Source: a virus
Virus record (IMG/VR): IMGVR_UViG_2785510761_000001
Strand: one strand, 5' to 3'
DNA length: 64,000 nucleotides
Shown here: positions 1-64,000 of the stretch, piece after piece
How the letters are laid out: every line of letters starts with the position of its first letter
Numbering within the stretch: the stretch's first letter is position 1
Translations under genes and position numbers: made by a program
The notes under the pieces: generated by a model
What the model saw: only the letters and a program-made list of their open reading frames with translations
Told to the model about the DNA's origin: nothing
The model's database searches: none

Positions 1-380
1 TAGCGAACCCTCGTGACGACTCGCGGTGATTCGGTTGTAAAGAGCGGCTCTGCTGAGGCCCAGAAGCGCAGCGAGCTCAGCGACACTTACACCTGGCTGC
101 GACGCTGTTGTTGCTTCGCCATTCCGGATCGATGCGGCAAGATGAGATTTTTGTTTCGAGGCCAGGTAACTAGGGTTAGAACGCCTTTCAAAGTGCTTTA
201 TGCGTGCCACCGTCTGGCCCGTCGCGGCAGCGATGCAAGCAAGGCTCGCGCCCTCGGCGAGTGCCTTCAGAACTGAATTGGAGATTTTGTTCTTCTGCTC
301 ATCCACAGATTGCTCAAGAGAGTCAAGCTCAACAAGTGAGCCGCCTATCGACTTAAAGTGTTCCTGGAGGTGTTCACTGG

Positions 381-692
381 TCACGGCTTCATTCCTTCGT
401 ATACGTCCTTGCATGCAGGGCAGACAGGGAACTTCTGCGGATCACGATTTGGAGCCCACAGTTTCCCGCACAGGGCTCGTACTGGCTCGCCGGTCATCGC
501 GGATTCGAGAATCTTGTCCTTGGGCACATAGTGAGAGAAGCGCTCCTGGTCGCCGTCTTCGATGAACGTCTCCTCGGTGGTCTCTTCCGTGCGCTCGAGG
601 AGTGCGGTGCCGCCAGATGACGGCCCGTCATCAACCTGGATTGCCGAGCAAGGGAGGTAAACCCGCTTAATGTCGTTGCGCGAATAGGTCAT
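381..692 (-). CDS. DUF3039 domain protein
   Basis: HYVPKDKILESAMTGEPVRALCGKLWAPNRDPQKFPVCPACK matches the typical DUF3039 pattern; RBS GGAGG; CTGCGCATT motif at 725-733. Confidence 0.85.
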   Translation of the reverse strand: MTYSRNDIKRVYLPCSAIQVDDGPSSGGTALLERTEETTEETFIEDGDQERFSHYVPKDKILESAMTGEPVRALCGKLWAPNRDPQKFPVCPACKDVYEGMKP

Positions 693-1061
693 GAATACTC
701 CTCCAGATTTGGCTTCTGAGAGTGAATGCGCAGTCCTTTCACGAGACCGGCAATACCAGGTTTGATGCTGTGCATATGCGCTCTGGCTTACGCGATACGC
801 GCCGGGGGAGTCCAGCGGCTTGTACTCGTCCGCCGGGTTCCAGCCCGAGAAATGGCGCAGAACATGCCCGCAGGGCGTGTGAATCGCCGACGCTTCCTGT
901 GTGCGCCTCGGGTCGGAAATCTGTACGCGGCGTGCAACTGGGGCCGTCCGCTGCGTGCCGGTTGGCAGGCTTGCTAGTCAGATTTCCAATGCGGGTGATG
1001 CGCCCCACGACGGGTTCTTTATGTCACGGGCTATTGTGTAGGGGCTCAGCGAGCGTGAGAG

Positions 1062-2030
1062 TTAGGAAGGCATGTTGAGCACATCGAGGCTGAGGAATTC
1101 GGTGAGCTCGTTGCCTTCGAGTTCATCTCTGTCCATCAGAAGCTCGGTGAGCTCGTCGATGAGGACCTCATGCTCTTTCACGACCGTGCGCGCTGCAGCG
1201 AGTGCTGCGTCGACGAGCTCAGCGAAGGAAACTGGCCCGGGCACCGCCGCGGGGTAGTCCCCTGAGGCAGCGATCTGGACGAGCTGGGCGAGGAACAAAG
1301 TGTCATCACTCTGCGCGCATCCGTTGTTGTATCCGGCAGGGGCCGCGCTCACCACGGCTTCGGCCCATCGCCATTCAGCTAACGGCATCTCCTCCCTCGG
1401 CTGCCACAACGTGCGCCCGCCCGATGCTCCCACCTGGCGGATCCCAACGTAAGTGACGGTGAAGCCAAGCGCAGCCGCGACCACTGCGTGCCTCGCCTCA
1501 TGCGCAGCACGCTCCCTCGGCACCGAGCCAAGGCGCGTCGGCGCCGCAAGAGTCGCGTCATAGGCAGCGCCAGCATTTCGCTCGATGCTGGCTGGGGGAA
1601 GACGCTCAAGACGCTCCAAGGCGGCCCGTGTTGAGGGGAACGTCACCAGAACGGCGATAGCACCTATCCCGTAAAGGACGGCCGTCTGAAGAACCTCAAC
1701 TTGGGCCGCGGTTGACCCGTCTGCATCGCGCCACGCGGAGATTAACTTCCACCCGGCAAAGCCCGCAATAAGGACTGTCGCGGCGACCTTAAAAAGCAGG
1801 TAGACCAGTTCGAGGGCTGCGAGCCCCACTATCCGCAAGACCGGGCGTACGGTTGCCCATCCGGCTCGAGCGCGGGTACTAAAGCTGTTCTGATTCTCCA
1901 TTAGAGGCTCCAATAGTTCTGGCAAGTAATCAGTCGAAGGCGGTGTCGCCAGATGACGGACTGTCATTGATCTCGATCTTCGTTGTGGGGAGGTTCCCTC
2001 GGCTGGTGCCGCTGGGCACAAAATGGTCAT
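1062..2030 (-). CDS. Membrane-anchored HExxH protein, peptidase M41/FtsH-protease-domain-like
   Basis: Two hydrophobic segments, then AAHEARHAVVA motif; ATGA overlap with the upstream gene. Confidence 0.55.
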   Translation of the reverse strand: MTILCPAAPAEGTSPQRRSRSMTVRHLATPPSTDYLPELLEPLMENQNSFSTRARAGWATVRPVLRIVGLAALELVYLLFKVAATVLIAGFAGWKLISAWRDADGSTAAQVEVLQTAVLYGIGAIAVLVTFPSTRAALERLERLPPASIERNAGAAYDATLAAPTRLGSVPRERAAHEARHAVVAAALGFTVTYVGIRQVGASGGRTLWQPREEMPLAEWRWAEAVVSAAPAGYNNGCAQSDDTLFLAQLVQIAASGDYPAAVPGPVSFAELVDAALAAARTVVKEHEVLIDELTELLMDRDELEGNELTEFLSLDVLNMPS

Positions 2031-2833
2031 GAGGCCTCCGGCGGGTTTGGGTGTTCAAAGTGAATGTGCAGCTCCTTCACGAGACGGGCGAGGCCAGGCT
2101 CGATGCTGCGAAGACGTGCCGCGGCCTGCGCGATCGGGTACTCCGAGGGCATGGGGCCTTCCTGAGCGTCGATGCGCTCCAACTCAGCAGCGAGCAGAAT
2201 GACGGCAGGCATGTACTTCGCCACCAGCTTCGCGACCATCTGATCGGGCACGTGCCCAAACTGGTGTTGCAGGCTGCCTGCGTTGTCTACAAGATCACTG
2301 GCTTTCACGAGCTTGGCTGTGTAACTCCCAGTCAAGATGATCTGTCTGATGTCATCGAGGTACGGCCCCAACGCGCGGGGCGCCCGGGTCACCGCCGCGA
2401 CAGCGAGCCCGACCGTACGCCCATAAGACTCGGAAATGAATTGCAGCGCGTGGTGCTGCAGCTGCTCTGGTGCGAGGTGACTCTGCGCCTCCTCGTTCAT
2501 CCCGCTCAGCTCCGCGAAACGCGAGGCGCAGTCTTCTGCGGTGTCGTGGAGCAGCGCGCTGGTCACGGTCTTTGGGCTGGGGTTTCCCCACCGCATGATA
2601 CGGATTGCCACGCGAAGGGGGTGCTCGATATACGGCACACGAGGCAGGTTTGAGCGCTGCCTGCGGGTCTGCCCACGATGCAGGTGGGTCGCCAGCTGGG
2701 CTGCGCTCGTCACCATCTCACGGCCGTCACGGTTGAAGCGCTGCACCTGTGACAGCAACTCGAAGCTGAGCTGGGCGCTGTCCATGTGCTTGAGCGGGAG
2801 AAGCGGAAAGTGGTTTCCGCTGTTCTTGTTCAT
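2027..2833 (-). CDS. HD-domain hydrolase, RelA/SpoT hydrolase (Mesh1/SAH)-like
   Basis: HRGQTRR..PYIEHPLRVA, ALLHDTAED, VKASDLVDN motifs; start moved to MNKNSG (ATGA overlap at 2830-2833). Confidence 0.75.
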   Translation of the reverse strand: MNKNSGNHFPLLPLKHMDSAQLSFELLSQVQRFNRDGREMVTSAAQLATHLHRGQTRRQRSNLPRVPYIEHPLRVAIRIMRWGNPSPKTVTSALLHDTAEDCASRFAELSGMNEEAQSHLAPEQLQHHALQFISESYGRTVGLAVAAVTRAPRALGPYLDDIRQIILTGSYTAKLVKASDLVDNAGSLQHQFGHVPDQMVAKLVAKYMPAVILLAAELERIDAQEGPMPSEYPIAQAAARLRSIEPGLARLVKELHIHFEHPNPPEAS

Positions 2834-3198
2834 GACCCGCTCCGCTCTGCTGCATCCTGATCTAGCACTGCGAGCACGACACTCACTCGCCGCATGATCC
2901 ACTCGCGCCCCTCCTGGTCGTACTCCTCGAACACAGGAGATGATGCGTCACTCGGCGCGAGCACCTGAAACAGATGCTCCGCGACGAGTGTTTGCCGCTG
3001 CTCGCTGCTGAGTGAAAGTGTTTGTGCTCGGAAGGCCTGGTCAACAATCTCCTCAACGTCCCCTTCAGCCTTGGCGCGCAGGTGCTCATCGAGGTCACCG
3101 GGAACGAGAGGGGCGAGGTGCGGGTGAAGCGCCTCGGCGTACGCGGAGAGCGCAAGCTCCCAGGATTCATCAGTGAATCTCCGTGCTGGTGATGACAT
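2830..3198 (-). CDS. Hypothetical protein
   Basis: 122-aa ORF, RBS AAGGA, CCGCGCATT motif at 3242-3250. Confidence 0.75.
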   Translation of the reverse strand: MSSPARRFTDESWELALSAYAEALHPHLAPLVPGDLDEHLRAKAEGDVEEIVDQAFRAQTLSLSSEQRQTLVAEHLFQVLAPSDASSPVFEEYDQEGREWIMRRVSVVLAVLDQDAAERSGS

Positions 3199-3292
3199 CG
3201 TGTTCAGTCCTTATGGGCCAGGGAGTGGGTGATGAATTCACAATGCGCGGTGCCGATGCAGGCTCTGATCACGCTGAGCGTATTCGTGCCAG

Positions 3293-3592
3293 TCAGAGCC
3301 ATCTGGACGGGATGAGTTCAGGGTCCGATGCCACCGAGACGAGCGTGGCCATCGACATTCGGTCGTCATGCTCAAGAGCTGGCGTTCCACGCTTAAGAGG
3401 TACTTTCAGCTGCAAGCCAAGTCCGACTACGAACTCTCGATTCGCCCCGCTTCGCGTCGTGAAAAGACCTCTGGCTTCGCTTGCTGCTTGCACGGTGATT
3501 ACTGTTCGCCACCAGGAGCGCTCTACTCCGGTTACGCGCAACGGTAGCCCTGTGCCCGTAGGCCGTGCCGGGCGGGTATTGAGTCTTGCCAT
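3293..3592 (-). CDS. Hypothetical protein (MARLNT...)
   Basis: TAATG overlap with the stop of the upstream methylase-like gene. Confidence 0.55.
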   Translation of the reverse strand: MARLNTRPARPTGTGLPLRVTGVERSWWRTVITVQAASEARGLFTTRSGANREFVVGLGLQLKVPLKRGTPALEHDDRMSMATLVSVASDPELIPSRWL

Positions 3593-4281
3593 TAGTCCGC
3601 GCCTTCCGTTCCATGCGTGAGAAGCTCGCTCCAGCGGCCGTTCACGTGCGCTGCTGTCAGCCACGGATCCCCGAACAGTTCGCCAGTCAGGGTGTCGGCG
3701 CGCTGTACGACGGCTGGTATGCCGAGAATGCTGAGCTGCACGTAAGTCATATGGACGGCGATTACGTCGATGTCGTGTGCGGTGACGTGCAGCTGCCGAG
3801 CAGTATCAAAACCCTGCTGGGCGAGGACGTTCGCGCCAGCGATGAGCAGTGCGCCGGCTCCGCATGCTGGGTCGAGCACCGTGATGAATGGCTGGCTGTC
3901 CAGCTTCTTCGTTGCATCGGACAAGGCGATGTTTGCGTTCAGCAGGCTGAGGTCGTATGGCGTGAACACTTGGCCGAGGTTCCCGTTTCCAGCGCCGAGA
4001 CTCATGTACAGGTCACCGAGTAGGTCTTGGTGCTGGTTGCCCTGGAAGCCCAAGGCGACTTCTCCGAGCGCTTCGGCGAACCGCGCCGCGCTTTCTGAGC
4101 CGTACCCGCTTATTACTTCGAGATACCGCTCCTCTCGCTCACCGATACGGCTCAGGTCTATCTGATTGCTCAGGGCGATAGCTGCCAGCTCAACAAAGTC
4201 GCGGAAGACATCGGATACGCGTTTCGCGCCGTTCTCAGTGTTCGCGAGCAGCAGCCTCTCAAGCGTGGTGTTCTTCTTCAC
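3592..4281 (-). CDS. Plasmid-type N-6 DNA methylase-like SAM-binding protein
   Basis: GQVFTP and DPACGAGALL SAM-binding motifs; no NPPY/DPPY seen; motif at 4305-4313. Confidence 0.75.
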   Translation of the reverse strand: MKKNTTLERLLLANTENGAKRVSDVFRDFVELAAIALSNQIDLSRIGEREERYLEVISGYGSESAARFAEALGEVALGFQGNQHQDLLGDLYMSLGAGNGNLGQVFTPYDLSLLNANIALSDATKKLDSQPFITVLDPACGAGALLIAGANVLAQQGFDTARQLHVTAHDIDVIAVHMTYVQLSILGIPAVVQRADTLTGELFGDPWLTAAHVNGRWSELLTHGTEGAD

Positions 4282-4316
4282 GGTTCCCTCCTCCTGAGGG
4301 ATCGAATGCGCGGGGG

Positions 4317-5330
4317 CTATTGCGTCCGCCGTCGCAGTTGAGCGATCAAGCCCATGCTGATCAGCAGGCCACCTGACCCGAATACGATCAGCGGGGCGAG
4401 GTCAGTGCCGGTGTTCGCGAGCAGAGTGCCTTCTGGCTGGCTGGAATCCTCGCTGACGGGTTTCTCCTCGGCCGGCTCAGGGTCAGCTTCGGGCTGAGTG
4501 GTCTCAGGGGTGACCTCCGGGGTCTCCGGTTCGACATTTGGTGTCTCAGGTTCTGGTGTTTCTGGGGTGACTTCGGGGTTCTCAGGCTCTGGTGCCTCAG
4601 GGTCAATCTCCGGTTCTGTTACACCCGGTTCTGTAGTCCCTGTTTCGCCGATGCACTCCACCAGGATGTCCTCGATGACCTGGCGCTCGTCGGAAGCCAT
4701 GGTCAGTCCGTACTTGTTCTTCACCGCGGTCTGTGCGGTCACGTATTCACAGTCGAACCCTGGATTTCCTGCTGAGCGCGGCAGCCATTCATGAGCGTTT
4801 CCGCACCCCTTAGAACCGTTTGAGGGACCATCGGCTGCGATGAGGTTGAGGGGATCATTTGCAAATATTGCGCGCATCTTCCGCGTCCAGTTCTGCGCGC
4901 CGGTCTTCCATGCATCGCAGAGGGCGATGATGTGGTCAATCTGCACGGCGTTCGAGTTGCCTGCGCCAGCTTCGGGGTAGTTGGTGTGCTGAAAATTGAT
5001 GAGCTGCCCGGTGTAAGGGTCGTCCAAGGTGCCCAGGCCCACTGTGCAGCCGTCTGCGCGTAACGTGATCTCCGTCATATCTCTGCGGAGGATGAGCTGT
5101 CTGGTGTCGCATCCGTCGCCAGCGCTGCGCCAGTGGGGGAACTCGGCTCGGGAGTATCCGTCGGATGTTGCTGGTGCCCCGACGACAATGTTGCTCAGCA
5201 TCTCTAGCGCTTGCTCATAACTGGGCAGGTCGGGAATGGAGGCCTGTGCTGGGGCTGCAATGGTGAGCGGTGCAAATGCGAGTGCCACAATTGCAGAGAT
5301 TTTGACGAGCAGATGGGTGAGAAGGCGCAA
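4317..5330 (-). CDS. Secreted HNH/DUF1524-type nuclease with P/E-rich linker and sortase anchor (LANTG)
   Basis: Signal peptide ending APAQA, QIDHIIAL..ANDPLNL..NGSKG, CEY, LANTG+TM+RRR; TTG start after AAAGGA RBS. Confidence 0.8.
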   Translation of the reverse strand: MRLLTHLLVKISAIVALAFAPLTIAAPAQASIPDLPSYEQALEMLSNIVVGAPATSDGYSRAEFPHWRSAGDGCDTRQLILRRDMTEITLRADGCTVGLGTLDDPYTGQLINFQHTNYPEAGAGNSNAVQIDHIIALCDAWKTGAQNWTRKMRAIFANDPLNLIAADGPSNGSKGCGNAHEWLPRSAGNPGFDCEYVTAQTAVKNKYGLTMASDERQVIEDILVECIGETGTTEPGVTEPEIDPEAPEPENPEVTPETPEPETPNVEPETPEVTPETTQPEADPEPAEEKPVSEDSSQPEGTLLANTGTDLAPLIVFGSGGLLISMGLIAQLRRRTQ

Positions 5331-5399
5331 CGGAGTCCTTTGAACTGGGCCGGGGTCACTACCTCTTACGAGCGGCTCAACATGCACTCCGCAAATATC

Positions 5400-5431
5400 T
5401 GTGGATAACTTGTGGATAACCCTGGGGATAA
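5400..5431. promoter_or_regulatory. Three tandem DnaA-box-like 9-mers
   Basis: TGTGGATAA at 5400 and 5411 (perfect reverse complement of TTATCCACA), TGGGGATAA at 5423. Confidence 0.55.
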
Positions 5432-5465
5432 GGTGTCATCCCCGGCCCGATTTTTGGGGAGCGAT

Positions 5466-5693
5466 TTACCAGTCGCCGCCGGTGTTCGGGATCCCGCGGA
5501 TGTCTTCCAACACCGCTTCCTGCCGTTCAATACCTGACGATGAGTCGAAACGGTCATCATCGGTGTGCACCACTACGAGACTGCCGCCCATTGATGCCAA
5601 TGTCAGACTTCTCGGCCACTTCCGGGCCAACCGCTGCAACGAGCGGATTGCGGTGGCTTCCGCCTGAGTGAGGCTGCCGTTTTCGTGGTTCAT
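5466..5693 (-). CDS. Hypothetical protein
   Basis: 75-aa ORF directly downstream of the nuclease gene. Confidence 0.6.
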   Translation of the reverse strand: MNHENGSLTQAEATAIRSLQRLARKWPRSLTLASMGGSLVVVHTDDDRFDSSSGIERQEAVLEDIRGIPNTGGDW

Positions 5694-5698
5694 TCTGT

Positions 5699-6472
5699 TC
5701 AGGCCGCCTTTCGGTACTGGCCTGTGGCGTAGTCGATCTCCCAGCCTTGGGCGGTATTCGACACAATGACACGCTCGTTGATCACTTGATCGCAGGACTG
5801 GATGTCCACGGTGACGGTGCGGGGGACGAGCTCTTCGCCGTCGTAGTTTGGTGTTGCTGCGTAGTACAGCGGGCAGCCGTTCGCCTGCTGGCTGCTCAGG
5901 TAGTCGCGCGCGATGACCTCAGTGTGTGCCATGCCGCCGGCGAACTCGCCGTGCAGTTGGGTTGAGCCGACGTTCTGGGTGCGGGTGCCGGTGACCAAGT
6001 TCTCCCGCGTCGCATCTCCGCCCAGGGAATCGGCGACCAGGTGGCTTCGGTTCCAGAACCAGCCCGAGTACGGCTTCGAGCCCTCGACAGTGGGGAGCGC
6101 ATCGATCTGCACTTCTGCATTGTCTCGCCAGCCGCTTGGGTCAACGGTGATTGACTGGCGACCAGCCTGCTGCGCTGACTGGCGGAGGTCGTACGTGAGT
6201 TCGCCGAATGCACACCCAGCGCGGCCGAGAGCGTCAAGCTCGCAGTAGTCCACCTGTCCGGCGACGGCTTCGTAGTCGCGCTGTGCCTCGCCGACGACTG
6301 TGAAGTAGTCGTCTGCCACGTCGATCGCGGGTGAAGGGGCAGTGATGCTCTCCGTTGCCGGAGTAGCGAATGCATCTTTCGCTGATGACATCCAGTCATC
6401 CGCGAAGTTCACGCCGACGATTGCGGCTGCCGCCAGGATAACGGCGATGACTGGAGTGCGCTTCTTGCTCAT
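5699..6472 (-). CDS. Secreted DNA/RNA non-specific endonuclease
   Basis: N-terminal hydrophobic signal, LDALGRAG, WNRSHLVADSLGG, NLVTGTRTQN, LYYAATPNY; leaderless after motif at 6481-6489. Confidence 0.85.
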   Translation of the reverse strand: MSKKRTPVIAVILAAAAIVGVNFADDWMSSAKDAFATPATESITAPSPAIDVADDYFTVVGEAQRDYEAVAGQVDYCELDALGRAGCAFGELTYDLRQSAQQAGRQSITVDPSGWRDNAEVQIDALPTVEGSKPYSGWFWNRSHLVADSLGGDATRENLVTGTRTQNVGSTQLHGEFAGGMAHTEVIARDYLSSQQANGCPLYYAATPNYDGEELVPRTVTVDIQSCDQVINERVIVSNTAQGWEIDYATGQYRKAA

Positions 6473-6506
6473 GACTGCCTAATGCGCGGTCGTTCGCCTC
6501 TCGTGA

Positions 6507-7703
6507 TTACGACCGCCTGCGCGCCTGCTCTCCAAGTTCCCGGTCGAGCAGCTCGCGCAGCCCACGCGTCTCGCGGATCTCTCCCAGGTCTTTCGACGCC
6601 TCAACGATCTCGTCGTGCGCCGCCTGCGCGTCGAGGCAGTACCCGCGGTCTGCGAGCATGCCGAGCTGCGGGAAGCGGTCTCGGGAGCGGCCATGCACCG
6701 CGAACGACGCTGCCTCTCGTGCGTCCTGCCGCAGACGGTCATCAAACGTGGTGGCTCCGCCCGCACCAGGGAAAAAGCCAGCGTTGATGTTCTTCCGGAT
6801 GTCCGTGTAGAAGTACGGGCTGCCATACGTGCCAGCGTCGGACTCGTTCACCCATTCGGTGAGCTTCGACTTCTCGTACAGCACATCACCAGCCATGGCT
6901 TCATTCACGTGGGTCTCTCCGCGCAGCTCGGCAGTGATGTCCATGCTGAGCACGTTGCCCTCGATGTGTGTGATGTCGGCGCCGTACCGCTCACTGATGG
7001 CGTCGCGAAGGTACAGCTCGCCGCGGTCGAACTGCTCTTGGGTGAGTCCGCCACCGGACACGGGATCTTCGACGAGTGAGGCGTACGCGTAGGCAGTGCC
7101 ACCAGCGGGGGAGCCGGAAACGCCAACTTCGTGCACCCTGAGGCTGTCAAAGCCGATCTCACGGCCGTCCCAGGTGAGGCTGCTCTCGTCCCCGTCGATA
7201 GGTTCGGCATCGATGTCCCACTGGTCGCTACGGATGTCAGCGAATGGGTCCTCAATCTCGACCCGCGTGTTCGGTGTGACCGTGGCTCCGGCCGAGTCGC
7301 CGATCGCCAGTGTGATGGAGCCGTCAGGGTTTCGGATCGTGCCAGTCACCTCGCCGGACACTCCGTTGATCTGTGCGGTGTCACCCACCTGCACGAACGC
7401 CGCTACCGTGTCCACAGTACCTCCGACACCGTTCACGGAGTACAGATTGGGCATTTCGCCCTGCAACTCCATGTCGCCATCACAGCTCAGGCACACCGGA
7501 GCTCCGACCTCATGCAGGTCAGTAGCCGGAACTGTTTCCTGGGTGCCGCAGCCACCACACGACCATGTAGTTGTTACTCCCGACGCGGTGTCAGATTGAG
7601 GGGGAGAGGTGCTGCTCCGGTCATGTGCCGCAAAACTTCCGCCGCTACCGCCTGCTGCTGTCTTCCCGAGGCCTTGATCCTGACGTCGCGTGATGTTGCT
7701 CAT
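6507..7703 (-). CDS. Hypothetical acidic protein with shared N-terminal tag and CxxC pair
   Basis: MSNITRRQDQGLGKTAAGGSGGSFAAHDR; CGGC...CLSC. Confidence 0.8.
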   Translation of the reverse strand: MSNITRRQDQGLGKTAAGGSGGSFAAHDRSSTSPPQSDTASGVTTTWSCGGCGTQETVPATDLHEVGAPVCLSCDGDMELQGEMPNLYSVNGVGGTVDTVAAFVQVGDTAQINGVSGEVTGTIRNPDGSITLAIGDSAGATVTPNTRVEIEDPFADIRSDQWDIDAEPIDGDESSLTWDGREIGFDSLRVHEVGVSGSPAGGTAYAYASLVEDPVSGGGLTQEQFDRGELYLRDAISERYGADITHIEGNVLSMDITAELRGETHVNEAMAGDVLYEKSKLTEWVNESDAGTYGSPYFYTDIRKNINAGFFPGAGGATTFDDRLRQDAREAASFAVHGRSRDRFPQLGMLADRGYCLDAQAAHDEIVEASKDLGEIRETRGLRELLDRELGEQARRRS

Positions 7704-7743
7704 GCACTCATTACGAGCGGCCGAGCTCGGGGGTTACATGCGC

Positions 7744-8637
7744 TCAGAGACCCAGGTGCCGATTCTGTCGCTCCAGCCACATCTGCCGCTCGTCGCTGCC
7801 CCATTCGCTCCACGCGAGAGGTCGCTTCACTCCGGACTCAGCGATTCTCCGCGTCATCTCGACGCGAGAGACGATCTCGCTCAGGTGACGGTCGGCTGTT
7901 GCGACATCCCCGCGGGACGTTGCTGACTCGAGGCCTTCCAAGCCCCATGCGACGAGACGGTTATCTTCGGCCTCTTCACGAAGCATCTGCAGGTTCACGT
8001 ACTGAAGGCGACCGCTGGCCCGCAGCGCATCGAGCGCGAGCTCTTCAGGGGCGCTGGCCGGCGTGACCAACACTTGGGGTTCGTCGTACTCCTGCTCTTC
8101 CGCGGCATAGATCGGGGTTCTGTTATCGACTGTGCGTTCGGGCATCGGCGGCCGGAACTCGTACCTGCCGGCGCAGCTATCACACATTGCCATGGTCTTC
8201 TGCTGGGGCACCCAGTACACCTTACGTCCGGTGCCGTCAGCGATCGCTTCGCTGCATCTCACGCACTTCCTGCGCTTATGGGCAGGAGCGCCACGATCCT
8301 CGAGCTGGGTGTGAAGACGGTCATGGTCGAACACCAGCTTGCAGATCTCGTCCGGCTCACCAGATGCTTTCCAGTAGGCCGCACTGGTTGTGGCCGCCCC
8401 AGGGATCGAACCCTTGGGGGATTCAAGCGCTTCGCGGTACCCAGGGATCACCTCAGCGAGGTGGAGGCGGGCAGCGTCCACCTGGGACGCGTCAGGGCTG
8501 CTGCTGGAATATCCGATGATCGTACGCTGCGCCGGCGGGGCACCGGCATCTCTGCTGTGAGCGGCGAAGCTGCCGGAACTTCCGCCGTTCGCCGTCGCGC
8601 CGAGGCCAAGGTTCTTGCGTCTCGTGTTGTTGCTCAT
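7744..8637 (-). CDS. Hypothetical protein with shared N-terminal tag and CxxC pair
   Basis: MSNNTRRKNLGLGATANGGSSGSFAAHSR; CVRC...CDSC. Confidence 0.8.
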   Translation of the reverse strand: MSNNTRRKNLGLGATANGGSSGSFAAHSRDAGAPPAQRTIIGYSSSSPDASQVDAARLHLAEVIPGYREALESPKGSIPGAATTSAAYWKASGEPDEICKLVFDHDRLHTQLEDRGAPAHKRRKCVRCSEAIADGTGRKVYWVPQQKTMAMCDSCAGRYEFRPPMPERTVDNRTPIYAAEEQEYDEPQVLVTPASAPEELALDALRASGRLQYVNLQMLREEAEDNRLVAWGLEGLESATSRGDVATADRHLSEIVSRVEMTRRIAESGVKRPLAWSEWGSDERQMWLERQNRHLGL

Positions 8638-9578
8638 GCTTTGATTATGGACGGCTGCAGAGCGACTGCATGCGCAAGCGCGATTCCGATGTGCTCGGCA
8701 AGCTTCGGGGGTACGGCGTTCCCCACCATCTGTTCGGCGTTCGTGCGACTACCGACAAACATGAACCCTGGTGGGAACGTCTGTATCGCGGCACGCTCTT
8801 TCAAGGTGAGTGCTCTGACTTCCGACGGGGCCGAGGCGTCGCCCGGATGCTGCTGGTAGGCCGGAGGCATCGGGCGGTTCACTCCACGGATAGTCGGACT
8901 CGGTTCGTCGATTGAGAAGATTGCACGTCGTGCGTACGAGCGTGGATGCCGGTAGTACGCCTCGACCCCCAGTGATTCTCCTAAGGCTTCCCGAACGGTC
9001 ATTGGGCGTGATGCAGCGCTGTCACGGATCAGCTGGAAGATCTGCTCAGTGAGAGAACGATCTTGGGTGCCGATGGTGACGAGGCGCTTCCGGGATTGAG
9101 GAGCGCCATACAGTGACGCATCGAGCACCGCCATCTGCACACGGTATCCGGCACCTTCCATGACGGACACGGCAGACTTGAACGCCGCAGCGTGCCGGGC
9201 TCGCGCCACATTCTCCATCACGAAAAGTGGTGGACGGAACCTACTGATGATCGCAGCGAACTTCTCAGTGAGGTCTGCGCGGGCTCCTTCGACCCGGTGC
9301 CCGGCGGATGAGAAGTCCTGGCATGGAGGCCCGCCGACGACGATGGGGAACTCACGTCCGCCGAGCTCATACTGCTCAAGTTCCAGGAAGGTAGCTTCAA
9401 GATCACCGAGGTCAAGAAGGTTCGCATCATGGCCCAAATTCTGCGTGTATGTATCAACCGCACAGGGCCAGGAATCGTAGCCGCGGAGCACTGTGAAACC
9501 CGCAGCTTGCAGGCCAAGACTCATCCCGCCGCATCCAGAAAACAGGTCAATAACGGGCGGCAGCGATTCTGTGTGCAT
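8634..9578 (-). CDS. dcm: DNA (cytosine-5)-methyltransferase, orphan
   Basis: DLFSGCGG, GGPPCQDFS, ENV, QSRKR, GNAVPP motifs; leaderless start MHTES 8 nt after motif at 9587-9595. Confidence 0.92.
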   Translation of the reverse strand: MHTESLPPVIDLFSGCGGMSLGLQAAGFTVLRGYDSWPCAVDTYTQNLGHDANLLDLGDLEATFLELEQYELGGREFPIVVGGPPCQDFSSAGHRVEGARADLTEKFAAIISRFRPPLFVMENVARARHAAAFKSAVSVMEGAGYRVQMAVLDASLYGAPQSRKRLVTIGTQDRSLTEQIFQLIRDSAASRPMTVREALGESLGVEAYYRHPRSYARRAIFSIDEPSPTIRGVNRPMPPAYQQHPGDASAPSEVRALTLKERAAIQTFPPGFMFVGSRTNAEQMVGNAVPPKLAEHIGIALAHAVALQPSIIKA

Positions 9579-9716
9579 CGCATCTGAATGCGCGGCGCCA
9601 CCCAAAATCAGCCCGTGTCAGATGCGGCGTAGCGGCAAAACCCCGTATGTGATCGGGGTGAGTCAACCTCCTCGGGGGTTCGCTCCCCAGGGCAGACACA
9701 TGAGAAGGGCCATCAG

Positions 9717-10013
9717 ATGGCGAACAGTAAAATCGTCTCCTACGGAGAAATCGAGAGCGCGGCTTCACAGCTCGGAGCAGGTCGCGAGGAGATCACCTCC
9801 AAGCTCACGAACATACAAGCGGAGATCGGCAGCCTCGTCAGCTCCGGCTACGTGACCGATCAGGCTTCGGCTAAGTTCAACGAGGCATACAACCGCTACA
9901 CTCAGTCCGCGAACTCGCTCATCGCCCATCTGAGCGAGATTCAGTCGTTCCTCACGCAGACCGCCAACGCGATGCGTGACATGGGCGCGCCGATCGCGTC
10001 TCGAGACATCTAA
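9717..10013 (+). CDS. WXG100/ESAT-6 family type VII secretion substrate
   Basis: 98-aa helical hairpin protein, VSYGEIESAASQL...SGYVTDQAS.KFNEAY...FLTQTANAMRD; RBS GAAGGG. Confidence 0.85.
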   Translation: MANSKIVSYGEIESAASQLGAGREEITSKLTNIQAEIGSLVSSGYVTDQASAKFNEAYNRYTQSANSLIAHLSEIQSFLTQTANAMRDMGAPIASRDI

Positions 10014-10201
10014 CCTCTCTGCACAGGAACCAGGAAGGCAGGCATCCTCGCGTCTCTGTCACCGCCCACTGGCTCACCTCGGCGATAGGCAACGCGAAAG
10101 GCAGTACTTCCTCAGACGCAATGTCGCCTCACGCAGAACAGTCAGCCTCTCGACTCGGTCGACTTGCTGCCTGTTCTGCGTGAGGCCCACGATCGAGGTG
10201 A

Positions 10202-10443
10202 TCAGTCATCCTCATTTGGGCTGCACCGTGGGTAGCTCTGCTCGTGCGCATCCCACCCTTCGGGGTCGGCGTACCAGCGAGTTGAGTCGTGCTCACTCCA
10301 CAGATGGCGGGGGTTGACGCTCGAATTCATGTAGTTGTCGCAGCAGTTGTAGGCGTTGTCTCCGCCGGAGCGGTCGGGCGGCCCATCGGATCTCCGTGAT
10401 CCGGGCACAGTGCTGGTGTCCAGCATGTTTGAGAGCAAGCCAT
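10202..10443 (-). pseudogene. Small Cys/His-rich protein split by an apparent 1-nt frameshift
   Basis: TGATG-coupled start MACSQTCWTP..CPDHG continues in another frame as NAYNCCDNYM..RHLWSEHDSTRWY; adding one C in the run at 10382-10384 joins them. Confidence 0.4.
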
Positions 10444-11141
10444 CACACACCCCACACCGCTTCAGCGACTGCATGCGTGCGATGCCCCTGCCACAGAGCA
10501 TACGAGGACGAACTTTCGCCGCAGATGCAGCGGCCAGCGAAGACACCGCTCTCGAAAATCGCTTCATGGCCGTGCAGCGCAGCTTCAAGCTTCCGGTCAT
10601 CTCGTGCACTGCTCGCGCGGCGGGGACCGCTGGGAGAATGACCTCCAGTGCTGCTGCTCTCGTCGGGCATCCCACCGCGCCCGCCGCCAAGCTCGCCAAG
10701 TACGGCACGCGTGATAGCGGCAGTGATCGGCTCGTGCCGGCCGTTGCTGTTCCACACACGCTGGGCTGAGTCGATGGCTGCGTAGAGTTTCGCCTCATCC
10801 ACTTCCAGCCCGCCAGGATTCCTGGCAGGTGCGCCCACGGCGATGCCGACAGCTTCGAGCGCGTTTCGCATTCCGTGCGACCCGGCCGTCATTTCCAGTG
10901 AACACAATTGGTCTTCGTTGATCGTCGATGTGATCTGTGGTGCGATAGGACCCACGGTCGCGATGGACTTGAACGCTTCGGAGCCTTCGCGGTAGAGACG
11001 AAACCGTGCTTTTATTTCAGCGGACTCCTCTGCCGTGTATGTGTGGCGGGGATCGATTGCGCCAAGCTCGCGCAGATACCCCAGCTCTGCAAAGGTCAAG
11101 ACCGCTTCGATCTGCTCAGGGGTTGGTTCTACGTTCGACAT
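10443..11141 (-). CDS. Hypothetical protein (MSNVEP...)
   Basis: RBS GAGGGA, motif at 11183-11191, C-terminal H..CxC..H pattern. Confidence 0.7.
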   Translation of the reverse strand: MSNVEPTPEQIEAVLTFAELGYLRELGAIDPRHTYTAEESAEIKARFRLYREGSEAFKSIATVGPIAPQITSTINEDQLCSLEMTAGSHGMRNALEAVGIAVGAPARNPGGLEVDEAKLYAAIDSAQRVWNSNGRHEPITAAITRAVLGELGGGRGGMPDESSSTGGHSPSGPRRASSARDDRKLEAALHGHEAIFESGVFAGRCICGESSSSYALWQGHRTHAVAEAVWGV

Positions 11142-11176
11142 GCTTCCCTCTCGTGAGCCGCACTGTGCGCCTCCAG

Positions 11177-11650
11177 CTAGGGAATGCGCGGCTGGAGTGC
11201 GTCGGGGAGGTCGTTGAGCGTGGCCTTTGGCATCCGGCTGAACGCCTCTGGCCACTGCCATGCGAGCCGAACGATTGCCGGAAGCACCGGAACGTCGTAG
11301 TAACGTTCCCTCGGCTCTTCGCTTGAGTAGAGGAGGGTCGCAATCTCCTGAGGGTCATCGGTCAGGTGAAACCCGCGCACATAGCCATCCGGGGCCGATC
11401 TCCACTTGCTGAGGTTCGGGCGCCCTTCAACATCCAGCGGATACCCGGCGTGAGTTTCTACGAACACGTGATCCCAACACCACTCCTCAAGCACCAGGCC
11501 CGGTTCGTCCTCTGGCCAGTACGCCGCAAACACCATCCGGAAGCCGAACATCCGATGAAGTGCTAGCGCGAGCACCCAGCAGTCGCCGTACAGGAACGCC
11601 TGACGTTCAACTTCGATGTCGCTCTGGCGAGTGCTCACCGTCGACATCAT
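11177..11650 (-). CDS. Hypothetical protein (GDCWVLALALH ... H motif)
   Basis: ATGA overlap with the ligase gene; 157 aa. Confidence 0.7.
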   Translation of the reverse strand: MMSTVSTRQSDIEVERQAFLYGDCWVLALALHRMFGFRMVFAAYWPEDEPGLVLEEWCWDHVFVETHAGYPLDVEGRPNLSKWRSAPDGYVRGFHLTDDPQEIATLLYSSEEPRERYYDVPVLPAIVRLAWQWPEAFSRMPKATLNDLPDALQPRIP

Positions 11651-13953
11651 GACCGCATGCTCTCTTCCCCATGTGCTTCGAACACGCGCGCGAGGTCAAG
11701 GCGGGGGCTTCCGTCTACCCCATCCACCGTAAACTCACCAAGGGTGATACGATCCCACACGCCGGTGGATCGCAAGTCGGCTTCCAGTCCTGAATGCCGC
11801 TGACCCAGCGTGTCCGCAGCGCCGCACCAGAACCGCTCGAGAACCCCGCGTGTTGCCTTGCGCTCAGCGTACAGGTTCGCCTTCAACTTGCTTCGGTACC
11901 CACTCGCGTCCACCAGCACGACACCCTCGTCCGACCGCCCAAGCGCGTCATCGAGAGCGTCAACAATCTCTTCGGGGGAGTGCAGGATTCGTTCGGCATC
12001 CGCGACCCCGAATCCGAAGCGTCGGGAGATGCCCCGCCGGATGCTCTCGTCCGTCTCGAACTTCACCACGTTGCGGATGCAGTCCAGTAGCACGAGCCTG
12101 TCACCGCCCGGCTCCGCGATCGGGTGAGTGTCGCGTGCTGCGATCACCTCGAATACGGCGGTCGTGTTTGTGCGCGAAAGCATGCCCGCGAGCGCGGCGG
12201 CGTTCATCACGTCACCCAGGTGGTTCACGAGCATCTGCTCTGCGAACTTCGAGTACGGGGTGATCCCGGACTTCGAGAACACCACGAGTTTGCCGCCTAC
12301 ACTGGCCACCAGCGCCAAGTACCCGTTGTACTTCTTGCGCACCTCGACCGGATATGCCGTGGTCAAGCGGTTCAACCAGTGCTCATGAGACCGGCCTGGG
12401 TCTTCACCGACGTGGAAGAATTTCTCGTACCCACGCGCCGCGATCTTCCCAGTTGCCTCGTTGATGAACAGACCGCGGGCGTGGACGGTCAGATCATCCC
12501 ACGAGCCCTTCCGGAACGCCTCACGGGTGAAGTTACAGGCCACAATGTCAGTGAGGCCCAATACTGGCTTCACCTTCACATGCTCTGACTCCCGCATGTG
12601 CGTGAGCAGATCAGTAGCGTCGGTCGGATCGAGGTTCTTCCTGACCCAAGGCCTCATGCGGTTGCGCGCAGCGGTGGAGGCGTCGACACGGTCGTTGAAG
12701 TGGTGGACAGAGTAATGCCCACTTGCGCTGAGCTCAGCAACGCTCACGCTGCCGCCAGCAGATGCCCCTGACTCCAGGCAGATGATGGGGTCACCATGCA
12801 CGTCATACGAGACCGTGTCGACAGGGCGGTCCTCCGGCTGGCTGTTGCGGTGGCCATGCAGCTGCCATCCAGCCAGCGGCATGTCTGCCACGTTGTAGCT
12901 GGTCTTGCCTCGGTACGTCTTCCCGCGGGTGCTTAGACCGTAGACACACTCGGCCTCAGCGATGTGTTCGGTCATCCCGTCCATGATCTTCTGACGCGTT
13001 CCCGCGCCCACGCCGCCATGCGTGACCAGCCAGTCTTCCCCTCCGATGTGCACCACCAGGTATGGCTGCGTGGCATCCACGAACGCGTTCTGCTCGCCGG
13101 CCATCACTCCGGCGCCGAGCAGCTTGTTACGAGTATCACGAGTGTCGGTGTGCCGGGATGTGGTGGTGTGATTGTTCACAGCGCGTAGGTGCTGCTCATG
13201 GTTGCCGGTAATGACAGTGCCACGACCCTCCGCCAACATCTTCTGGACGGTATTCCATACACCAACCGGGTCTGGGCCGCGGTCAAACAGGTCACCAGCG
13301 AACACCCAGTGCGGACGGTCGTCACCGTCGAACTCATCGACTATCCGGTCAAGTGCGTCGGAGCACGAATGCACGTCCCCGACGACGATTACGCGCCCCT
13401 GCGAAGTAAATTCTGGCACGCTGGTTGCGATGGCGATGCGCTGCTGAACAAAGGAAAGATCTGCAGTGCCGTCGATCACGCCGACGACATTTGGACTCAC
13501 CGGCTTCTGGGCGCAGCGCTCGTACATGCTCTCTAGTTCATCGGTATCGATGCGACTCGTACCTCGACCAGAGTTTCTGATCATCAGCTCGTCCAGCGTG
13601 ATTTCCCCCTGGCAGTCGATCAACCACGTTCGGTAGCCGTACTCCTTGGCGAGATTGATGATGTCGTTCTGATACTTCACCTGGGAGCTTGTCGCATCGA
13701 AGAATACGGTTGTCCCCGCTGCGAGTCGGGCCCTGAGTGCGGCGAGGGTTGCGGTTCTCGCAGCGAACTCCGCTTCATCGTTCAGTCGCAGTGTCTCGCC
13801 GAGAGATCCGTCCTTCTCGACGCATGGGAAAGCTACCGAGAACAGCTCACGAAACTGGTCGTACCCAACTGTCAGGTGTTCTACCTGAAGTGCTCGGATA
13901 AGTGAAGTCTTCCCGGTGCCGGGAGCTCCGCTAAGCAGAAACAGCGAACGCAT
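11647..13953 (-). CDS. Polynucleotide kinase / metallophosphoesterase / RNA ligase fusion (PNKP-Rnl RNA-repair type)
   Basis: GAPGTGKT P-loop; GDVHS, GDLFDRG, GNHE, THGG, HGH phosphoesterase motifs; ARGLF, YEKFF, KYNG, FEVI, EGVV ligase motifs. Confidence 0.88.
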   Translation of the reverse strand: MRSLFLLSGAPGTGKTSLIRALQVEHLTVGYDQFRELFSVAFPCVEKDGSLGETLRLNDEAEFAARTATLAALRARLAAGTTVFFDATSSQVKYQNDIINLAKEYGYRTWLIDCQGEITLDELMIRNSGRGTSRIDTDELESMYERCAQKPVSPNVVGVIDGTADLSFVQQRIAIATSVPEFTSQGRVIVVGDVHSCSDALDRIVDEFDGDDRPHWVFAGDLFDRGPDPVGVWNTVQKMLAEGRGTVITGNHEQHLRAVNNHTTTSRHTDTRDTRNKLLGAGVMAGEQNAFVDATQPYLVVHIGGEDWLVTHGGVGAGTRQKIMDGMTEHIAEAECVYGLSTRGKTYRGKTSYNVADMPLAGWQLHGHRNSQPEDRPVDTVSYDVHGDPIICLESGASAGGSVSVAELSASGHYSVHHFNDRVDASTAARNRMRPWVRKNLDPTDATDLLTHMRESEHVKVKPVLGLTDIVACNFTREAFRKGSWDDLTVHARGLFINEATGKIAARGYEKFFHVGEDPGRSHEHWLNRLTTAYPVEVRKKYNGYLALVASVGGKLVVFSKSGITPYSKFAEQMLVNHLGDVMNAAALAGMLSRTNTTAVFEVIAARDTHPIAEPGGDRLVLLDCIRNVVKFETDESIRRGISRRFGFGVADAERILHSPEEIVDALDDALGRSDEGVVLVDASGYRSKLKANLYAERKATRGVLERFWCGAADTLGQRHSGLEADLRSTGVWDRITLGEFTVDGVDGSPRLDLARVFEAHGEESMRS

Positions 13954-14008
13954 GGTGTGTCCTTTCAATGGCGCATCATGCGCCGACACACTGGCAATGC
14001 GCGGCCGT

Positions 14009-14347
14009 TCACCGCCCGAATTCGACAGCCAGGTGGGTGAGCATCGCCTCCGCGGCCTCCCACTCCTCCTGGCTGAGGGCGGGATGGTCAACATCGTGCA
14101 CAGGGACGATCAAGCTGCACACAACAGCGCGGGCGTGAGCGGATGGAATTTCCGCCAGGCGGTCTGCGCCGTCGGTGAGAGTCTCGATCAGGCGTTCGGC
14201 CGCAGTGAACTGTTCGGCAGTCCAGCAATACACTCCGCCGGCGTGAACATCGTCGACCTGTGCGAGAAGTGCGTTATGAATAACGAGTCGGTCGGCAGCG
14301 CTAAGCGCCGTCGGTTCGGCGAGCCCCGGAATCGTCAACGAACCCAT
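14009..14347 (-). CDS. Hypothetical protein
   Basis: 112-aa ORF overlapping the stop of the upstream gene. Confidence 0.6.
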   Translation of the reverse strand: MGSLTIPGLAEPTALSAADRLVIHNALLAQVDDVHAGGVYCWTAEQFTAAERLIETLTDGADRLAEIPSAHARAVVCSLIVPVHDVDHPALSQEEWEAAEAMLTHLAVEFGR

Positions 14348-15135
14348 GGTTCCTCAATGTAGTCGCAACTGGTGCCGGTGCACGATCTCTTCCATCCCGG
14401 CCCGAACACTTCCGGGTTGATCTCGCACTTCGGGCAAGCATTTCCGGTGAGCGCGTAGGACACACCGCCGACGAAGACTTCCTCCCCAGCGAACCAACCG
14501 CGTGCGCGTGCGGTGTCGCCCAGCAGGCTGCCGAGGATGAAATGAGCGGCGCGTTTCGCCTTGTTCCGTTCAGTGTCATACACCGTGTCGTCAGCGATGA
14601 TCTGCCCGATGCCTTCGCCGACCCATGCGCCAGTAACCCCTGTCGGTAGCAGCGCCGAGTGCTCGGCAAGATACTGCTCAACGGTCGTCGCGATGGGCAC
14701 GGCAGTCCCTCTGGTGCGGTCCAGGGCTCGCGCCAAGTCCTGGACGAACGCTTCCATAGGAACATCTCGAATCTGGTCGCTTGGGAGCGCCGATACTGGC
14801 TCCGCGCCAGATGCATCGAGAGTAAGCATGGCCGCTGCCACTTCGCATTGAATCCAGTCTTCGCGCTCCTGCGAGGGGCGATCTCGATCGCCCGCCCCAG
14901 CCCCGTACGCGATGGCTGTACGGATGCGGGATTCAATCTCCCTCCGCACCTGCTCCAGTTTTCCAGTCGCAGTTCCGTTCAGCGTCTCAAGTACACGGTC
15001 AGCCATGAACTCACTCCATTTGCGGTGCAGATCACCGGGGAACACGCCATCAAGCACGCCCGGCTCGTCGGCAGGCGTGCTTTCGAACATGGCAACCAGC
15101 AGGTCACGTGAAATGCTCAACGGACGACCTCCCAT
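14335..15135 (-). CDS. Hypothetical protein with C-terminal CxxC..CxGxxC
   Basis: 266-aa ORF in a coupled operon. Confidence 0.65.
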   Translation of the reverse strand: MGGRPLSISRDLLVAMFESTPADEPGVLDGVFPGDLHRKWSEFMADRVLETLNGTATGKLEQVRREIESRIRTAIAYGAGAGDRDRPSQEREDWIQCEVAAAMLTLDASGAEPVSALPSDQIRDVPMEAFVQDLARALDRTRGTAVPIATTVEQYLAEHSALLPTGVTGAWVGEGIGQIIADDTVYDTERNKAKRAAHFILGSLLGDTARARGWFAGEEVFVGGVSYALTGNACPKCEINPEVFGPGWKRSCTGTSCDYIEEPWVR

Positions 15136-15464
15136 GTTGCGCCAGGCAGGTCGGATGCTGCGCGAACGAGCTCGTCTCCGTGTTCCGCACTTAGCAGTGC
15201 TTCCGCTTCAGCGCGCGTATCTCGGCCGCGGATGCTGCCGTCTGTGTATCGCACGCCCCAGCGATAATCGTCATCGGCGCGGACGGTTCGACCGAGGATG
15301 ATCAGTTCGACCGACTCAGGGTCGTCGGCACGCTGAGCTGAGAGGTCCAGCAGGTCGGAAGCGAGCTCAACCAGCGCGCGGTCGTACTCGGGGCTCTCTC
15401 CACTGCACGAAGCCAACAGCCGTGCAGTTTCGATGATCGCTTCTGTGCTCAGCGTGACGCTCAT
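15117..15464 (-). CDS. Hypothetical protein
   Basis: RBS GAGGG, motif at 15510-15518. Confidence 0.7.
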   Translation of the reverse strand: MSVTLSTEAIIETARLLASCSGESPEYDRALVELASDLLDLSAQRADDPESVELIILGRTVRADDDYRWGVRYTDGSIRGRDTRAEAEALLSAEHGDELVRAASDLPGATWEVVR

Positions 15465-15539
15465 GATGCCCTCTCACTGACGGGAACCGCTCCCGCCATC
15501 TGATCAGGTAATGCGCGGGCAAAGTTCCCACACTCAAGC

Positions 15540-18257
15540 TCACCCGGTCGGATCCACCTCGGGCACCACGATGTCGTCGTATCCCTTCAGGTTCTGCAAA
15601 CCGCTTGTTGGGTGCCATGCCCCGGGCGCCACGTTGCCATACTCATGGCACTCCTCGTTCAGCGCGGCCAGCGTTACCCCGGCAGGGTCGCCTCCCCGCA
15701 TGATGCGACTGCCAATGATTCCCCACAGGGTGCGGTCATGCACGGGTGAGTCGGTGTGCTGCGCTGCGAGGTGCTGTGCCCAGAGGTCGTCGGCGTTCGG
15801 CCCGTAGTCTTCGACGAACTTCTCGCGTTCCTCGTCGCGCCTGCGTTCCATGATGATGGCTTGCACCGCGGCGACGTACCGGTAGGAACGTGCGCTTAGC
15901 TTCTCCCGCTGGGCTTGTTGCTCTTCATGCGCCGCAATGCCGCGATCCCGCCACTCAGCGGCTGCTCCCATTTTTCGCTCGTCGATCCACACCAGCGTCG
16001 GGTCGCCGGCCCGGCGATGCGGCGAATCTGCGACGCGCCAGGGAACGCTGCCGTACGGTGACCCGTCGAAACCGCCAAATGTCTCCCTGAACATGCGACC
16101 AGACCAGCCGCCCATGTATGGGTTGGTGGAGCCCGATAGCCGCACCGCCCCTTGCATGTCCTTTTCCACCCATTTTGAGATCAGTTTCACGCGGCCGTCT
16201 AGTGGGGTGCGCGAAGGGATAGTCTCGGCGGACGCCGGATCTTCACCGGTCCAGACATATGCGCCCAGGCCGCGACGATCCGGCATCTTCGGGTTGAAGT
16301 ATTCGACGATCGCAAGCAGCCCTGCCCCAGCCTCGTCGCTGAGTCTCTCAACGAGGTCGGAGCGCTCAGCAGGTGTGATGTACTGCCGTCTGTTCGCGGA
16401 GAACTGCCAGTTATCCCACTCTTCTGAATTCCACGCAACATGGAGGAGCGCTGCCGCTCGCTGCTGCAATATCTGGCCGGTTCGAGTAGCGCCGAACGTG
16501 CCGTTCCTCCGGATGCGGGTTACATCGATGTACACGCGCTCGTCTTGCGGGGCGTATGGTGTCGGCCGGTACGCATGCCATTCGCCCTGGCGGTTCCTCG
16601 CAACGCAAATACTGCCTTCGAGCTGACGCCCTGCGGACACCATGCGTTCAAGAAGCTCTGCGTCTGTGGTGGCCGCGCTTCGGGCGCTGAACTCTTCAAC
16701 GATCTGATCAGCAGCTCGTTTCTCGTGTTGAGGGTCACCGTTCAGGGGCTTGCACCAGGTGGTGCGGAGCTTGAACCAGTGCACCAGATCCTCGAGCAGT
16801 TCGTCCACGGATTCGTGATCTGCGCCGGCGTTCAGCAGCATCCCACGCAGGAGCACCCGGAACGGAGCCTCTTTCTTGGCCTCCGCGCGCTTCGCATCAA
16901 GAGCCGCGCGGATAGTAGGCACCATCGACAGAAAGTGCTTCGACCGTTCATCCCGGCTCGCGAGATACCGCTCCAGCTCGGGCACGGTCACCAAATCGAA
17001 CGGGAGCACCCAGTTGTCGTCTGAGTACAGCTGGTAGCTCGCTCGCTGCTTCGCCTCCGTTGGGCTTTCACCGCGGTACACGTACCCTGGCTCACCGGGG
17101 ACTGGGACGTTCCGCCGGTACACCATATCGGTGCGCTTGAAACGTATCACGAACCCGTGATCCCGCCGATCTTCGAGCAGGTAGGGGACGTTGTGCTCCA
17201 GGCCCTCAGCGTACTTCGGGCGCACCCGGCCCGGACCGTCGTCACGAGAGTGGGAGTGCTGGTTCCGCCAGCTGCCGATGACGCGCAGGCCGGGTCGGAG
17301 TTGGGCGTTCAACCGACGCTGGTAGTCCGCGAAGGGCTCACGCCCGTCACCAAGCTGGATCGAGTCCTCATCATCCTGGATGAGCACGATTTGTCCACGA
17401 TCCTGCGAACTGATGTCCAGAAAGCTCGCTCCTGCAGGCTGGGGCTGCCAGATGGTGGTGCGGTCGAGGACACCCTGCAGCACCATCATGATGCGCATGT
17501 AGTGCCGGCGGCGCGCATCCGCCCGCTCTTCAAGCTGCAGCCAGCGCTCCGACCCCGGCTGCACGGGTGCCCCGGAAGATACCCCGAAGAGTTTCTGGTC
17601 GAAAATGTCAGCGAACTCGCGGCGGCGGGGGAGCACCCGGTCGCCGACATGGAGTGCCGGGTCAACGGAGATCATGTACAGACGCTCGCCGTTACGGATC
17701 AGCCAGTGCGATTGCGCGTTCGCCTGATCACGTCCGGCATCCTCCCATGGGTTCCCTGAGTCTGATGGCACCTTCGTTGGCACAAGCACGACGCAGCCTT
17801 TCGGCTCTGGCAGCACACGATCCAGGTGTCGCGGGTCAGGAAGGAGCCAGTCAGTGAAGTCTTGGACATTCGAGAAGTCGAGCCCGAGAACGAGCGCTTC
17901 CTCTGACATGGCGAGCACCTTCTGGCGTAGTGTAATCGGTGTGCTTTCTGGCGCAGGCGCCCCTTCACGGAGCGTGCATACCTCCTCGTCACGGCCGAGG
18001 TACAAGTTCACCGTCCACAGGATCTCAGTCATCTGGGCGAGCTGTTTCTGCATCGGCGCCATCATCGCTTCGAGTTCCGCAGTCTTCCGCCTGAACTCAG
18101 CTTCCATCTCCCTGCGCTGACGCTCCAGATCGGTTCGCAGTTCCTCCTGCTTTGCGGCAACCTCAAGCTTCTGCCGCATCAAATCAGCGCGATGCTCGGC
18201 AGCCTGCGCGCGAACCGAGATCGCGTCACCGGGGGAGTGAGGGATGAGCTCACTCAT
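15540..18257 (-). CDS. Large (~905 aa) hypothetical protein with N-terminal coiled coil
   Basis: Long ORF coupled to the upstream gene; heptad-rich LMRQKLEVAAKQEELRTDLERQRREMEAEFRRKTAELE; no recognised domain. Confidence 0.85.
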   Translation of the reverse strand: MSELIPHSPGDAISVRAQAAEHRADLMRQKLEVAAKQEELRTDLERQRREMEAEFRRKTAELEAMMAPMQKQLAQMTEILWTVNLYLGRDEEVCTLREGAPAPESTPITLRQKVLAMSEEALVLGLDFSNVQDFTDWLLPDPRHLDRVLPEPKGCVVLVPTKVPSDSGNPWEDAGRDQANAQSHWLIRNGERLYMISVDPALHVGDRVLPRRREFADIFDQKLFGVSSGAPVQPGSERWLQLEERADARRRHYMRIMMVLQGVLDRTTIWQPQPAGASFLDISSQDRGQIVLIQDDEDSIQLGDGREPFADYQRRLNAQLRPGLRVIGSWRNQHSHSRDDGPGRVRPKYAEGLEHNVPYLLEDRRDHGFVIRFKRTDMVYRRNVPVPGEPGYVYRGESPTEAKQRASYQLYSDDNWVLPFDLVTVPELERYLASRDERSKHFLSMVPTIRAALDAKRAEAKKEAPFRVLLRGMLLNAGADHESVDELLEDLVHWFKLRTTWCKPLNGDPQHEKRAADQIVEEFSARSAATTDAELLERMVSAGRQLEGSICVARNRQGEWHAYRPTPYAPQDERVYIDVTRIRRNGTFGATRTGQILQQRAAALLHVAWNSEEWDNWQFSANRRQYITPAERSDLVERLSDEAGAGLLAIVEYFNPKMPDRRGLGAYVWTGEDPASAETIPSRTPLDGRVKLISKWVEKDMQGAVRLSGSTNPYMGGWSGRMFRETFGGFDGSPYGSVPWRVADSPHRRAGDPTLVWIDERKMGAAAEWRDRGIAAHEEQQAQREKLSARSYRYVAAVQAIIMERRRDEEREKFVEDYGPNADDLWAQHLAAQHTDSPVHDRTLWGIIGSRIMRGGDPAGVTLAALNEECHEYGNVAPGAWHPTSGLQNLKGYDDIVVPEVDPTG

Positions 18258-18981
18258 CGACATGACCTGCTTCGAGCTGTGTGTCCACGCTGTCGTCGCC
18301 GGCAACGAAGCTGTCGAGAGCGGGCAGCTGCACGCTGGCGGTGAGCCCGGTCTGCTGGGCGGCCGCGAGCACATGCGACTCGATGTCAGCTTTCGCCTGC
18401 GCCGCCACTTTCTCTGCTGCCTCAGCGACAGACTTTACGGCGAACTCAGCATTCGCAGGGGCGTTGTCGATGGTGGCGCGGTGAGCACGGAGGGCATCGC
18501 GGATCGCGCGGATGCCGGCCTTGCTTTCGATGGCCTCTTCCAGCGCTGAAAGCGAATCCCGTGACTTCTCCATGAGATGATCCACCGAGGTGCGGACTTC
18601 GCTGAGGCTCTCAGCGATGCGGGGCTCGTACGGGATACCGGGGGTCAACGGTTCGCCAGGCTTACGTCGCACGGTGACCGGGACACCGGATCCGATGCCG
18701 ATAGACGAGATCAGCGCGCCCCACTGGGCGAGGCTCATTTCGATCTCCACAAGCTGATGAGTGGAGTGCACCCAGTCGCGATTCAACGAGCGGGTGCGGT
18801 CAGCTTCCGAGATGGCGAGCGTAATGGTCTCGTTGTGCAGCAGGTCACTCTGAAACAGGGCGGTTCCGGTTCCATGCCCACGCGTCACAGTGGCAACGCC
18901 GAACGCCGGATGAGTGTCCAACCGTTCCTTCCCGACAGGTCCCTCTTTAGGCTCTGAATGGATATCCTGGTTGATGCGCAT
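18250..18981 (-). CDS. Hypothetical protein with helical C-terminus
   Basis: THPAFG..LFQSD..RSLNRDW..VEIEMSLAQW; motif at 19026-19034. Confidence 0.8.
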   Translation of the reverse strand: MRINQDIHSEPKEGPVGKERLDTHPAFGVATVTRGHGTGTALFQSDLLHNETITLAISEADRTRSLNRDWVHSTHQLVEIEMSLAQWGALISSIGIGSGVPVTVRRKPGEPLTPGIPYEPRIAESLSEVRTSVDHLMEKSRDSLSALEEAIESKAGIRAIRDALRAHRATIDNAPANAEFAVKSVAEAAEKVAAQAKADIESHVLAAAQQTGLTASVQLPALDSFVAGDDSVDTQLEAGHVDE

Positions 18982-19046
18982 GGTGGCCTCTCCTGGCCTG
19001 CGATACTTTCGCGGCTCTGAACACCAATGCGCGGCGCTTTCGCGCC

Positions 19047-19331
19047 TCAGACCTGAGAATACTGACCCACCTGTCGGCTTACGGCCTCACCGCCCTCAGC
19101 GAGATACTGCTCGATGAAGCTCGGCGCAATAACATCGGCGCCAATGAACGCGCCACCTGGCAGCCGTTTGTCAAGATGACCCGGGCGATACTCAACGGTG
19201 AGCTGTGGGACGTTCTGCTCGAACCAGTCCTCACAGGCCTGCTCGGCCTGCGCTGCGGTGGCCCCAGCGAGCACGCACGCGCTGCGAACCAGTTTCCGAA
19301 CCTGTTCGGTGGTGATCTTGAACTCAGCCAT
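19047..19331 (-). CDS. Hypothetical protein
   Basis: RBS GGAG, coupled ORF. Confidence 0.65.
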   Translation of the reverse strand: MAEFKITTEQVRKLVRSACVLAGATAAQAEQACEDWFEQNVPQLTVEYRPGHLDKRLPGGAFIGADVIAPSFIEQYLAEGGEAVSRQVGQYSQV

Positions 19332-19641
19332 CAGTCTCCTTCTTCTCGTAGTCTCGGGCGATCAGGACGATGCGCCCAAAAGCTCGGAGCATACGCAGCT
19401 TCGGACTGACGAGCAGAGCATCTCGGAGCTTGTCGGCGGAGTCTTGGAACTCCGGTCGATCTGACTGCTCGAGCGGGTTACGTCGGTTCTTCTCCAGGTT
19501 GATCGTCTCAACAAAGTGGTAGTGCGTTTGCTGCCCCAGCCAGTCGCCCAGGCGGAACATGAGGTATCCCAGCGCGCCCGTGAGGGCGAGGCCGGCAAGC
19601 ACAGCGAACGGCGTGATGACGCCGAGCCAGTATTCAGGCAT
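19324..19641 (-). CDS. Small membrane protein
   Basis: MPEYWLGVITPFAVLAGLALTGALGYL hydrophobic N-terminus; RBS AGGAG. Confidence 0.65.
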   Translation of the reverse strand: MPEYWLGVITPFAVLAGLALTGALGYLMFRLGDWLGQQTHYHFVETINLEKNRRNPLEQSDRPEFQDSADKLRDALLVSPKLRMLRAFGRIVLIARDYEKKETDG

Positions 19642-19664
19642 TCGATATCTCCTGTCAGGCCGGC

Positions 19665-20003
19665 TTATCGCCGTGCTCGGTCGAGCTCGATGGCCTCGAC
19701 GGCCATCTGCGCGAACTGATCTTCGTTCGGGGTGTAAGTCCCGTCCGCCCAAGCCGTGATTTGCTCACGCTTCCAGCGGTCAAACACCTGCTGAACGATC
19801 ACTAAGGGGGAGTTCGGCTCGGCCTGCTGCGGTTCCGGTTCGGTTGACCGTTCATTGTGCGTGCCGGTGTAATGGCAACGATCGCAGCAGGCACCCTGGT
19901 CGTTGCGAAGACGCCAGTTGCAGCGCTCGTACGATGCTCCGCATGACACGCAGCTTTCTCCGGTCAGGCCTTCGAATTTCAGCGTCCTGGTTTCGTCGCT
20001 CAT
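19665..20003 (-). CDS. Hypothetical Cys-rich protein
   Basis: CVSC..CCDRC; RBS GAGGGAG; CCGCGCATA variant at 20049-20057. Confidence 0.6.
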   Translation of the reverse strand: MSDETRTLKFEGLTGESCVSCGASYERCNWRLRNDQGACCDRCHYTGTHNERSTEPEPQQAEPNSPLVIVQQVFDRWKREQITAWADGTYTPNEDQFAQMAVEAIELDRARR

Positions 20004-20047
20004 AGCTCCCTCACTTGCCGTGAATCTTTCGCAGCTTCTGAGGTGTT

Positions 20048-20377
20048 CTATGCGCGGTGCTCTCCGGTCTCTCGACCGTGCAGTGAGACATGCGCCTGCA
20101 GTTCTGCCCACGCACTCTGGATACGATGCTCCTGCCACTCCTCCCGCTCACTTGCATCGACAGCGCCTCTCCATTGAGTCAGCTTGGCCGCGCTTTGGGT
20201 CAGCAGGTCGAGCACCTCGGCTTCGCTGAGAGGTTCTTCGGCCACGCGGCAGATGTGGGTGGCCATCGCACGCGCGAGCATCCTCCAGCTGGGCGGATGC
20301 TCAGTCTGTGGCACAGAACACCACGCCAGCGTTGCAGCATACCTGTCGATCAGCAGCCACGATGTCGGGTTCATCAC
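20048..20377 (-). CDS. Hypothetical protein
   Basis: 109-aa ORF in the co-oriented array. Confidence 0.5.
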   Translation of the reverse strand: MMNPTSWLLIDRYAATLAWCSVPQTEHPPSWRMLARAMATHICRVAEEPLSEAEVLDLLTQSAAKLTQWRGAVDASEREEWQEHRIQSAWAELQAHVSLHGRETGEHRA

Positions 20378-20582
20378 CTGATCATCGCAGCTGTTGCGGG
20401 GCTCGTCTACTGCTCAACGAGGTTGACGTTGTGGTTCGTGGTTGGGATGACTCGTTTGCACCAATACACGGTGCCGTCTACTGACTCATATGGTTGGGAG
20501 CAGACATATCCGTACGCACACTCAGCGCAGATTCGGTTGTAGTTAGGCTCGCTCTGTGTAGGTCTGAGCACATCAGGAGCTG

Positions 20583-20801
20583 TCACTGACGCTCTCTCCA
20601 GGCCCTGCACGTGAAATCCCAGCTAGATTCACCCCAAGGTTCGTCGATCCTCTTCGCGAGCACCGATGCTTCACCAATCGCTGTGATCTGAATGACACGG
20701 CCATCTTCGACTTGTCGACCTTTGCGGACGATCGGTTCTCCTTCGAGGATCGTGCCAACCTTCCACCCCATTCGGCGGGCATGTTCCGCTGGTGTGTTCA
20801 T
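20583..20801 (-). CDS. Small hypothetical protein (MNTPAEHARRMG...)
   Basis: RBS GGAGGG. Confidence 0.6.
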   Translation of the reverse strand: MNTPAEHARRMGWKVGTILEGEPIVRKGRQVEDGRVIQITAIGEASVLAKRIDEPWGESSWDFTCRAWRERQ

Positions 20802-20961
20802 TCGTTCCCTCCTTCGTTTCGATAGCACCCATGCGGATACACGCCAGCTAGTCCAGCGGCCAGGCAGCCATCGCACAGATCCATCGGGTTGTAGGTTTCT
20901 TGACCGCCACAGCAGGGGCAGGGGCAGCCGCGACGCGGGAACCCATTGCCGTCAAACCCCA

Positions 20962-21387
20962 TCACTGCCCACCCCCTATTTCGGCGGCATCTCTCGGCTC
21001 CTGTTTCTCCTTGCCGATCATCGAAATTGCTGCCGGCCTCGGCTGCTGCTCGACGATGTTGACGTTATGGTTCGCGGCGGGAGTGACCTGGAACGTCTTG
21101 CCGTCGATCTCCACGAGATCGTACAGTTCAACGTCAATGTACTTCACAGGTTCCTGTCTGTGCGCGGTGAGCGTGACTCCGAGGTTAAAGGCGAAATGTG
21201 ACGCTTCACCGCGGTCAAGTGCGCGCTGCACCTGAGCACGAGCTTCTGCTTCAGTGAGAGTCCGATCCTTGCGCCAGAACGCTTCTAGGGAACCCACCTG
21301 GAAGTTGTTTGGGACCGTCCCGCCCAGGAGGCTGGGGAGTTCGATCTGCAGCTTGTCTCCGACCTTCAGCGCAATGATCTCTGCCAT
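20962..21387 (-). CDS. Hypothetical protein
   Basis: RBS GAAAGGG, motif at 21430-21438. Confidence 0.7.
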   Translation of the reverse strand: MAEIIALKVGDKLQIELPSLLGGTVPNNFQVGSLEAFWRKDRTLTEAEARAQVQRALDRGEASHFAFNLGVTLTAHRQEPVKYIDVELYDLVEIDGKTFQVTPAANHNVNIVEQQPRPAAISMIGKEKQEPRDAAEIGGGQ

Positions 21388-21450
21388 GATGCCCTTTCGT
21401 TATTGCGACCCTCGCGACTTCTCAGTGGCAATGCGCGGTACGCTGAGCCC

Positions 21451-21885
21451 ATGCGCCACAGCCTCGCCGCTCCCCGTGCGTTGCTCATTTCATCCGTGTG
21501 CGCGGGGCTCAGCATTCACACGGCGTTCCTGTTCGCTGCGCTTCGAGGCGCGGATGCAAGCGCCCTCACTTGGCCGTTTGCCGTTCTGGGATCTGTAGCG
21601 GTGCTCGCCGGAATTTGGATGGGCGCGGTCGGCTGGACGAAGCAGGCAGCACCGCTCAGATGGCGAGCCCTCGCCCCTCGATCATTTGCCCTGACCACGC
21701 TGCTCAGCGCAGGCTTTGGTGCCTGGTTCTTCGCGCTTGCTGATCTGCGGGCACACAACGTGGAGATCTGGGCCGGCACGAGTGCAGCGTTCGGCTACTG
21801 GCTGGTTCTTGCTGCGGTGACACCGCCACTCACGAATCAGATCCTCGGGCTGCCTACTGCGCGAGAGCGTGTCGACGTCACCTAA
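21451..21885 (+). CDS. Four-TM membrane protein, counter-oriented
   Basis: Four hydrophobic segments; converges with the 21882 gene. Confidence 0.55.
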   Translation: MRHSLAAPRALLISSVCAGLSIHTAFLFAALRGADASALTWPFAVLGSVAVLAGIWMGAVGWTKQAAPLRWRALAPRSFALTTLLSAGFGAWFFALADLRAHNVEIWAGTSAAFGYWLVLAAVTPPLTNQILGLPTARERVDVT

Positions 21886-22571
21886 CTGAGAGACTTCGCA
21901 TAGTGCTGCATGGCGCCCCGCACCACCGAGATATCCGCACGCGCACGTCTGCGGCCTGCTTCAGTGTTTGGCGTGCTGGCGACCTCAGTGACAGCCCTGC
22001 CAGCTGTGTTCAGCACCTGATCACACAGGCGCTGCAACGCCTCGAGGATGTCGGGGGTGCGCAGCTCTTTCATTGGCCCCCACTTCTTCTCAACGTGCTC
22101 CCTAGAGAACGGCGCGGTCTCCGGACTGTGCATGAGGCCGTCGTCGCCGAGCACCCATACATCTCCGTGAATGTCGATCCACACAGTGCTTGCTGCGGTA
22201 CGCATCAGCTCGAGCTGATGTTCCGCTTTCACGGCGCGGGTGCGTTGCTCGTCGACCTCCACCTGCAGCTGTGCGGCCACAGAGTCCACCCCGTCCCACT
22301 TGCAGGTGCCGCCGAGTGGAAACGTGGTGTCGTGCATGGCGCACACCCCGAAATCGTAGGGAGGGGTGTGGCTCGTGCTGCACGGTGCGGGTCGGTCGGT
22401 GTTCGTGGCCAAAAGTACCTGCTCGAGGGCGTGCCGCCGGGCGGTGTCCTGGTCGCTGAACTGTGTCTTACAGGCGGCGCACCACCGCCTACTGCCGAGC
22501 GCGGAAGAATACAGCGGCAGGTGCTCCTCGAACACGTGCTCTGCAATCTCAAGGGGTGTCTGCTCTGTCAT
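21882..22571 (-). CDS. Hypothetical protein
   Basis: ATGA-coupled ORF with Cys/His clusters. Confidence 0.7.
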   Translation of the reverse strand: MTEQTPLEIAEHVFEEHLPLYSSALGSRRWCAACKTQFSDQDTARRHALEQVLLATNTDRPAPCSTSHTPPYDFGVCAMHDTTFPLGGTCKWDGVDSVAAQLQVEVDEQRTRAVKAEHQLELMRTAASTVWIDIHGDVWVLGDDGLMHSPETAPFSREHVEKKWGPMKELRTPDILEALQRLCDQVLNTAGRAVTEVASTPNTEAGRRRARADISVVRGAMQHYAKSLS

Positions 22572-23218
22572 CGTCGCTCCTCAGCTTCTCGAATATTGGC
22601 CGCGTACTCGCGCAGCAGGATTACGCCGCCGGCCTCCGCGACCGTGTGTTCAGTGAACCTGTTGTCGGTACGAGCCGCGCACTGCTCGATCTTTTGGGCT
22701 GCGTCTTCGAGCGCTTGTGAAGCGCCTTCTCGCAGGCGCGCGTTCTCCGCCTCCAGCTCATCGACCCTGGCCTCAGCAGCCTCACGGAGTGCATGAGGGG
22801 TCAGACCATCGCGTTTCTGCATGGTGAAGACGAACTCTGCCTCGCTTGGTTCGCCTGATGTGAACTGTGTCTCGACGTAGTTGATGCCCCCGATCAGTTC
22901 GAACCACTGGCGGGCGACCTCCGAAATGTACAGGACAGTTGCCTCGGTGTCGTGCACGGCGAGTTTCACGACGCCGTCTTTGAGTTCGGCGTACTGCAGG
23001 CGCAGCGCGTCGTTCGACGCTGACGGCAGCTTTCCGCGGCCACGTTTGCGCTCGGACCATCCGGCTTCGGGTGCGGAAATTCGCATGAATTTGCCGTCGA
23101 ACTTGAGGCGGGCGTCACCGGTGCCGTACACGCGCTCCACGAACTCCTGAACAGTTTGCATGGCATCCAGCGGGATCGGCAACCGCATGGCGAGGACGTC
23201 AGCATTCGCCTTAGACAT
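22568..23218 (-). CDS. Hypothetical protein with C-terminal coiled coil
   Basis: Coupled ORF, 216 aa. Confidence 0.7.
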   Translation of the reverse strand: MSKANADVLAMRLPIPLDAMQTVQEFVERVYGTGDARLKFDGKFMRISAPEAGWSERKRGRGKLPSASNDALRLQYAELKDGVVKLAVHDTEATVLYISEVARQWFELIGGINYVETQFTSGEPSEAEFVFTMQKRDGLTPHALREAAEARVDELEAENARLREGASQALEDAAQKIEQCAARTDNRFTEHTVAEAGGVILLREYAANIREAEERR

Positions 23219-23930
23219 CAGATACCTCGGCCTTCAGCTGGTCTGATGTCCAGATGCAATGGCCGGCCTTGTGCTCTGAGGTTCGGATGCAGCGCATGCC
23301 GTCCCCGTGCACGTCATCCCGTCGGTTGCTGCACTTCTGCCCACCCCTGAGCGGAGGTGGAACACGTCGCGGGTTCGTCACGGCGCTGGATCCGATCTCG
23401 AGCCCCTCAAGTTGTCCGTCAGGCTTCGTGAACAGAAACATCAGGCCGAGTGCTTCGAAGCTGGGGTGCAGTCCAACACTGCAGAACTGCGCACCGTAGC
23501 GGGCGGTTTCAATCAGCCAGTTCTCCCCGGGCTGGGGGAGGGTGAATAGCGGGGTCTGCTCGCCGGCCTGGTCTGCACCTTCAGCACGCAAGAAGTAGCT
23601 GTTCGTCTTCCAGTCGAAGCTTGCAACGCCATCGACTCCCCACCTGGCGAATGGCTGCTGTTCGAATCTTTCGCCAAGACCACCTTCGTTCTGATTTGCA
23701 ATGAAGCTGGTGAGCTCATTTCGTTCAGGGCCAGTGAGATCGCGTGAAGCGACGACTCTGACCATGCCTTCAACCTCTGAGGTAAGCTTCCATCTGATGA
23801 GGATGACCACATCGCGAAGCTCGTCGCTCAGCTGCTCAGTCATGTCGTCGCTGCTCAGGAATCTCTGTGCGTCGTGGATATCGTTTACCGGGCAGCTCAG
23901 ACTGAATCCGGTTTCGTAGGTTGATGCCAT
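23211..23930 (-). CDS. Hypothetical protein
   Basis: RBS GGAGG, motif at 23963-23971 with a DnaA-box-like TGTGGATAA nearby (23948-23956). Confidence 0.7.
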   Translation of the reverse strand: MASTYETGFSLSCPVNDIHDAQRFLSSDDMTEQLSDELRDVVILIRWKLTSEVEGMVRVVASRDLTGPERNELTSFIANQNEGGLGERFEQQPFARWGVDGVASFDWKTNSYFLRAEGADQAGEQTPLFTLPQPGENWLIETARYGAQFCSVGLHPSFEALGLMFLFTKPDGQLEGLEIGSSAVTNPRRVPPPLRGGQKCSNRRDDVHGDGMRCIRTSEHKAGHCIWTSDQLKAEVSDV

Positions 23931-24148
23931 CGTGCCTCCAGGCTCTCTGTGGATAACGCTCGAATGCGCGGCACCCATGGGCCTCAACGGTCAGTGAACC
24001 GGCCCAGGTAGCGGGGAGATTGCTGTGAGTGCTTGCGCTGGCCTGAGCGGGTGAGGGGCGAGTGAGGTCGTTCGACAAGATGTGGACACGTGCCATACCG
24101 CTACAAGTCACGCCGCTATTTATCGTCGTTCGAGGGCAAGTTCCGGAG

Positions 24149-24164
24149 TCGAACATATCTTCGA
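24149..24164. promoter_or_regulatory. LexA (SOS) box-like palindrome
   Basis: TCGAACATATCTTCGA, one mismatch to the actinobacterial TCGAAC-N4-GTTCGA consensus; further half-sites to 24190. Confidence 0.45.
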
Positions 24165-24209
24165 ACATGGATGTTCGAATTATGTTTGCGAGGAGTGATC
24201 GAGCAATCA

Positions 24210-24510
24210 GTTTTGCCCGGGTTTGGGCGTGTTTTGCCCGGGTTGCTCACCCGTTTACTCGGGCTACTTCCCTTACGGGAGTAAGGTTCTCCCGGTTTGC
24301 ACGGTTTTTCTGGAAATCTGCCTCCCCTATAGACAGTGAGTAACTGTTTCACCGGTTTTGAGTTTCTGCATCTATCTATCTATTTCTCTATTAAGAGATA
24401 AATAGATATAAGCCCGAGTAAACCGGGAGAGCACTACTCCCGTAAGGGATGCAGCCCGAGCACGAACCCGGTTTTGCCCGGGCAAGGCCGAGTAAAACCG
24501 GGCAAACGGC
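24210..24510. repeat. Candidate replication origin: 43-bp inverted repeats around an AT-rich core plus 12-bp iterons
   Basis: IR 24256-24298 / 24420-24462 (37/43 identical); AT-rich core 24370-24410; GTTTTGCCCGGG at 24210, 24231, 24471. Confidence 0.6.
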
Positions 24511-25204
24511 GAAACCATGCCATTTTCGAGGCTCATGCCCCGGTCGCCGGCCCGACGAGGGTACTTGCGCGCAAACAGTCCTCCCGCAGCCGATCTCAAG
24601 CGCCGGCGTAGAGGCGCCCCGAAAACGGGTGCGGGGCCGGGAAACGAGCGTCCAGGGCCGTTTCCGGCCGCGTTCAGCTCCTATTGGCGCCCCGAGGACG
24701 TGCAGCGCTCCTGAAATCGGTTGAATCGTGGTCGATATGCACGCGCGCCTACGCGCGTACGCGGGCGCGCGCCCGACCAGGGGAAACGCTCGCAATTGGA
24801 CGCTGGAGAGTTATTGGGCTCAGTCAAACAAAGGTAATACATAGCCTAGTTTCGAGCTCAGTCATTCGTGCCATTCGAACTCGTGGGTTGCTGACCCTCA
24901 CAAAACCACGATTCAGGTCATTATCAGGGTCGGCACGGTAGGCTCAGTCGAGCGTTCCCGAGCCTACCGTGATTCCACGCCTGTCGAGAAATCCATGCCC
25001 ATGAGATCACGGACCAACGAGATATTCGCCAGGAGCTCGTTTCCCTCGATCAACTGGTCAGCCCTCAGAGTATCGGCCATTCGCCCGCCGTCTCCAAGCT
25101 TTCTCCTAAGCAGCTTCCGGTGACTGAATCCCCTTGAAAGAGCAGGGCGGCATGAGCGCGGCACCGGACGATCGCGGGTCGTTTCGCGCTCAATTCTCAG
25201 CTTG

Positions 25205-25732
25205 CTATGTGTCCTGCCCTGGGGTAGTAGTCGTCGTCATCTCCACCTGAACCCCTGCCATCTCGAACAGGCGCTCTGATGCCTTGGTGAGGCCGACCGC
25301 TGATAGATAAGGACGCGCGACAATGACCCGCCGCACACCCACCTGGATAAGTTCCTTGGCACATTCGTTGCACGGATAGTGAGTGACATACGCAGTTGAG
25401 CCGGCCAGCTCTCGCAAAATTCCTCGGAAGTTCAACACGGCGTTGCGCTCCGCATGGATCACGAACGGGTATTTCGTATTTAGCGGATCTTCATCATCTC
25501 TGCCCCACGGCATCTGGGTGTCATCCACCCCGTTCGGCATCCCGTTGTAGCCGAGCGACAGCACTCGGTTATCTGACGAAACAAGCACCGCCCCAGTCTG
25601 AGTGTTCGGGTCCTTCGATCGTTGCCTCACGGTCTCAGCGATCTGCATGAAGGTCTCACCCCAGGACAACGGTGTGCGCGGCAAGTCCCTTGGGCGCTCA
25701 TGCCGCTCCTCGGCAAGCTTCTCAGTGCTCAC
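25205..25732 (-). CDS. dCMP deaminase (ComEB-like)
   Basis: RSKDPNTQTGA, LGYNG, HAERNA, PCNECAK. Confidence 0.9.
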   Translation of the reverse strand: MSTEKLAEERHERPRDLPRTPLSWGETFMQIAETVRQRSKDPNTQTGAVLVSSDNRVLSLGYNGMPNGVDDTQMPWGRDDEDPLNTKYPFVIHAERNAVLNFRGILRELAGSTAYVTHYPCNECAKELIQVGVRRVIVARPYLSAVGLTKASERLFEMAGVQVEMTTTTTPGQDT

Positions 25733-26550
25733 CTCGACTCCTCTACTTTCTCGCTGATCTCAGCCTTCGTGGGACGGGTGAAGAACCCGAAAGACGTGTC
25801 GGTGTCGGATGGCTTGACGGTTGCAGTGAACTTTATCTCGCGGCCGATCAGAGCCCCCGTCCAGACACCGATCCCGTCATCCGCGGGGTCATTACCGTCG
25901 GCGCTGTAGAACGCGTAGTACTCGCTGTCGGCGATACTCTTAGGCACCGAGCCCCAGACTTTCCAGCCTTCACCCTCAACCAGCATCTTCAGGGTGGAGC
26001 CGAAGTCGGAATCGACGTACTTTGCGCTGCGGATGGTGCCGACGATCTCAAGCCGCCCTGACGGTGCTGGACGCTTTGCTGCTTCGCGCTCATCGAACGC
26101 TACAAGAATCTCCCGCAGCTCGGTTTCCCAGGCTGCCGCGTCGAACTCAACGGGGTCGCCGCCAATAGCATCGAGGTTCCAACTCAGCTTGCGATGGAAC
26201 GGGTCTCCGTCACTGAGCCCGTCCAGCACGGCTTTCGCTCGGTCGACAAGCTCGCCGTACTTCGCACGGAACTGCTCTTCGCGCTCTCGCGCCGCCTCGA
26301 TCCGTGTCTGTCGTTCCAGGGCTTCGCGAGCGTGCCGGCGCGCTTTCGCCCGAGCGCTCGAGACGAGGAATGAATGTTCGCCGGTGCCCATGCAGTCGAA
26401 GCATCCGGTCGTGACGAACCCCACGGTCTTCGTGTGGAAGCTCGCGTTGGATGACGCATCGTAGACGCCCGTTCCGTGGCATTTCCCGCACGTTTCAGAG
26501 ATGCGTTCCTTGCCTTTGCGGCCGGGGTACGGATCCACATATTCGCTCAT
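25729..26550 (-). CDS. Zn-finger (CxxCxGxG x2) protein with possible C-terminal OB-fold
   Basis: CGKCHGTG..CFDCMGTG; SDFGSTLKMLV..GWKVWGSVP; motif at 26585-26593. Confidence 0.65.
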   Translation of the reverse strand: MSEYVDPYPGRKGKERISETCGKCHGTGVYDASSNASFHTKTVGFVTTGCFDCMGTGEHSFLVSSARAKARRHAREALERQTRIEAAREREEQFRAKYGELVDRAKAVLDGLSDGDPFHRKLSWNLDAIGGDPVEFDAAAWETELREILVAFDEREAAKRPAPSGRLEIVGTIRSAKYVDSDFGSTLKMLVEGEGWKVWGSVPKSIADSEYYAFYSADGNDPADDGIGVWTGALIGREIKFTATVKPSDTDTSFGFFTRPTKAEISEKVEESR

Positions 26551-26594
26551 CGCGCCGCCTCCTCAGGTGTGTTGATGTGGAGGCAATGCGCGGC

Positions 26595-27965
26595 CTACGG
26601 GGAGGGAGGCGGGGAGGATGGTCGCTGATGAGTGGTGAAACTCCCACCGTTTCCGCCCGCAGCTGTCTTGTCTAAGCCGCGGTCTTTTCGACGATCCTGT
26701 CCATTGCTGACGCGAGAGATCGGAATATGGGTGGAGGCTCGATCCGATCGTTCAGGGAGACCAGCAGCGCGTTCGGCAGTGCGGAGCAGCAACTCCATTT
26801 CCCTCGGGTGAGTTTGAGCCATTTTAGTGCGAGCCAGGGTCTCTTCCACGTGATCCAAGAATTTTAAGTTCACGTCCTGCACGATCCCGAGCACCCGATC
26901 TACATCCAGCGAGGACTTCCTGCTCAGCCTGACCCAATCGCCTGCCGCCACCCCTTTTGCGTAGCGCTGGTTTCCGACTCGCATTCCGAGCTTCTGTTCG
27001 TATCCGGGCATCAGGGCGATTGGAACTGTGTCGTAAATCGGGGAGAGCGTTACACCGTCTTCTTGGTGCATCAGCGTGTAATTCTTCGCGTGTGCGTCAG
27101 CGTTCCCGATGGTGATGTTGAATGCCAGCTGCTCAATGAAGTCATAGCGGACGTTCTCATCGACCCCGTACTTTCGAAGGAGCCCAATGGTTCGCTGTGC
27201 GCCCACGACGTACTTCTCTTCGGGAGAGAAACCCAGTGCCTGCGCAACGTCCTCCGTGTGCAACCGCACCACAGCCCCGCCGTCGGTCTCCGCCCGATCA
27301 AACCTCTTGGTCATGAAGGCAGTCTGCCCATGGAAGACAGCGACCCGGGATTCTGCAGCGCTGATGCCCATGCGCTGCGCAAGATCGAGAGACGCTGCTT
27401 CAACCTCATCCAGGCCGGGGTGGTCAGTTCGTGCAGGCTTCACAATATGGGTAGAAGGTGTGGCGGCATCTGGCCAAAAGCATTCACCGCGGTCAATTGT
27501 CAGTGCGAATTTCCCTTGAGCTCCCGCCAGTGAGAATCTTGGTGGGGCACTGAAATCACCGAGGCCCGAGCCTCCTCGCTTAATCTCCGTGATCCTGGCG
27601 CTAATTTCCGATTCCTGAGCGAGCTCGGTGAAGTCTTCCCCGCGACCCGGTTGAGTCTCCTGGGTCGTCAGCAGTACACCGCCGGGGAGGTCGGCGTTGG
27701 CTGCGCTGAGCAGATCCCACGATTCGGTGCTGCGTGCGTGAGTCAGTTCACGCATGTTCTCTTTCGCTCCGGGATCCTCAGGGATGAGGCCGTCGAGGAA
27801 GTTTTGCGGGGACTTCTTCGTGAGCGGGCCGTCGTAAGGCAGCGACAGTGACAGGTGTCGCCTAGAGCCCTGGTCATACACGAAGGTTGCTCGGTGTGCT
27901 GGTGAGACTTTCTCGAACACACCAACGTGCTCATCGCCGATCCACGCGTGTAGATACTCAGGCAT
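26595..27965 (-). CDS. hipA: HipA-family Ser/Thr kinase toxin with C-terminal copy of the shared tag
   Basis: LSLSLP and FLDGLIPE (N-terminal couple domain), SLAGAQGK, HIVKP, KRFDR, GNADAHAKNY, LSPIYD. Confidence 0.9.
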   Translation of the reverse strand: MPEYLHAWIGDEHVGVFEKVSPAHRATFVYDQGSRRHLSLSLPYDGPLTKKSPQNFLDGLIPEDPGAKENMRELTHARSTESWDLLSAANADLPGGVLLTTQETQPGRGEDFTELAQESEISARITEIKRGGSGLGDFSAPPRFSLAGAQGKFALTIDRGECFWPDAATPSTHIVKPARTDHPGLDEVEAASLDLAQRMGISAAESRVAVFHGQTAFMTKRFDRAETDGGAVVRLHTEDVAQALGFSPEEKYVVGAQRTIGLLRKYGVDENVRYDFIEQLAFNITIGNADAHAKNYTLMHQEDGVTLSPIYDTVPIALMPGYEQKLGMRVGNQRYAKGVAAGDWVRLSRKSSLDVDRVLGIVQDVNLKFLDHVEETLARTKMAQTHPREMELLLRTAERAAGLPERSDRASTHIPISRVSNGQDRRKDRGLDKTAAGGNGGSFTTHQRPSSPPPSP

Positions 27966-28590
27966 GAGCACTCCTTTCAGTACGAACGTGAACTGCAGGG
28001 ATGCGTAGTGTCTTCACGATCCGTGCGACGTCGCGGTTACCGCGGGGGGAGTAGCCGGTGCGCTCGATCGTGTGTATCACAGAGGTTGGAACATCCGTAC
28101 GTTCGGCCAGCTCGCCGGCGGACACGCCTCGGATAGCTCGCCAATCGGAAATGCGGCCACGAACACTATCCGGGGAGTCCAGAACCCACATCCCCATGTG
28201 CTTCTGAGCATCACGCACCTGCTGGTCGAACCCGCGTAGAGCGGCCCTTACAACTGCGGCGCCACCTCTACCTTCCGGAGCGGATCCGGCCCACCAGTCT
28301 CGCAACAGGGCCACAGGGTCTGGCGAGTCGATGAACTCTCGAATGCGAGCTGCCGCTCGAGCTTTACGCACCCCAGTGATCCCATCGAATGTCTTATGAT
28401 TCATCCATCGAAGCACATCGGAGCGTGACTGCTCAGACAACCGGCGACGGGAACGGCGAACGATGAAGGCTGTTTCATCCACCTCCCACACCCCGGACAC
28501 TTTTCTCGCGGGGATGCGCCCCTCTCGAGCAAGCCTGGCTGCGCGTTGGACAGTGATTCCCTCTGATCGTGCAAACTCAGAAATCTTCAT
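27958..28590 (-). CDS. Double-HTH protein (excisionase-like N-terminus, Xre-like C-terminus); probable HipA antitoxin/regulator
   Basis: MKISEFARSEGITVQRAARLAREGRIPARK; RAIRGVSAGELAERTDVPTSVIHTIERTG; directly upstream of hipA. Confidence 0.7.
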   Translation of the reverse strand: MKISEFARSEGITVQRAARLAREGRIPARKVSGVWEVDETAFIVRRSRRRLSEQSRSDVLRWMNHKTFDGITGVRKARAAARIREFIDSPDPVALLRDWWAGSAPEGRGGAAVVRAALRGFDQQVRDAQKHMGMWVLDSPDSVRGRISDWRAIRGVSAGELAERTDVPTSVIHTIERTGYSPRGNRDVARIVKTLRIPAVHVRTERSAHA

Positions 28591-28705
28591 AACACAAGCG
28601 TTTCACGCTGGCCTAAGAAACACAAGTGTTATGGGGCGCGAGGTGCCGTGCGTTGCCCATAGGGCGGGGGAGTGGTAGGTGTTCTGAACGCACTCTTACC
28701 TCTGG

Positions 28706-29812
28706 TCAGCAGATACTGATCGGTGATCCAGCGGGCCGCGGCGCCATGCGCGGAAACGCTTTCGAAGTGGCGAGTGCCTCCACAAGCATCTGGACGTTGA
28801 GTGCGTATAGGCCAGCGTTCAGCAGACTGTTGAGCTCGACGACGAGCGGGACATCGTTTGAGCCCAGCGCAACATCGAGCACATAGCTCCTGTTCTCCGG
28901 CTCCTCCTCCCGCACCTTGCGCGCGACCATGCGTCCGAACTCCACCAGACGCTCCACCACATCAGGCCGTTCGACGATGGCATGTCTCTGGTCGCGCACA
29001 CGCTGCACGCGTGGGTCGAATTGAAGCCCTGTGCTGTTGAGTGGCGTGAAGTCCACGATGCACCCCGCGCCTACAGCGACTTCATGATCCACCACGAACA
29101 AGCGGTACTCGTAGTGCATGGGCACCGCGCTCTGCACGAGGTAGGCATCACGGGTAGCTGCGAAGTGGTACGTCAGCCATTCTCCGCCATCGCCGAAGCA
29201 GTTGTCGAACGCTTCCCACAGCTCGGCGTCACTGAGGCTTGCGATCTGGTGGATGTACCCGATGCCCGCGGTCTTATCCTTGGCGACAATTTTGACGGCG
29301 GCACTGTCGCCGGCGGCCCGGAGCGCTTCGACCACGTCGGCGCGGTCGATTGGCCCACCGTCTCCCTGCTCTAGGGCTGAGCAGAGTCTTACAAACCGTC
29401 CAGCGTGATCCTTGAACGCAGTCAAGCGGGAGTACCCCTGACGGTTCACGTAACTCGCCATCTCAGGTTCAGGGTCGGTGGTGGGGATAGGTCCCCATAT
29501 GTGCGCACCAGCCAGGTCACTGAGCAGGCGATCCTCACCGGTGCCCACGTTCACTGCGCGCTCATTGTTCCAGCCGCCATATTTCGGTTGGCCGAGCTGC
29601 CGCACCCAGAGCCGTTCGCGCGGCCAGCAGGCGAATGCTTTCTCCATGCGCAGCGCATCTTCCACGAACAGGTCGAAGTCGTCTGTGCCTTCTTCCCGAA
29701 CGTTGGGTACCCACTGCTTGACGAGGGAGATGAGCCTGTCGAGCTCCGGCGTGCGTTCCGCAAAGATCGGGATGGGGTGGCCTGAGCTCACCACGAGATG
29801 GTTTTCGTACAT
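28706..29812 (-). CDS. ATP-grasp domain protein (R2K-like)
   Basis: YLVQSAVPMHYEYRLFVV, YVLDVAL, VVELNS..AGLY. Confidence 0.6.
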   Translation of the reverse strand: MYENHLVVSSGHPIPIFAERTPELDRLISLVKQWVPNVREEGTDDFDLFVEDALRMEKAFACWPRERLWVRQLGQPKYGGWNNERAVNVGTGEDRLLSDLAGAHIWGPIPTTDPEPEMASYVNRQGYSRLTAFKDHAGRFVRLCSALEQGDGGPIDRADVVEALRAAGDSAAVKIVAKDKTAGIGYIHQIASLSDAELWEAFDNCFGDGGEWLTYHFAATRDAYLVQSAVPMHYEYRLFVVDHEVAVGAGCIVDFTPLNSTGLQFDPRVQRVRDQRHAIVERPDVVERLVEFGRMVARKVREEEPENRSYVLDVALGSNDVPLVVELNSLLNAGLYALNVQMLVEALATSKAFPRMAPRPAGSPISIC

Positions 29813-29832
29813 GACGCTCCAAGGTCTGTCGG

Positions 29833-30426
29833 TCAGTTGACGGCTGGTCCCAAGTAGGTGCAGCGGTTCGCCTGCACAGTCTCAAGCGCGCCAGAGCGGG
29901 CGTGCTGCACATGCACCTGGCGTGCCCGACGATCGCTGGGAGGCGCATCGGAAATGATCAGCCAGGTGCCGCTCAGCCCCCTCACACGAACGGCCGCACC
30001 CGGAGTGAGGGTCCCGGACTTGTGCAGAGCAGCTTTGGTCGGCCGATGTGCTCGTGGCTTCCGAGCTTTCCGCCGATGCGTGCCAATGAACTGCTCCAGT
30101 GACTCCGCGCTGCTGTTGGTTTGGGAGGTAACGATCTGGTCTGCATCGCTCAGCAGGAACTTTGTGGGGATCGTCATGCTACTCGACGCGTACTCCAGGT
30201 CACTCTTATCGGTGAGCTGCGGCTCGGCGAGAGGAACGATGCGCGGGGGCCCCGCCAGCGGGCGCGTGTAGGTGGCGTTCGGGTCACGGGCGTAGCCCAG
30301 CATGTAGCCACGGTACTTTTCACCGTCATGCTTGATGACCGTCACGACCTGACCGTTGGCGAGGTTGCCGCGGCCGATGCATCCAGCGCCAGCAGTAAAC
30401 GAGCGCGATTCTTTTCGCAGCGACAT
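29833..30426 (-). CDS. Hypothetical basic protein
   Basis: Start MSLRKES after RBS GGAAGG; motif at 30469-30477. Confidence 0.6.
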   Translation of the reverse strand: MSLRKESRSFTAGAGCIGRGNLANGQVVTVIKHDGEKYRGYMLGYARDPNATYTRPLAGPPRIVPLAEPQLTDKSDLEYASSSMTIPTKFLLSDADQIVTSQTNSSAESLEQFIGTHRRKARKPRAHRPTKAALHKSGTLTPGAAVRVRGLSGTWLIISDAPPSDRRARQVHVQHARSGALETVQANRCTYLGPAVN

Positions 30427-30479
30427 GAGCAGCCTTCCTGAGCCGGTGTCTCCGGGTTCCAGGGTGTAAATGCGCGGCA

Positions 30480-31223
30480 CTACCCGTTGAAATCAGGATT
30501 CCTGTCGTAGGTGATGAGGCGTTGTGACTGAGGCTTCGAACGGCAGTCGCCTCGAGTGCAGATGTAGCTGCGTGTGCGGGGCATCCCGTCACGGTAGCTG
30601 GTGTGGGACTGATCGTTTGGGCATGTGCCACGGTATCTACGCATGACGTGCACCGGTGCAGCCAGTTCAGCGGCCGTGCTCTGGTGGTTCATCCGAACCT
30701 CGACGTCACTCATGCCGTGCCGGTTCAGCAAGGTGCGGAACTTCTCCCGCCAGCCTTTACTGTGGCCGCTGTGCTTATCGTCAATGCCGTGCGCGACTTC
30801 ATGCAGGATGGTGTCCGCGATAGTACGTGGCTCTTTGGTGCGCAGCTGTGGGGCGCTGAGCTCGATGAGGTTCTCATTCAGCGATGGGTCGACTCGGCAG
30901 GTGACCTGCTTGTTCCAGGCCAAGGAGGTGTTGCTCTGCATCCACCTCCCGAAGGTGAGGGCCGTGCCAAATGGTGGGTGCCTTGCTTCGGGCGTGCAAC
31001 GGATGATCTCGATGGTCGCCTGTTCGATGACTTCCTTGCGCTGAGACCAAGGCGTGGCGAACCAGGATTCTGGGTCTGTGTCGAGAAGCCGGCTGAAATT
31101 CGGGGTGATCAGTACCGGCGCCGGGGGAGCTCCCGCCTCCCGGCTGTGGCTTGCGAAACTGCCACCTGATCCGCCTCCTGCGGTCTTTCCGAGTCCGAGG
31201 TCCTGTCTGCGGGAGCCAATCAT
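30480..31223 (-). CDS. SprT-like zinc metalloprotease with shared N-terminal tag
   Basis: TILHEVAHG..GHSKGWREKF; C-terminal Cys cluster; starts MIGSRRQDLGLGKT. Confidence 0.82.
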   Translation of the reverse strand: MIGSRRQDLGLGKTAGGGSGGSFASHSREAGAPPAPVLITPNFSRLLDTDPESWFATPWSQRKEVIEQATIEIIRCTPEARHPPFGTALTFGRWMQSNTSLAWNKQVTCRVDPSLNENLIELSAPQLRTKEPRTIADTILHEVAHGIDDKHSGHSKGWREKFRTLLNRHGMSDVEVRMNHQSTAAELAAPVHVMRRYRGTCPNDQSHTSYRDGMPRTRSYICTRGDCRSKPQSQRLITYDRNPDFNG

Positions 31224-31245
31224 GCTCACTATTACGGGCGGCACA

Positions 31246-31279
31246 CCAAAGCGGCCCGACATCAGCCGGGCCGCTTTGG
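31246..31279. terminator. Intrinsic terminator-like hairpin
   Basis: 13-bp arms CCAAAGCGGCCCG / CGGGCCGCTTTGG just after the stop at 31284. Confidence 0.75.
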
Positions 31280-31283
31280 TGGC

Positions 31284-32426
31284 TCAGAACTCGTCGTCCC
31301 TGAAGAAGAGCTCGCGAACTTTCCTGCTCAGCGCCGTATAGTCTTCCTCCACACTTTCCGTGAGCTGCGTAAAGTCTACGCGCTGGCGACCGTCATCGCC
31401 GTTATGGATCGCGTGCGGGGCGTGCTCCTGAATCCCGCGCTTGAGGCTGCTGAACGCCTCATGATGCACCTGATAGTCATCTCGCTGATCGTAAGGGATG
31501 TCGTGCGGCCTGGTGTATTCACCTATGCGCGCCGCTGCTTTCGGGTGAGACCACGGGCGGTCCTTCGCCACCGTGATCGGCTGCAGCGCCTCGATGCGCT
31601 GAATGGACTCGGTGTCGCCGCGGCCGCGCGCGGTTTTGAGGGCGTGCGTCTTCGCGGCCTCGAACTCGTCGAGTGTGAATACGTTGTCGGCGCGGATCAG
31701 GCCGCTGTCATCATCTGCCGCGGCGCGAACGGGCTTATTGTCGATCGAGAATCCAGTGCCTCCGTGATTTCCTCCCATGCCGTAGATGTTGACCATGTAC
31801 ACCGGCTCTTCGGTTTTCCGCCAGAGCTCACCGTCGACGACGAGGTACCCATCAACCTCCGCCTGCACCATGTCGCGCGCGCCGGCTTCGCTGTCGTTGC
31901 CCTCCCGCTGATAGGGCTGAGTGACATGGACGAGCTCACCGGTCTCGTAGTCACGCTCGAAACGTGTGAGACGTTCACGGATACGCTCCGGGGTAGCTTC
32001 CAGCCGGTCCGATTTGTTCGGGTACGGCGGCTCCATAGTCGTGTTCGTGTACGACCAGATGTCGCCGGCGACCATCGGCCGGTACAGCTCACCGTCATAG
32101 TGCCGGACCTCGAACTCCAAGTCTCCGGAGCCACCGATGAACTCGTGGAACGTGAATGCCTCGCCTGTGTCTTCGCGGCTGACGCTTCGCACTTCAGCGT
32201 CCATCTCAAAGGTGCGCTCCACGTCTCGAGGGTTGCGGTGACGTGGCGTAGGAAGCACATCACGCTCCGTCCAGCGAACCGTGAACGGCTCGCTGATCAC
32301 CACGTCTGGCGCCGCCGATGACGGGGGCGGTGCGGCCGCGCCGCGCTCATGGCTCGCGAAGCTTCCACCAGAGCCGCCTTTCGCGGTCTTGCCGAGGCCA
32401 AGGTCTTGTCTGCGTGTGCTGCTCAT
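31284..32426 (-). CDS. Hypothetical acidic protein with shared N-terminal tag
   Basis: MSSTRRQDLGLGKTAKGGSGGSFASHER. Confidence 0.82.
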   Translation of the reverse strand: MSSTRRQDLGLGKTAKGGSGGSFASHERGAAAPPPSSAAPDVVISEPFTVRWTERDVLPTPRHRNPRDVERTFEMDAEVRSVSREDTGEAFTFHEFIGGSGDLEFEVRHYDGELYRPMVAGDIWSYTNTTMEPPYPNKSDRLEATPERIRERLTRFERDYETGELVHVTQPYQREGNDSEAGARDMVQAEVDGYLVVDGELWRKTEEPVYMVNIYGMGGNHGGTGFSIDNKPVRAAADDDSGLIRADNVFTLDEFEAAKTHALKTARGRGDTESIQRIEALQPITVAKDRPWSHPKAAARIGEYTRPHDIPYDQRDDYQVHHEAFSSLKRGIQEHAPHAIHNGDDGRQRVDFTQLTESVEEDYTALSRKVRELFFRDDEF

Positions 32427-32456
32427 ACCGCGAATTACGTGCGGCGCGCGTTCACC

Positions 32457-32564
32457 TCACTCGATGGTCTCGGTGGCCCCTTCGTCAGTTTCCTCGACTG
32501 TCCAGTCCAGATCGAACTCGTCGCCGTGCTCGTCAGTTTCAACGTACTGTGTGATCTTCGACAT
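32457..32564 (-). CDS. 35-aa highly acidic peptide
   Basis: MSKITQYVETDEHGDEFDLDWTVEETDEGATETIE; starts 4 nt after the SprT stop. Confidence 0.45.
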   Translation of the reverse strand: MSKITQYVETDEHGDEFDLDWTVEETDEGATETIE

Positions 32565-32568
32565 GTGG

Positions 32569-33345
32569 CTATCCAATGTATTGAGGGTTTCGGGCGTAGC
32601 TGATGAGGCGTTCGGCCTGCGGGACGCCGCGGCAGGCGCCCTGCGTGCAAATGTACATACGGCTGCGCGGCATGCCGTCACGATAACTGATGTGGGTGGG
32701 ATCCCTCTGGCAGGTGCCGACGATCTTCCGCACCATGCGAGCGGCGTGCTCACGGTCGGTGTCCCAGTGAATCTGCTCTACTTTCCGTTCAGTCATCCCA
32801 TGCCGGTCGAGCAACATGCGGTGCTTTTTCGCCCACCGGTCTCCGTGCCCGCCGCCCCAGTCGTCGATGCCGTGCGCGACCTCGTGCAAGATGGTGTTCG
32901 CGATGGTCTGAGGCTCTCTCGTGCGTAACTGAGATGCGTTCATCTGAACAGTGTTTTCGTTCAACTCAGGCTGGGTCAGGTGCCTTCGTTTCGCATTCCG
33001 AGCCAGTGCGCTGCCCAGAGGCTTCCATTCACCGAAAGTGAGCGGTGTTCCGAAAGGCGTGTCCTGAGCTTCTGGGGTAGCGGCGATGATCTCTCGTGTC
33101 GCCCGCTCTACGATCTTCTTGCGCTCAGCCCATGGAGTGTTCATCCACTGCTCTGGGTCTGCCCTCATGATCTGCGCGAAGTTCGGAACCTGGCTCAAGT
33201 AGTTGGCATTCTGCAGCAGGTTTTCTTCAGTCTCAATGGCCGGGGGAGGCGCGGCCGCGGCCCTTCTGTGTGATGCGAAGCTCCCCCCAGAGCCCCCTCC
33301 GGCGGTCTTCCCGAGGCCGATGTCCTGTCGGCGGATATTAATCAT
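32569..33345 (-). CDS. SprT-like zinc metalloprotease paralog with shared N-terminal tag
   Basis: TILHEVAHG..GHGDRWAKK; starts MINIRRQDIGLGKT. Confidence 0.82.
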   Translation of the reverse strand: MINIRRQDIGLGKTAGGGSGGSFASHRRAAAAPPPAIETEENLLQNANYLSQVPNFAQIMRADPEQWMNTPWAERKKIVERATREIIAATPEAQDTPFGTPLTFGEWKPLGSALARNAKRRHLTQPELNENTVQMNASQLRTREPQTIANTILHEVAHGIDDWGGGHGDRWAKKHRMLLDRHGMTERKVEQIHWDTDREHAARMVRKIVGTCQRDPTHISYRDGMPRSRMYICTQGACRGVPQAERLISYARNPQYIG

Positions 33346-33375
33346 GTCGCGGATTACTTGCGGCACTGGTTGCAT

Positions 33376-33420
33376 CGCAAAAGTAAAACGCTAAACTGAA
33401 TCGCTAAACAGAAACGCTAA
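33376..33420. repeat. Four short direct repeats with 13-bp period (operator-like)
   Basis: CGCAAA 33376, CGCTAA 33389, 33402, 33415. Confidence 0.6.
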
Positions 33421-33446
33421 TCGCAATCACCGCTAGGTCGAAGGTC

Positions 33447-34046
33447 ATGGATTCGTTCATCAGCAAGAAACAGGCAGGCCGTGAGCTCTGCATCTCAAAC
33501 ACGTCAGTCAAGAACCTCTGTGATCTACAGAGGCTCGGGACGAACAGCCGCGGCAAAGTCTCGCAGGCGGAGGTCACAAGGCTTGCCGAGCAGCAACGAA
33601 TCAGACTCATCACTAACAGGGAGTGGCCGAAAAACGATCTCGACGAACTCGCGTTTATTTGTCCGGCAACGAACCCTGAGCTCGGCTCAAACCTCGATCT
33701 CGTGACGATGGATCACCTTGCTCAACTCGCGACTGAAGAGTTGCAACGTTCAGGCCGCGAGGAACTGCTCGATGGTCCAGGGCGCATGTTGAGCGGCGCA
33801 TGGCGAATGAGCGAGTCCAGCGCCAGGCGGCTTGTTGATGAGCAGGGACTTATCCTTGGCGCAGCATCGAAATATGTGTTCGAAGTCGTGCGCGTCGTCG
33901 ATCACGTCATGAACACTGTCAAGGGCAACAACAAGGTGTTCATTGTGGAGCCGGTGGATGACTCCGTGAAAAGCCGCTACCTCGGGTACGTCGACTTCAT
34001 GAATCAGAACGCCCGGGAGGTGCTCAGCATTCAGCTCGCCGAGTGA
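33447..34046 (+). CDS. Counter-oriented protein with possible N-terminal winged-HTH (excisionase/MerR-like)
   Basis: FISKKQAGRELCISNTSVKNLCD; RBS GAAGG. Confidence 0.55.
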   Translation: MDSFISKKQAGRELCISNTSVKNLCDLQRLGTNSRGKVSQAEVTRLAEQQRIRLITNREWPKNDLDELAFICPATNPELGSNLDLVTMDHLAQLATEELQRSGREELLDGPGRMLSGAWRMSESSARRLVDEQGLILGAASKYVFEVVRVVDHVMNTVKGNNKVFIVEPVDDSVKSRYLGYVDFMNQNAREVLSIQLAE

Positions 34047-34420
34047 TCGTGATCACGGCCTCGCACACCGTACCGCGGCGCCATGGAGAGCATACGCTGA
34101 TGCAGCGACCCGCCTGGAGCCAAACTCTCAAAGTTCGCCGTCCACGCGGCGCGGTGAACTCGGCCCCGGGTCAACACCTGGTCATGCCAACCCTCGGAGA
34201 CGCGAGCCCTGATCCAGACGGGCCGGTTCAGGTGCTGGTCGGGCTCTCCGAGCCTCCCATGGTTGTCCGCGAGGCCGGCAAAGCGCCAGTCGCAGGCGTC
34301 ACATTTCACGCTTCTGACACTCCCGCGATACGACAGAAGGGCGAGTACCCCAAGGGCAAGAGCAAGCGCGGGCAGAACGGCGACCCCCATGAAGAATGAT
34401 GACCAGTGCATCTCACACAC
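34031..34420 (-). CDS. Small membrane protein
   Basis: Hydrophobic N-terminus, CDAC. Confidence 0.55.
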   Translation of the reverse strand: MCEMHWSSFFMGVAVLPALALALGVLALLSYRGSVRSVKCDACDWRFAGLADNHGRLGEPDQHLNRPVWIRARVSEGWHDQVLTRGRVHRAAWTANFESLAPGGSLHQRMLSMAPRYGVRGRDHDHSAS

Positions 34421-35195
34421 TCCCTACAGCGACAGATTCCCAGGACAGCGATTTGAGGTTCAACAGCACGACATTCTGCCGTTGCCCGTTCATCCCCAGC
34501 GACAGCACTGTGTGCTCGCGCGCGCCAACGCTTTCAGAGATGAGCTGAGACTCCGGCAGATGCCAGTGTCCGTGTGCATGAAGCAACGGCTGTATTCGGT
34601 CTGCGGCCTCCTGCACTAACGCCGCTCCCGCAAGCGAGTAGGCGCGGATCTCCTCGTTCAGCCCATACGGGTTCTTCACCCTGCCCAGAGCGACACCGTT
34701 CGAAGCGACAAGTGGTGCCTCATGGGTCAGGAGAATGTCAGCCATCCCACCCTCTGAGGCAACCGAGACGTCAAGCGGAGTAGGCAGCTCCTGGGGGAAC
34801 CAGTCCAGCCCTTCGGTGCAATATTCACGATCAATGGAAGCCGCTCCCGCCATCCAGGCGACAGTGCGGCCGCCAATGGACATGCGGCCGGCGCGGGGGA
34901 GCAGAGTGATAGCGGGGTACGTGGTTTGCTCCGAGCTCCACATCTCCCAGTCTTCGTGGTTACCGCCGAGCACGCGGAGGTCAACCTCGTGCTGTTCGCA
35001 GGCAGCATTCACCTCGCGGAGATATTTGCGCCCCAAAGGGTCACGTGGCCACCACCCGAAGTCGCCGACCTGGAAGATGACGGCTGTGCCGGCCTTGCGC
35101 GCAGCGGCAATAGCGTCGACTGCCCATCTTGCATCGACATGCCAGTCACCGGCCAGCGCCACCCGGCCGACGGAATCACTCACGTTGCTCATCAT
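34413..35195 (-). CDS. Calcineurin-like metallophosphoesterase
   Basis: GDWH, GDFG, GGNHE, THE, HGHWH; leaderless after motif at 35204-35212. Confidence 0.85.
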   Translation of the reverse strand: MMSNVSDSVGRVALAGDWHVDARWAVDAIAAARKAGTAVIFQVGDFGWWPRDPLGRKYLREVNAACEQHEVDLRVLGGNHEDWEMWSSEQTTYPAITLLPRAGRMSIGGRTVAWMAGAASIDREYCTEGLDWFPQELPTPLDVSVASEGGMADILLTHEAPLVASNGVALGRVKNPYGLNEEIRAYSLAGAALVQEAADRIQPLLHAHGHWHLPESQLISESVGAREHTVLSLGMNGQRQNVVLLNLKSLSWESVAVGSV

Positions 35196-35414
35196 GTGTT
35201 CAGAATGCGCGGTGACGGCGTCTCGGGAGTCTCCGGTGCGAGCGTCGCGCAGAACTGGACGCTCGCGATACGTTCGGAGAACAGCGTGAGTGCCGGATCT
35301 TCCCGCCGAGAGAACTGCGACAGGCCAGCCCAGTTCTCGTCCAGGGCGAGGCTAAGGTATTCCGCCGCCGTCCCCTGGGCGGCAGGCCCAGACCGCAGCG
35401 CGAAAGGTTAAAGG

Positions 35415-36077
35415 TTATTCGCCACGGGAGCCGCCTGCCAACGAAGAGTCGAGCTGCTCGAACTCGCCGAACTCTGATGCCAGCACCCTAACCGTGCGCT
35501 CACTCACCATCGCCATCAGCCTCTCAACGAGTACGCCGCGCAGCCCGAGCACCGTCACCTCAAGCAGTAGCTCGCTGTCAGGCGCATCGACCTGCACGCG
35601 AGCGAACGAATCCCAGACCCGAGCCGTGCCGTCGAGTTCCGCCCACCGTGACCGGAAAAAGTTCTGTGCTCGATCTGCGATGGTGAGAAGCTCAGTGTCA
35701 TCGCCAACCTGGTACCGGATTTGGGCCGTCCACCGCACTCCAGGGTCAGCTGCCCAGTCGAAGCCGATACGACGGTTCTCCACGGGGATGTCGCGGCTCG
35801 TAGCTCGCAATATCCCTCCGATCATGCCCATACTCAGGCCCAGATCGCGGTAAACGACCGCGGCCTCAGCATGTGCTCCCCACGCGAACCCGGCTTCTAT
35901 GCCGAGCGTGCGCTCCTCCTTCACCGAATCGTCGAGGATCCCGGGCTGCGGATACAGGAGATGGCTGGCGATAGGGGCCTCGCCGAGGCGCATGCTGTGC
36001 GCCATGCACGCGCGGGCATAATCGACGTTCAGACTGGTGCCGCCGGCATACGGCGACTCAAGAACCACAAGCCTCAT
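35415..36077 (-). CDS. Phage/plasmid-type hypothetical protein (ESPYAG..GEAPIASHLLY)
   Basis: N-terminus resembles small nucleoside-deoxyribosyltransferase-fold phage proteins; from recall only. Confidence 0.6.
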   Translation of the reverse strand: MRLVVLESPYAGGTSLNVDYARACMAHSMRLGEAPIASHLLYPQPGILDDSVKEERTLGIEAGFAWGAHAEAAVVYRDLGLSMGMIGGILRATSRDIPVENRRIGFDWAADPGVRWTAQIRYQVGDDTELLTIADRAQNFFRSRWAELDGTARVWDSFARVQVDAPDSELLLEVTVLGLRGVLVERLMAMVSERTVRVLASEFGEFEQLDSSLAGGSRGE

Positions 36078-36868
36078 CCCGCGGACGCCTCGGTCGCTAC
36101 GAACTCGTCATTACGCCGATCCGCCAGGTCTCGCACGTCGCCCACCCAGTCAGAATCCCGCTCGGGGAGCTCGGCATGGAGCTTGGCCATGAGTCGCAGA
36201 CTGTCTTCTGTGAAGCGGTCCCAGAACTCGTTTCGTCGCTCAAAGGCCAGCTCGGCTCTCGAGCAGGCACCCGACTCGATGCCATAGTCCGGATCCACGT
36301 CTTCGTCGTCGAGGCAACCAGCGCAGGCGGTTCCCTGAGGACTTGCGAGGCACACGTTCCAAGAGTGGTTGTCGTCGTACCAGTCCTGCGCCCGCCGCCA
36401 CTCGTTGGCCAGCGGGATGACTGCCACTGCTCGGTCGTAGTTCCGGGAGCGCAGACGGCCTCGCGCATTCTGAATGGCGTATCGCGCAGCGCCCAGAGTC
36501 GAGAGTGATCCCTCCCATGCCGGCCATCCGGGCTCCATCATGCAGTTGCGCTGAAGCCAGTCGTCGATCAGGTCGTCAACGCCGTCGTACTTTTCGTCAT
36601 CCTCGGGGTTGGTGTGCCCGCAGTGTTCGGACATGCTGTAGAGCTGCATGCTGGTGTGACGTGCGGCGGAAAGCTCGCGGCTGATCGCCTCGGTCGCCTC
36701 TGCAACCTGCACAGCGACGGACGGCCAGTGCACTACCGGGCATTTTCCGTCAGGCCCGCACCGACCGTATTCGATACGCCGTACGGTTCCCGGCTCATGG
36801 GCGGGGCCAGCTCGCCGCACAAGATGTGGGACTGGCCTGACATGGGTCCCAGGTACATGCCGACTCAT
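36074..36868 (-). CDS. Hypothetical protein
   Basis: Coupled ORF, 264 aa. Confidence 0.7.
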   Translation of the reverse strand: MSRHVPGTHVRPVPHLVRRAGPAHEPGTVRRIEYGRCGPDGKCPVVHWPSVAVQVAEATEAISRELSAARHTSMQLYSMSEHCGHTNPEDDEKYDGVDDLIDDWLQRNCMMEPGWPAWEGSLSTLGAARYAIQNARGRLRSRNYDRAVAVIPLANEWRRAQDWYDDNHSWNVCLASPQGTACAGCLDDEDVDPDYGIESGACSRAELAFERRNEFWDRFTEDSLRLMAKLHAELPERDSDWVGDVRDLADRRNDEFVATEASAG

Positions 36869-37218
36869 ACCAACTCCTCCCTCAGCAGCAGGTCGCTGCT
36901 GATCTCAAGACTGATCGATGTGTCCTCGGTGAGCTCCTCTTTCAGCGTCGAATAGATGTCATCGCTCGTGAGGTTTCCGTGACCGAGAATGAGCGTCGCG
37001 GTGAATGTCAGACCATCGCCATCATCAGAGACCACTGCGCCGCGCACTCGGCCGAGAGTTTGCAGCGCGAGGCTCCCCTTGGTGTAGAACCACTGAGCGT
37101 TGTCATCGTCACGCGCCCCGTCGAACGTGCAGATGTATGACTCCTGTGGAGCAACAAGCCTGACCTCAACGTAACGGCTGGGGTCTGTGCGGCCGAGCCG
37201 TTTCCACCAGCGCGTCAT
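36865..37218 (-). CDS. Hypothetical protein
   Basis: ATGA-coupled. Confidence 0.65.
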   Translation of the reverse strand: MTRWWKRLGRTDPSRYVEVRLVAPQESYICTFDGARDDDNAQWFYTKGSLALQTLGRVRGAVVSDDGDGLTFTATLILGHGNLTSDDIYSTLKEELTEDTSISLEISSDLLLREELV

Positions 37219-37805
37219 GCTTCGACCTGCTCGCGCCACGCATGCCATTCGCTGAGTGGCACGACTGCCCATTCAACGTCGGGCACTTTCGCGCTGGCGG
37301 CGAGCATTTCGTCCTCGCAGTCCTTCGAGCCCCAGTACACGAACAGCTCACCGGTCTCATCACGGAAAGTCACGCCGGGGCGATACAAACGGCCAGGAAC
37401 GAACGCCATGCCTGCCGCGCCGATCTCGTACAGCTCGTTCAGCATGTTCACACCGCTCAGCGTCTCAAGCTCAGCTTCGAGTTCCTTGCCCTTGTTAGTG
37501 CGTAGATCCGGCTTCCAGAAACCGGTCTGCGCGTCCAAGCGCCAGCCGCTACCCTTCGGCGGCTTCTCGCCGCTGCGGCACATCAGGCCGGTGATCTGAT
37601 TGCTGCTGTTGCGCATCAGCGGGCGATGATCGATGTGCTCACTGTCGTGTTCGTAGCGCTTGCCGACCTCACCGAACTCCGACGTCAGCTGGTCGGTGTA
37701 GACCCGACGTTTATCGCGCACCACCGTGTCACGCGCTACGACATCGCGGTACCAGTCAATGGCTTTCGGGCTGCTGGTCTTGTACACCAGAACTGCTGTC
37801 ATCAT
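37215..37805 (-). CDS. Hypothetical protein
   Basis: RBS GAGGAG, motif at 37848-37856. Confidence 0.75.
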   Translation of the reverse strand: MMTAVLVYKTSSPKAIDWYRDVVARDTVVRDKRRVYTDQLTSEFGEVGKRYEHDSEHIDHRPLMRNSSNQITGLMCRSGEKPPKGSGWRLDAQTGFWKPDLRTNKGKELEAELETLSGVNMLNELYEIGAAGMAFVPGRLYRPGVTFRDETGELFVYWGSKDCEDEMLAASAKVPDVEWAVVPLSEWHAWREQVEA

Positions 37806-37908
37806 TCTCTCCTCAGGGCTATGCGCCCCGACGGGGCTGCCCCTGTGAATGCGCGGCACCAAGGTGGAAGAGGTGTACGAGCGCTGTTGCGCGAGCTGCT
37901 GGTTGTGC

Positions 37909-38370
37909 TCAGCCGCGGCCAGCTAGTAGACCGGCGGGCTGAAACCATGATGTGGAACGGAGCCTTCGCAGCTGCTCGGTGGTCAGTTGCGCGCGGCCTC
38001 TGAGTTCGCCACCGTTCGCCTTGACGTGCTGTGCGTACCGCCAGGCTGCGAGCGATCGCTCATCAGGTTGAGGGGAGTGGTGGGACGGGTACCTGCCGGC
38101 CTCCGCAACGAATTCTTCGACCTGAGCGAACTGCTGGTTCCATCGGGCATCAGCCGCTCTATCGAGGAGCATCGGGGACCCTTCAAGCAAGGTCCGCTGC
38201 TCTTCTGACAGCGGTTTCCCAAGCCCGCCGAAGTACCTGCGGCGCTGTTCGCTCTGCCAGCGTTCAAGGCGACGCTCGGGGATGTCTCGGGATCTGTGCC
38301 GGGGGAGATGCCCGTGATCTGAGACGAACGCGTTGAAGCGGTCGAGGTTGCCCTTCCAAGCGACGTTCAT
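37909..38370 (-). CDS. Stand-alone helicase-associated (HA) domain protein, two repeats
   Basis: W...L..F...HGHLP.....ERRLERWQSEQR; W...F.....F...GRYP....ERSLAAWRYAQ. Confidence 0.75.
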   Translation of the reverse strand: MNVAWKGNLDRFNAFVSDHGHLPRHRSRDIPERRLERWQSEQRRRYFGGLGKPLSEEQRTLLEGSPMLLDRAADARWNQQFAQVEEFVAEAGRYPSHHSPQPDERSLAAWRYAQHVKANGGELRGRAQLTTEQLRRLRSTSWFQPAGLLAGRG

Positions 38371-38678
38371 GCTGCGCCTCCACTCACGCTGCGCTTCGCG
38401 CCGGGCTGCCAGGTGATGCCGGTACGTCGCTCTGCATCACGGTCTTCCTGCCGGAACTTGCGGATCATGAACGGGGAGTCCTCGTCACGCCAGTTCTCTC
38501 CGCCGTCGCGCTGCCACCGGTTGGACGCTTCACTGAGGTCGATGACGTTCTTCACTTCAACGTAGGTTTCCTGCATCCACAGCCCGAACATCGCGGACCG
38601 GTTCAGCATCTCATCCGACGGGTCGGAGAAACCGTGCAGCAGGTAGGTGTTTGCAAGGGCGATGAAGCCGTCAGGCAT
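38367..38678 (-). CDS. Hypothetical protein
   Basis: RBS GGAGG, motif at 38717-38725. Confidence 0.65.
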   Translation of the reverse strand: MPDGFIALANTYLLHGFSDPSDEMLNRSAMFGLWMQETYVEVKNVIDLSEASNRWQRDGGENWRDEDSPFMIRKFRQEDRDAERRTGITWQPGAKRSVSGGAA

Positions 38679-38729
38679 GAAAACCTCCAAGGGTCAGGGG
38701 CAAGGCTCACCTGACCAATGCGCGGTCTT

Positions 38730-38918
38730 TCAGATGGTCTTCGGTGATGCTCCGCTGGGTGGAGCGCCTTCAGATGTCGTTGTAGTCATCTGGATCGTTG
38801 GGCTCCTCAAGTTCGTCGTATCCTTCAGCCTCCTGCTGGTCTTCATCACCATGATCGGGGTCCTCCAGGAAGCTGAGGAATACGACTGGAAGCACGGCAA
38901 TGGCGAACCCGCCTGCAA
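38730..38918 (-). CDS. Possible small protein; uncertain
   Basis: Short ORF in the array, no clear RBS. Confidence 0.2.
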   Translation of the reverse strand: MQAGSPLPCFQSYSSASWRTPIMVMKTSRRLKDTTNLRSPTIQMTTTTSEGAPPSGASPKTI

Positions 38919-38942
38919 CTATGGCGGTGACAATGATCGGGT

Positions 38943-39644
38943 TCATACGTTCTCCTGGTTCGGTGCAGTAGTCCTGCTGTTTGCTCGCTTAGTGAGCGGC
39001 GGATTGAGGTCTTTTGAGTCCCCGCGCAGCCGGTCGCCCGCTTCGAGTGCCCAGCGCAGATCGTCAGCCAGGATCAAGTGACCAGATTCCTGCTCCTCGA
39101 TGAGTCGCTGGACAGCGCGCTGGGTGAGGATACCGCTCAGGCCTTTTACCCGTGCGTCGTGCGCCTCCTCCCATGCCGCGTTCTCTTGCGCGCGATGCAG
39201 GACAACGAAATTGCGGATTGAGCTGTACCACTCCACGTGGGAGAGCAGCGCCCTCGCATCAAGAACGGTTTTAGCAGCCGTCAGCTCGTCGCCCCGGCCC
39301 ACACAAGCACGCAGCTCCGAACGCAGGGCCGCGGTATCATCCCGGTCGGGGAGTGGGCCGATGTCGGCGCCTACATGCTCCTCCCAGTGGCGGGTCTGCA
39401 TGAGCGCGTCCCGATCTACCACCAGCCCTCGAAGATGCTTCGACGCAGCTCTGATCAGCGCAGGCAGCAGCTGACCTTCGGTCTCCCCGAACAGTGCTTC
39501 TGATTCTTGCTCGAGGAGTGACGCGAGCGTCGAAATGTCTGCAGTGTCACCGGTCACCTCACCGGAGACTGCAGCCTCCATGACACGGGCGCGGGATTCA
39601 GAAGCATCTGGCGTATCGCCTCGATGGGAATTCTGTTCAGGCAA
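38943..39644 (-). CDS. Hypothetical helical protein
   Basis: TTG start after GAAAGGGG. Confidence 0.65.
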   Translation of the reverse strand: MPEQNSHRGDTPDASESRARVMEAAVSGEVTGDTADISTLASLLEQESEALFGETEGQLLPALIRAASKHLRGLVVDRDALMQTRHWEEHVGADIGPLPDRDDTAALRSELRACVGRGDELTAAKTVLDARALLSHVEWYSSIRNFVVLHRAQENAAWEEAHDARVKGLSGILTQRAVQRLIEEQESGHLILADDLRWALEAGDRLRGDSKDLNPPLTKRANSRTTAPNQENV

Positions 39645-39845
39645 AACTGCCCCTTTCTCGTGCTGGCCGGTAACGTCAGCTGATGCGTTGGCCTGCGATC
39701 TGGAGTGGGCGCTCAGTACTGAACGCTCGGATACCGGAGCCGACGATCAACGGTCGGCGTTTCGGCATGAAGAAGTTCGCGTCGGTGCGCTTGCGGTTCA
39801 CTTCAGACCGTCGCCACACGATGCAGCTTTCGTCGCCGCTGTACC

Positions 39846-40316
39846 TCACGCAGCGATCCGCGTGTCCGTGGGAGCAGTCCTCAGCAGGCCGGCCTCTCGC
39901 GCCGCGACACCGGCACGACGTAGATCGCGCCTGCCGGCCACCTCGTCGCGTCCGAAGTCCAAAGTCGCCTCACGCCACCCGGGAATCTTCTCGTCAAGCT
40001 TCTGCAGCAGCGCTGAGCTCAAGCTGTCAGCCAGTGCGGCCTGCTGGGCGCTATCAAGCCACCCGGCGATCTTACGCTCACCCTGGTCTTCCGCGTGGAG
40101 CTGAGGCCAGCCCGGATCCTGATCTTCCAGCCGGAACAGCGACACTTCCACGATGCGGTTATCGAACATCGGCAGACGCAGCCTAGATGCGAGCGCCTGG
40201 TCCACAGCCCCGGGCTTGCGGGGGAAGCTTCGACGCACCGTGCGACTGTTCAGTTGAGCCAGCAGCTGCGCTTCATCTCGGGCGATCGCCCGGTCAATGT
40301 CGAAGCCGGCAGTCAC
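39846..40316 (-). CDS. Hypothetical protein
   Basis: GTGA-coupled. Confidence 0.55.
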   Translation of the reverse strand: MTAGFDIDRAIARDEAQLLAQLNSRTVRRSFPRKPGAVDQALASRLRLPMFDNRIVEVSLFRLEDQDPGWPQLHAEDQGERKIAGWLDSAQQAALADSLSSALLQKLDEKIPGWREATLDFGRDEVAGRRDLRRAGVAAREAGLLRTAPTDTRIAA

Positions 40317-40627
40317 TTGGACACCACACTGTTCAGTGCGTCCAGGAGTCGGTCATCGAGCTGGTGCCGAAGTGCGTGATCGCCTGCATTCAGCGCAGCC
40401 GCGGCGACGTTCCCGAAGCAGTGGCCGGAATCCTCCACGTCTGGGCCTTCTGCCCGCTCACGGAACACCCAGTACACGCCGTTATTGCAGGATATGAACA
40501 CATACTCCGGCTGGTCCGAATCAACACTCGCAGATGCTACCTGCACGCCAGACACTGGCAGTGGCGGCAGCCCGCGTCGATCGGGCTCCGGCGCGCGGTC
40601 AAGAATCCGGGGTTCGGGAACAGGCAT
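40313..40627 (-). CDS. Hypothetical protein
   Basis: Motif at 40671-40679. Confidence 0.55.
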   Translation of the reverse strand: MPVPEPRILDRAPEPDRRGLPPLPVSGVQVASASVDSDQPEYVFISCNNGVYWVFRERAEGPDVEDSGHCFGNVAAAALNAGDHALRHQLDDRLLDALNSVVSK

Positions 40628-40828
40628 GAGGAACTCCAATCAGTTGGCCCCAAAGATGGGGTGCTGATGGAATGCGCGGTGTGATCAGACGTCATCAGGA
40701 CAGTGCGCCAGTGGGCAGAGACCCCAGAGCATGACTATGGCGGTGAACGCGGCAGCAATCGTTCCGACGTCAGGCATGATGTGCCGTACATTCTGGAGAT
40801 GATGAGGCAAAAATTGAAGGCCAGGGTG

Positions 40829-40869
40829 CACAGAAGCCCCGAGAGAATAATTCCCTCAGGGCTTCTGTG
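40829..40869. terminator. Terminator-like hairpin after the large surface-protein gene
   Basis: 11-bp arms CACAGAAGCCC / GGGCTTCTGTG. Confidence 0.7.
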
Positions 40870-40898
40870 TGTTCATCGGTGGTTACCGCCGCCGGCAG

Positions 40899-43604
40899 CT
40901 AAGCCGAGCTACGCTTCCGGCCGATGAAGAACGCAGCAGCTCCCGCTGCGAGGAGCGCTCCGCCGAGCCCGACAAACAGGCCGGCCGAGACTCCACCGGT
41001 GCGCGCGAGCGTGCCATTCGTCTTGTCGACGGTCTCGCTCTTCACCGGATCAACCGGCCTCTTCGGTTCGGTCGGTTCTTTCGGATCCGTCGGCTTCGGG
41101 TCGACCGGCTTCGTGGGCTCGCACTTCTCGGTCGCGGGGATCTCGACGGTCCACTCCGAGGCCACGCCCTCTGCGAAGACGTATCCCTCGAGCGCGGTTG
41201 CCTTCACGGTGACCTTGTTGCCCTCGCGGGTCTGGGCGTACGAGACGCCCTCGGTCTCCGCGACGGCAATGGTACCTTCGACGCCACAAGCGGTAGCCGG
41301 AACCAGCACAGGAGCCACGGGGGTGACTTCCTTCGCGGGCTCAGGGCACTGCTCGGCAGCAGGAATCTCGAAGGTCCACTCGGCGGTTGCTCCGTCTGCG
41401 AAGACGTATCCGTCAAGCGGGGTCGCCTTTACAGTGACCTTGTTGCCCTCGCGACTCTGAGCGTAGGTAACGCCCTCGGCCTGCGGGGTGGACACGGTGT
41501 CCTCGACGCTGCACTCGGCGCTCTTGATGAGCTCGGGTGCCACAGGCGTGACTTCCGTCTCAGGATCCAGGCATGGGGTATCCGGCTGGAGGTCGAACTC
41601 CCACACAGACTGTGCGCCGTCCGCGAAAACGTAGCCCTCAAGTGCTGTCGCGGTCACAGTGATGTGATCACCCTCGCGAGTCTGGGTGTAAGTTACGCCT
41701 TCAACCTGGGGCGAGGAGACGCTGTGCACGACACCACACTCGGTGTCGATGACCTGCTGAGGTGCAACCGGAGTCACAGCCACGAGAGGCGGCTCGGTGA
41801 CTTCGGAGCGCTCTGAGTCGACGCCCCACTGATCCTCGGCGATGACCTTCCCGTCAGCGTCGTAGAGCGTCGCGAACCACTGCCAGCTACCTGCGTCGAG
41901 CTTGATGCCCTCGGAGGTGAACTCGCCGGCGGCATCCACCGCGATCTTCTTCTCACCCTTAATGGTCGGCTCAGCCGGACGCTGACCCTGGCCGCTCCAG
42001 GCGTAGACGTCGAACAGCAGGTATGAGCCTTCGGGCACGTCGCCGGTCACGGTTGCGATGTCGTAGACGAGGTCACCCTTCACTGCGCTGCCGGTCGCCT
42101 TTGTGGTGACCTTCGGCGCCTCGAAGCACTTCTCGATGGGCGGGATCTGCACCGTCCAGCTCCAGTACGACGGCTTCGGAGTCGCGGTCGTGTAGGAGTC
42201 ACTGGTTGGGCTCTTCTCTAGGATCCTGCCGCCGATGCTGCTGCCGTTGCTGTAACGGGCAGTCACCGTGATGATGTCGTCTGCGCGGGTTTGGTCGTAG
42301 GCAATGCCGTAGCGCTCGGGAGTTTCGACGGTAGCCTCGATACCGCACTCCTTGGCTTCCACGAGAACCGGAGCGCACTCCGCCTTGCTCGCTTCAAGTT
42401 CGGAGAGCTTGAGGTATGTATTCTCCACAGGAGGGCCGGTGTAGACCTCGCCGAACTTGCCGTTGAAGCGGGCCTCGAGCTCGATGGCGGGCTCGCCGTC
42501 CTTCTCAGCGATTCCGGTGTACCAGTTCCAGTTCGATGCGGAATGGGTGTACGCGACTCCACACTCCATGTAGGGTGCGGCCGGGGGAGTGTCGATCTCC
42601 ACAGCCGGGACAACTGTGACGCTGGCACTGAATGGCACGACATCAGCCTGTCCGCCTGCGCACTCAGTACCGACAACACGGGTGCCGTTGTCGTGCGAGT
42701 ACTCGTTGAGCTCGCAACCCATTGAGGGGATTCGCATCTCGCCCTTGATGGTGCCGTTCGCGCTCTGAGCGAAGACGTCGATCGGCACGTAGCCGTTCGC
42801 GTCAGTTCGGACAGTAATCCACCCGCTCTGGGGCATGATCAGCGGTGAGTTGATTCCCATGCCGGCCGGTGCAGTGAGGTGGTACTGCACCGGTGTGTGG
42901 GGAGCGGGCTTACCGTTGACGAGCAGCTGTGGGCGCGAGTCGTTGACCTGGCGGCCTTTGTAGTCGATGTCGAGGAACTGATTCGACCACGAGTAGCTCT
43001 TCTTGTCGAACGAGAAGACGAGCGTGCCGTCATCCCCGACCCCCTCGTTGAACTTCTTCGCCATATCCTCGAAGCCATCAGGGGTGATGTCCGCGGCGGA
43101 CCAGTCGAAGGTATCGAGCGAGCTCTTACCGTCTTCGGAGAACTGGTCGGAGATGATGCCGGCACTGACGCCGTACAGCGCCTCCTTCACATAGGGCGTC
43201 TTGGAACCCTCACCGGCCGCGCCAGTCTCGTACCCCCACTGGCCTGCGCCGGAGCCAGGGATCACGAGCGGGATATTGGCGGTGACAGCCTCGGCGTTCA
43301 GGTAAGCCCACTGGGCAGCACCGTAGCCGGGAGCGCCGGCCAGACCCTTGACCTCGGCGTAACCGCTCCCTGCGGGGGTCTCCGAGTCGAGCGGAACCGC
43401 GGTCGTCAATGGGTCTACAGACCAGAAGCCAACCTGGTCACCTGAAGCTTCAACGCCCTTGTAGGCCACGCCATCCACCTGTCCGCTGGCATAGGCTGCC
43501 TGAGGGAGCGCGATAGACGCTGTGAGCGCAAGTGCAACGCCAGCAGCGCTGGCAACCTTAGAAGATCGCAACATCCCTCTCTTCTTCATGGGGGTGTCCT
43601 TCAT
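40899..43604 (-). CDS. Large sortase-anchored surface protein (LARTG) with ~70-aa Cys-containing repeats
   Basis: Signal peptide ending AAYA; repeats VTPVAP..CG/CS..EGVTYxQTREG..VTV.AT.L.GYVFA.G...W; LARTG+TM+RKRS. Confidence 0.9.
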   Translation of the reverse strand: MKDTPMKKRGMLRSSKVASAAGVALALTASIALPQAAYASGQVDGVAYKGVEASGDQVGFWSVDPLTTAVPLDSETPAGSGYAEVKGLAGAPGYGAAQWAYLNAEAVTANIPLVIPGSGAGQWGYETGAAGEGSKTPYVKEALYGVSAGIISDQFSEDGKSSLDTFDWSAADITPDGFEDMAKKFNEGVGDDGTLVFSFDKKSYSWSNQFLDIDYKGRQVNDSRPQLLVNGKPAPHTPVQYHLTAPAGMGINSPLIMPQSGWITVRTDANGYVPIDVFAQSANGTIKGEMRIPSMGCELNEYSHDNGTRVVGTECAGGQADVVPFSASVTVVPAVEIDTPPAAPYMECGVAYTHSASNWNWYTGIAEKDGEPAIELEARFNGKFGEVYTGPPVENTYLKLSELEASKAECAPVLVEAKECGIEATVETPERYGIAYDQTRADDIITVTARYSNGSSIGGRILEKSPTSDSYTTATPKPSYWSWTVQIPPIEKCFEAPKVTTKATGSAVKGDLVYDIATVTGDVPEGSYLLFDVYAWSGQGQRPAEPTIKGEKKIAVDAAGEFTSEGIKLDAGSWQWFATLYDADGKVIAEDQWGVDSERSEVTEPPLVAVTPVAPQQVIDTECGVVHSVSSPQVEGVTYTQTREGDHITVTATALEGYVFADGAQSVWEFDLQPDTPCLDPETEVTPVAPELIKSAECSVEDTVSTPQAEGVTYAQSREGNKVTVKATPLDGYVFADGATAEWTFEIPAAEQCPEPAKEVTPVAPVLVPATACGVEGTIAVAETEGVSYAQTREGNKVTVKATALEGYVFAEGVASEWTVEIPATEKCEPTKPVDPKPTDPKEPTEPKRPVDPVKSETVDKTNGTLARTGGVSAGLFVGLGGALLAAGAAAFFIGRKRSSA

Positions 43605-43910
43605 GTGTGTTCCTTCCCACCTGCGATCCCGTTTAGTGAGGGCAGGCGTTCATGTTGCGGAGTGACTGGCAAGTAGCACCCTTTGAACCCAGCTTGTGTG
43701 GGCCAATTGGAATTACTGACGGCGTTGCCTGGGTGGCAAAAGCCTCACGGACTCATCCCTCGGGGGCCGAACTCCGAAACTTCCCAAATGGACTCCTGGG
43801 TTGGACCCAGCAGCCTTGGGAGATTTGGGCTCTTGCTCATCCGAGTAAGGCCCTTTGGTATCCGTGATTCGGGTGCGCCAGTAGCTGCATAGTTGAGGTG
43901 CTCAGATCTA

Positions 43911-43965
43911 AATGCGCGGCACCCCATCGACGTAGTGCAGCTCTGATATCTCAGCCCCGCGCATT
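43911..43965. promoter_or_regulatory. Back-to-back divergent CCGCGCATT promoters at the strand switch
   Basis: Minus copy at 43911-43919, plus copy at 43957-43965 with ATG at 43975. Confidence 0.7.
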
Positions 43966-43974
43966 TGCAGTCAC

Positions 43975-44670
43975 ATGACTCAGACCCACACCGTCCACCC
44001 CACCCAACTCATCGGCATCGGCGGCCGCAAGAGACACGGCAAAGATGCCTTCGCTTCCCTCATTGGTGAGCAGGATCCGGACGCTTGGATCGTCACCGGC
44101 ATGAGTGTCGCGCTATTCGAGGCAGCCCTCGTGTGCGACCCGCTGATCCCTCTTGCGCGGCCGCACCGTCGGCGCTGGCGAAGACGGCTGAGTGAAACTT
44201 CACCAGCCATTCTCTACCTTCGAGAGCGACTGAGGATCGAGCGGTTCAAGCATGTGCGGCTGTCACATTTGGTGATGGCGGTTGGTGAGACGGCAGCGAA
44301 AGAGGTTCCCGAAGTGCGGCAGTTCTTGCAGCGTCTGGGCACCGATGTTGGCCGGGACATGATCGACCAGGATGTCTGGGTGCGCGCCGCCGGCCGGAAG
44401 ATTGAGCAGCTCCGCGCGCAGGGGAAGAACGTCGTGATCACCGGCATCCGCTACCCGAACGAGCTGGCAATGGTGCAGAGGCTCGGCGGAACAACGTTCT
44501 GGGTAGAGCGCCCCGGCATGCCCGTAGATGCCAGCGACAGTCACGTGTCAGAACACGCACTGTCACTGCGGGACTTTGACCACGCCATCATGAACATTGG
44601 GACTCTCGACGACTTGCGTGAACAGGCGCTCAGCTGGGTGAAGATCCGCCCTCAGGAGACCGCGCATTAG
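43975..44670 (+). CDS. Deoxynucleoside monophosphate kinase (phage-type)
   Basis: IGIGGRKRHGKD, EVRQFLQRLGTDVGR, IRYPNE, HVSE. Confidence 0.85.
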   Translation: MTQTHTVHPTQLIGIGGRKRHGKDAFASLIGEQDPDAWIVTGMSVALFEAALVCDPLIPLARPHRRRWRRRLSETSPAILYLRERLRIERFKHVRLSHLVMAVGETAAKEVPEVRQFLQRLGTDVGRDMIDQDVWVRAAGRKIEQLRAQGKNVVITGIRYPNELAMVQRLGGTTFWVERPGMPVDASDSHVSEHALSLRDFDHAIMNIGTLDDLREQALSWVKIRPQETAH

Positions 44671-44698
44671 ATACTCACACCAACGATAGGAGCACATC

Positions 44699-45112
44699 AT
44701 GAACATCAGCAAGCACACCGGCGGCTACGAGATCAAGAACTTCCGCGCGCTCAAGACTGGCGCACTCGAAGGAACGATCTACCTGAACGGCAAGCGCATC
44801 CTGACCGTCGAGAACAGCGGCCGCGGCGGCTGCAACATCTACCACGGGTTCGAGGGCACTGGCCAGGCACAGCCGCTCGCAGACTTCCGCGCCTACGCCG
44901 CCGAGCACTTCGGAGATTTCGAACCCGAAGACCACCTCGTGTTCGCGCTCGCGGATGTGAAGCGCATCACTGCGTTCGCGAAGAAGCACGGTCGCTCCTT
45001 CGCAGATACCGCCGGCGATCTCATCGCGGAGTTCGACACCTGCGGTGAGGATGGCTACTACGAGCACGATGCCAAGTTCCTGCGCCACCTTGTCGCGGCG
45101 GTATCTGAATAA
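44699..45112 (+). CDS. Hypothetical protein
   Basis: RBS AGGAG, motif at 44660-44668; NSGRGGCNIY. Confidence 0.75.
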   Translation: MNISKHTGGYEIKNFRALKTGALEGTIYLNGKRILTVENSGRGGCNIYHGFEGTGQAQPLADFRAYAAEHFGDFEPEDHLVFALADVKRITAFAKKHGRSFADTAGDLIAEFDTCGEDGYYEHDAKFLRHLVAAVSE

Positions 45113-45174
45113 ACGAACACCCCATGCGAAGCGGTGTGCCCTCAAAATAGGCTGCCGCCGCGCATTCTCATGGC

Positions 45175-45480
45175 ATGACCCACCCGGAGCCGTCGCCCGT
45201 CAACTATTGCCCGGTGCACGGCGACCTACTCGTGCAGGACCGGTTCGGGCGTAACACTCGAAGCGACCGCTGCGCCGACGCGCACTCGATCGCGCAAATC
45301 AACGCGCTCGTAGCCGGGCCGAACGAGATCGCCGACGCGATCGAGAAGCTCGCGGAGAGCCATCAAGCTTCCGTGTTCGGGAGCGCAGTGCATCTGGCTG
45401 CGAAGCTTGGAGCGCCGCTGATGATCAGCGCCCCGCAGTGGCTGCGAGACGTCGCGGCGCAGCTGCGTGCCCGCGCGTAA
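45175..45480 (+). CDS. Hypothetical protein
   Basis: Leaderless after motif at 45158-45166. Confidence 0.65.
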   Translation: MTHPEPSPVNYCPVHGDLLVQDRFGRNTRSDRCADAHSIAQINALVAGPNEIADAIEKLAESHQASVFGSAVHLAAKLGAPLMISAPQWLRDVAAQLRARA

Positions 45481-45487
45481 TCAGGGC

Positions 45488-46225
45488 ATGGCCATCAACA
45501 CTGAACTCTGTGCCCGCGTCCGTGTGGAAGCAGTTATCGCGCGGCGACACATGGGGCCGCAGGCATACGCCGACCTGCTCGGTGTCACCGTGCATGAGCT
45601 TCGCTCCCTCGAACAGCAGGCAGGGGCCACCAAGGTGGTGGCATGGCGTCAACTGTCCGAGCCCGTGCTCCGGTCGCTGTTCGATGCGTACCTAGAAGGG
45701 CGAGAAGTTGCGGCGCGGTTCTGCTCCCGGCACGGGTACTCCGTTACCGGTTTCACGAAAGCTGTCAGCGAGCAGTGGCCGGAAGAATGGGGGCTCGCGC
45801 AGGAGGAGAAACGGCCTGAGGCGCGGAACCTGTACAAGATGGGCCGGAGCCTTGAGCAGCGCACCAAGTTGAGGCTCATGGCTGCCGGTCACTTCGTCGT
45901 CCGCTCCGCAGGGTCGAAGACCGCCGCTGACCTGGTTGCCGCGAAAGACGGCATCATCTGGCTTGTGCAATGCAAGCGAAGCGGCGCACTGCCGCCCGCA
46001 GAATGGAACGCGCTCATCGACGCGGCGCACATGGCTGGGGGAGTTCCAGTGATGGTGGAGAACCCGCACGCCGGCACCGTGAACTGGTGGCAGCTCGACA
46101 CGAAGAAGACTGGGCGAGGAACCGGCACGAAGACGAAGATCCCGGCGCCGGTCGCGCTCCGGAACGTCGACATGTTCCAGCTCGAACAGCTGGTTGACGC
46201 AGAACAGGCTGAGCTCGCTGCGTAG
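45488..46225 (+). CDS. HTH plus Hjc-like PD-(D/E)xK nuclease (Holliday-junction-resolvase-like)
   Basis: GRSLEQR..L...GHFVVRSAGSK..ADLVA..LVQCK; CCGCG-CGTAAT at 45471-45481. Confidence 0.7.
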   Translation: MAINTELCARVRVEAVIARRHMGPQAYADLLGVTVHELRSLEQQAGATKVVAWRQLSEPVLRSLFDAYLEGREVAARFCSRHGYSVTGFTKAVSEQWPEEWGLAQEEKRPEARNLYKMGRSLEQRTKLRLMAAGHFVVRSAGSKTAADLVAAKDGIIWLVQCKRSGALPPAEWNALIDAAHMAGGVPVMVENPHAGTVNWWQLDTKKTGRGTGTKTKIPAPVALRNVDMFQLEQLVDAEQAELAA

Positions 46226-46317
46226 CTGAGCGTCAGCGCAGACTTCACGGGTGCTGCGCGCCGAAACTCGTGCGCCCGCGCATTCTCAGGGAAACCGATT
46301 GAGGAGACAGGCGTGCG

Positions 46318-46881
46318 ATGAACGAGCAAGTGAACCGCGGACATGACGACAAGATGAAGTTCGACGGCCGCAAGTCAGCGAAAACGTTCCTCCGCAAAAT
46401 GCGGATCAAGAACCAACACCCATACCGGTGCACAGTCTGCCGCTACTGGCATCTCGGCCATCTCCCTCACGACGTACGGTTCGGGGCTCAAGCTTCCAGC
46501 GCGTTCACGCCGCTGCCGCATGGAGGAGGTCACACCTCCCTGCACACGAACAGCGCTGCACGTGAGCGCGCACATGAACTTCTCTTCGACGAGAACTGGA
46601 AAGAGATCGTCGCCGCCCGCGTCGTCGCTCAGATCGCGTTCGTGCAGAGAACCAAACAGCGAAACCCCTCCCTCCGCGAGGCGGCTGAGCTCGGGGAAGA
46701 ATACTGGCAGGCAGTCGGCGAGTCACCGGCCGGGTGGCGCAGCACGCCCGAGGACTGGCGCGCAGCGATCACCAACGCGACCATGATTGCGCTCGCCCGA
46801 ACAAGCTGGATCACGTTGGACTCCCGCGGCCGCGACGTGCGAATCGGACACGCCTACGAGCGAATGTTGAACGCCGCATGA
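46318..46881 (+). CDS. Hypothetical protein with YRCTVCRYWHLGH zinc-ribbon-like motif
   Basis: RBS GAGGAG, motif at 46276-46284. Confidence 0.7.
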   Translation: MNEQVNRGHDDKMKFDGRKSAKTFLRKMRIKNQHPYRCTVCRYWHLGHLPHDVRFGAQASSAFTPLPHGGGHTSLHTNSAARERAHELLFDENWKEIVAARVVAQIAFVQRTKQRNPSLREAAELGEEYWQAVGESPAGWRSTPEDWRAAITNATMIALARTSWITLDSRGRDVRIGHAYERMLNAA

Positions 46882-47315
46882 CACAGGTACACGCGTGGGG
46901 CTGGGCTGCGCGGCGAGCGCGCGGCATGCTGGTGGTCGCCGCGGAGCCGGGGGAGCGCCTGCAGCAAGTTTGGGCTCGCGCGAACCGTCCGCTGTACGCT
47001 GTCCGCGCGACAGCCCTCGCGGCATTGCTCACTGCCATCGTCTGCTTCGCAGCAAGTATCCCCGCCCCGCCCGCGTTCTGGGTGATCGCCACTGTCGCTG
47101 CGCTCACCTGGACCGTTGCTCTGCTGCGCACCGGCGCGCTAAAAGGCTACGACCCCGACCATTGGGCGTGGGTGCAAGCGACAGACATCTGCGCCACTTC
47201 GAGGGAGCTTCGACAGGTTGTCATTGCGCTTGAGTCTGATCCGGACTCCGCAGAACTCCGCGAGCAGTTGTACGACCTGATCACCGCGCATACAGAGCGC
47301 AACCACGAACACTAG
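46878..47315 (+). CDS. Two-TM membrane protein
   Basis: ATGA-coupled, hydrophobic hairpin. Confidence 0.65.
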   Translation: MTQVHAWGWAARRARGMLVVAAEPGERLQQVWARANRPLYAVRATALAALLTAIVCFAASIPAPPAFWVIATVAALTWTVALLRTGALKGYDPDHWAWVQATDICATSRELRQVVIALESDPDSAELREQLYDLITAHTERNHEH

Positions 47316-47331
47316 GCAAGGAGTTCAAGCC

Positions 47332-47505
47332 GTGCAGAAGGAACCCACCCTCGACTGCCAAGCGTGCGGAGCCACCCTGAAAGCTCTCACCCCCGCGCAG
47401 ACGCAGGCGGTCGCCGAGAACCCATACAACTTTGTCGCGTACTGCCACCGGAAAGCCTGCACGGAACAGGCAGAAGCTGAAGCACGGGCGGAGGGCCTGC
47501 TATGA
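47332..47505 (+). CDS. 57-aa CxxC/CxxxxC peptide not in the ORF track
   Basis: GTG start after AAGGAG; CCGCGCATA at 47284-47292; stop overlaps the next ATG (ATGA). Confidence 0.65.
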   Translation: MQKEPTLDCQACGATLKALTPAQTQAVAENPYNFVAYCHRKACTEQAEAEARAEGLL

Positions 47506-47987
47506 CCACGATCATCGAGCCGTACTACGACATGCGCGGCTACCGGCGCACCGGCCGCACCGTATTTTGTCAGCGCTGCCACCGCACCGTGTACACAACG
47601 CACGCGCCCGGAAAGCCGGGGCTATCCCAAGCGGAGATGCACGCACGCTCCCATGAACAGCTCGGCTGTGAAGCGAACGAAACCAGGTACTCCGATCACC
47701 AGGCGCTCACCGCATACCGACTCGACGAACGCACCACACGCATGATCCGTCTGGGCACCGCAACCCGCGGGAACTCGCCGATTGCTGGGTGGGGGAGGTC
47801 ATCACTCGCGCGCACCGTGCGCTGCTCTGAATGCAACGCGCAGGTCTACCGCACCAATGTCGGCGCCGCTGACGGCGGAGTGCGGATCGTGGAGATCGAA
47901 GCGGGCAAACACCTACTGACCCAGCACCTCGGCCTGCTGGACCGCACCGACCCTGGAGCGCTGGCGTTCGCCCACCTCGAAGGGTAG
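47502..47987 (+). CDS. Hypothetical zinc-binding protein
   Basis: CQRC..H..H and CSEC..H..H. Confidence 0.7.
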   Translation: MTTIIEPYYDMRGYRRTGRTVFCQRCHRTVYTTHAPGKPGLSQAEMHARSHEQLGCEANETRYSDHQALTAYRLDERTTRMIRLGTATRGNSPIAGWGRSSLARTVRCSECNAQVYRTNVGAADGGVRIVEIEAGKHLLTQHLGLLDRTDPGALAFAHLEG

Positions 47988-48017
47988 CGACTGACACGTG
48001 CCGCGCATTCAGCTGGC

Positions 48018-48599
48018 ATGAGCACCAACCGCCTGAAGCGACTCATCACCCGGCGAGCTGAAACGATATCAGCAAGGAAACGGCAGCTTGAACTCGAGCA
48101 GCGCGCCGACGAAGTTGTGCACGCATTGAAGCGGGGTGCACCGCACGCCAAAAGAGACGGCAACCAAGTCACGTTCACCATCACCGAGAAGCTTCGAGCA
48201 AGCTGGCACATCACAGCCGGTCTAATCCTCGCCGGCCTCGGAGCGGGGTTCTGGTGGGACGGGCACATCCCATGGACGACCATTCAAGCGCCAGTCTGGG
48301 GGCTGGTCTCCATCATCCTCATCGGCCTGACCGTGGCAACAGTCGGACTTCTGGCGAGGCAGTGCACATGGTCGCTGACAGTCGCGCTCGACGACCCGCT
48401 CATGCAAGACATTGCGACCCGCATCTACACCATCAACTACCTGCGAAACCTGCGCCCCGAGCCCGGGCACAGCGACAGACTCATGCATGAGAAGCTCAAG
48501 CTCAACCGCACTGTCATCAACGACCAGCGCACCGAACTGCGGCGAGCGCCATCGAAGCTCAGCGAGACCATCGCGCAACTGCCAAGTCGCCGGCGGTAG
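48018..48599 (+). CDS. Two-TM membrane protein
   Basis: Leaderless after motif at 48001-48009. Confidence 0.7.
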   Translation: MSTNRLKRLITRRAETISARKRQLELEQRADEVVHALKRGAPHAKRDGNQVTFTITEKLRASWHITAGLILAGLGAGFWWDGHIPWTTIQAPVWGLVSIILIGLTVATVGLLARQCTWSLTVALDDPLMQDIATRIYTINYLRNLRPEPGHSDRLMHEKLKLNRTVINDQRTELRRAPSKLSETIAQLPSRRR

Positions 48600-48960
48600 C
48601 CGCGCTGGGTACGGCCGCTGCGCAGCCTCCCAGGTCACCCCCGATGACCGCACACCCAGTCCGGCGGTAGCCGCATCCGACGCTCGCTCGACATACTATG
48701 AGCTCCCTCGCTGCGCTCGGTCGCATCGCCTGCCGGTCTGCCGGTTCGGGTCGCCTGTCTCAGGTCGCCTGCGGCTCCCAAGTCTGCCTGCCCTCGCTGC
48801 GCTCGGGCTTGTCTGCCGGTTCGCCTGTCACACCGTAAGCCAACTTGTCTGCCTCACCAGTCTCACCGTCTCACTGATCGTCTCTCCTCCTGTATCTCTG
48901 ATCGTCTCTCCTCTGTTGCTCACCTGTCTGTTTGCCTGCTTCGCTGCGCTCAGCTCGCCT
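48590..48960. repeat. Repeat-rich non-coding region; candidate oriT/ssi
   Basis: CCGGCGGTAGCCGC x2 (48590, 48661), CCCTCGCTGCGCTCGG x2 (48705, 48791) plus partial at 48941, CTGATCGTCTCTCCTC x2 (48874, 48898). Confidence 0.55.
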
Positions 48961-49751
48961 GCGGCGGGCCTCCTGATTTCCTGGCTCCCTCGTATGCTCA
49001 GCTTCTCTCGTGATCCGCTCTCGTCATCCGCTCTCATGATCGGCTGCGGCTGCATCTTCCCCTGCATGCTTGGCCTCCGGCGGGGCCGTGTTGGCTCTGC
49101 GCGAAAGCCACGCCACTGGCTGCCGCCGGCCACTGCTTCTGGGGTGCGCCGCAATCAGGTTCATGTCTCTGTGGTCCGCGCTGCGCGCCTGCCTGGCGGC
49201 TTGCGTTTCTGGACTGTGGCTGCTGCTCCGTGAACTTCGGGGGTCGCGCCTGCCATTCATGAACGGTAGTGTTCGCTGCTGTCAATCTGTTCGCAAAACG
49301 CAACGACGACATGCTGAATCTCTGAACGATGATCGATGGTCAGAGCGGGCGCATGCTGGGCTACGAAAGTCACGTGAGAGGCGCGTGTTAGCTTCGCAAG
49401 CAACAGCGGTAGGCGCGCAGCGCGGACCACCTGGCCAAGATCAAGAGAGCGAGCACACGCCCCCGGCAGGGTGGGGTCAGCTGGCAGCAGATGCGCTTTC
49501 CGCAGGAACCGACCCGAGCAAGATGGAGTCGCCGACCAAAGGAGGCAGCGACAGCGAAGCGGCCAGCCCAGAAAGACGGAACGAAACACAGACCGGAAGC
49601 CGATAAGTGAGGGTTCCGGGATGGGTGCAGAGACGACGCGGGATGGCGGGGAGGCGGGCGGCGCGGCTCGGCGGCCGTAGACGGCGAATAACGCCAGATT
49701 ATCTCCGGTTCTGTCCAATAAATCAGCGTAATAACCCGTATGTGATGGGGC

Positions 49752-52607
49752 ATGCGAAATCCCTTCCAAGCCAAGGTCTTTTCTTTCCGCAAAACGGGCA
49801 GTCCGGTGGTGTCGAGCGCAGAGTTTGTGCAGCGTTCAGCCTCTGTGATCCCGAACATCCCGAGCGGTGCGACGTTTATTGCGCGCCGCACTGAGCGTGG
49901 GCTCGAGCATTTGCTGGTCACGGACGACGATCCGGGCCAGGTGGGTGCTGCGTTCGCGGTCGCGCAGGCTGTGCACGCCGAGTCTGTGGAGCTAGAGGAG
50001 GCACCTGACCTGGGTGAGGCGAGTGAAATTGCTCGCCTGTTCTACGGCCGCCGATCGCAGATGTCGATGGCCACCGCGGCGGGCGTTGAGGTGACGACCA
50101 TCGCTGAAATCATCGGGCACACATTGCAGATGGGTGACTGGGTGGCGGTCAGTGTTCGGCGCCCGTACCGGCGTGAGCCGAAGGTGTGGAAGCGTTGGCT
50201 GACGAGCGGGCTGGGAGTGATGACGAACCCGACTATCGCTCCTGGGCAGCAGGTCGCTCAGATTTGGGCGGGGTCGGATCACGGTAACGCTGGGGCGAAC
50301 GCCCGCGCCATCGCTGGCGCGTTCCCTGGCTTCGGAGTGCAGCCGCAAGCCGCGCGTGTGACTGGCATGAAAGAGCTCCGCCGGTCGTGGGCCGTGGCAG
50401 GTGCTCTGCTCACCGTCGGGCTGCTGGCGCGGTTCGTGTCCGCGAGGTACACGGGCATCCCGTATGTCGATCTGAATGGCTGGGTGATAGGGGCTGGGGC
50501 GGCGCTGTCCGTGTACTCGCTGCTCGCGGCCGGGGTGATCCCGGGATTCATTTTGCCTGGCCCTTGGAAGCGCCTGCGGAGGCAGCTGTCGTGGGGTCGC
50601 GTGCCAGTCGCGCCGCGGAAGTATGACCCAGTGAAGGCACCGACTCCGGCGACAACTGACCGGGAGACCGGAGCCATGATTCCAGCAACTGAGGGTGAGT
50701 ATCCGCTTGCTCGCACCGCGTTCGCTGTCGCACCGCACTACGCTCTGTCCATCGTCATCCCGCACGCTGGCGCGTTCTCAAACGTCGGCGCAACCGCGCA
50801 GCGTTCAGCTCCGCCGGCGCTCACCGTTCCGGCTGTCGGCCCGCAGATCGGAGTCAGCGACGATGCTCCAGCGTTCCTCAGCTGGACGGATCTCTGGGCG
50901 GGCACGTTCCTGATCGGCCGTCCCGGCTCCGGCAAGACGGCGCTCATGGAATGGGTGTGGGGCGAAAGCTGCAAGCAAGTGGCAAGTGGGAAGCAGCTCA
51001 CTCCCGTCGCGTTCGACACTAAGGGTGATGGCGAGTTCGCGAAGCAGCTCAGCGCGTGGGGTGCTGAGCACGGATCTGCGGTGCGCGAGTTTCATGTTGC
51101 AGATCGTTCCGCCGGCGTATCGATCGACCTGTTCCCCAGCACCGGTGACGCGTACTCGCAGGCGCGCAGGATCGTTGACACGTTCGTGTACTTGTACGGT
51201 GAAGTCAGCGTAGGTGCACGCTCGAAGGACACGTTGAGCCGGGTGTTCCAGGCCGCGCTCGCGATGACCCCTGATGTGGTGGATGGGCTGGCGATGAACG
51301 GCCAGGGAGACATTCGCATCCAGGCCGGCAAGTCACCGTTCTACTACGCCAACGTGCTGCTCGGCGGGCTCGGCGATGCTCCGGGTGTGATGCTTGCGGA
51401 TCGCATCTCCGCTGTGGCTTCGACAGAAGGTGCAACGCAGGAGATCGTCGATGCGAGCCAGGGGCTTGCCCCTCTGTACGGCGGCGGGGCGACACCCGCG
51501 AAGCGCCGTGACCTGGTGGAAGCCCCCCGCAACAAGGTGAGCGCGCTGCTCGGCATGGAGCACTGGTGGAGCGCACCGAACAAGGTGAGCTGGCGCGACC
51601 TGCTGCACAGCCACGAACCGGTGGTCGTAAACACTGGCGTCGCTCCGAACGGCGACCAGCCCAGCGATCAGCAGATCGTCGAGGACATGGGTTCACTGCT
51701 CCTGTACTCGTTGAAGCTGGCGATTCAGGAGCACTGCCGAGGTTGGCAAGCCCAGGAGCGCGCTGTGCGCATTTTCTCTGACGAGGTGAAAGCAGTCGCC
51801 GCTGCAAGCCCTGAGGTCGTGAAGTGGATGCGATCGGACGGGCGCGCGTTCGGTGTGGAAGCGATCTTCGCAACGCAGCAGCCTCGCCAGCTCCCCATCG
51901 AGGTGCGGCAAGAAGTAATGACGTTCGGCAACCTCATCGCTTTCACGCAGAACGACCCCGCGACCGCCAGGGAGATCGCGGATGACCTGTCGCTGGACGG
52001 GTCTGAATGGGAGCCACAGGACGTGGCCACACTACCGAAATTCCACGCCATCGTACGCGCCACGTTCGAGCAGAACCGTCAGGCACCGTTCACCGCGGAG
52101 GTGCCAGATTTTCGGGCGAAGCGCATGGCTGTACTGGCACCTGCCGGGCAGCCTGAAACGGCTACCGCCGGTGTAGCCTTCGCCGACATTTCCGGTGTTG
52201 GGACGCTGACCGTGGCGGTGCCATCACGCTGGGAGCAGGTGCAGATGCCCGGTCGCCTCATCGGCATGCAGGAGGCAGACGAGAACTCGTACCGCGCGAA
52301 CCTCAGCGTGACTGCAGCACCAGAAAGCGTGCTCTCCCCAGTGCAGATCCCGGGAGAGCTGAAACGTCAATTCTCCGGGATCCCAGGGTTTGAGCTGACC
52401 GGTCTGAACCGTCTCATGTTCGGCAGCCACGCTGGTTGCTTCATTTCAGGGTCAGCACCTTCGGAATCGGGCGAGCGGCTCTGGTACGCGGCAGCGTCAG
52501 TCATCATCAACGGTGTACGCGTTGACATGATCGGAGCCGCCCTCGAATCTGACGCTGTTCAATGTGCAGCACTGACTGAAGTCTTTGAGAGCGTCGAACT
52601 CGGATGA
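49752..52607 (+). CDS. VirD4/TraD-like type IV coupling ATPase with N-terminal TMs and C-terminal extension
   Basis: GRPGSGKT Walker A, VRIFSDE Walker B, GRAFGV..IFATQ..QL, FGNLIAF. Confidence 0.8.
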   Translation: MRNPFQAKVFSFRKTGSPVVSSAEFVQRSASVIPNIPSGATFIARRTERGLEHLLVTDDDPGQVGAAFAVAQAVHAESVELEEAPDLGEASEIARLFYGRRSQMSMATAAGVEVTTIAEIIGHTLQMGDWVAVSVRRPYRREPKVWKRWLTSGLGVMTNPTIAPGQQVAQIWAGSDHGNAGANARAIAGAFPGFGVQPQAARVTGMKELRRSWAVAGALLTVGLLARFVSARYTGIPYVDLNGWVIGAGAALSVYSLLAAGVIPGFILPGPWKRLRRQLSWGRVPVAPRKYDPVKAPTPATTDRETGAMIPATEGEYPLARTAFAVAPHYALSIVIPHAGAFSNVGATAQRSAPPALTVPAVGPQIGVSDDAPAFLSWTDLWAGTFLIGRPGSGKTALMEWVWGESCKQVASGKQLTPVAFDTKGDGEFAKQLSAWGAEHGSAVREFHVADRSAGVSIDLFPSTGDAYSQARRIVDTFVYLYGEVSVGARSKDTLSRVFQAALAMTPDVVDGLAMNGQGDIRIQAGKSPFYYANVLLGGLGDAPGVMLADRISAVASTEGATQEIVDASQGLAPLYGGGATPAKRRDLVEAPRNKVSALLGMEHWWSAPNKVSWRDLLHSHEPVVVNTGVAPNGDQPSDQQIVEDMGSLLLYSLKLAIQEHCRGWQAQERAVRIFSDEVKAVAAASPEVVKWMRSDGRAFGVEAIFATQQPRQLPIEVRQEVMTFGNLIAFTQNDPATAREIADDLSLDGSEWEPQDVATLPKFHAIVRATFEQNRQAPFTAEVPDFRAKRMAVLAPAGQPETATAGVAFADISGVGTLTVAVPSRWEQVQMPGRLIGMQEADENSYRANLSVTAAPESVLSPVQIPGELKRQFSGIPGFELTGLNRLMFGSHAGCFISGSAPSESGERLWYAAASVIINGVRVDMIGAALESDAVQCAALTEVFESVELG

Positions 52608-54007
52608 GCGAACCCGGCACGCAGGATGTTGCCGTCGCGCGCTCGCGCATCCCGTTCTCGGAGTACCGCACAGCGAACCGGATGGATCCGTTCTACGACT
52701 ACATCTGGAAGCGCAGCGATTCCGCGATCGCCTGGCGGAGTCGCCGTGAGATGCGATCTCGGCGTGACGCCCGACTCGGCCGGTCGGCGAGCTGGTTCGT
52801 CCCCAGTCCTGCTGAACGTGAGTATGTTGGCAGCGATCTGCTCCGCAACCGCCGTGAGTTGAAACTCGCGACTCTCGGCGCTGTGCATGGCTGGCGCACC
52901 GCCACTGTCGAGCAGGTGACTGCGATCACTGGTCAGCAGCTGATCTCCGGCAAGGGGAGTGCGCTGCGAGAGCTGTACACCGCCGACCTGCTCGATGTCG
53001 GCGCAAGCGGAGGCTTCAACGGCTGGGCGGTGAACAACGACGAGCTCCGCGGCTGGCTGCTGCACCCCAGTCGAACCGACAGCTTCAAGCAGCGGATCGA
53101 TCATCAGCTCACGTTCCCCGAATCGGTTGCCGTGACCGGCGGCCGCGAATGGGTGACGGGCGGACAGTACGACCGGCACAACGTGCTCGCTACGGAGTTC
53201 GCGCTGCGCGCTGCTGAGTTCACGAGATGCGCAACGGTCATCGGCGAGCAGTGGTCAAGCGCGAGCGAGCTTTTGTGGGAGGCGTGGGGGCGGAAGTCGC
53301 CGTTCGCTTCCGGCGCCGGCGGTTCAAGGGCAGGTGCATACGAGAACCGCGGGGACATGACGTTGGTGCGCCGCGACGGGCTACGCATCGCCGTCGAAGT
53401 GACCGCCTCGACAAGCGGGAAAGCGTTCGTGCAGAAGGTGTGGAAGTGGCTTCACCAGATGCGCCAATCACCGCTTGAACATCAAGGCACCGTCCTGCTG
53501 TTCCTAGTGGCCGGGGAGCAGGAGCCACGCGGTGGTGAGGTGCAGCGGCTACGTCGAGAGGTGCAGCGCGGAATCCAGCAAGCCATCGGAATGGAGCCAG
53601 GGTATGCAGCGAACAGGATGGCTGACCGCGTGTTCGTCGCCAGCTGGAGTGACCTGTTCCCTGATCGCCATCAACTGGTCACCGACTTCGAAAAGCTGCC
53701 GGTGCTTGCCCCTCGCGGGTTACGCAGCGCCGCGCCGACGGGCGACATCTGGGAACGGGTGCACCTGCTCGACGAGCAGGAGGTGCCGTACTCACCGGCG
53801 GAAGATCTCGACCCTCTCGCTGTCGTGCAGAACGCCAGCATGCTGCACGCCACCCCGCACTGGCTGCGCGGTGAACGCCCGCAGCTTGCCGGCGACAGCG
53901 TGAAGATGTGCTGGCCAAACGGAGTACCAGGAATCGACCGCGACTCACTGAAAGCGAAGGGTGTGGCCGGTGAAGCGAATCCGTACGTCGACAGGGTGCT
54001 GGTGTGA
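52604..54007 (+). CDS. Replication-relaxation (Replic_Relax)-like wHTH plus PD-(D/E)xK protein; candidate relaxase
   Basis: WRTATVEQV..TG, DRHNVLATEFALR, RGDMTL..DG..IAVEV; ATGA-coupled to the coupling protein. Confidence 0.6.
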   Translation: MSEPGTQDVAVARSRIPFSEYRTANRMDPFYDYIWKRSDSAIAWRSRREMRSRRDARLGRSASWFVPSPAEREYVGSDLLRNRRELKLATLGAVHGWRTATVEQVTAITGQQLISGKGSALRELYTADLLDVGASGGFNGWAVNNDELRGWLLHPSRTDSFKQRIDHQLTFPESVAVTGGREWVTGGQYDRHNVLATEFALRAAEFTRCATVIGEQWSSASELLWEAWGRKSPFASGAGGSRAGAYENRGDMTLVRRDGLRIAVEVTASTSGKAFVQKVWKWLHQMRQSPLEHQGTVLLFLVAGEQEPRGGEVQRLRREVQRGIQQAIGMEPGYAANRMADRVFVASWSDLFPDRHQLVTDFEKLPVLAPRGLRSAAPTGDIWERVHLLDEQEVPYSPAEDLDPLAVVQNASMLHATPHWLRGERPQLAGDSVKMCWPNGVPGIDRDSLKAKGVAGEANPYVDRVLV

Positions 54008-54065
54008 CTGCGCATTCAACGCTTGAAGCTCGCGACAACCATGACGGAAAGATGAGAAAAGACCT

Positions 54066-54416
54066 ATGACAATTGCAGACCAGATTGCAGAAATCATCCG
54101 TCGCGTGGACGGCAGTCGCACCATGGGAGCAGGTAAACTCGGCGAGCATATCGCTCAGGAACTTGTGGCCAGTGGTGTGGTGCAAGCACCCAGCGAGGAA
54201 GACTTGAACGTCACGAAAGCGGGCATCCTTGTGAAGCCTGGTCAGATCTGGCAGGACTGCGACAAACGTGCGGTCATCAGCAGCGTCAAGGTGCTTGAGG
54301 TGAACGCAGGCAAGGCACGAATTGAGCGTGGTGGTGCTGGTGGGAGGCAGACCACGATCTCGGTGAAGCGGATGCACAGTAGCTCGACTGGCTTCGTCTT
54401 GGTGCGCGACGTATGA
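54066..54416 (+). CDS. Hypothetical protein
   Basis: CTGCGCATT at 54008-54016. Confidence 0.7.
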   Translation: MTIADQIAEIIRRVDGSRTMGAGKLGEHIAQELVASGVVQAPSEEDLNVTKAGILVKPGQIWQDCDKRAVISSVKVLEVNAGKARIERGGAGGRQTTISVKRMHSSSTGFVLVRDV

Positions 54417-54877
54417 GCCAGTTGTTCACGAATCCGGTGGAAGCGGTGCGCGAGCCGAGCGACTATCTCGCACTGTTGCGTGAGGCTGAGGAACAACGAC
54501 TGCTCGCCCGCGCGGAGTGCGTGCCGTTGAAAGCGAGGTGGCGCCGATCCTGGCGTCCTGACGAGATTATTGGCCTCGCAGAGAAATACAGTGCTGGGCT
54601 GGTCTCAGTCAGCAGTGGGCCGCACTCCGATGAGCGGAGAGCAGTGAATTTTCTCAGACACGAGCGCACAGCGTACGACCGACTCGTGAGCTTTCCAGTC
54701 GGGTTGCAGCACGGGATTCACGGCAGCTACGAGTCGGTGTACCTCGTCATCAAGCAGCGCGTGCACGAGAAGATCTCCGCCGATTTCCCATGGCTGGAGA
54801 TGGAGTCGATGATCCAGCTTGAAGAAGCGGCAGAGGCAGTTGCTTCAGGCCGCAGGTCTGCGTACGTCGGTAGCTGA
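54413..54877 (+). CDS. Hypothetical protein
   Basis: ATGA-coupled; NFLRHERTAYD. Confidence 0.7.
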   Translation: MSQLFTNPVEAVREPSDYLALLREAEEQRLLARAECVPLKARWRRSWRPDEIIGLAEKYSAGLVSVSSGPHSDERRAVNFLRHERTAYDRLVSFPVGLQHGIHGSYESVYLVIKQRVHEKISADFPWLEMESMIQLEEAAEAVASGRRSAYVGS

Positions 54878-54929
54878 CCGCGCATTGCTTGGACAGGTGC
54901 CACCCCGGGCGCCGGGAACAGGAGCCAAC

Positions 54930-55355
54930 ATGTCCGAGCAGATCCACGGCCTGCGCATCAGCCCGCGCGGCATCACGAACATCAACATCGACCGCGAGCA
55001 CTCAGTGCGGCGTATCCAGGAAGTCGTTGGCTGCCGCATGTTCACGGTGGTCAGCCTGAGCCAGGACATCGACCTGTTCGTGGATGATGAGGCGCTGCTT
55101 GTCGCGGAGCCGGAGCTCAACCTACCACTCACCGTCATTGCACACGCGCTCGGCAGCCCGCAGGTGCTGTTCGGCAATGGGTTCGCTGCCGGGGCCGATG
55201 ACGAGACCGGCGAAACGGTGGGGCTTACGCCCGCCCAGAAGTACGCCGTGAACACCGCCGCCAACGGCAAGCTCGAACCGGAAGTCCTTGAGCTGCTGTG
55301 CGAGAACCTGAGCCCGTGGCCTGCTGTTGTGAGCCTGGTGCTCGCGAAGCACTAA
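54930..55355 (+). CDS. DUF3846-like protein
   Basis: IQEVVG..LFVDDEALL..LN..LFG; RBS AGGAG; motif at 54878-54886. Confidence 0.6.
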   Translation: MSEQIHGLRISPRGITNINIDREHSVRRIQEVVGCRMFTVVSLSQDIDLFVDDEALLVAEPELNLPLTVIAHALGSPQVLFGNGFAAGADDETGETVGLTPAQKYAVNTAANGKLEPEVLELLCENLSPWPAVVSLVLAKH

Positions 55356-55366
55356 GGGGTCACGGG

Positions 55367-56041
55367 ATGTTCAAGTTCTATGGAGCTAAGCATCGGCTCG
55401 CAGCGCTGTACCCCGTCCCGACCCGCTCGGTGATCATCGAACCGTTCGCGGGCGCGGCGGGGTATGCCGTGCACTGGCGCAACGCGGCCGACCGGGTGAT
55501 CCTCGTTGAGAAAGATGAACGGGTCGTTGAGCTCTGGCAGCGTCTTCTGGCGATGCCGGTGGACGAGCTGCTCGAACTCCCAACCCCGGAAGCGGGGGAG
55601 CGAAGCTCAGACCTGTTGGTGGCGTTCGCAGCCGGTCGCACCACCCGCGATACCCCGAAGACGTTCACCGTCACTAGTCGCATGGCGGAGCGGTTCAACC
55701 CGATGCGCAGACGTATCGCAGAGTCCCTTGATGAATGCCGGCACTTCGAACTTGTGCATGGCGACTACCGCGACGCGCCGAACATTGAGGCCACCTGGTT
55801 CATCGACCCGCCGTACCAACCAACAGGCGTTGGCAGGCCCGACCGCACCCGCGGCGGACGCTACACCCATTCGAACGCAAATATCGACTACGACGAGCTG
55901 AACGGCTGGACTCAGAGCAGGCGCGGGCAGGTCATCGCCTGCGACCAGGAGGGAGCTGACTGGCTGCAATGGAACGGAGCTATCGCCGCTCAGGACACAT
56001 CTAGTCGCGGCTACAGGGAAGTGTTCTGGGAACGCTGTTGA
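55367..56041 (+). CDS. DNA adenine methyltransferase (Dam/D12-like), orphan
   Basis: FYGAKHRL, IEPFAGAAG, FIDPPY. Confidence 0.85.
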   Translation: MFKFYGAKHRLAALYPVPTRSVIIEPFAGAAGYAVHWRNAADRVILVEKDERVVELWQRLLAMPVDELLELPTPEAGERSSDLLVAFAAGRTTRDTPKTFTVTSRMAERFNPMRRRIAESLDECRHFELVHGDYRDAPNIEATWFIDPPYQPTGVGRPDRTRGGRYTHSNANIDYDELNGWTQSRRGQVIACDQEGADWLQWNGAIAAQDTSSRGYREVFWERC

Positions 56042-56109
56042 GCATCACGGCCACTCGGCCCGCGCATTCTCGTTCCAGCCGGACACACCGGCAAGAAAGG
56101 AATGGAACC

Positions 56110-57045
56110 ATGACGCTGCTTGCAGTGCCCAGCCCGCCCCGCGCGAAGCTCGTGCCGGCCCATCTCGCCCATGACGTTGGAAGACAAACCGACGTGCTCG
56201 TGTGGACGAAACGCACGTTCCCCGGGATGCTGTGGAGCGTAGCCGTAGACGAGCCCGGAGCTGGGCTGCGTCTACTGGGGGCCGGACAGGAGCGCGGCCA
56301 CAAGCCCGCCCTCGAGCAGGTGAACCGAGTACTTCGCGGAATCCAGGTGAAGGATGCGGTCCTGCACATGCAGGGCGCAGGCTTGTCGCCTTCGATAAGC
56401 AACGCGAACCGACTGTCATACTCCTCACTGCACTTGCCTCACGGTGCACGCGCAAGAGACCCCTACGAAGCTGGTGACTACCGGCCGGAGCTGCTGGAGT
56501 TCGCAGAGAAGTCCTGCCCCGGCATGATCACCGGCTCCAACATTCGCATCGCCACAGACGGGAGTGTCTCACACTTCAGCGGCCATGCCGGGTTCGGGTG
56601 GATTTCAAGTCAAGGCCAATTCGGAGTCGGGGTTCTCGGCGTGAACCACGACATCGTGAACGCTGAGCTCGCAGCGATCGACAACGCCATGTCACGCGTG
56701 CGTGGCGCCTCCGGAGTGGTGCAGGTCGATTCAGCGAGCGCCATCTCCATGATCGAGCAGCGCCTCCACATGGACCGCAGGCCCGCGTTCACGAAGTCCC
56801 AGTCGGCACGACTCAACAGTTTGGATCGGTCGCCGATACGCGGCATGCGGATCGAAAAGGTGAAGGCCCACAGCGGACACATCCTGAACGAGGGTGCTGA
56901 CCGCATCTCCCGCCTGGCTCGCCGATCCAGTGAAGACGGAATCGACACGCGAACGATGTGGGAGATCGCCGCGGGTGTGAGAGACGACATCATGGATCAG
57001 CTTGCGCAGCAGCGGGGCGGGGTCACCGCGCATTCGTCGAATTGA
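56110..57045 (+). CDS. Ribonuclease HI-like protein with N-terminal extension
   Basis: IATDGS, NAELAAI, VDSASAI, VKAHSGHILNEGADR; motif at 56060-56068. Confidence 0.82.
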   Translation: MTLLAVPSPPRAKLVPAHLAHDVGRQTDVLVWTKRTFPGMLWSVAVDEPGAGLRLLGAGQERGHKPALEQVNRVLRGIQVKDAVLHMQGAGLSPSISNANRLSYSSLHLPHGARARDPYEAGDYRPELLEFAEKSCPGMITGSNIRIATDGSVSHFSGHAGFGWISSQGQFGVGVLGVNHDIVNAELAAIDNAMSRVRGASGVVQVDSASAISMIEQRLHMDRRPAFTKSQSARLNSLDRSPIRGMRIEKVKAHSGHILNEGADRISRLARRSSEDGIDTRTMWEIAAGVRDDIMDQLAQQRGGVTAHSSN

Positions 57046-57082
57046 GCCGCGCGTCAACAGCGGCAGGAAATCGGAGAGACGA

Positions 57083-57523
57083 ATGGCCAAGAAGACCGAT
57101 GACACCTATCTGGTGACCGACTTTGAAGAAATCCGTGACGCTGAAGATCGTGAGGCGATCAGCTCGCTGATTAAGCAGTCCCATCAACTTTTCGTTGCAC
57201 GCGGACGTGAGTCCACTGAGAAGTCGCAGAAGAGCGACCTGTGGGAGATGATGACCCGCGAGCTTGAGGACTTGAACACCGATCTAAAGATCGAGCTGGA
57301 TGGTGTGAAGCTCACCTGGAAGCGGGGCGGCATGGAGCCGCAAAATGTACCCGATGCGGAGAAGATCGCAGAGGTTGCAAAGGATCTGATCGACCGACGC
57401 GCAGCTTTGACCAAGGAGCTGTCAGACATCGAGTTCGAGATCCAGAAGCTCGAAGAGACCCACACTCGTGTGGAGCTGGTTGAAGTGAAGCCGAAGCTCA
57501 CCGTGAACCCGATGAAGAAGTAG
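57083..57523 (+). CDS. Hypothetical coiled-coil protein
   Basis: RBS GGAG, motif at 57026-57034. Confidence 0.7.
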   Translation: MAKKTDDTYLVTDFEEIRDAEDREAISSLIKQSHQLFVARGRESTEKSQKSDLWEMMTRELEDLNTDLKIELDGVKLTWKRGGMEPQNVPDAEKIAEVAKDLIDRRAALTKELSDIEFEIQKLEETHTRVELVEVKPKLTVNPMKK

Positions 57524-57535
57524 GAGTCAGAACAC

Positions 57536-58015
57536 ATGTCGATGATCGACACCCTGAACCGCGAGAAGACGCTCGCTATGAAAGCGAAGAGCGCGGCCGG
57601 CACCGCTGAAGAGCGCGAGGCAGCCGACCTTCGACTCAGCGTCGTGCGCATGCTGCTCGGCGCTATCAGCGAGGCTGAGACCAGCGGGAAGCAGCGCACC
57701 ACATTGAACGATGAGCAGGTTGTGTCGCTGCTAAAGAAAGAGGCCGCAAAGCGTCGCGCCACCGCCCAGACGTTCGAGGAGGCAGGGCGAACACTGCGAG
57801 CTCAGCAGGAGACCTGGGAGGCTGAATACATCGGTACGTTCCTCCCCAGGGAAACCAGCCCCGAGGCGATCGAGGAATTCATCGTTCGCTACGTAGCGGA
57901 AACCGATCTGCCAGCAGGCGGCAAGGCTATTGGCGTTGTGCTCGGCGCGCTGAAAGCTGAGTTCTCGAGCTTCGACACTCGTGCTGCGTCGGAAGCCGTC
58001 CGCAAGTACCTGTAG
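57536..58015 (+). CDS. GatB/YqeY domain protein
   Basis: AMKAK..LSVVRMLLGAI..E..LNDEQVVSLLKKEAAKRR..F..AGR..E..I..FLP. Confidence 0.82.
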   Translation: MSMIDTLNREKTLAMKAKSAAGTAEEREAADLRLSVVRMLLGAISEAETSGKQRTTLNDEQVVSLLKKEAAKRRATAQTFEEAGRTLRAQQETWEAEYIGTFLPRETSPEAIEEFIVRYVAETDLPAGGKAIGVVLGALKAEFSSFDTRAASEAVRKYL

Positions 58016-58036
58016 ACAGCAAGATCTCCCACCCTA

Positions 58037-58074
58037 CGGCGGTGCAACTTCTAACATTCGAGGCTGCACCGCCG
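58037..58074. terminator. Terminator-like hairpin
   Basis: 10-bp arms CGGCGGTGCA / TGCACCGCCG. Confidence 0.65.
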
Positions 58075-58164
58075 CAGGGTGCCAAAATTCAGGCATACTG
58101 CGCATTCATACGGGTGAGCGTCAACAAATAGTGGTGACGCACAACTGAGAGGGTGCTGCAGAGC

Positions 58165-59922
58165 ATGAATTTCACTCGACAATCTTCCGCTGTCAAAGCG
58201 GCAAAGCATCTCGGATCTTCGCTCGCTGCGTTCGCAGCGCTGATCCTAGGCATGGTAGCCCTGCCGTCCATGGCGAACGCTGCAAGTGAGCAGCTTCACG
58301 CTGAGATCGTCTCCGTATCACCGACTTCCGACATCGGTGTTGGTACTGAGCTTGTGGTTGAGTCATATGTCGAAAACCGAGGCGCATCGCCGGCCGGTGA
58401 GAGCCTTGCCTTCGGGATCAGCGACATGACCAGCGATCCCGTACGTCAGTCCAGCGTCATCGTCGCAAGCACTTACGAGAGCGTGACAGCCTCACCAGCT
58501 GATGCAGGAACCGTACATTGGCGGGATGGCGGATATTCGCTGTACCTCGAGCGCGATCTGCAGCCCGGCGAGCGTGTCACCGTCACCCGCACCATGACGG
58601 CTGTCGGCAAGGATTCAGCTGAATCTAGTGCGCATCAGAACCCTGAGACGTTCGCGGGAGCTGCTGGACGTCTCGGGCTCACGATGTCCGGCGCTGAGGG
58701 CGTTCAGCGTAACTGCTGGTACGGGGACTCGCCGACCTCCGGACTGGGATCCGTCTCCTTGTCAGGGAACGGTTACCAGACGAACCCGATCAGTGGGGAC
58801 AGCAGTTGCTTCTTCGATTTTGAGACCGTGGCACGACAGTCTGGGTACAACGTCACGATCACATCAGAACCTGTCGAAGGTGGCACCCTCCTGCCGAACG
58901 GGCAGGTGCGGTACCTCGTCACGCTGACCAATAGCAGTGCGGCCACGCTCACCCCCGTGGGAGCCACCAGCATGGCGGTGACCCCCACCTTTGGTGAGGT
59001 GACTGACGTGAAAGCCTCACAGGGGATGGTGAACTCGTTCAGTGGTGAGGGCGGCTCAGACATCGTCTGGGACACCGAGGCAGTGAAACCCGGAGCCACC
59101 ATCACACTGTCGTTCACAGTGGGCGCAGCCGTTGAAGCTCCTGGCGATGAGATTACAGCTACGGTGTCCTCCATGTCGCACTTGAATGGAACGGATATCT
59201 CGGTTCAGTCAAACTGCCCGGTCGAGTACATTCCGTTGCGGTTCAGCCTGAGTGATGAGCCCCTTCAGGCGGGGTCAGAGGCATGTGTGAACGTGCTGGC
59301 TGTTTCGGAGCCAGTGGTCTATGTGACTCCACTCCCACCAACACTCGTGCCTGGTGAGACTTGCGATATTGAAGGTTCCGTGGACATCCCAACGATGGAC
59401 GGCGTGACCTACAGTCAGACGCGGAGTGGCGACACCATCACGGTGACGGCAGTTACCGATGCTGGTATGGAGATCTCCGAGGGTGCCGCGCACAAGTGGA
59501 CGTTTAACGTCTCAGCCGTACCTTGCGCTGAGCCTGACGCAACAAAGGTCAAGGCCACTTCGCCCACCCTGGCTGCCAGCGACACTTGCGACGTGGAGAG
59601 CTCCGTGTCGATCCCCAGCACTCCGGGAGTTGCGTACGAGGAGTCGAGGGCCGGCGATACGGTGACTGTCAGGGCGAGTGCTGCAAACGGCTACCAGATG
59701 GACCCGGAGTCCGAGGTTGAATGGTCATTTGTCGTCACGCCCAAAGCGAGTTGCGACCCTCAGGCGAGCACCCCGGATGCCGTGAACACCGCGCAGCCGA
59801 CGGAGAGCGTGCCTGAGCTGGCCCGCACCGGGACCAGCATGAAGGCGGCCGCAGGCTTCGGCGTTGCGATCATCGCTGCGGGGCTCCTGCTTTCGATGAT
59901 CAGCCGGAGACGTTCTGCGTAG
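58165..59922 (+). CDS. Sortase-anchored surface protein (LARTG) with Ig/DUF11-like domains and two of the same Cys repeats
   Basis: Signal peptide ending ANA; VRYLVTLTN; GVTYSQTRSGDTITVTA; LARTG+TM+RRR. Confidence 0.88.
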   Translation: MNFTRQSSAVKAAKHLGSSLAAFAALILGMVALPSMANAASEQLHAEIVSVSPTSDIGVGTELVVESYVENRGASPAGESLAFGISDMTSDPVRQSSVIVASTYESVTASPADAGTVHWRDGGYSLYLERDLQPGERVTVTRTMTAVGKDSAESSAHQNPETFAGAAGRLGLTMSGAEGVQRNCWYGDSPTSGLGSVSLSGNGYQTNPISGDSSCFFDFETVARQSGYNVTITSEPVEGGTLLPNGQVRYLVTLTNSSAATLTPVGATSMAVTPTFGEVTDVKASQGMVNSFSGEGGSDIVWDTEAVKPGATITLSFTVGAAVEAPGDEITATVSSMSHLNGTDISVQSNCPVEYIPLRFSLSDEPLQAGSEACVNVLAVSEPVVYVTPLPPTLVPGETCDIEGSVDIPTMDGVTYSQTRSGDTITVTAVTDAGMEISEGAAHKWTFNVSAVPCAEPDATKVKATSPTLAASDTCDVESSVSIPSTPGVAYEESRAGDTVTVRASAANGYQMDPESEVEWSFVVTPKASCDPQASTPDAVNTAQPTESVPELARTGTSMKAAAGFGVAIIAAGLLLSMISRRRSA

Positions 59923-59932
59923 GAGCGAGACG

Positions 59933-59968
59933 CCAGATGTCCTGCCACCACACCGGCGGGGCATCTGG
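59933..59968. terminator. Hairpin between convergent genes
   Basis: CCAGATG..GCC / GGCGGGGCATCTGG. Confidence 0.6.
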
Positions 59969-59983
59969 TGTCTGGTTTTCAGG

Positions 59984-60399
59984 TCAGTTACCCCTGCCCG
60001 CAAGCTGGGCGCGGCGCTGATCAAGTTCAGCTTGCTCGCGGTCCAGTTGCGCAAGCTCCTCCGCCGCGGTGCGCTCCTGGGCAGCCCTCGCAATCTGATC
60101 TACCAGGCCTGTTAGCTGGCTGGCGGCGCCGCAGTTCGGCACGCGGACCGAGACCTGGATCACAACGTCGTCTGCATCGCTGCCATATGCGGTGTTTCGT
60201 TTGCCGCCCAAGGGATCATAGGTCGTGTACCCCTTTCGGTCGTACACAAAGGCGGCAGCCCATTCAGCGTCATCTGAGCTTGACCCGGTGATCGCCTGGG
60301 TGAGAGCGAGTGCAGCTGCATCTCGCAGAGACTGTTCGTGGTCCGAGGTCGCACCTTGAACGTGAAGTGCTGGTACTTCTTGGGGAGCGTGTTGCGCAT
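59984..60399 (-). pseudogene. Hypothetical protein with an apparent 1-nt frameshift near 60351
   Basis: ATG after CCGCGCATA (60441-60449) gives MRNTLPKKYQHFTFKV; adding one base joins it to SDHEQSLRDAAALAL... Confidence 0.4.
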
Positions 60400-60455
60400 G
60401 GGACTCACTTTCTGCCGGCTTATCCGGCCGCTGCAATTTCTATGCGCGGCATTCG

Positions 60456-60914
60456 CTATCCCTCGATCTGCAACAGTGGCGGCTCTCCGCTATCGATGGA
60501 CAGCATCACCTGATCGCCGACCTGCTCGAACACGGTTCGCCCGCCGGGGAGCACCAGATATGGAAAGAACTCCTGCTCAAGCGTCGCGATTTGCGATTCG
60601 ACCGCTTCAAGCTTGGCTTTGATCACCAAACCGAGAGCACGCCATCTTTGGCGCACAGCTTTCTCGTGTTCGGTGGCTTGGGTTGATACGGATCGCCGCT
60701 GCCCGGTCAGAGTATGAGTGAAGTCGCGGTCGTCTGGGTTGGGGAGCGTGATTGCGAAGCGAACATGCCGGTTGCTGGTCACGAATGAGATAGCAGCCAG
60801 GGTGTCGCGCTCTAGGTATGCGAAGTCCTTCGCACCGTACCGCTTGACGATGTTGCGGATCTCGGTCAGGCTCCGGTCGGCGGAGACTGTCGTCTGTTTG
60901 GCGTAGGTTGCCAT
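60456..60914 (-). CDS. Phage-type hypothetical protein
   Basis: TTVSADRS..EI..YGA; RQRWRAL.LVIKAKLEAVES..EQEF; RBS GAAGGG. Confidence 0.75.
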   Translation of the reverse strand: MATYAKQTTVSADRSLTEIRNIVKRYGAKDFAYLERDTLAAISFVTSNRHVRFAITLPNPDDRDFTHTLTGQRRSVSTQATEHEKAVRQRWRALGLVIKAKLEAVESQIATLEQEFFPYLVLPGGRTVFEQVGDQVMLSIDSGEPPLLQIEG

Positions 60915-60957
60915 CGTTGTCCCTTCAATCTGCATTCATGGTGCGCGGTGCAATTGC

Positions 60958-61254
60958 TCAGCGCTTCTTCTGTGACACTTGAAACATGTGGATCGCCGTC
61001 AGCACATCTCTCCACCCGACGCATTCCGCTCGATAGGCGTGCACGATGGCGCGGAGCGTCAGTGCGTTTTCGGACCAGTCCTCTGGGTCGAGCATGGCCA
61101 CCGCGCGTGGGGAGGGGTGCTTTGGCAGAAACAGCGACCTGAGCTTCGTCTGCGTGTTCAGCTCGACCCAGATCTTACCTCGGTCGCTGTACACGATTAC
61201 TCGGTCGAAAGACTCGAGGTTGAGCTCGGGAATCCCGGCCTGGTTGAGGCTCAT
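60958..61254 (-). CDS. Hypothetical protein
   Basis: 98-aa ORF; CCGCT-CATATT variant at 61281-61291. Confidence 0.55.
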   Translation of the reverse strand: MSLNQAGIPELNLESFDRVIVYSDRGKIWVELNTQTKLRSLFLPKHPSPRAVAMLDPEDWSENALTLRAIVHAYRAECVGWRDVLTAIHMFQVSQKKR

Positions 61255-61337
61255 GATTCAACCGTAAAGTCAGCGGCTGCAATATGAGCGGCACATTCAG
61301 TCGGCCGCGTGCCGCTGGGTCCTGTTGAGGGTTTCAT
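61251..61337 (-). CDS. Possible 28-aa leaderless peptide
   Basis: ATG 8 nt after CCGCGCATT (61346-61354); TGA overlaps the next ATG. Confidence 0.35.
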   Translation of the reverse strand: MKPSTGPSGTRPTECAAHIAAADFTVES

Positions 61338-61360
61338 CACCACTGAATGCGCGGGAACAA

Positions 61361-61395
61361 CAAAGCGGCCCCTCAGGATCTGAAGGGCCGCTTTG
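61361..61395. terminator. Terminator-like hairpin sharing its stem with 31246-31279
   Basis: CAAAGCGGCCC / GGGCCGCTTTG. Confidence 0.75.
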
Positions 61396-61409
61396 AGTGA
61401 GTTGATCAG

Positions 61410-61742
61410 TTAGTAGGTGCTGTAGCTCGCGGTGGATGCAGCGCCGAGCATGGCAAACACGATGATCAGCCAGACCAAGCCGAGCACAAGGCCGACGTAT
61501 CCGATGATCGTTCCGGCGAGAGCCATGCCGCGGCCGCCCTCACCGGAGTCTGCAATCTGCTTCAGTGCGATGTGGCCACAGATCACTCCAGCGAGGGAAA
61601 TGAAGAACGACGACACAAGCGCGATGATCGCGAGGGTGTTTGTGTTCTTGGCAGGTGCAGGAGTAAAGGCTGTCGGCTGCGGGTGGGCGAAGTGTGGCGG
61701 CTGCGGCTGCGAAGCCGGCGGTTGGGGTGCGGGGTAACTCAT
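61410..61742 (-). CDS. DUF4190 membrane protein
   Basis: Pro/Gln-rich N-terminus, NTLAIIALVSS..GHIALKQI..GEGGRGMALAG..IGY. Confidence 0.85.
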   Translation of the reverse strand: MSYPAPQPPASQPQPPHFAHPQPTAFTPAPAKNTNTLAIIALVSSFFISLAGVICGHIALKQIADSGEGGRGMALAGTIIGYVGLVLGLVWLIIVFAMLGAASTASYSTY

Positions 61743-61780
61743 AAGGGGTCCTTTCTGCGAGTCCCCTTCCCACATACGGG

Positions 61781-62389
61781 TTACCAGCGCCACCTGGTGA
61801 ACTTCGTAGCTGCTCCTTCATGATGAGCCCCACCCCTGGTGCGGAGCCAGCGCGCTAGGTTCGATTCACGTTCAGGGAGCGTCGCCCCCAGCTGTTTTGA
61901 GAGGGCGAGAGCCTCACCTGTCGTGAAGCTGTCGCCGATCAGCGCGCGGGTGAACTCCATGTCCGCCCACATTCGTCTCCGGATGTCTGAGAGCGCTTCT
62001 CTGACGAGTAGTTCATGGTCGAACGGGAGCGGTGAAACCATCTCCGCTGCATCGTGCCAGGATCCTGGCGACTCATCGACAAGATCGGGTTCGAGCACGA
62101 CGATGTGGCCGATAGAGATGGTGGCCCCTCGCGGGTCACGGTTTGTGCCGTCGAACGCACCGAACTGATGGGTGCGCCTGACCCCGCCGTGAAAGTCGAG
62201 CTTGGCGCTGAGGGCGCGCTCTGCCGCTTCGATCAGTGACTCGCCGGACAGCAGCAGCACGCCGGGAAGCGCTTGCTCGCCGGCGAACGGGGGAAGCAGT
62301 CGCTCGTGGGTGGCGTACTGAGCTCGTCCCGCCACATTTCGGACCGCGAATACGTCAACCGAAATGAGCGGCTGCTTCCAGGTTGTCAC
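61781..62389 (-). CDS. NUDIX hydrolase / NrtR-like protein
   Basis: ISVDVF, LPG.LL.SGESL.EAAER, F..TNRDPRG, LPFDH, C-terminal FT..wHTH-like region. Confidence 0.75.
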   Translation of the reverse strand: MTTWKQPLISVDVFAVRNVAGRAQYATHERLLPPFAGEQALPGVLLLSGESLIEAAERALSAKLDFHGGVRRTHQFGAFDGTNRDPRGATISIGHIVVLEPDLVDESPGSWHDAAEMVSPLPFDHELLVREALSDIRRRMWADMEFTRALIGDSFTTGEALALSKQLGATLPERESNLARWLRTRGGAHHEGAATKFTRWRW

Positions 62390-62392
62390 GGT

Positions 62393-63904
62393 CTATGCTC
62401 CGTTCAGTATCTGGCGGACTTCGGCGAAGGACTGATGGCGGATGAATTTGCCGTCCTTCCACACCGGCTGAAGTTCGCCGGCCTGCTCCTGTTCTGGTGA
62501 GGCCTGCTCAACAAGGTACAGCTCCCCGTCGTCGTTCCGGAACACGGCAAGCCGTCCGCGCGCGCTCTTCTTGGTGCCGCTGTCGGTGATCGGATCCTTC
62601 TGCAGGTCGTACCCGACGCCGTCAACCTGAGCCCACGTTGCCTTCACGGCGCTCATGAACGTGTCTCGGGTGTTGTACTGGTACGTGTAGGAGCCGACAC
62701 CGAACACGACGTTCGTGCTCGCGAACCCCTTGGCGGCAAGGCGATCGATGATCTGCTGTGCGCGCTCACGTGTGATGGAGTCGCCGTAGATCGCACCGAT
62801 GTGCGAGTCAAGCACCTTGAACCCCGCCTCGTTGATCGTGCCGCCGAACACCTCCCAGAGCAGTTCGATGACGCCCTTCTCAGTCGGGGTATCGCCAAGC
62901 AGGATGATGTCTCCGTTGTGACCTAGGGTCGAATCAATCGTGCCGCAGAGGATGTCGACGGGGTCGCCGGAGTCGGGGCGGATCACCATCCTGCCGTCGC
63001 GCGCGAGGATCTCGTCCTTCATCGACGGCAGGAAGTCGGTCAGCACCTGCCAGAGGTCGAAGGTGTCCGACACGACGGAGAAGATGCCGGTCGGGTACAA
63101 GTCGATGAGTCGGGAGAACGTCTCTCGCTCGCCGAGCACCGCGCTGCCGGTGCACATCACGCTGTGCTCAGTGGCCGGCACCGACCCTGCGACGTAGTCT
63201 CCGCCGTAGTAGCGCTCGATGTATTCAAGCGAGGGCAGCGAGTCCGTGCCCCAGAAGCTAAGAAGGTGTCCGGCGCCGCTCGCGGCCGCGGTCTCGGTTG
63301 AGGACATTCCCCGGAAGGAGAAGTCGTGGCCCTGCCAGTTCACGGCATCCTGATCCCCGCCCGTGCGCTCGGCGCCGGTCTCAATCACTTTTCGGAGTTC
63401 GTGTGCGAGGGTGGCGCTGGTGCTCGGCTGCCACACCTCGGCACTAATGATCGTCTCGAGGTAGTTCGTGAGCCAGAAGAACTCTGGATCGGTGTTCTCG
63501 AAGACGAAGCTCGGCACGCGCAGGGGCACTGCAGTTCCCTCGGGGACTGCGCTGAAGAGTACTGGGAGGAAGCCTTTTCGGTGCAGCGCACGGATATGGT
63601 CGGAGCCGATCGTGTTCGGCCCGAGAATCTGGATGAGACGCTCCTCGTACAGCGCGCACACCTCATCCTCGTCGGCGGAAAAGAACGGCTTGAACCAGGA
63701 GTTGAGCTTGTGCAGGAAGGCCTGGAGCCCGAAGTGCACTACTCTGTCGATGCCCTCGATGCGGCTTCCCCGGTTCGTCCAGTTCGAGTAGACGACCTCT
63801 GGGGTGCCGGTGAGGCCGTACTGCTGGATGTGCCCAAGCTTGTAAACATCCGTGAGCATGAGTGCGTGGATCGGCGCGAAGCGATCGGTGGTCATCTGGT
63901 CCAT
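62393..63904 (-). CDS. nadV: Nicotinamide phosphoribosyltransferase family (NAMPT/NadV; may be Namat-like)
   Basis: TDVYKLGH..QY, HDFSFRG, SVPATEHS, VSDTFD, RPDSGDP, IYGDSIT, FGVGS, KDPITD..KKSA.G. Confidence 0.9.
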   Translation of the reverse strand: MDQMTTDRFAPIHALMLTDVYKLGHIQQYGLTGTPEVVYSNWTNRGSRIEGIDRVVHFGLQAFLHKLNSWFKPFFSADEDEVCALYEERLIQILGPNTIGSDHIRALHRKGFLPVLFSAVPEGTAVPLRVPSFVFENTDPEFFWLTNYLETIISAEVWQPSTSATLAHELRKVIETGAERTGGDQDAVNWQGHDFSFRGMSSTETAAASGAGHLLSFWGTDSLPSLEYIERYYGGDYVAGSVPATEHSVMCTGSAVLGERETFSRLIDLYPTGIFSVVSDTFDLWQVLTDFLPSMKDEILARDGRMVIRPDSGDPVDILCGTIDSTLGHNGDIILLGDTPTEKGVIELLWEVFGGTINEAGFKVLDSHIGAIYGDSITRERAQQIIDRLAAKGFASTNVVFGVGSYTYQYNTRDTFMSAVKATWAQVDGVGYDLQKDPITDSGTKKSARGRLAVFRNDDGELYLVEQASPEQEQAGELQPVWKDGKFIRHQSFAEVRQILNGA

Positions 63905-63918
63905 GGTGATGCCTTTCG

Positions 63919-64000
63919 TTACAGGTACGGGGTGAGTTCGACGACGTTGGCGCCGACCTCAGAGTTGAATGCGCCGTCATGGGAGTCGGTGGTCCAGATG
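63919..64000 (-). CDS. 3' end of a gene truncated by the window; possibly PRPP synthetase (Prs/Adps)-like
   Basis: ...IWTTDSHDGAFNSEVGANVVELTPYL*; xxTDS is typical of the Prs C-terminus; only 26 residues visible. Confidence 0.4.
   Translation of the reverse strand, partial: IWTTDSHDGAFNSEVGANVVELTPYL

What the first reader, a model, noticed from the sequence alone, without database searches (positions are those of the whole stretch)
725..61354. Element-wide regulon: CCGCGCATT upstream of most transcription units
By manual reading there are 26 perfect copies plus at least 6 one-mismatch copies. A rough expectation for this 9-mer over both strands at ~64% GC is about 1. Every copy I found points in the direction of the next gene and lies in an intergenic gap or at the 3' end of the previous gene. 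In seven cases (6481, 9587, 35204, 43957, 45158, 48001, 61346) ATG follows after 8-9 nt with no RBS. That places CATTNN as a -10-like box in front of leaderless mRNAs. In the others an RBS lies 25-60 nt downstream. This resembles conserved-upstream-repeat control of establishment genes (CUP elements of IncN plasmids, EGeRS of Bacillus pLS20-family plasmids), but the motif is not one I recognise. No sigma factor is visible in the window, so the activator is either outside it or host-encoded.
Basis: partly seen in the sequence, partly recalled or inferred. Interest (0 to 1): 0.8.

Follow-up and report, generated by a model that had tools for sequence, protein, structure and literature searches.

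The report
Element-wide promoter motif with leaderless genes
A 9-base word, CCGCGCATT, sits in front of about half the genes of a giant mobile element in an actinobacterium and is almost certainly that element's own promoter signal, probably read by a previously unannotated sigma-like protein encoded 2 kb outside the window.

Summary
There are 26 perfect CCGCGCATT copies against about 1 expected. All are co-oriented with the next gene, and all are intergenic or at the 3' end of the previous gene. In six cases the motif plus 8-9 nt lands on the ATG of a real gene; the seventh case starts only a 28-codon ORF. Leadered copies show a pyrimidine-purine step at the same position, so a transcription start 9-10 nt after CAT is inferred.

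The motif survives in a 77%-identity relative while its flanks diverge. More distant relatives keep the architecture with variant words: CCGCGCATCACT, CCGCGCATGTG, CCGTGCATGTG, CCGCACAT and CCGCCCACT.

In three searchable relative genomes the word is concentrated in one 170-260 kb integrated island, for example 51 of 54 copies in Microbacterium gorillae.

There is no -35 box and no T at -7, so this is not a housekeeping promoter.

A divergent sigma-like gene family, annotated only as hypothetical, occurs in these islands. This element's copy lies 2.0-3.1 kb beyond the window end and is itself leaderless behind a variant motif. That this protein reads the motif is inference, at about 0.5. Two smaller motif-bearing islands lack the gene. 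No RNA data exist.

The parts
3242..3250 (-). class I motif CCGCGCATT, 43 nt before ATG 3198 (gene 2830-3198)
4305..4313 (-). class I motif, 23 nt before GTG 4281 (N6 methylase 3592-4281), SD GGAGGAGGG between
6481..6489 (-). class I motif, 8 nt before ATG 6472 (non-specific nuclease 5699-6472): leaderless
9587..9595 (-). class I motif, 8 nt before ATG 9578 (C5 cytosine methylase 8634-9578): leaderless
11183..11191 (-). class I motif in the 3' end of gene 11177-11650, 41 nt before ATG 11141
13996..14004 (-). class I motif, 42 nt before ATG 13953 (kinase-phosphatase-RNA ligase, Pnkp-like, 11647-13953)
15510..15518 (-). class I motif, 45 nt before ATG 15464
19026..19034 (-). class I motif, 44 nt before ATG 18981
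21430..21438 (-). class I motif, 42 nt before ATG 21387
23963..23971 (-). class I motif, 32 nt before ATG 23930
26585..26593 (-). class I motif, 34 nt before ATG 26550 (gene 25729-26550, then dCMP deaminase)
30469..30477 (-). class I motif, 42 nt before ATG 30426
35204..35212 (-). class I motif, 8 nt before ATG 35195 (metallophosphoesterase 34413-35195): leaderless
37848..37856 (-). class I motif, 42 nt before ATG 37805
38717..38725 (-). class I motif, 26-38 nt before the start of gene 38367-38690
40671..40679 (-). class I motif, 43 nt before ATG 40627
43911..43919 (-). class I motif, left arm of a back-to-back divergent pair; 306 nt of non-coding sequence before the 901-aa gene (start 43604)
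43957..43965 (+). class I motif, right arm of the divergent pair, 9 nt before ATG 43975 (dNMP kinase): leaderless
44660..44668 (+). class I motif in the last codons of the dNMP kinase gene, 30 nt before ATG 44699
45158..45166 (+). class I motif, 8 nt before ATG 45175: leaderless
46276..46284 (+). class I motif, 33 nt before ATG 46318
48001..48009 (+). class I motif, 8 nt before ATG 48018: leaderless (ortholog in L003 is also leaderless)
54878..54886 (+). class I motif, 43 nt before ATG 54930 (DUF3846)
56060..56068 (+). class I motif, 41 nt before ATG 56110 (RNase H domain protein)
57026..57034 (+). class I motif in the 3' end of the RNase H gene, 48 nt before ATG 57083
61346..61354 (-). class I motif, 8 nt before ATG 61337 (28-codon ORF only) and 91 nt before ATG 61254
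725..733 (-). variant CTGCGCATT, 32 nt before ATG 692 (DUF3039)
20049..20057 (-). variant CCGCGCATA, 45 nt before ATG 20003
47284..47292 (+). variant CCGCGCATA, 39 nt before GTG 47332
54008..54016 (+). variant CTGCGCATT, 49 nt before ATG 54066
58098..58106 (+). variant CTGCGCATT, about 46 nt before the 589-aa gene
60441..60449 (-). variant CCGCGCATA upstream of ORF 59984-60436
63968..63976 (-). variant CGGCGCATT, 63 nt before ATG 63904 (NAMPT-family gene)
7710..7720 (-). class II variant CCGCTCGTAAT, 6 nt before ATG 7703 (N-tagged protein): leaderless
8644..8654 (-). class II variant CCGTCCATAAT, 6 nt before ATG 8637 (N-tagged protein): leaderless
31231..31241 (-). class II variant CCGCCCGTAAT, 7 nt before ATG 31223 (N-tagged SprT-like): leaderless
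32434..32444 (-). class II variant CCGCACGTAAT, 7 nt before ATG 32426 (N-tagged protein): leaderless
33353..33363 (-). class II variant CCGCAAGTAAT, 7 nt before ATG 33345 (N-tagged SprT-like): leaderless
45471..45481 (+). class II variant CCGCGCGTAAT, 6 nt before ATG 45488 (Hjc-like nuclease, untagged): leaderless

Best explanation
CCGCGCATT is the promoter of a private transcription system belonging to a giant integrated mobile element of Microbacteriaceae.

Geometry. The invariant block CCGCGCAT occupies about -17 to -10, covering the extended -10 and upstream -10 region. There is no -35 element. Transcription is inferred to start 9-10 nt after the T of CAT. In about a quarter of the units here the start falls on the A of the ATG, giving leaderless mRNAs. 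In M. gorillae this is the case for about 60% of units. The other units have 15-40 nt leaders with their own Shine-Dalgarno sequence.

Reader. The most likely reader is host RNA polymerase core carrying an element-encoded, highly divergent sigma-like protein (family A3). This element's copy is 365 aa and lies 2.0-3.1 kb to the right of the window, at window-equivalent 66014-67111 on the plus strand. The protein has a sigma2 domain and a sigma3-like domain, which would fit a -35-independent, extended -10-type promoter. Its own gene is leaderless behind a variant motif (CCGCTCGTAAT + 7 nt + ATG), which suggests autoregulation.

Shown by computation: the enrichment, orientation and position of the motif; the fixed spacing to start codons; conservation against diverged flanks; confinement of the variant words to the islands in relatives; and the sigma-like sequence and fold signals.

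Inferred: the start site itself, that the A3 protein binds RNA polymerase, and that it reads this motif.
For: Promoter (about 0.9):
- There are 26 copies against 1.08 expected.
- All 26 are gene-oriented and non-coding or at a gene's 3' end.
- Back-to-back divergent pairs sit at strand switches, at 43911/43957 here and likewise in L003, L004, L006, G001, G096 and G510. This excludes an RNA-processing site.
- The spacing to annotated ATG starts is 8-9 nt in the window, L003 and L009.
- In M. gorillae, 27 ATG and 4 GTG lie exactly 9 nt after CCGCGCAT among 51 sites.
- At the same position in leadered sites, a purine occurs in 20 of 27 (window set) and 14 of 15 (M. gorillae), preceded by a pyrimidine.
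- Orthologous intergenic regions of the window and L003 are about 50-60% identical, yet the 9-mer is intact.

Element-specific:
- 51 of 54 genome copies of CCGCGCATGTG lie in one ~190 kb island of M. gorillae.
- About 64 of 85 copies of TGCCGCACAT lie in ~257 kb of G510, with 19 control matches genome-wide.
- 38 of 61 copies of CCCGCCCACT lie in ~170 kb of G501.
- Host background hits are coding sequence (PurE) or palindromes.

Sigma-like reader (about 0.5):
- The A3 family is found in only 2 of 151 family genomes and 8 of 401 order genomes, and in the relatives examined it lies inside such islands.
- Pfam Sigma70_r2 hits 10 of 63 members, Sigma70_r3 hits 3 and the mycobacteriophage Gp53 family hits 7.
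- In a profile search of PDB sequences, 21 of 23 hits are sigma factors, the best being SigE at E = 0.002.
- The AlphaFold2 model has mean pLDDT 84.
- Nearly all of the Foldseek top 50 are sigma factors.
- VIA-align gives Z 6-7.3 to sigma2 domains at rmsd 2.3-3 A, and also to sigma2+3.
- All eight A3 genes examined are leaderless behind a CCGC.C..A..-type variant motif.
- The motif word changes as the sigma-like protein diverges.
Against: - No transcript data exist: no public RNA run holds the region. The start site is therefore inferred.
- The sigma assignment rests on sub-threshold sequence hits and middling Z scores for a helical fold. No region 4 was recognised.
- The complex-prediction test was not available.
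- Two smaller motif-bearing regions carry CCGCGCATG + 8 nt + ATG clusters but have no A3 gene and no Sigma70_r2 match in the region. These are G096 C12 at about 289-329 kb and the 149-kb contig G090 C2. Neither genome has an A3 gene anywhere.
- The 8-mer core is invariant across elements whose A3 proteins are only 25-35% identical. That would be easier to explain with a conserved host factor.
- One A3-bearing genome (G427) gave no recognisable motif.
- The window's own genome is not held. The chromosome-versus-element contrast was therefore tested only in relatives.
Confidence: 0.5

Rival explanations
1. The motif is a promoter, but it is read by a host-encoded factor, for example an alternative sigma conserved in Microbacteriaceae. 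The elements exploit this factor, and the A3 protein does something else.
For: - The core CCGCGCAT is identical in elements of Leucobacter and several Microbacterium species whose proteins are 25-50% identical.
- The islands in G096 and G090 have the motif but no A3 gene or other sigma.
Against: - Almost no copies lie outside the islands in the three genomes tested, so the host regulon would be essentially empty.
- Background chromosomal hits are coding sequence or palindromes.
- The 3' extension differs between elements within one genus: T versus CACT in Leucobacter, and GTG versus AGG versus G in Microbacterium.
- The motif lacks a -35 box and T-7, so it fits no host sigma class I know of.
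Confidence: 0.2
2. The motif is a promoter read by a different element-encoded factor. This could be an unrecognised RNA polymerase or a non-sigma RNAP-binding specificity protein, either outside the regions I could see or too divergent to detect.
For: - Only about 84 kb of a 451-kb contig could be read.
- Most element proteins have no family match.
- The M. gorillae island also encodes two ECF-type sigmas.
Against: - No DxDxD-type polymerase motif occurs in any window protein longer than 250 aa, nor in the conserved ~1000-aa neighbour.
- There is no T7-type RNAP in M. gorillae, although that search's own control rang in none of 14 known genomes, so it is not informative.
- No homologs of the M. 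gorillae ECF sigmas were found in the sequenced stretches of the other elements.
- The only protein family shared by all motif-bearing elements, including G096, is the 467-aa protein next to the ATPase. It has no DNA-binding signature.
Confidence: 0.15
3. The motif is primarily an operator for an element repressor. It would be an asymmetric, transcription-oriented silencing site like the stoperators of Cluster A mycobacteriophages, overlapping promoters only incidentally.
For: The sites are asymmetric, short, numerous, intergenic and always co-oriented with transcription, as described for L5 stoperators (from established knowledge; orientation data).
Against: - The fixed 8-10 nt spacing to leaderless start codons in six or more elements is a promoter property, not a stoperator property.
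- So is the pyrimidine-purine step at the same position in leadered sites.
- No other promoter-like element accompanies the sites.
Confidence: 0.07
4. The motif acts at the RNA level, either as a processing site that releases leaderless mRNAs from long transcripts or as a translation signal, like the start-associated sequences of Cluster K mycobacteriophages.
For: Many copies lie between co-directional genes, where processing would be possible.
Against: - Back-to-back divergent pairs have no upstream transcript to process.
- The motif has no complementarity to the anti-Shine-Dalgarno sequence.
- In leadered units a separate SD lies 20-40 nt further on.
Confidence: 0.03

Closest known systems
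Phage T4 late promoters (TATAAATA at -10) read by the divergent sigma gp55
   Same: Both use a single conserved 8-9 bp block in the -10 region with no -35 element. Both recur in front of many units of a mobile genome.
   Different: The word is GC-rich and unrelated in sequence. The block extends upstream to -17, as in an extended -10. Many transcripts are leaderless. The host is an actinobacterium, and the carrier is an integrated 170-260 kb island rather than a lytic phage. The gp33 and sliding-clamp co-activation of T4 has no counterpart identified here. The T4 facts are from established knowledge and were not tested here.
Mycobacteriophage D29 gp53-gp52 module (Pfam PF25684), reported to bind mycobacterial RNA polymerase and displace SigA (bioRxiv 10.64898/2026.10.05.756390)
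   Same: It is an actinobacterial mobile-element protein with sigma-like engagement of host RNAP. Seven of 63 A3 family members hit PF25684 weakly, with a best E-value of 5e-7.
   Different: The A3 proteins are about 340-370 aa with sigma2 plus sigma3-like domains. The hits cover only the first ~66 profile positions and are mostly below threshold. No gp52 partner was identified. No cognate promoter motif is described for gp53 in the part I read.
AcaCD and SetCD master-activator regulons of IncC plasmids and SXT ICEs
   Same: One element-encoded factor switches on many operons across the element through a repeated upstream site. Unrelated mobilisable islands carry the same sites and are activated in trans. 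This is a possible parallel for the G096 and G090 islands that have the motif but no A3 gene.
   Different: AcaCD and SetCD are FlhDC-type activators that bind upstream of sigma-70 promoters. Here the repeated site is the -10 region itself, and the proposed factor is a sigma. The comparison is from established knowledge and was not tested here.
Stoperators of Cluster A mycobacteriophages (L5 gp71 repressor sites)
   Same: Both are short asymmetric sites, number in the dozens per genome, lie in intergenic spaces and are always oriented with transcription.
   Different: Stoperators have no fixed distance to start codons and act by blocking elongation. The sites here have promoter geometry.
CUP repeats of IncN plasmids
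   Same: Both are repeated promoter-bearing sequences in front of accessory or establishment-type genes.
   Different: As I recall them, CUPs are long repeated segments. Here only 9 bp are conserved and the flanks are unrelated.

Membership tests
Housekeeping (group 1 sigma, actinobacterial SigA) promoter | -10 hexamer TANNNT with A at -11 and T at -7 | tested here: not met
   If +1 is the A of ATG, then A is at -11 and T at -10. Position -12 is C. Position -7 is unconserved in the window and is C or G in relatives.
Housekeeping or ECF sigma promoter | A conserved -35 element (TTGACA-like, or the AAC motif of ECF promoters) 16-18 bp upstream | tested here: not met
   No column upstream of the motif is conserved in 38 aligned sites. 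The same holds for the 51 M. gorillae sites, apart from the base immediately 5' of the motif, which is G in 45 of 51.
-35-independent, single-block promoters read by an element-encoded sigma (T4 late type) | One conserved block in the -10 region, no -35, repeated before many units of the element | tested here: met
-35-independent, single-block promoters read by an element-encoded sigma (T4 late type) | The element encodes the cognate sigma, which binds host core polymerase | tested here: inconclusive
   A sigma-like gene is present beside the window and in the related islands.
Sigma-70 protein family (for the A3 protein) | Region 2 (core binding and -10 recognition) recognisable by profile and by fold | tested here: inconclusive
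   Pfam Sigma70_r2 hits 10 of 63 members, but all below the gathering score. The PDB profile search returns sigma factors for 21 of 23 hits, with a best E-value of 0.002. Fold Z is 6-7.3 over 70-77 residues at 2.3-3 A.
Sigma-70 protein family (for the A3 protein) | Region 4 helix-turn-helix | tested here: not met
   No Sigma70_r4 hit occurs in any of the 63 members. The C-terminal helical domain (residues 228-358) is unassigned.
Cluster A phage stoperators | Asymmetric site, one orientation relative to transcription, intergenic | tested here: met
Cluster A phage stoperators | Bound by the phage repressor; position independent of start sites | tested here: not met
   Repressor binding could not be tested. 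Position, however, is tightly tied to start codons, at 8-10 nt.
IncN CUP-type conserved upstream repeats | A repeated segment much longer than the core promoter | tested here: not met
   The flanks of the 26 copies and of orthologous copies are unrelated.
Cluster K start-associated sequences | The motif contains the ribosome-binding site and lies 3-8 bp before the start codon | tested here: not met
   The motif has no SD-like sequence. In leadered units the SD is separate and lies 20-40 nt downstream.
Integrative conjugative element (for the carrier) | Integrase at a boundary plus a conjugation ATPase set | tested here: inconclusive
   The M. gorillae island has a tyrosine integrase at its right end. 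It also has an AAA_10 (VirB4-like) ATPase, an FtsK-like 1394-aa ATPase, a polytopic ~1000-aa membrane protein and WXG100-type proteins. No relaxase was recognised. No phage structural genes were recognised either.

The most novel reading that the evidence does not exclude
These 170-260 kb islands of Actinomycetota carry an orthogonal transcription system: a new, unannotated sigma family with about 150 clusters at 50% identity, plus a -35-less, mostly leaderless promoter code (CCGC.CA. + 9 nt + ATG).

The sigma may itself be a delivered protein. Its N-terminus bears the same ~30-aa tag (RR..GLGKTA.GG..GSFA.H.R...PP) as five other proteins in the window and as the C-terminus of HipA. The tagged genes, including the sigma gene, share the class II promoter variant.

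If the tag is a translocation signal, the sigma would enter a new host cell together with the DNA and switch on the class I regulon before any element gene has been transcribed. That regulon includes methylases, nucleases, RNA repair, NAD salvage and nucleotide metabolism. Smaller islands that have the motif but no sigma (G096, G090) would then be satellites that wait for a helper.
Probability: 0.15. Interest if true: 0.9.

Novelty: new variant of a known kind. Interest (0 to 1): 0.7.

Why it matters
If confirmed, this would be a compact, host-independent promoter code for a family of very large integrated elements in Microbacteriaceae and related Actinomycetota.

- It would be an easy computational marker for finding and delimiting these islands. 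In M. gorillae the word alone outlines a ~190 kb island.
- It would be a new example of mobile-element takeover of RNA polymerase in a phylum where such mechanisms are only now being described.
- It would be a natural system with a high share of leaderless mRNAs from one defined promoter type, useful for studying leaderless initiation.
- The sigma-like family is annotated only as 'hypothetical protein'. Assigning it a function would annotate about 150 protein clusters.
- A short orthogonal promoter plus its factor could also serve as an expression tool for high-GC Gram-positive bacteria.

Tried and rejected
- Whole-genome contrast in the window's own strain: no genome is held and the record is not searchable. 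I used relatives instead.
- Near-identical DNA in the phage and plasmid collections: none.
- The 951-aa ATPase in viral contigs and in phage records: none.
- The 944-aa core protein: only distant hypothetical proteins in 130-310 kb phages and no PDB relative.
- RNA evidence: both searches returned no RNA holder. Reads from a polyA RNA run under the same species label did not map. Runs guessed to be RNA are probably DNA contigs.
- Element-encoded RNA polymerase: no catalytic DxDxD-type motif in large proteins. The T7-type RNAP family search was uninformative, because its control rang nowhere.
- ECF sigmas of the M. gorillae island as the common reader: rejected, because they have no homologs in the other elements.
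- Host regulon: the conserved chromosomal 'hit' CCGCGCATCTGCCCGGCATG is the GAAHLPGM-coding part of PurE. Many other hits are CATCCG...CGGATG palindromes.
- Literature: the 9-mer occurs only in unrelated contexts. I found no description of these islands or of their promoter.
- G427: the over-represented word GAGGCATCC is unoriented and looks like coding sequence, so no promoter word was identified there.
- One HipA look-up failed because of a start-codon mismatch.

Full report
**1. The observation**

CCGCGCATT occurs 26 times in the 64-kb window. Dinucleotide-preserving shuffles give a mean of 1.08 and never more than 3. The window is 61-62% G+C.

A codon-usage gene model gives about 79 genes and 87% coding sequence. 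It agrees with independent gene calls for the parts where these exist.

All 26 copies point the same way as the next gene:
- minus strand from 3242 to 43911;
- plus strand from 43957 to 57026;
- minus strand again at 61346.

All 26 lie in intergenic gaps or in the last codons of the preceding gene.

- Six of these ATGs (6472, 9578, 35195, 43975, 45175, 48018) are the starts of long ORFs.
- The seventh (61337) opens only a 28-codon ORF, and the next real gene starts 91 nt downstream.
- The remaining copies lie 23-49 nt before a start codon, with a Shine-Dalgarno sequence in between. The one exception is 43911, which is followed by 306 nt of non-coding sequence.

One correction is needed. One-mismatch copies as a class are not enriched: 22 are observed against about 25 expected. 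Only seven qualify by position and orientation. They use recurrent substitutions: CTGCGCATT three times, CCGCGCATA three times and CGGCGCATT once.

**2. Where the window comes from**

The window is bases 16577-80576 of a 450,962-bp contig of assembly GCA_004362775.1. No whole genome is held for it.

Flanking loci show that the motif continues to the left of the window. Three more copies lie there, one of them leaderless, in front of genes including a DNA ligase gene; thymidylate synthase and NrdI genes lie in the same stretch. The motif is absent from the 10 kb to the right.

The genes behind the motif include:
- DNA methylases;
- a GmrSD-type nuclease and a non-specific nuclease;
- a kinase-phosphatase-RNA ligase;
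- dNMP kinase and dCMP deaminase;
- an Hjc-like resolvase;
- RNase H;
- phosphoesterases;
- a NAMPT-family enzyme.

No near-identical DNA exists in the phage or plasmid collections.

**3. Evidence that the motif is a promoter**

(a) Divergent pairs. Back-to-back pairs sit at strand-switch points, at 43911 minus and 43957 plus here. The same arrangement occurs in five relatives. No upstream transcript could be processed there.

(b) Independent gene calls in a relative. Locus L003 is 77% identical in the 951-aa ATPase. Five independently called genes there start exactly 8-9 nt after the motif or its CTGCGCATT variant.

(c) Conservation against diverged flanks. Orthologous intergenic regions of the window and L003 align at only about 50-60% identity, yet the 9-mer is intact.

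(d) No conserved flanks. Across 38 aligned sites nothing outside the 9-mer is conserved, so there is no -35 box. However, the 9th base after the motif is A or G in 29 of 38 sites. Among the leadered sites alone it is a purine in 20 of 27, preceded by a pyrimidine in 19 of 27. This is the same position as the A of the leaderless ATGs.

Together these points place an inferred transcription start 9-10 nt after the T of CAT. Under that reading, CCGCGCAT occupies -17 to -10, with A at -11. Positions -9 to -7 are not conserved, so this is not a TANNNT housekeeping promoter.

**4. Relatives keep the architecture and vary the word**

| Relative | Motif word |
|---|---|
| Leucobacter sp. cx-169 (two loci about 170 kb apart on one 218-kb contig) | CCGCGCATCACT(G) |
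| Microbacterium gorillae | CCGCGCATGTG |
| Microbacterium oral taxon 186 | CCGTGCATGTG |
| G107 | CCGCGCATAG |
| G528 | CCGCGCATAT |
| G510 | (G)TGCCGCACAT |
| G501 | CCCCGCCCACT |

In each case many copies are followed by ATG or GTG after 8-10 nt. In M. gorillae, 27 of 51 sites have ATG and 4 have GTG exactly 9 nt after CCGCGCAT.

**5.

- In the complete M. gorillae chromosome, 51 of the 54 copies of the 11-mer lie between 2.452 and 2.637 Mb. That region has lower G+C than its surroundings and a tyrosine integrase at one end.
- In G510, about 64 of 85 copies of the 10-mer lie within about 257 kb. The reversed-pattern control gives 19 genome-wide.
- In G501, 38 of 61 copies lie within about 170 kb.
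- In 151 genomes of the family, CCGYGCAT-N9-ATG typically occurs 0-4 times. The background hits I inspected are PurE coding sequence or palindromes.

The word is therefore specific to the islands, not to the host.

**6. Who reads the motif**

The window contains no sigma factor. Fifty proteins were scanned, and the A3 profile was searched against all six frames.

The M. gorillae island gave three Sigma70_r2 signals. Two are ECF-type sigmas without homologs in the other elements. The third, a 335-aa protein, has homologs in Leucobacter cx-169 and immediately to the right of the window. That copy is at L010 6794-7891, minus strand in the locus. This corresponds to 2.0-3.1 kb beyond the window end, on the plus strand.

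An exhaustive search found 149 clusters of this family, which I call A3. All members I looked up are named 'hypothetical protein'.

Evidence that A3 derives from the sigma family:
- Sigma70_r2 hits 10 of 63 members, Sigma70_r3 hits 3 and the mycobacteriophage Gp53 family hits 7.
- A profile search of PDB sequences returns sigma factors for 21 of 23 hits.
- A confident model (mean pLDDT 84) retrieves almost only sigma factors with Foldseek.
- VIA-align gives Z 6-7.3 to sigma2 domains, and also to sigma2+3.

All of these signals are individually weak, and no region 4 was recognised.

A recent preprint reports that D29 gp53 binds mycobacterial RNA polymerase and displaces SigA. That gives a precedent in the same phylum.

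Links between A3 and the motif:
- The family is rare: 2 of 151 genomes in the family sample and 8 of 401 in the order sample. In the relatives examined it lies inside motif-bearing islands.
- The motif word changes as the A3 protein diverges.
- Every A3 gene I examined (eight) is itself leaderless behind a variant word. For this element that word is CCGCTCGTAAT + 7 nt + ATG.
- A sigma2 plus sigma3-like architecture would fit a promoter made only of an extended -10 region.

**7.

- A 40-kb island in G096 carries clusters of CCGCGCATG + 8 nt + ATG. It has an integrase and a homolog of the window's 467-aa protein. A 149-kb contig in G090 carries similar clusters. Neither has an A3 gene or a Sigma70_r2 match in the region, and neither genome has an A3 gene anywhere.
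- The identical core across elements with very different A3 sequences would also fit a conserved host factor.
- One A3-bearing genome (G427) gave no clear word.

**8. A second promoter class and the tag**

I confirmed it: six window sites of the form CCGC/T-N-C/A-N-TAAT, each 6-7 nt before an ATG, and all leaderless.
- Five of the six drive the proteins that share an N-terminal tag.
- The A3 gene beside the window uses the same class.
- Its product carries the same tag, RRGSKGLGKTANGGNDGSFASHERE..SP.

This is the basis of the novel reading: the sigma-like protein may be delivered as a protein. I have no evidence about what the tag does.

**9. The carrier**

Relatives are integrated islands of 170-260 kb. 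They encode:
- a tyrosine integrase;
- a VirB4-like AAA_10 ATPase;
- an FtsK-like 1394-aa ATPase;
- a polytopic ~1000-aa membrane protein encoded just after the A3 gene;
- WXG100-type proteins;
- ParA.

No phage structural genes and no relaxase were recognised. The phrase 'giant integrative, probably conjugative element' is the best description I can give, with moderate confidence.

**10. Verdict**

The finding is real and the promoter interpretation is well supported by computation. The system works like the -35-independent promoters that phage-encoded sigmas read, T4 late transcription being the closest model. However, the word, the leaderless output, the host phylum and the carrier are all different, and the proposed sigma family is unannotated. 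I found no description of it in the literature I could search. I rate it a new variant of a known kind, with interest 0.7.

Noticed in passing
window 24212-24802, and L010 8289-8879 (about 65026-65616 in window-equivalent coordinates): A 591-bp segment is present twice at 97.8% identity and in inverted orientation, about 40 kb apart. The second copy lies in the 1.3-kb gap upstream of the sigma-like gene. An AT-rich tract also precedes the sigma-like gene in the metagenomic relative L025.
   Followed up: partly
L010 6794-7891 minus (2.0-3.1 kb right of the window); window 6507-7703, 7744-8637, 30480-31223, 31284-32426, 32569-33345, and 26595-26700: The sigma-like protein starts with the same ~30-aa tag (RR..GLGKTA.GG..GSFA.H.R...PP) as the five N-tagged window proteins and as the C-terminus of HipA. 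Relatives carry weaker versions of the tag. In G090, the A3 profile picked up other proteins through this tag alone.
   Followed up: partly
G096 C12 about 289-329 kb (L032-L035) and G090 C2 (L026-L031): These smaller regions carry CCGCGCATG + 8 nt + ATG clusters and divergent pairs but have no sigma-like gene. The G096 island has an integrase and two copies of the 467-aa core protein. They could be satellites of the large islands.
   Followed up: partly
window 43000-49000: This 6-kb stretch is held at 94-100% of sampled words by 19 public runs from 10 studies. The runs carry several different (coded) organism labels. One label also has many polyA and single-cell RNA-seq runs. The bacterium or its element is therefore widespread, or it is a recurrent contaminant.
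   Followed up: no
window 61337-61251 minus: A 28-codon ORF starts exactly at the leaderless position after the 61346 motif. It ends just before the 98-aa gene. It could be a leader peptide or a chance ATG.
   Followed up: no
window 43605-43910: The 43911 promoter is followed by 306 nt without a credible ORF before the 901-aa surface-protein gene. This could be a long 5' UTR or a small RNA.
   Followed up: no
L019 5692-9045 (M. gorillae island): An SNF2-family helicase gene is interrupted by an intein with a LAGLIDADG homing-endonuclease domain.
   Followed up: no
L023 10001-11413 (Leucobacter sp. cx-169): A second sigma-like paralog lies about 160 kb from the first on the same 218-kb contig. 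It is followed directly by an Lsr2-family (nucleoid-associated, AT-binding) gene. The 77% relative has two tagged sigma-like genes in tandem (L024 175-2282).
   Followed up: no
window 49752-52607 and 52604-54007: The 951-aa protein has Walker A (GSGKT, residue 392) and Walker B (DE, residue 677) motifs about 285 residues apart, a spacing that I recall is more typical of coupling-protein or VirB4-type ATPases than of terminases. The 467-aa protein after it is the only family shared by every motif-bearing element examined. Neither has a Pfam match.
   Followed up: partly

What the first reader, a model, noticed from the sequence alone, without database searches (positions are those of the whole stretch)
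6507..33345. A shared ~25-aa terminal peptide tag on six proteins from five unrelated families: candidate targeting/translocation signal
Seen directly. The peptide RR[QK]DxGLGKTAxGGSGGSFAxHxR followed by a PP-rich linker begins the ORFs starting at 7703 (RRQDQGLGKTAAGGSGGSFAAHDR), 8637 (RRKNLGLGATANGGSSGSFAAHSR), 31223 (RRQDLGLGKTAGGGSGGSFASHSR), 32426 (RRQDLGLGKTAKGGSGGSFASHER) and 33345 (RRQDIGLGKTAGGGSGGSFASHRR), and ends HipA (RRKDRGLDKTAAGGNGGSFTTHQR). Apart from the two SprT paralogs, the bodies share nothing visible. The DNA copies differ mostly at synonymous positions (GGSGG is encoded four different ways), which points to selection on the peptide rather than a recent DNA duplication. 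Inference: a flexible, basic, Gly-rich terminal signal that routes a defined protein set to one machine. Candidates are the VirD4-like coupling protein at 49752 (co-transfer into the recipient during mating), a type VII system (orphan WXG100 at 9717), or a shared docking partner. I cannot match it to a named motif.
Basis: partly seen in the sequence, partly recalled or inferred. Interest (0 to 1): 0.92.

Follow-up and report, generated by a model that had tools for sequence, protein, structure and literature searches.

The report
Shared address tag on megaplasmid proteins
Six unrelated proteins in this window carry the same ~25-residue disordered end-peptide, which is one lineage's version of a tag found on roughly 3-6% of the proteins of a family of conjugative actinobacterial megaplasmids. 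It most likely marks them for one plasmid-specific machine, possibly the mating apparatus.

Summary
There are six copies, all on the minus strand: five start at residue 5-6 of their ORFs and one sits at the C-terminus of HipA. A profile scores them at 55-64 bits, and the next best hit in the window scores 4 bits. Synonymous sites are saturated (pS 0.76) against pN 0.21. AlphaFold gives residues 1-39 of one SprT protein pLDDT below 50.

The tag is rare. It marks 24 clusters among 1.84 billion representative proteins, all traceable ones from Leucobacter-type elements.

It is not isolated. The 951-aa ATPase at 49752 is a TraD/VirD4-like coupling protein. Its homologues lie on 150-610 kb megaplasmids of Curtobacterium, Arthrobacter, Glaciihabitans and Bifidobacterium (including pMP7017, shown to be conjugative). 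Each lineage has its own N-terminal tag with a common core, R-x(2-10)-G-x-F-[AGT]-x(1-3)-[HQKE]. I counted about 38 tagged ORFs on the Curtobacterium plasmid and 26 on the Arthrobacter one. About 90% of them have no Pfam domain. The Arthrobacter-type tag occurs in exactly the five Micrococcaceae plasmids of PLSDB that carry this ATPase.

My best reading, at about 40%, is a recruitment or translocation signal for the plasmid's conjugative machinery. A type VII, Tat, phage or encapsulin reading finds no support. I found no description of the tag in the literature I searched.

The parts
7599..7688 (-). Tag copy 1 (RRQDQGLGKTAAGGSGGSFAAHDR plus S/P linker), residues 6-35 of ORF 6507-7703
   Evidence: 58 bits
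6507..7703 (-). Tagged protein, 398 aa. It has no Pfam, PHROG or NCBIfam family and contains a Cys-rich zinc-ribbon-like stretch.
8533..8622 (-). Tag copy 2 (RRKNLGLGATANGGSSGSFAAHSR), residues 6-35 of ORF 7744-8637
   Evidence: 55.5 bits
7744..8637 (-). Tagged protein, 297 aa (= P0012), with a weak rubredoxin-like Cys4 stretch. Its start overlaps the end of the C5 DNA methylase gene 8634-9605.
26604..26693 (-). Tag copy 6 (RRKDRGLDKTAAGGNGGSFTTHQR followed by PSSPPPSP and the stop), at the C-terminus of HipA
   Evidence: 55 bits
26595..27971 (-). HipA-family kinase, 458 aa (Couple_hipA plus HipA_C), the only C-terminally tagged protein. A second, divergent HipA (P0026) also carries the tag at its C-terminus.
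27958..28590 (-). HTH_31 protein upstream of HipA (HipB-like partner), untagged
31122..31211 (-). Tag copy 3 (RRQDLGLGKTAGGGSGGSFASHSR), residues 5-34 of SprT-like ORF 30480-31223
   Evidence: 60.6 bits. AF2 gives residues 1-39 pLDDT below 50.
30480..31223 (-). SprT-like zinc metalloprotease, 247 aa (HEVAH motif). Its fold is nearest to the human SPRTN protease domain.
32325..32414 (-). Tag copy 4 (RRQDLGLGKTAKGGSGGSFASHER), residues 5-34 of ORF 31284-32426
   Evidence: 64 bits
31284..32426 (-). Tagged DUF8359 (PF27633) protein, 380 aa. Homologues on Pseudomonas, Curtobacterium and Arthrobacter megaplasmids align only from residue ~48-61, that is without this tag.
33244..33333 (-). Tag copy 5 (RRQDIGLGKTAGGGSGGSFASHRR), residues 5-34 of SprT-like ORF 32569-33345
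   Evidence: 61 bits
32569..33345 (-). Second SprT-like metalloprotease, 258 aa, 53% identical to the first over the body
31224..31243 (-). Example of the promoter-like box GCCGCnCGTAAT, followed by 6-7 nt and then ATG, that precedes every N-tagged gene (also at about 7704-7722, 8638-8655, 32427-32446 and 33346-33365). This is a leaderless-type layout.
49752..52607 (+). TraD/VirD4-like coupling ATPase, 951 aa, with Walker A motif GRPGSGKT. It is the marker of the megaplasmid family. Its C-terminal ~170 aa have no relative in 5.8 billion proteins.
52604..54007 (+). 467-aa protein translationally coupled to the ATPase. A gene of 442-530 aa follows the ATPase homologue in the same position in the Curtobacterium and Arthrobacter plasmids; I did not compare the sequences. 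It has no Pfam hit, so Replic_Relax is not confirmed.

Best explanation
The peptide is a modular, intrinsically disordered terminal address tag. It has a short linear motif plus a flexible Pro-rich linker, and it has been grafted onto many unrelated cytoplasmic proteins, most of them ORFans.

It is the Leucobacter-lineage version of a tag family that is a hallmark of one family of conjugative actinobacterial megaplasmids. Those plasmids share a TraD/VirD4-like coupling ATPase, a giant FtsK-like ATPase, a HipA kinase and an RNA ligase, and three of the four compared also a clear VirB4-like ATPase.

Shown here: the tag exists, is old, is under purifying selection as a peptide, is independent of the protein body, the promoter and the terminus, and is confined to these elements.

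Inferred: a plasmid-encoded machine reads the tag. The most likely reader is the coupling ATPase, or another ATPase of the conjugative type IV apparatus. In that case the tagged set would be recruited to the mating channel and delivered with the DNA into the recipient, where it would act before plasmid genes are expressed. The set includes SprT/Spartan-like proteases, HipA kinases, DUF8359, DUF7007 and KTSC proteins, and in relatives a DNA ligase and a CCA-adding enzyme.
For: Evidence that the tag is a selected, modular peptide:
- Six clean copies with saturated synonymous divergence.
- A disordered tag followed by a linker whose length varies from 0 to 26 aa among SprT orthologues.
- The tag occurs at the C-terminus in two divergent HipA proteins.
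- It is present on a translationally coupled gene that lacks the promoter box.

Evidence that it is confined to these elements:
- The strict tag is found on only 24 clusters of 1.84 billion representative proteins.
- All tagged proteins with names lie on one 163-kb Leucobacter luti contig, which holds at least 11 tagged genes.
- The ATPase at 49752 has 32-35% identical homologues on Curtobacterium, Arthrobacter and Glaciihabitans megaplasmids and about 24% on Bifidobacterium ones. PGAP names them type IV conjugative transfer proteins.
- Each of those plasmids has its own N-terminal tag with the shared core R...G-x-F: about 38 ORFs on pS16, 26 on the Arthrobacter plasmid, at least 8 on Glaciihabitans and at least 5 on pMP7017.
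- The Arthrobacter-type tag hits exactly the 5 Micrococcaceae plasmids, of 72,556 in PLSDB, that hold the ATPase, at 16 to more than 40 places each.
- No phage hits.

Evidence that fits conjugative delivery:
- pS16, the Arthrobacter plasmid and pMP7017 carry a clear VirB4-like ATPase, and all four relatives carry giant FtsK-like ATPases.
- pMP7017 is experimentally conjugative (PMC10832533).
- Conjugative type IV systems are known to move many plasmid proteins: at least 16 for an F plasmid (PMC8406263, PMC11288057).
- About 90% of the tagged proteins have no Pfam domain, which is effector-like.
Against:
- Known type IV signals are C-terminal or internal and poorly conserved (PMC11288057). Here more than 95% of tags are N-terminal and sharply conserved.
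- The net positive charge holds for the Leucobacter and Bifidobacterium tags but not for the Arthrobacter or Glaciihabitans ones.
- The co-occurrence is with a whole plasmid backbone, not specifically with the coupling ATPase.
- The ATPase's extra C-terminal domain is unique to this element, so it cannot be the conserved receptor.
- Tagged genes are scattered round pS16 rather than confined to one leading region.
- Housekeeping-type cargo such as LigA and a CCA-adding enzyme fits in-cell recruitment as well as export.
Confidence: 0.4

Rival explanations
1. The tag is an in-cell docking motif. It binds a shared plasmid- or host-encoded hub, such as a scaffold, a chaperone, plasmid DNA or the replisome, or a compartment. 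This would concentrate the plasmid's accessory enzymes at one place without any export.
For: - The tag is disordered, with an aromatic anchor (G-x-F) after a basic residue, which is typical of short linear docking motifs.
- The tagged set includes DNA and RNA enzymes that act on nucleic acid inside a cell: LigA, a CCA-adding enzyme and SprT.
- Roughly 3-6% of each plasmid's proteins are tagged.
- Tagged genes are scattered round the plasmid.
Against: - No candidate hub was identified.
- The core genes shared by all lineages are mainly translocation-type ATPases, HipA and an RNA ligase.
- The tag diverges strongly between lineages, which argues against a conserved host factor.
Confidence: 0.27
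2. The tag is a degron or processing site. A host protease (Clp, Lon or the proteasome) or the plasmid's own SprT-like protease would use it to limit the lifetime of the whole protein set, or to mature it.
For: - It is an exposed, disordered terminal peptide at either end.
- Two tagged proteins are themselves proteases.
- A toxin kinase (HipA) carries it.
Against: - The Pfam tally found no SprT among 64 tagged proteins of the Arthrobacter and Curtobacterium plasmids.
- No protease is in the family's core gene set.
- A degron on a DNA ligase or a CCA-adding enzyme has no obvious logic.
- A tag conserved over 24 residues is longer than typical degrons.
Confidence: 0.1
3. The tag is a cargo-loading peptide for a protein shell, such as an encapsulin or another capsid-like compartment, or a phage capsid-targeting sequence.
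For: - The layout resembles encapsulin cargo peptides: a short Gly-rich peptide, a Pro/Ala linker, and use at either terminus. The D-L-G-L-G-K stretch recalls the encapsulin D-L-G-I-R-K motif, but that comparison is from my memory and was not tested.
- The window holds phage-like nucleotide and RNA-repair genes.
Against: - No Linocin_M18 or HK97 capsid gene on pS16 or the Arthrobacter plasmid.
- No tag in IMG/VR or the GenBank phages.
- The weak terminase hit of the ATPase is outweighed by its coupling-protein relatives.
Confidence: 0.05
4. The tag is a type VII (ESX) or Tat export signal.
For: - I did not scan it.
- The tag starts with twin arginines.
Against: - No WXG100 gene on pS16 or the Arthrobacter plasmid.
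- No hydrophobic h-region or AxA site; the stretch after RR contains D and K.
- The tag works from the C-terminus in HipA.
- The cargo is nucleic-acid enzymes and kinases.
Confidence: 0.03
5. The conservation is at nucleic-acid level: a shared 5' cassette for leaderless translation or a regulatory RNA site, not a peptide function.
For: All N-tagged genes share a promoter-like box 6-7 nt upstream of the ATG.
Against: - Synonymous sites are saturated while the peptide is kept.
- There are C-terminal copies in HipA.
- One copy lacks the promoter.
Confidence: 0.02

Closest known systems
Type IV secretion translocation signals (Agrobacterium VirE2/VirF C-terminal Arg-rich tail; F, RP4 and pKM101 plasmid-protein transfer)
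   Same: Both are unstructured terminal peptides on unrelated proteins encoded by a conjugative element. In this lineage the tag has a net positive charge. There is precedent for many plasmid proteins being moved (PMC8406263, PMC11288057).
   Different: Known signals are C-terminal or internal and have no sharp consensus. This tag is N-terminal in more than 95% of cases, has about 9-15 invariant residues, and has lineage-specific versions. Dependence on a coupling protein is untested.
N-terminal marker motifs of type VI effectors (MIX, FIX, RIX) and LXG domains of type VIIb toxins
   Same: One conserved N-terminal module marks a polymorphic set of otherwise unrelated cargo proteins for one machine.
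   Different: Those markers are folded domains or longer motifs tied to T6SS or T7SS genes. Here the tag is a 25-residue disordered peptide on a conjugative plasmid with no such genes detected. This comparison is from my knowledge.
Encapsulin cargo-loading peptides and phage T4 capsid-targeting sequence
   Same: A short Gly-rich terminal peptide plus a flexible Pro/Ala linker, usable at either end, that directs diverse enzymes to one assembly.
   Different: No shell or capsid gene was found on the related plasmids, and the tag is absent from phage collections.
ArdC-type antirestriction proteins and polyvalent proteins of conjugative elements
   Same: SprT/Wss1-type metalloprotease modules and other anti-defence-like activities that are thought to enter the recipient with the DNA.
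   Different: There the activities are fused into one giant protein. Here each small protein carries its own copy of a common tag. This comparison is from my knowledge and the ArdC fold was not tested here.

Membership tests
Type IV secretion C-terminal translocation signal | Located at the extreme C-terminus | tested here: not met
   Five of the six window copies start at residue 5-6, and 22 of 24 database clusters are N-terminal (the other 2 are HipA). Only the HipA proteins carry it C-terminally.
Type IV secretion C-terminal translocation signal | Unstructured, net positively charged | tested here: inconclusive
   It is disordered. The charge is about +3 in the Leucobacter tags but about 0 in the Arthrobacter and Glaciihabitans versions.
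Type IV secretion C-terminal translocation signal | Transfer depends on the coupling protein | not testable with these tools
This needs a Cre or reporter transfer assay.
Tat signal peptide | Twin-Arg, then an uncharged hydrophobic h-region and an AxA cleavage site, N-terminal only | tested here: not met
   RR is followed by D/N, K and Gly/Ser. There is no h-region, and a C-terminal copy exists in HipA.
Type VII (ESX) substrate | WXG helical hairpin and/or a YxxxD/E signal, with T7SS genes present | tested here: not met
   The tag is Gly-rich and disordered. No WXG100 gene on pS16 or the Arthrobacter plasmid.
Encapsulin cargo-loading peptide | A cognate HK97-fold shell gene in the same element | tested here: not met
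   PF04454 and PF05065 are absent from pS16 and the Arthrobacter plasmid. The window's own 451-kb contig could not be searched.
SprT-like metalloprotease (the bodies of two tagged proteins) | HExxH zinc site and the SprT fold | tested here: met
   PF10263 at E 2e-6 and 5e-5 (the second is just under Pfam's cut-off), HEVAH invariant. The top Foldseek hits are human SPRTN 6mdx/6mdw with probability 0.99 but E 5e-3.
HipA kinase | Couple_hipA N-domain plus HipA_C kinase domain | tested here: met
   PF07804 at E 2e-45 and PF13657 at E 1e-9.
TraD/VirD4 coupling protein (49752-52607) | Walker A/B ATPase homologous to conjugative coupling proteins | tested here: inconclusive
   No Pfam hit. Weak TIGR03743 TraD hit at E 9e-6. 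32-35% identity over 82% of its length to PGAP-named type IV conjugative transfer proteins. Walker A GRPGSGKT.

The most novel reading that the evidence does not exclude
A family of actinobacterial conjugative megaplasmids, from Bifidobacterium to Arthrobacter, uses a lineage-specific peptide address code on roughly 3-6% of its proteome. The code would load dozens of mostly unknown proteins into the mating channel. This would be a plasmid effectorome delivered to the recipient ahead of gene expression, with the first sharply defined consensus signal for a Gram-positive type IV system.
Probability: 0.35. Interest if true: 0.9.

Novelty: new variant of a known kind. Interest (0 to 1): 0.8.

Why it matters
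Translocation signals of conjugative type IV systems are notoriously ill-defined, and almost nothing is known for Gram-positive or actinobacterial systems.

A 25-residue tag with a clear consensus would give three things:
- a direct handle to list the cargo of such a system from sequence alone;
- a portable tag for protein delivery between bacteria;
- a ready catalogue of about 100 uncharacterised, probably establishment or anti-defence proteins.

One member of the plasmid family, Bifidobacterium breve pMP7017, is experimentally conjugative and tractable, so the idea is testable now.

Tried and rejected
- **Jumbo-phage reading.** I considered it because of the DNMK, dCMP deaminase, Pnkp-like ligase, RNase H and NAMPT genes and a weak terminase PHROG hit for the ATPase. 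I rejected it because the ATPase has no phage relatives but clear megaplasmid coupling-protein relatives, and no capsid gene is found on the relatives.
- **Encapsulin cargo peptide.** No shell gene.
- **Tat or type VII signal.** The features are not met.
- **The ATPase's extra C-terminal domain as a co-evolving receptor.** The domain has no relative at all.
- **HipA C-terminal tagging as a family-wide trait.** The HipA homologues of the other four lineages lack a tag.
- **Searches that found nothing.** Whole-genome search (no genome held); tag in IMG/VR; tag profile on pS16 (too divergent); Atlas look-ups; literature for GGQFA and for actinobacterial N-terminal translocation motifs; the pMP7017 transcriptome paper has no occurrence of 'N-terminal' or 'promoter motif'; strict tag in PLSDB.
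- **Scans with one hit each.** GTDB species genomes gave one 2.3-kb contig of an uncultured Leucobacter, and JGI metagenomes gave one contig.
- **A memory lead** that HPRxxxGKF-type motifs occur in phage proteins was not borne out by tblastn against phages.

Full report
**1. Observation**

All genes concerned are on the minus strand. A six-frame motif scan finds exactly six copies of RR[QK][DN]xGL[GD][KA]TAxGG[SN]xGSF[AT]xHxR.

- Five copies begin at residue 5 or 6 of ORFs 6507-7703, 7744-8637, 30480-31223, 31284-32426 and 32569-33345.
- The sixth lies 32 residues before the stop of the HipA kinase 26595-27971.
- Fifteen of 30 aligned columns are invariant, including the Pro-Pro that starts the linker.
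- A profile HMM separates the six copies (55-64 bits) from everything else in the window (4 bits or less).
- Fifty shuffles of the window give no match.
- After the tag is removed, only the two SprT-like bodies are related to each other (53% identity). No other pair reaches E below 0.3.
- Nei-Gojobori counts over the 24 core codons give pooled pS 0.76, which is saturated, against pN 0.21.

The copies are therefore old and the peptide, not the DNA, is conserved.

**2. Anatomy of the tag**

- AlphaFold2 of the 247-aa SprT-like protein, run with a five-sequence alignment, gives residues 1-39 pLDDT below 50 and no secondary structure. The body from residue 41 is folded. The fold is nearest to the human SPRTN protease domain (weak E-value, probability 0.99).
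- Among SprT orthologues the stretch between tag and body varies from 0 to about 26 residues.
- Every N-tagged gene is preceded by GCCGCnCGTAAT, then 6-7 nt, then ATG or GTG. This is a leaderless-type layout. One tagged gene in a related contig (L008) is translationally coupled to its neighbour and lacks this box.
- Two divergent HipA proteins (the window's, and P0026 from a different 50%-identity cluster) carry the tag at the C-terminus.

The tag is thus independent of the protein body, of the promoter and of the terminus. That excludes a translation-initiation or RNA-level explanation.

**3. Distribution of the strict tag**

- A profile of the 30-residue tag was searched against 1.84 billion representative proteins. 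It finds 24 clusters, 22 with the tag at the N-terminus and 2 (both HipA) at the C-terminus.
- Bodies with a recognisable family include SprT-like, DUF8359, DUF7007 and KTSC. P0019 looks HipA-like by eye only, with no Pfam hit. Most have no Pfam family.
- All members with a name come from one 163-kb contig of Leucobacter luti. In the roughly 60 kb of that contig that I sampled there are at least 11 tagged genes, five of them in tandem.
- A 43-kb Logan contig (L008) has five tagged genes in 21 kb, and a 23-kb relative of the window (L001) keeps four.
- The tag is absent from IMG/VR and from PLSDB. It is present in only one small contig each of the GTDB species genomes (an uncultured Leucobacter) and of the JGI metagenomes.
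- The window's own contig is 450,962 bp. No whole genome is held.
- The stretch 26.6-33.4 kb is present in 19 public runs from 11 studies.

**4. What the element is**

The phage-like genes first suggested a jumbo phage. These were a dNMP kinase, a dCMP deaminase, a Pnkp-like kinase-phosphatase-ligase, RNase H, an Hjc-like resolvase and NAMPT, plus a weak terminase PHROG hit for the 951-aa ATPase. That reading fails:

- The ATPase has no relative in 50,697 phage records.
- It has 32-35% identical, near full-length homologues on Curtobacterium (546-608 kb), Arthrobacter, Pseudarthrobacter and Paenarthrobacter (375-440 kb) and Glaciihabitans (149 kb) plasmids. It is about 24% identical to homologues on Bifidobacterium megaplasmids.
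- PGAP names most of them type IV conjugative DNA transfer proteins.
- NCBIfam gives a weak TraD hit at the Walker A region.
- In the Curtobacterium and Arthrobacter plasmids the ATPase is likewise preceded by a 1.6-1.9 kb non-coding gap and followed by a 440-530 aa gene.
- pS16, the Arthrobacter plasmid and pMP7017 carry a clear VirB4-like AAA_10 ATPase of about 840-890 aa. In Glaciihabitans the only AAA_10 signal is a weak hit inside its giant FtsK-like protein.
- All four relatives carry a giant FtsK-like protein of 1150-1735 aa.
- One member, B. breve pMP7017, is experimentally conjugative (PMC10832533, abstract).
- An all-against-all comparison of four complete plasmids gives a small shared core: the coupling ATPase, the giant and a 617-aa FtsK-like ATPase, HipA and an RNA ligase in all four, and the VirB4-like ATPase in three of them.

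So the window is part of a conjugative actinobacterial megaplasmid. The Pfam model Replic_Relax did not match 52604-54007.

**5. The tag is one member of a family of tags**

In the Curtobacterium plasmid pS16 the DUF8359 homologues start with a different but related peptide. I fetched four whole plasmids and compared all candidate N-termini with each other. Each plasmid has its own tag.

| Plasmid | Tagged ORFs | Tag form |
|---|---|---|
| Curtobacterium pS16 | about 38 | Several sub-types: TGExGNKGEFGTHxR..D.ITL; ARxxARHGDGKFGEQHR....TL; DHPRxxxGKFTEKxH; GTPGGG[RQ]F..Q.R...DV.L |
| Arthrobacter caoxuetaonis plasmid | 26 | M-x(2-12)-R-Q-P-x-G-[IV]-P-x-G-G-Q-[FY]-A-x3-H-x-E-x3-[VI]-x-L |
| Glaciihabitans plasmid | at least 8 | (D/L)HPRxxxGKFxDKxQSxPExxL |
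| B. breve pMP7017 | at least 5 | KSAQAKRQLRxxxGxFAxExK..LPS |

- On pS16 nearly all tagged ORFs are directly preceded by CCGCGCACA, then 7-9 nt, then ATG.
- On the Arthrobacter plasmid 26 of the 32 GGQ[FY] sites in ORFs of at least 90 aa are such N-terminal tags.
- The common core is a basic residue, a Gly/Pro-rich stretch, G-x-F, then [AGT]-x(1-3)-[HQKE].
- Aligned on the Phe, the Leucobacter tag shares T(-9), G(-5), N(-4), G(-2), F, H(+3) and R(+5) with one pS16 sub-type.
- tblastn of a 40-residue Arthrobacter-type tag against all 72,556 PLSDB plasmids hits five records, at 16 to more than 40 places each. These are exactly the five Micrococcaceae plasmids that carry the ATPase homologue.
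- The DHPR-type tag hits only three Curtobacterium plasmids and one Pseudarthrobacter megaplasmid. Neither tag hits phages convincingly.
- Of the 64 tagged proteins from the two largest plasmids, only about six have any Pfam domain: DUF7007 twice, an NAD-dependent DNA ligase, a CCA-adding enzyme with an HD domain, HA, KTSC and LRV_2.

**6. Mechanism**

The data establish a modular, disordered, terminal short linear motif. It is exclusive to one plasmid family, diverges between lineages while remaining tightly conserved within each, and sits on dozens of unrelated cytoplasmic proteins.

The lineage-specific drift argues for a reader encoded by the element itself. The only conserved element-encoded machines I found are the conjugation ATPases.

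Conjugative type IV systems do move many plasmid proteins into recipients. Their signals are described as C-terminal or internal, with N-terminal ones of unspecified sequence (PMC8406263, PMC11288057). I therefore rank a recruitment or translocation signal for the conjugative apparatus first, at about 0.4.

This step is inference. Several points weigh against it:
- The tag is N-terminal.
- The charge is not conserved across lineages.
- Tagged genes are scattered round pS16.
- A ligase and a CCA-adding enzyme are among the cargo.

An in-cell docking motif for an unidentified hub is the main rival (about 0.27). It is followed by a degron or processing site (0.1) and a shell cargo peptide (0.05). 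Type VII or Tat (0.03) and a nucleic-acid-level element (0.02) are close to excluded.

**7. Comparison and novelty**

No Pfam or NCBIfam model covers the tag. Literature searches for the motif, and for actinobacterial translocation motifs, found nothing. The pMP7017 transcriptome paper has no occurrence of 'N-terminal' or 'promoter motif'.

In concept the tag is closest to type IV translocation signals, to the N-terminal marker motifs of type VI and VIIb effectors, and to encapsulin or T4 cargo peptides. It fails the defining features of each that I could test (see the membership table).

I class it as a new variant of a known kind, a terminal targeting peptide, with a substantial chance of marking a previously unseen plasmid effector set. 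The scan's earlier notes on this same window (HipA tail, leaderless promoter variant, coupling ATPase) agree with what I found. I found no earlier notes on other DNA.

Noticed in passing
window 26595-27971; pS16 156901-158175; Arthrobacter plasmid 41177-42421; pMP7017 92688-93926; Glaciihabitans plasmid 23381-24694: A HipA-family kinase is one of only about six genes shared by all lineages of this megaplasmid family. That suggests a backbone role rather than an ordinary accessory toxin-antitoxin pair. Only the Leucobacter lineage tags it.
   Followed up: partly
window 7704-7722, 8638-8655, 31224-31243, 32427-32446, 33346-33365; pS16 and the Arthrobacter plasmid upstream of tagged ORFs: A promoter-like box sits 6-9 nt upstream of the start codon. 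It reads GCCGCnCGTAAT here and CCGCGCACA in Curtobacterium. In Arthrobacter there is a conserved in-frame upstream peptide (AAHxxGM or RTQxGM), for which I did not read the DNA. It is conserved across plasmid lineages and implies leaderless transcripts and an element-specific transcription signal.
   Followed up: partly
window 49752-52607, residues 780-951: The coupling ATPase has an extra C-terminal ~170-aa domain with no relative among 5.8 billion proteins.
   Followed up: partly
window 11647-14094; pS16 488678-489736; L047:10017-11738: There is an RNA-repair theme in the family. The window has a Pnkp-like kinase-phosphatase-RNA ligase. An RNA ligase is a core gene of all four plasmids compared. 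The Arthrobacter plasmid has a tagged CCA-adding enzyme. This may counter tRNA-cleaving defences.
   Followed up: no
pS16 230760-235817; Arthrobacter plasmid 362989-367350; Glaciihabitans plasmid 132421-136947; pMP7017 97865-101314: Giant FtsK/SpoIIIE-like proteins of 1150-1686 aa are conserved in every lineage, next to or near the coupling ATPase. Their role (EccC-like, or a DNA translocase) is unknown. They are a second candidate reader of the tag.
   Followed up: no
   Followed up: no
window 26595-33375: This stretch is held almost complete in 19 public sequencing runs from 11 studies under several organism labels, so the element is widespread or much re-sequenced.
   Followed up: no
L006 13928-14548; L008 11141-11764: A bPH_2 (bacterial PH domain) protein directly follows the tandem runs of tagged genes in two Leucobacter-type contigs.
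   Followed up: no

What the first reader, a model, noticed from the sequence alone, without database searches (positions are those of the whole stretch)
7704..33363. All five N-tagged genes use a distinct promoter variant (CCGYN-CGTAAT type) and appear leaderless
Upstream on the coding strand: CCGCT-CGTAAT-6nt-ATG (7703), CCGTC-CATAAT-6nt-ATG (8637), CCGCC-CGTAAT-7nt-ATG (31223), CCGCA-CGTAAT-7nt-ATG (32426), CCGCA-AGTAAT-7nt-ATG (33345). This aligns with class I (CCGCG-CATTNN) but is closer to a TATAAT-like -10. Only one untagged gene clearly has it (45488), plus a variant at 5365. Inference: promoter and tag travel together as a ~110-bp expression-plus-addressing module placed in front of different cargo. 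The tagged proteins would be co-expressed, perhaps constitutively in the donor so they are ready for transfer, while class I genes fire in another state.
Basis: partly seen in the sequence, partly recalled or inferred. Interest (0 to 1): 0.7.

Follow-up and report, generated by a model that had tools for sequence, protein, structure and literature searches.

The report
Dedicated leaderless promoter for tagged genes
In a conjugative DNA element of a Leucobacter-type actinobacterium, every gene whose protein starts with a shared 35-residue address tag has its own special promoter box placed so that the mRNA should begin at the start codon. Related elements keep this pairing, so the tagged proteins probably form a separately controlled set.

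Summary
All five tagged genes carry G-CCGYN-MRTAAT, then 6-7 nt, then ATG. The pattern occurs 7 times in the window against 0.22 expected, and six of the seven sites have the ATG at that spacing (P about 3e-9).

It is a sub-class of the element's own promoter family. Class I (CCGCGCATT) has 26 exact copies, all co-oriented with genes, and six or seven are also in leaderless position. The family has no conserved -35 element and no TAnnnT hexamer. It is 30-60 times denser here than in five Microbacteriaceae genomes.

Comparison with relatives gives the main new result:
- 18 of 21 N-tagged genes in 11 non-redundant loci have TAAT, and all 21 have the 6-7 nt geometry.
- Only 2 of 16 untagged leaderless genes have TAAT (Fisher p = 1e-5).
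- The box is as conserved as the tag's amino-acid-determining positions, while the spacer, upstream DNA and third codon positions are near random.
- In Leucobacter sp. HY1910 a diverged tag pairs with a different box (CCGGTCTCA) on 13 of 13 tagged genes.

The host is a conjugative element, not a phage. Expression state is untested because no RNA data exist. Earlier notes of this scan describe similar private leaderless promoters in other actinobacterial elements.

The parts
7710..7720 (-). Class II box CCGCTCGTAAT, preceded by G. Six nt later comes the ATG at 7703 of tagged gene 6507-7703 (398 aa, cargo of unknown family).
   Evidence: tag alignment
8644..8654 (-). Class II box CCGTCCATAAT. 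Six nt later comes the ATG at 8637 of tagged gene 7744-8637 (297 aa).
31231..31241 (-). Class II box CCGCCCGTAAT. Seven nt later comes the ATG at 31223 of tagged SprT-like gene 30480-31223.
31248..31277 (-). Terminator-like hairpin that ends 6 nt before the class II box at 31241. The gene downstream therefore needs its own promoter.
   Evidence: sequence; terminator scan
32434..32444 (-). Class II box CCGCACGTAAT. Seven nt later comes the ATG at 32426 of tagged DUF8359 gene 31284-32426.
33353..33363 (-). Class II box CCGCAAGTAAT. Seven nt later comes the ATG at 33345 of tagged SprT-like gene 32569-33345.
45471..45481 (+). Class II box CCGCGCGTAAT. Six nt later comes the ATG at 45488 of an untagged Hjc/PD-(D/E)XK-like gene, 45488-46225.
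43712..43722 (-). Class II-like match CCGTCAGTAAT, 107 nt before the ATG at 43604 of the LAETG surface-protein gene. It could be a leadered promoter or a chance match.
5365..5375 (-). Variant box CCGCTCGTAAG upstream of the GmrSD_C-like gene. It is not in leaderless register.
6479..6489 (-). Class I box CCGCGCATTAG in leaderless position, 6 nt before the ATG at 6472. It is one of six such class I sites; the others are at 9595, 35212, 43957, 45158 and 48001.
43911..43965 (.). Back-to-back divergent class I boxes: minus strand 43919-43911 and plus strand 43957-43965.
   Evidence: Similar pairs lie 6-25 bp apart in L002, L009, L014 and L016.
33364..33446 (.). Intergenic region with repeated TTAGCG(A/T)TT units. 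It lies between the class II box of gene 33345 and the divergent gene 33447-34046.
   Evidence: the 199-aa product resembles HTH_17-type DNA-binding proteins in the atlas search (a lead only)
26595..26700 (-). The same tag at the C-terminus of HipA, which has no class II box of its own.

Best explanation
The five sites are core promoter elements of a promoter family private to this conjugative element. The family consensus is CCGC-N-C-R-T-W, without a -35 element. The boxes sit so that transcription starts on the A of ATG, giving leaderless mRNA.

Within the family, the TAAT form (G-CCG-Y-N-M-R-TAAT) is a distinct sub-class kept by selection. It marks the genes whose products carry the ~35-residue address tag, plus a few untagged genes. 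These genes therefore most likely form their own co-expressed regulon, read or regulated differently from the backbone (class I) genes.

Box and tag together form the 5' end of many unrelated cargo genes. Each lineage of these elements has its own box/tag pair.

Shown: the sequence pattern, its geometry, its conservation, and its association with the tag across relatives. Inferred: promoter function, a start at the ATG, and separate regulation. Open: what the tag does (delivery through the type IV secretion machine is plausible) and which factor reads the box.
For: Pattern and geometry in the window.

Evidence that the boxes are promoters:
- All 26 class I copies are co-oriented with genes. 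They lie either 6-7 nt before ATG or 21-46 nt before a start that has its own ribosome-binding site.
- A is enriched 6 nt after the 11-mer, and there is no -35 conservation.
- A terminator hairpin ends 6 nt before the box at 31241.
- Divergent boxes lie back to back only 6-37 bp apart, which leaves no room for an upstream promoter.

Evidence that the family is private: there are 26 copies of CCGCGCATT in 64 kb, against 19-45 per 2-3.8 Mb in five Microbacteriaceae genomes.

Link between tag and box:
- The tag profile finds 26 protein clusters.
- In 11 non-redundant loci, 18 of 21 N-tagged genes have TAAT and all 21 have 6-7 nt to the start. Among untagged leaderless genes, 2 have TAAT and 14 have class I (Fisher p = 1.1e-5).
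- In L006, six of six tagged genes have TAAT, while the ten exact class I copies all precede untagged genes.

Selection rather than recent copying. Mean pairwise identity is 0.82 for the box and 0.84 for tag codon positions 1+2, but 0.46 for codon position 3, 0.38 for the spacer and 0.25 for upstream DNA.

Class II varies at positions 5-7, where the class I copies, picked as exact CCGCGCAT[T/A] matches, are fixed by definition; few intermediate forms stand before genes.

Second lineage. In Leucobacter sp. HY1910 (L016), 13 of 13 genes with a diverged tag have CCGGTCTCA(Y)(R)CAGAGAC-ATG. One untagged glutaredoxin has the same box with a ~50-nt leader. A glutaredoxin gene in L014 likewise has a TAAT box with a leader.
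Against: - No transcription start or expression data exist, so promoter function, a start at the ATG and separate regulation are all inferred.
- Three tagged genes (L001, L004, L013) carry CATA-type boxes close to class I.
- All tags are homologous, so part of the association is inheritance, and the Fisher tests overstate independence.
- No sigma-like or other reader was found in the window.
- Class I and class II share identical geometry and the CCGC head, so one factor may read both.
Confidence: 0.6

Rival explanations
1. There is one promoter family and no separate control. TAAT is an equivalent -10 variant that was present in the ancestral tag module and has been inherited with it. A switch to the class I form needs several simultaneous changes, so the variant is frozen rather than selected for a different function.
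For: - The tags are homologous.
- The geometry and the CCGC head are the same in both classes.
- Three of 21 tagged genes carry class I-like CATA boxes.
- Class II also precedes untagged genes.
Against: - Class II tolerates any base at positions 5-7, which are fixed by definition in the class I set (exact CCGCGCAT[T/A] matches), and needs TAAT where class I is free. This points to a different recognition mode.
- A glutaredoxin gene keeps the tag-class box in two lineages whose boxes differ in sequence.
- The HY1910 lineage rebuilt the same tag-to-box exclusivity with another box.
Confidence: 0.25
2. These are ordinary host sigma-A promoters of leaderless genes, as are common in Actinomycetota.
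For: About a third of Corynebacterium glutamicum mRNAs are leaderless, with a -10 element a few nt before the start (PMC3890552). TAAT matches four positions of TATAAT.
Against: - No TAnnnT hexamer occurs in any register at the five sites. That motif is found at 97% of C. glutamicum start sites.
- The -11 position is G in 15 of 21 sites.
- The two-hexamer scan finds nothing at the sites.
- The CCGC head is conserved, and the family is 30-60 times denser than in Microbacteriaceae genomes.
Confidence: 0.08
3. The box acts on RNA or on translation, as a start-associated sequence, a processing site or a regulator site in a 5' UTR. It is not a promoter.
For: In L016 the conserved block runs right up to the ATG and contains a 5-bp inverted repeat, GTCTC-N5-GAGAC. 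No start-site data exist.
Against: - Back-to-back divergent boxes 6-37 bp apart leave no upstream promoter.
- A terminator lies directly upstream of the box at 31241.
- The same boxes lie 21-70 nt before starts that have their own ribosome-binding sites.
- The box has no purine-rich complementarity to the 16S rRNA 3' end.
- There is no Rfam match.
Confidence: 0.05

Closest known systems
Leaderless-gene promoters of Actinomycetota (sigma-A, -10 TAnnnT a few nt before the start codon; Pfeifer-Sancar et al. 2013, PMC3890552)
   Same: A -10-type element lies 6-7 nt before an ATG. There is no ribosome-binding site and no strong -35 element.
   Different: The hexamer does not fit TAnnnT. A conserved CCGC head lies upstream of it. 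The motif is concentrated in the element rather than spread through host genomes.
Private promoter regulons of mobile elements read by an element-encoded factor (T4 late promoters TATAAATA with gp55; SigN/ZpdN of Bacillus plasmid pBS32) - from my own knowledge and from earlier notes of this scan
   Same: One short -10-only signal stands before most transcription units of one element, and it is unlike host promoters.
   Different: No reader protein has been identified here. Two sub-classes coexist, and one is tied to a protein tag.
HrpL/hrp-box regulon of Pseudomonas syringae type III effectors, and 'terminal reassortment' of effector 5' ends (PMC3879358; Stavrinides et al. 2006, listed as reference 31 in PMC3136466 but not held, so cited from my own knowledge)
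   Same: A dedicated promoter box plus an N-terminal address forms a common 5' end on many unrelated cargo genes. The box can be used to find members.
   Different: This is a Gram-positive conjugative type IV system, not a type III system. The mRNAs are leaderless, the tag is a strongly conserved 35-residue peptide rather than a loose signal, and secretion is unproven.
Start-associated sequences of Cluster K mycobacteriophages
   Same: A repeated short motif lies just upstream of many start codons of one mobile genome.
   Different: Those sequences include the ribosome-binding site and lie inside transcripts. Here the motif precedes separate ribosome sites or abuts the start with promoter spacing, and it occurs in divergent back-to-back pairs.

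Membership tests
Sigma-A leaderless promoter of Actinomycetota | -10 hexamer TAnnnT | tested here: not met
   No TAnnnT occurs in any register within 20 nt of the five ATGs. The aligned hexamers are CGTAAT, CATAAT and AGTAAT. The consensus is taken from PMC3890552.
Sigma-A leaderless promoter of Actinomycetota | Hexamer ends 6-8 nt before the start codon, and no ribosome-binding site is present | tested here: met
   The spacing is 6 or 7 nt in all 21 tagged genes examined. The spacers hold no GGAGG-like run.
Sigma-A leaderless promoter of Actinomycetota | Mapped transcription start on the A of AUG | not testable with these tools
   No RNA run holds the stretch. The runs that were laid are DNA contigs.
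Private (element-specific) promoter regulon | Motif strongly enriched in the element relative to host-type genomes | tested here: met
   There are 26 exact CCGCGCATT copies in 64 kb, against 19-45 per 2-3.8 Mb in five Microbacteriaceae genomes. The true host genome is not held.
Private (element-specific) promoter regulon | Copies co-oriented with transcription units and located upstream of them | tested here: met
   All 26 class I copies and 6 of 7 class II copies follow gene orientation, including the strand switches near 43.9 kb and 61 kb.
Private (element-specific) promoter regulon | An element-encoded sigma factor or activator that reads the motif | tested here: inconclusive
   No sigma family hit among about 60 window proteins, 20 of them scanned at E up to 1, and no region-2-like motif. 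The window is only part of a larger element. A tagged family, P0027/P0062, gave a low-confidence fold.
Effector regulon with a promoter-plus-signal module (hrp-box type) | The same promoter box and N-terminal address on unrelated cargo proteins | tested here: met
   There are 26 tagged clusters with diverse cargo, including SprT-like, DUF8359, DUF7007, KTSC and unknowns. The box is present in 18 of 21 with DNA in hand.
Effector regulon with a promoter-plus-signal module (hrp-box type) | The tagged proteins are exported or translocated by the associated secretion machine | not testable with these tools
   Only the context is shown: a coupling protein of the TraD/TrwB type and an LAETG surface protein.
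Start-associated (translation-level) sequences | The motif lies inside the transcript and overlaps the ribosome-binding site | tested here: not met
   Back-to-back divergent boxes and an upstream terminator argue against it. Separate ribosome sites lie downstream of leadered copies.

The most novel reading that the evidence does not exclude
Box plus tag is a portable 'express-and-deliver' cassette. It would define the set of proteins that a Gram-positive (actinobacterial) conjugative type IV machine makes on one signal and sends into recipient cells. Each element lineage would carry its own co-evolving box/tag pair: TAAT with RRQDLGLGKT..., and GGTCTCA with RHSAGAKQAG.... The box would then be a sequence key for listing conjugation-delivered effectors in genomes.
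Probability: 0.25. Interest if true: 0.85.

Novelty: new variant of a known kind. Interest (0 to 1): 0.62.

Why it matters
Little is known about how Gram-positive conjugative elements control their cargo, or whether they deliver proteins as well as DNA. This element has a clean sequence rule: one promoter sub-class goes with one protein tag. The rule holds in several related elements and was rebuilt with different sequences in another lineage.

The rule gives a directly testable list of co-regulated, probably co-addressed proteins. They include SprT-like proteases, a HipA kinase and many unknowns. It also gives simple reagents, such as box-swap reporters and tag fusions, for asking when these proteins are made and where they go.

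There is a practical point too. Gene callers often start these genes too early and translate the promoter itself, producing false N-termini such as AARN... and PLVI... .

Tried and rejected
- Whole genome: none is held for the window.
- BLAST of 30400-33500 against plasmids, and of the tag against plasmids and phages: no match. The low-complexity filter may hide the tag.
- The search for related loci: P0005 and P0043 in genome contigs found nothing, and the tag in metagenome contigs found nothing. The tag in genome contigs found one Leucobacter MAG contig.
- Tag in 401 Microbacteriaceae genomes: two hits only, one of them C-terminal.
- RNA evidence: no RNA holder is listed. The four runs laid are DNA contigs and show no starts.
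- Phage reading: I considered it because of the Pnkp-RNA ligase, the dNMP kinase, NAMPT and a weak terminase-like hit. I rejected it because the 951-aa protein groups with TraD/TrwB-type coupling proteins and the 901-aa protein has an LAETG anchor.
- Sigma-like reader: no Pfam or NCBIfam hit and no region-2-like motif in the window.
- The tagged family P0027/P0062 looked sigma-like by eye, but its model had a mean pLDDT of 55 and I did not search with it.
- PDB sequence search of the 951-aa and 944-aa proteins: nothing.
- A conserved -35 element or operator upstream of class II: none beyond G at -1.
- Rfam: no family in the window.
- ECF-type reading of CGTA as a -10 element: rejected, because no -35 is conserved and divergent boxes abut each other.
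Full report
**1. What is in the sequence**

On the minus strand, each of the five genes starting at 7703, 8637, 31223, 32426 and 33345 is preceded by an 11-mer of the form CCGYN-MRTAAT, then 6 or 7 nt, then ATG. The five products share an N-terminal peptide of about 35 residues, M-x3-RRQDLGLGKTAxGGSGGSFASHxR..APP, with 19 invariant columns. After the tag they diverge into unrelated sequences. Two are SprT-like metalloproteases and one is DUF8359.

The pattern has 7 hits in the window against 0.22 expected. It was written from these five sites, so the fairer statistic is the spacing. Six of the seven hits have an ATG 6-7 nt downstream, against a background of 0.028 (P = 3.5e-9). The other two hits are:
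- 45471-45481 (+), 6 nt before the ATG of an untagged Hjc/PD-(D/E)XK-like gene.
- 43722-43712 (-), which has no nearby start.

The 'variant at 5365' (CCGCTCGTAAG) is not in leaderless register with the GmrSD_C-like frame.

**2. The wider family**

The window holds 26 exact copies of CCGCGCATT (class I). Every copy is co-oriented with the local genes, including the strand switches near 43.9 kb and 61 kb.

When both classes are aligned as 11-mers, class I also sits 6-7 nt before ATG at 6489, 9595, 35212, 43957, 45158 and 48001. At the other sites it lies 21-46 nt before a start that has its own GGAGG-like ribosome site. Nothing upstream of the box is conserved, so there is no -35 element. A is enriched 6 nt after the 11-mer, as expected for a start point.

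Several arrangements fit a self-contained promoter:
- A terminator-like hairpin ends 6 nt before the box at 31241.
- Divergent boxes lie back to back: 37 bp apart at 43919/43957, 6 bp apart in L002, 8 bp in L009 and L014, and about 25 bp in L016.

These arrangements do not fit an RNA-level signal that depends on an upstream promoter. Neither class contains TAnnnT, the sigma-A -10 element found at 97% of Corynebacterium glutamicum start sites (PMC3890552). A two-hexamer scan finds nothing at the sites. CCGCGCATT is 30-60 times denser here than in five Microbacteriaceae genomes. I read the family as the element's own promoter type. This is an inference, because no start-site data exist.

**3. 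What the element is**

The gene content first suggested a large phage: a Pnkp-RNA ligase fusion, a dNMP kinase, NAMPT, RNase H and a weak terminase-like hit. Two findings point the other way:
- The 951-aa protein at 49752-52607 groups with TraD/TrwB/VirD4-type coupling proteins.
- The 901-aa protein has an LAETG sortase anchor.

The rest is typical anti-defence and DNA-handling cargo: C5 and N6 methylases, GmrSD_C, a nuclease, HipA/HipB and WXG100. Named relatives are from Leucobacter, so a Leucobacter-like host is likely. That is also an inference.

**4. Relatives: is the box tied to the tag?**

A profile of the tag searched against 1.8 billion representative proteins found 26 clusters. Nearly all carry the tag at the N-terminus on different cargo, and one HipA-like protein carries it at the C-terminus. 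I fetched DNA for as many as the look-up limits allowed.

I excluded the near-identical copies: L005, which is 96% identical to the window, and L007, which duplicates L006. That leaves 21 N-tagged genes in 11 loci, and all 21 have a box 6-7 nt before ATG or GTG.

| Box type | Tagged genes | Loci |
|---|---|---|
| TAAT | 18 | window 5, L006 6, L008 2, and one each in L002, L003, L009, L014, L015 |
| CATA-type | 3 | L001 CATACC, L004 CATAGC, L013 CATATA |

Among untagged genes in leaderless position, 2 have TAAT (window 45488 and a Dam methylase in L014) and 14 have class I-type boxes (Fisher p = 1.1e-5). In L006 the six TAAT boxes all precede tagged genes and the ten CCGCGCATT copies all precede untagged ones. 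These tests overstate independence, because all the tags descend from one ancestor.

Two further observations show that the association is maintained and not merely inherited:
- Conservation profile. Mean pairwise identity is 0.82 for G plus the 11-mer and 0.84 for tag codon positions 1+2. It is only 0.46 for third codon positions, 0.38 for the spacer and 0.25 for upstream DNA.
- Recognition pattern. Class II is free at positions 5-7 and fixed at 8-11 (T 21/21, A 21/21, A 18/21, T 18/21, with G at -1 in 19/21). The class I set, picked as exact CCGCGCAT[T/A] matches, is fixed at 1-8 by definition; its positions 10-11 are free and it avoids A/T at position 10; few intermediate forms stand before genes.

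**5. A second lineage rebuilds the rule**

The closest DUF8359 homologue with a different N-terminus comes from Leucobacter sp. HY1910. Its 21-kb neighbourhood (L016) has 13 genes that begin with a diverged but recognisably related tag, MSNINRHSAGAKQAGQSVGGQFAAS.... Each is preceded by CCGGTCTCA(Y)(R)CAGAGAC directly abutting the ATG. None of the untagged genes has the box in that position.

The only other functional-looking copy precedes an untagged glutaredoxin gene, with a ~50-nt leader and a ribosome site. This shows that the box works at a distance, as a promoter would. A glutaredoxin gene in L014, in the window's lineage, is likewise preceded by a TAAT box with a leader. If the two glutaredoxin genes are orthologous (their homology was not tested), membership of the tag class would be kept even where the box sequence differs.

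More distant DUF8359 homologues have no tag at all. The cargo therefore exists independently of the 5' module.

**6. Reading**

The most economical model has three parts:
- One private promoter family sets the start at the ATG.
- A sub-class of that family is reserved for the tagged genes and a few others.
- Box and tag together form a 5' module found on many cargo types.

Some details need correction:
- The box is not exclusive to tagged genes.
- The exact TAAT sequence is not obligatory.
- The tag can sit at a C-terminus without the box, as on HipA.
- TAAT is not a host-like -10 element, because the critical -11 A is usually G.

Whether class II is constitutive in donors and class I fires in another state cannot be judged, since no RNA data exist. 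No reader protein was found in the window.

A 199-aa probable HTH protein (a lead only) is transcribed divergently from the first gene of the three-gene tagged cluster. It lies across a region of TTAGCG(A/T)TT repeats and may be a local regulator.

**7. Comparison and novelty**

The geometry matches actinobacterial leaderless promoters, but the defining hexamer is not met. The element-wide use resembles private sigma regulons of phages and plasmids, but no reader is known here.

The pairing of a dedicated promoter box with an N-terminal address on unrelated cargo is most like the hrp-box/HrpL effector regulon and the 'terminal reassortment' of type III effector 5' ends. Here it occurs in a Gram-positive conjugative element and with leaderless mRNAs.

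Earlier notes of this scan report similar private leaderless boxes in other actinobacterial elements: CCGCACAC plus 9 nt, and GACGCATA. One note reports a tagged sigma-like protein. I treat these as leads. The geometry they describe matches what I measured here. I rate the finding a new variant of known kinds, of moderate to high interest.

Noticed in passing
window 5400-5433 (-): Two perfect TTATCCACA sequences (DnaA-box consensus) lie at 5419-5411 and 5408-5400, with a third near-copy (TTATCCCCA) just upstream. They sit directly before the CCGCTCGTAAG box of the GmrSD_C-like gene.
   Followed up: no
window 33364-33446 and 33447-34046 (+): Repeated TTAGCG(A/T)TT units fill the gap between the class II box of gene 33345 and a divergent 199-aa gene. 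That gene's nearest atlas clusters are HTH_17-type DNA-binding proteins. It is a candidate local operator-regulator pair.
   Followed up: partly
L016 (Leucobacter sp. HY1910, GCA_054456635.1 contig JBTJEP010000020.1), 1-21134: Thirteen genes carry a diverged tag (MSNINRHSAGAKQAGQSVGGQFAAS...), each behind an almost invariant CCGGTCTCA(Y)(R)CAGAGAC-ATG block that contains a GTCTC-N5-GAGAC inverted repeat. An IS605 OrfB/TnpB gene is inserted among them.
   Followed up: partly
proteins P0015, P0017, P0023, P0026, P0062 (database gene calls): Public gene calls start these tagged genes too early and translate the promoter box itself. This gives false N-terminal peptides such as ...AARNNC-M and MPLVIIC-M, which back-translate to CCGCxCGTAAT plus the spacer.
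   Followed up: partly
window 26595-26700 (-); P0030; L012 (G151:C1:665079-665165): The same tag occurs at the C-terminus of HipA-like kinases and of one chromosomal Microbacteriaceae protein. It therefore works as a portable linear peptide at either end.
   Followed up: partly
window 28591-28660 (-): The HipB/HipA operon lacks class I and class II boxes. Its upstream region holds two ACxCTTGTGTT repeats, possibly a HipB operator, and a CGCCCCATAAC stretch that loosely resembles class II.
   Followed up: no
window 9717-10013 (+): A WXG100 (ESAT-6-like) gene lies on the opposite strand inside the long minus-strand gene block (Pfam E = 4.8e-15).
   Followed up: no
window 11647-14094 (-): An 815-aa fusion combines a P-loop kinase, a metallophosphatase and a T4-type RNA ligase 1 (a Pnkp-Rnl-like RNA repair enzyme). 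This is unusual cargo for a conjugative element.
   Followed up: no
L014 17374-17453 (+): A TAAT box is followed by a strong hairpin in a ~70-nt leader before an untagged glutaredoxin gene. The HY1910 element puts its own tag-class box before a glutaredoxin gene as well.
   Followed up: partly
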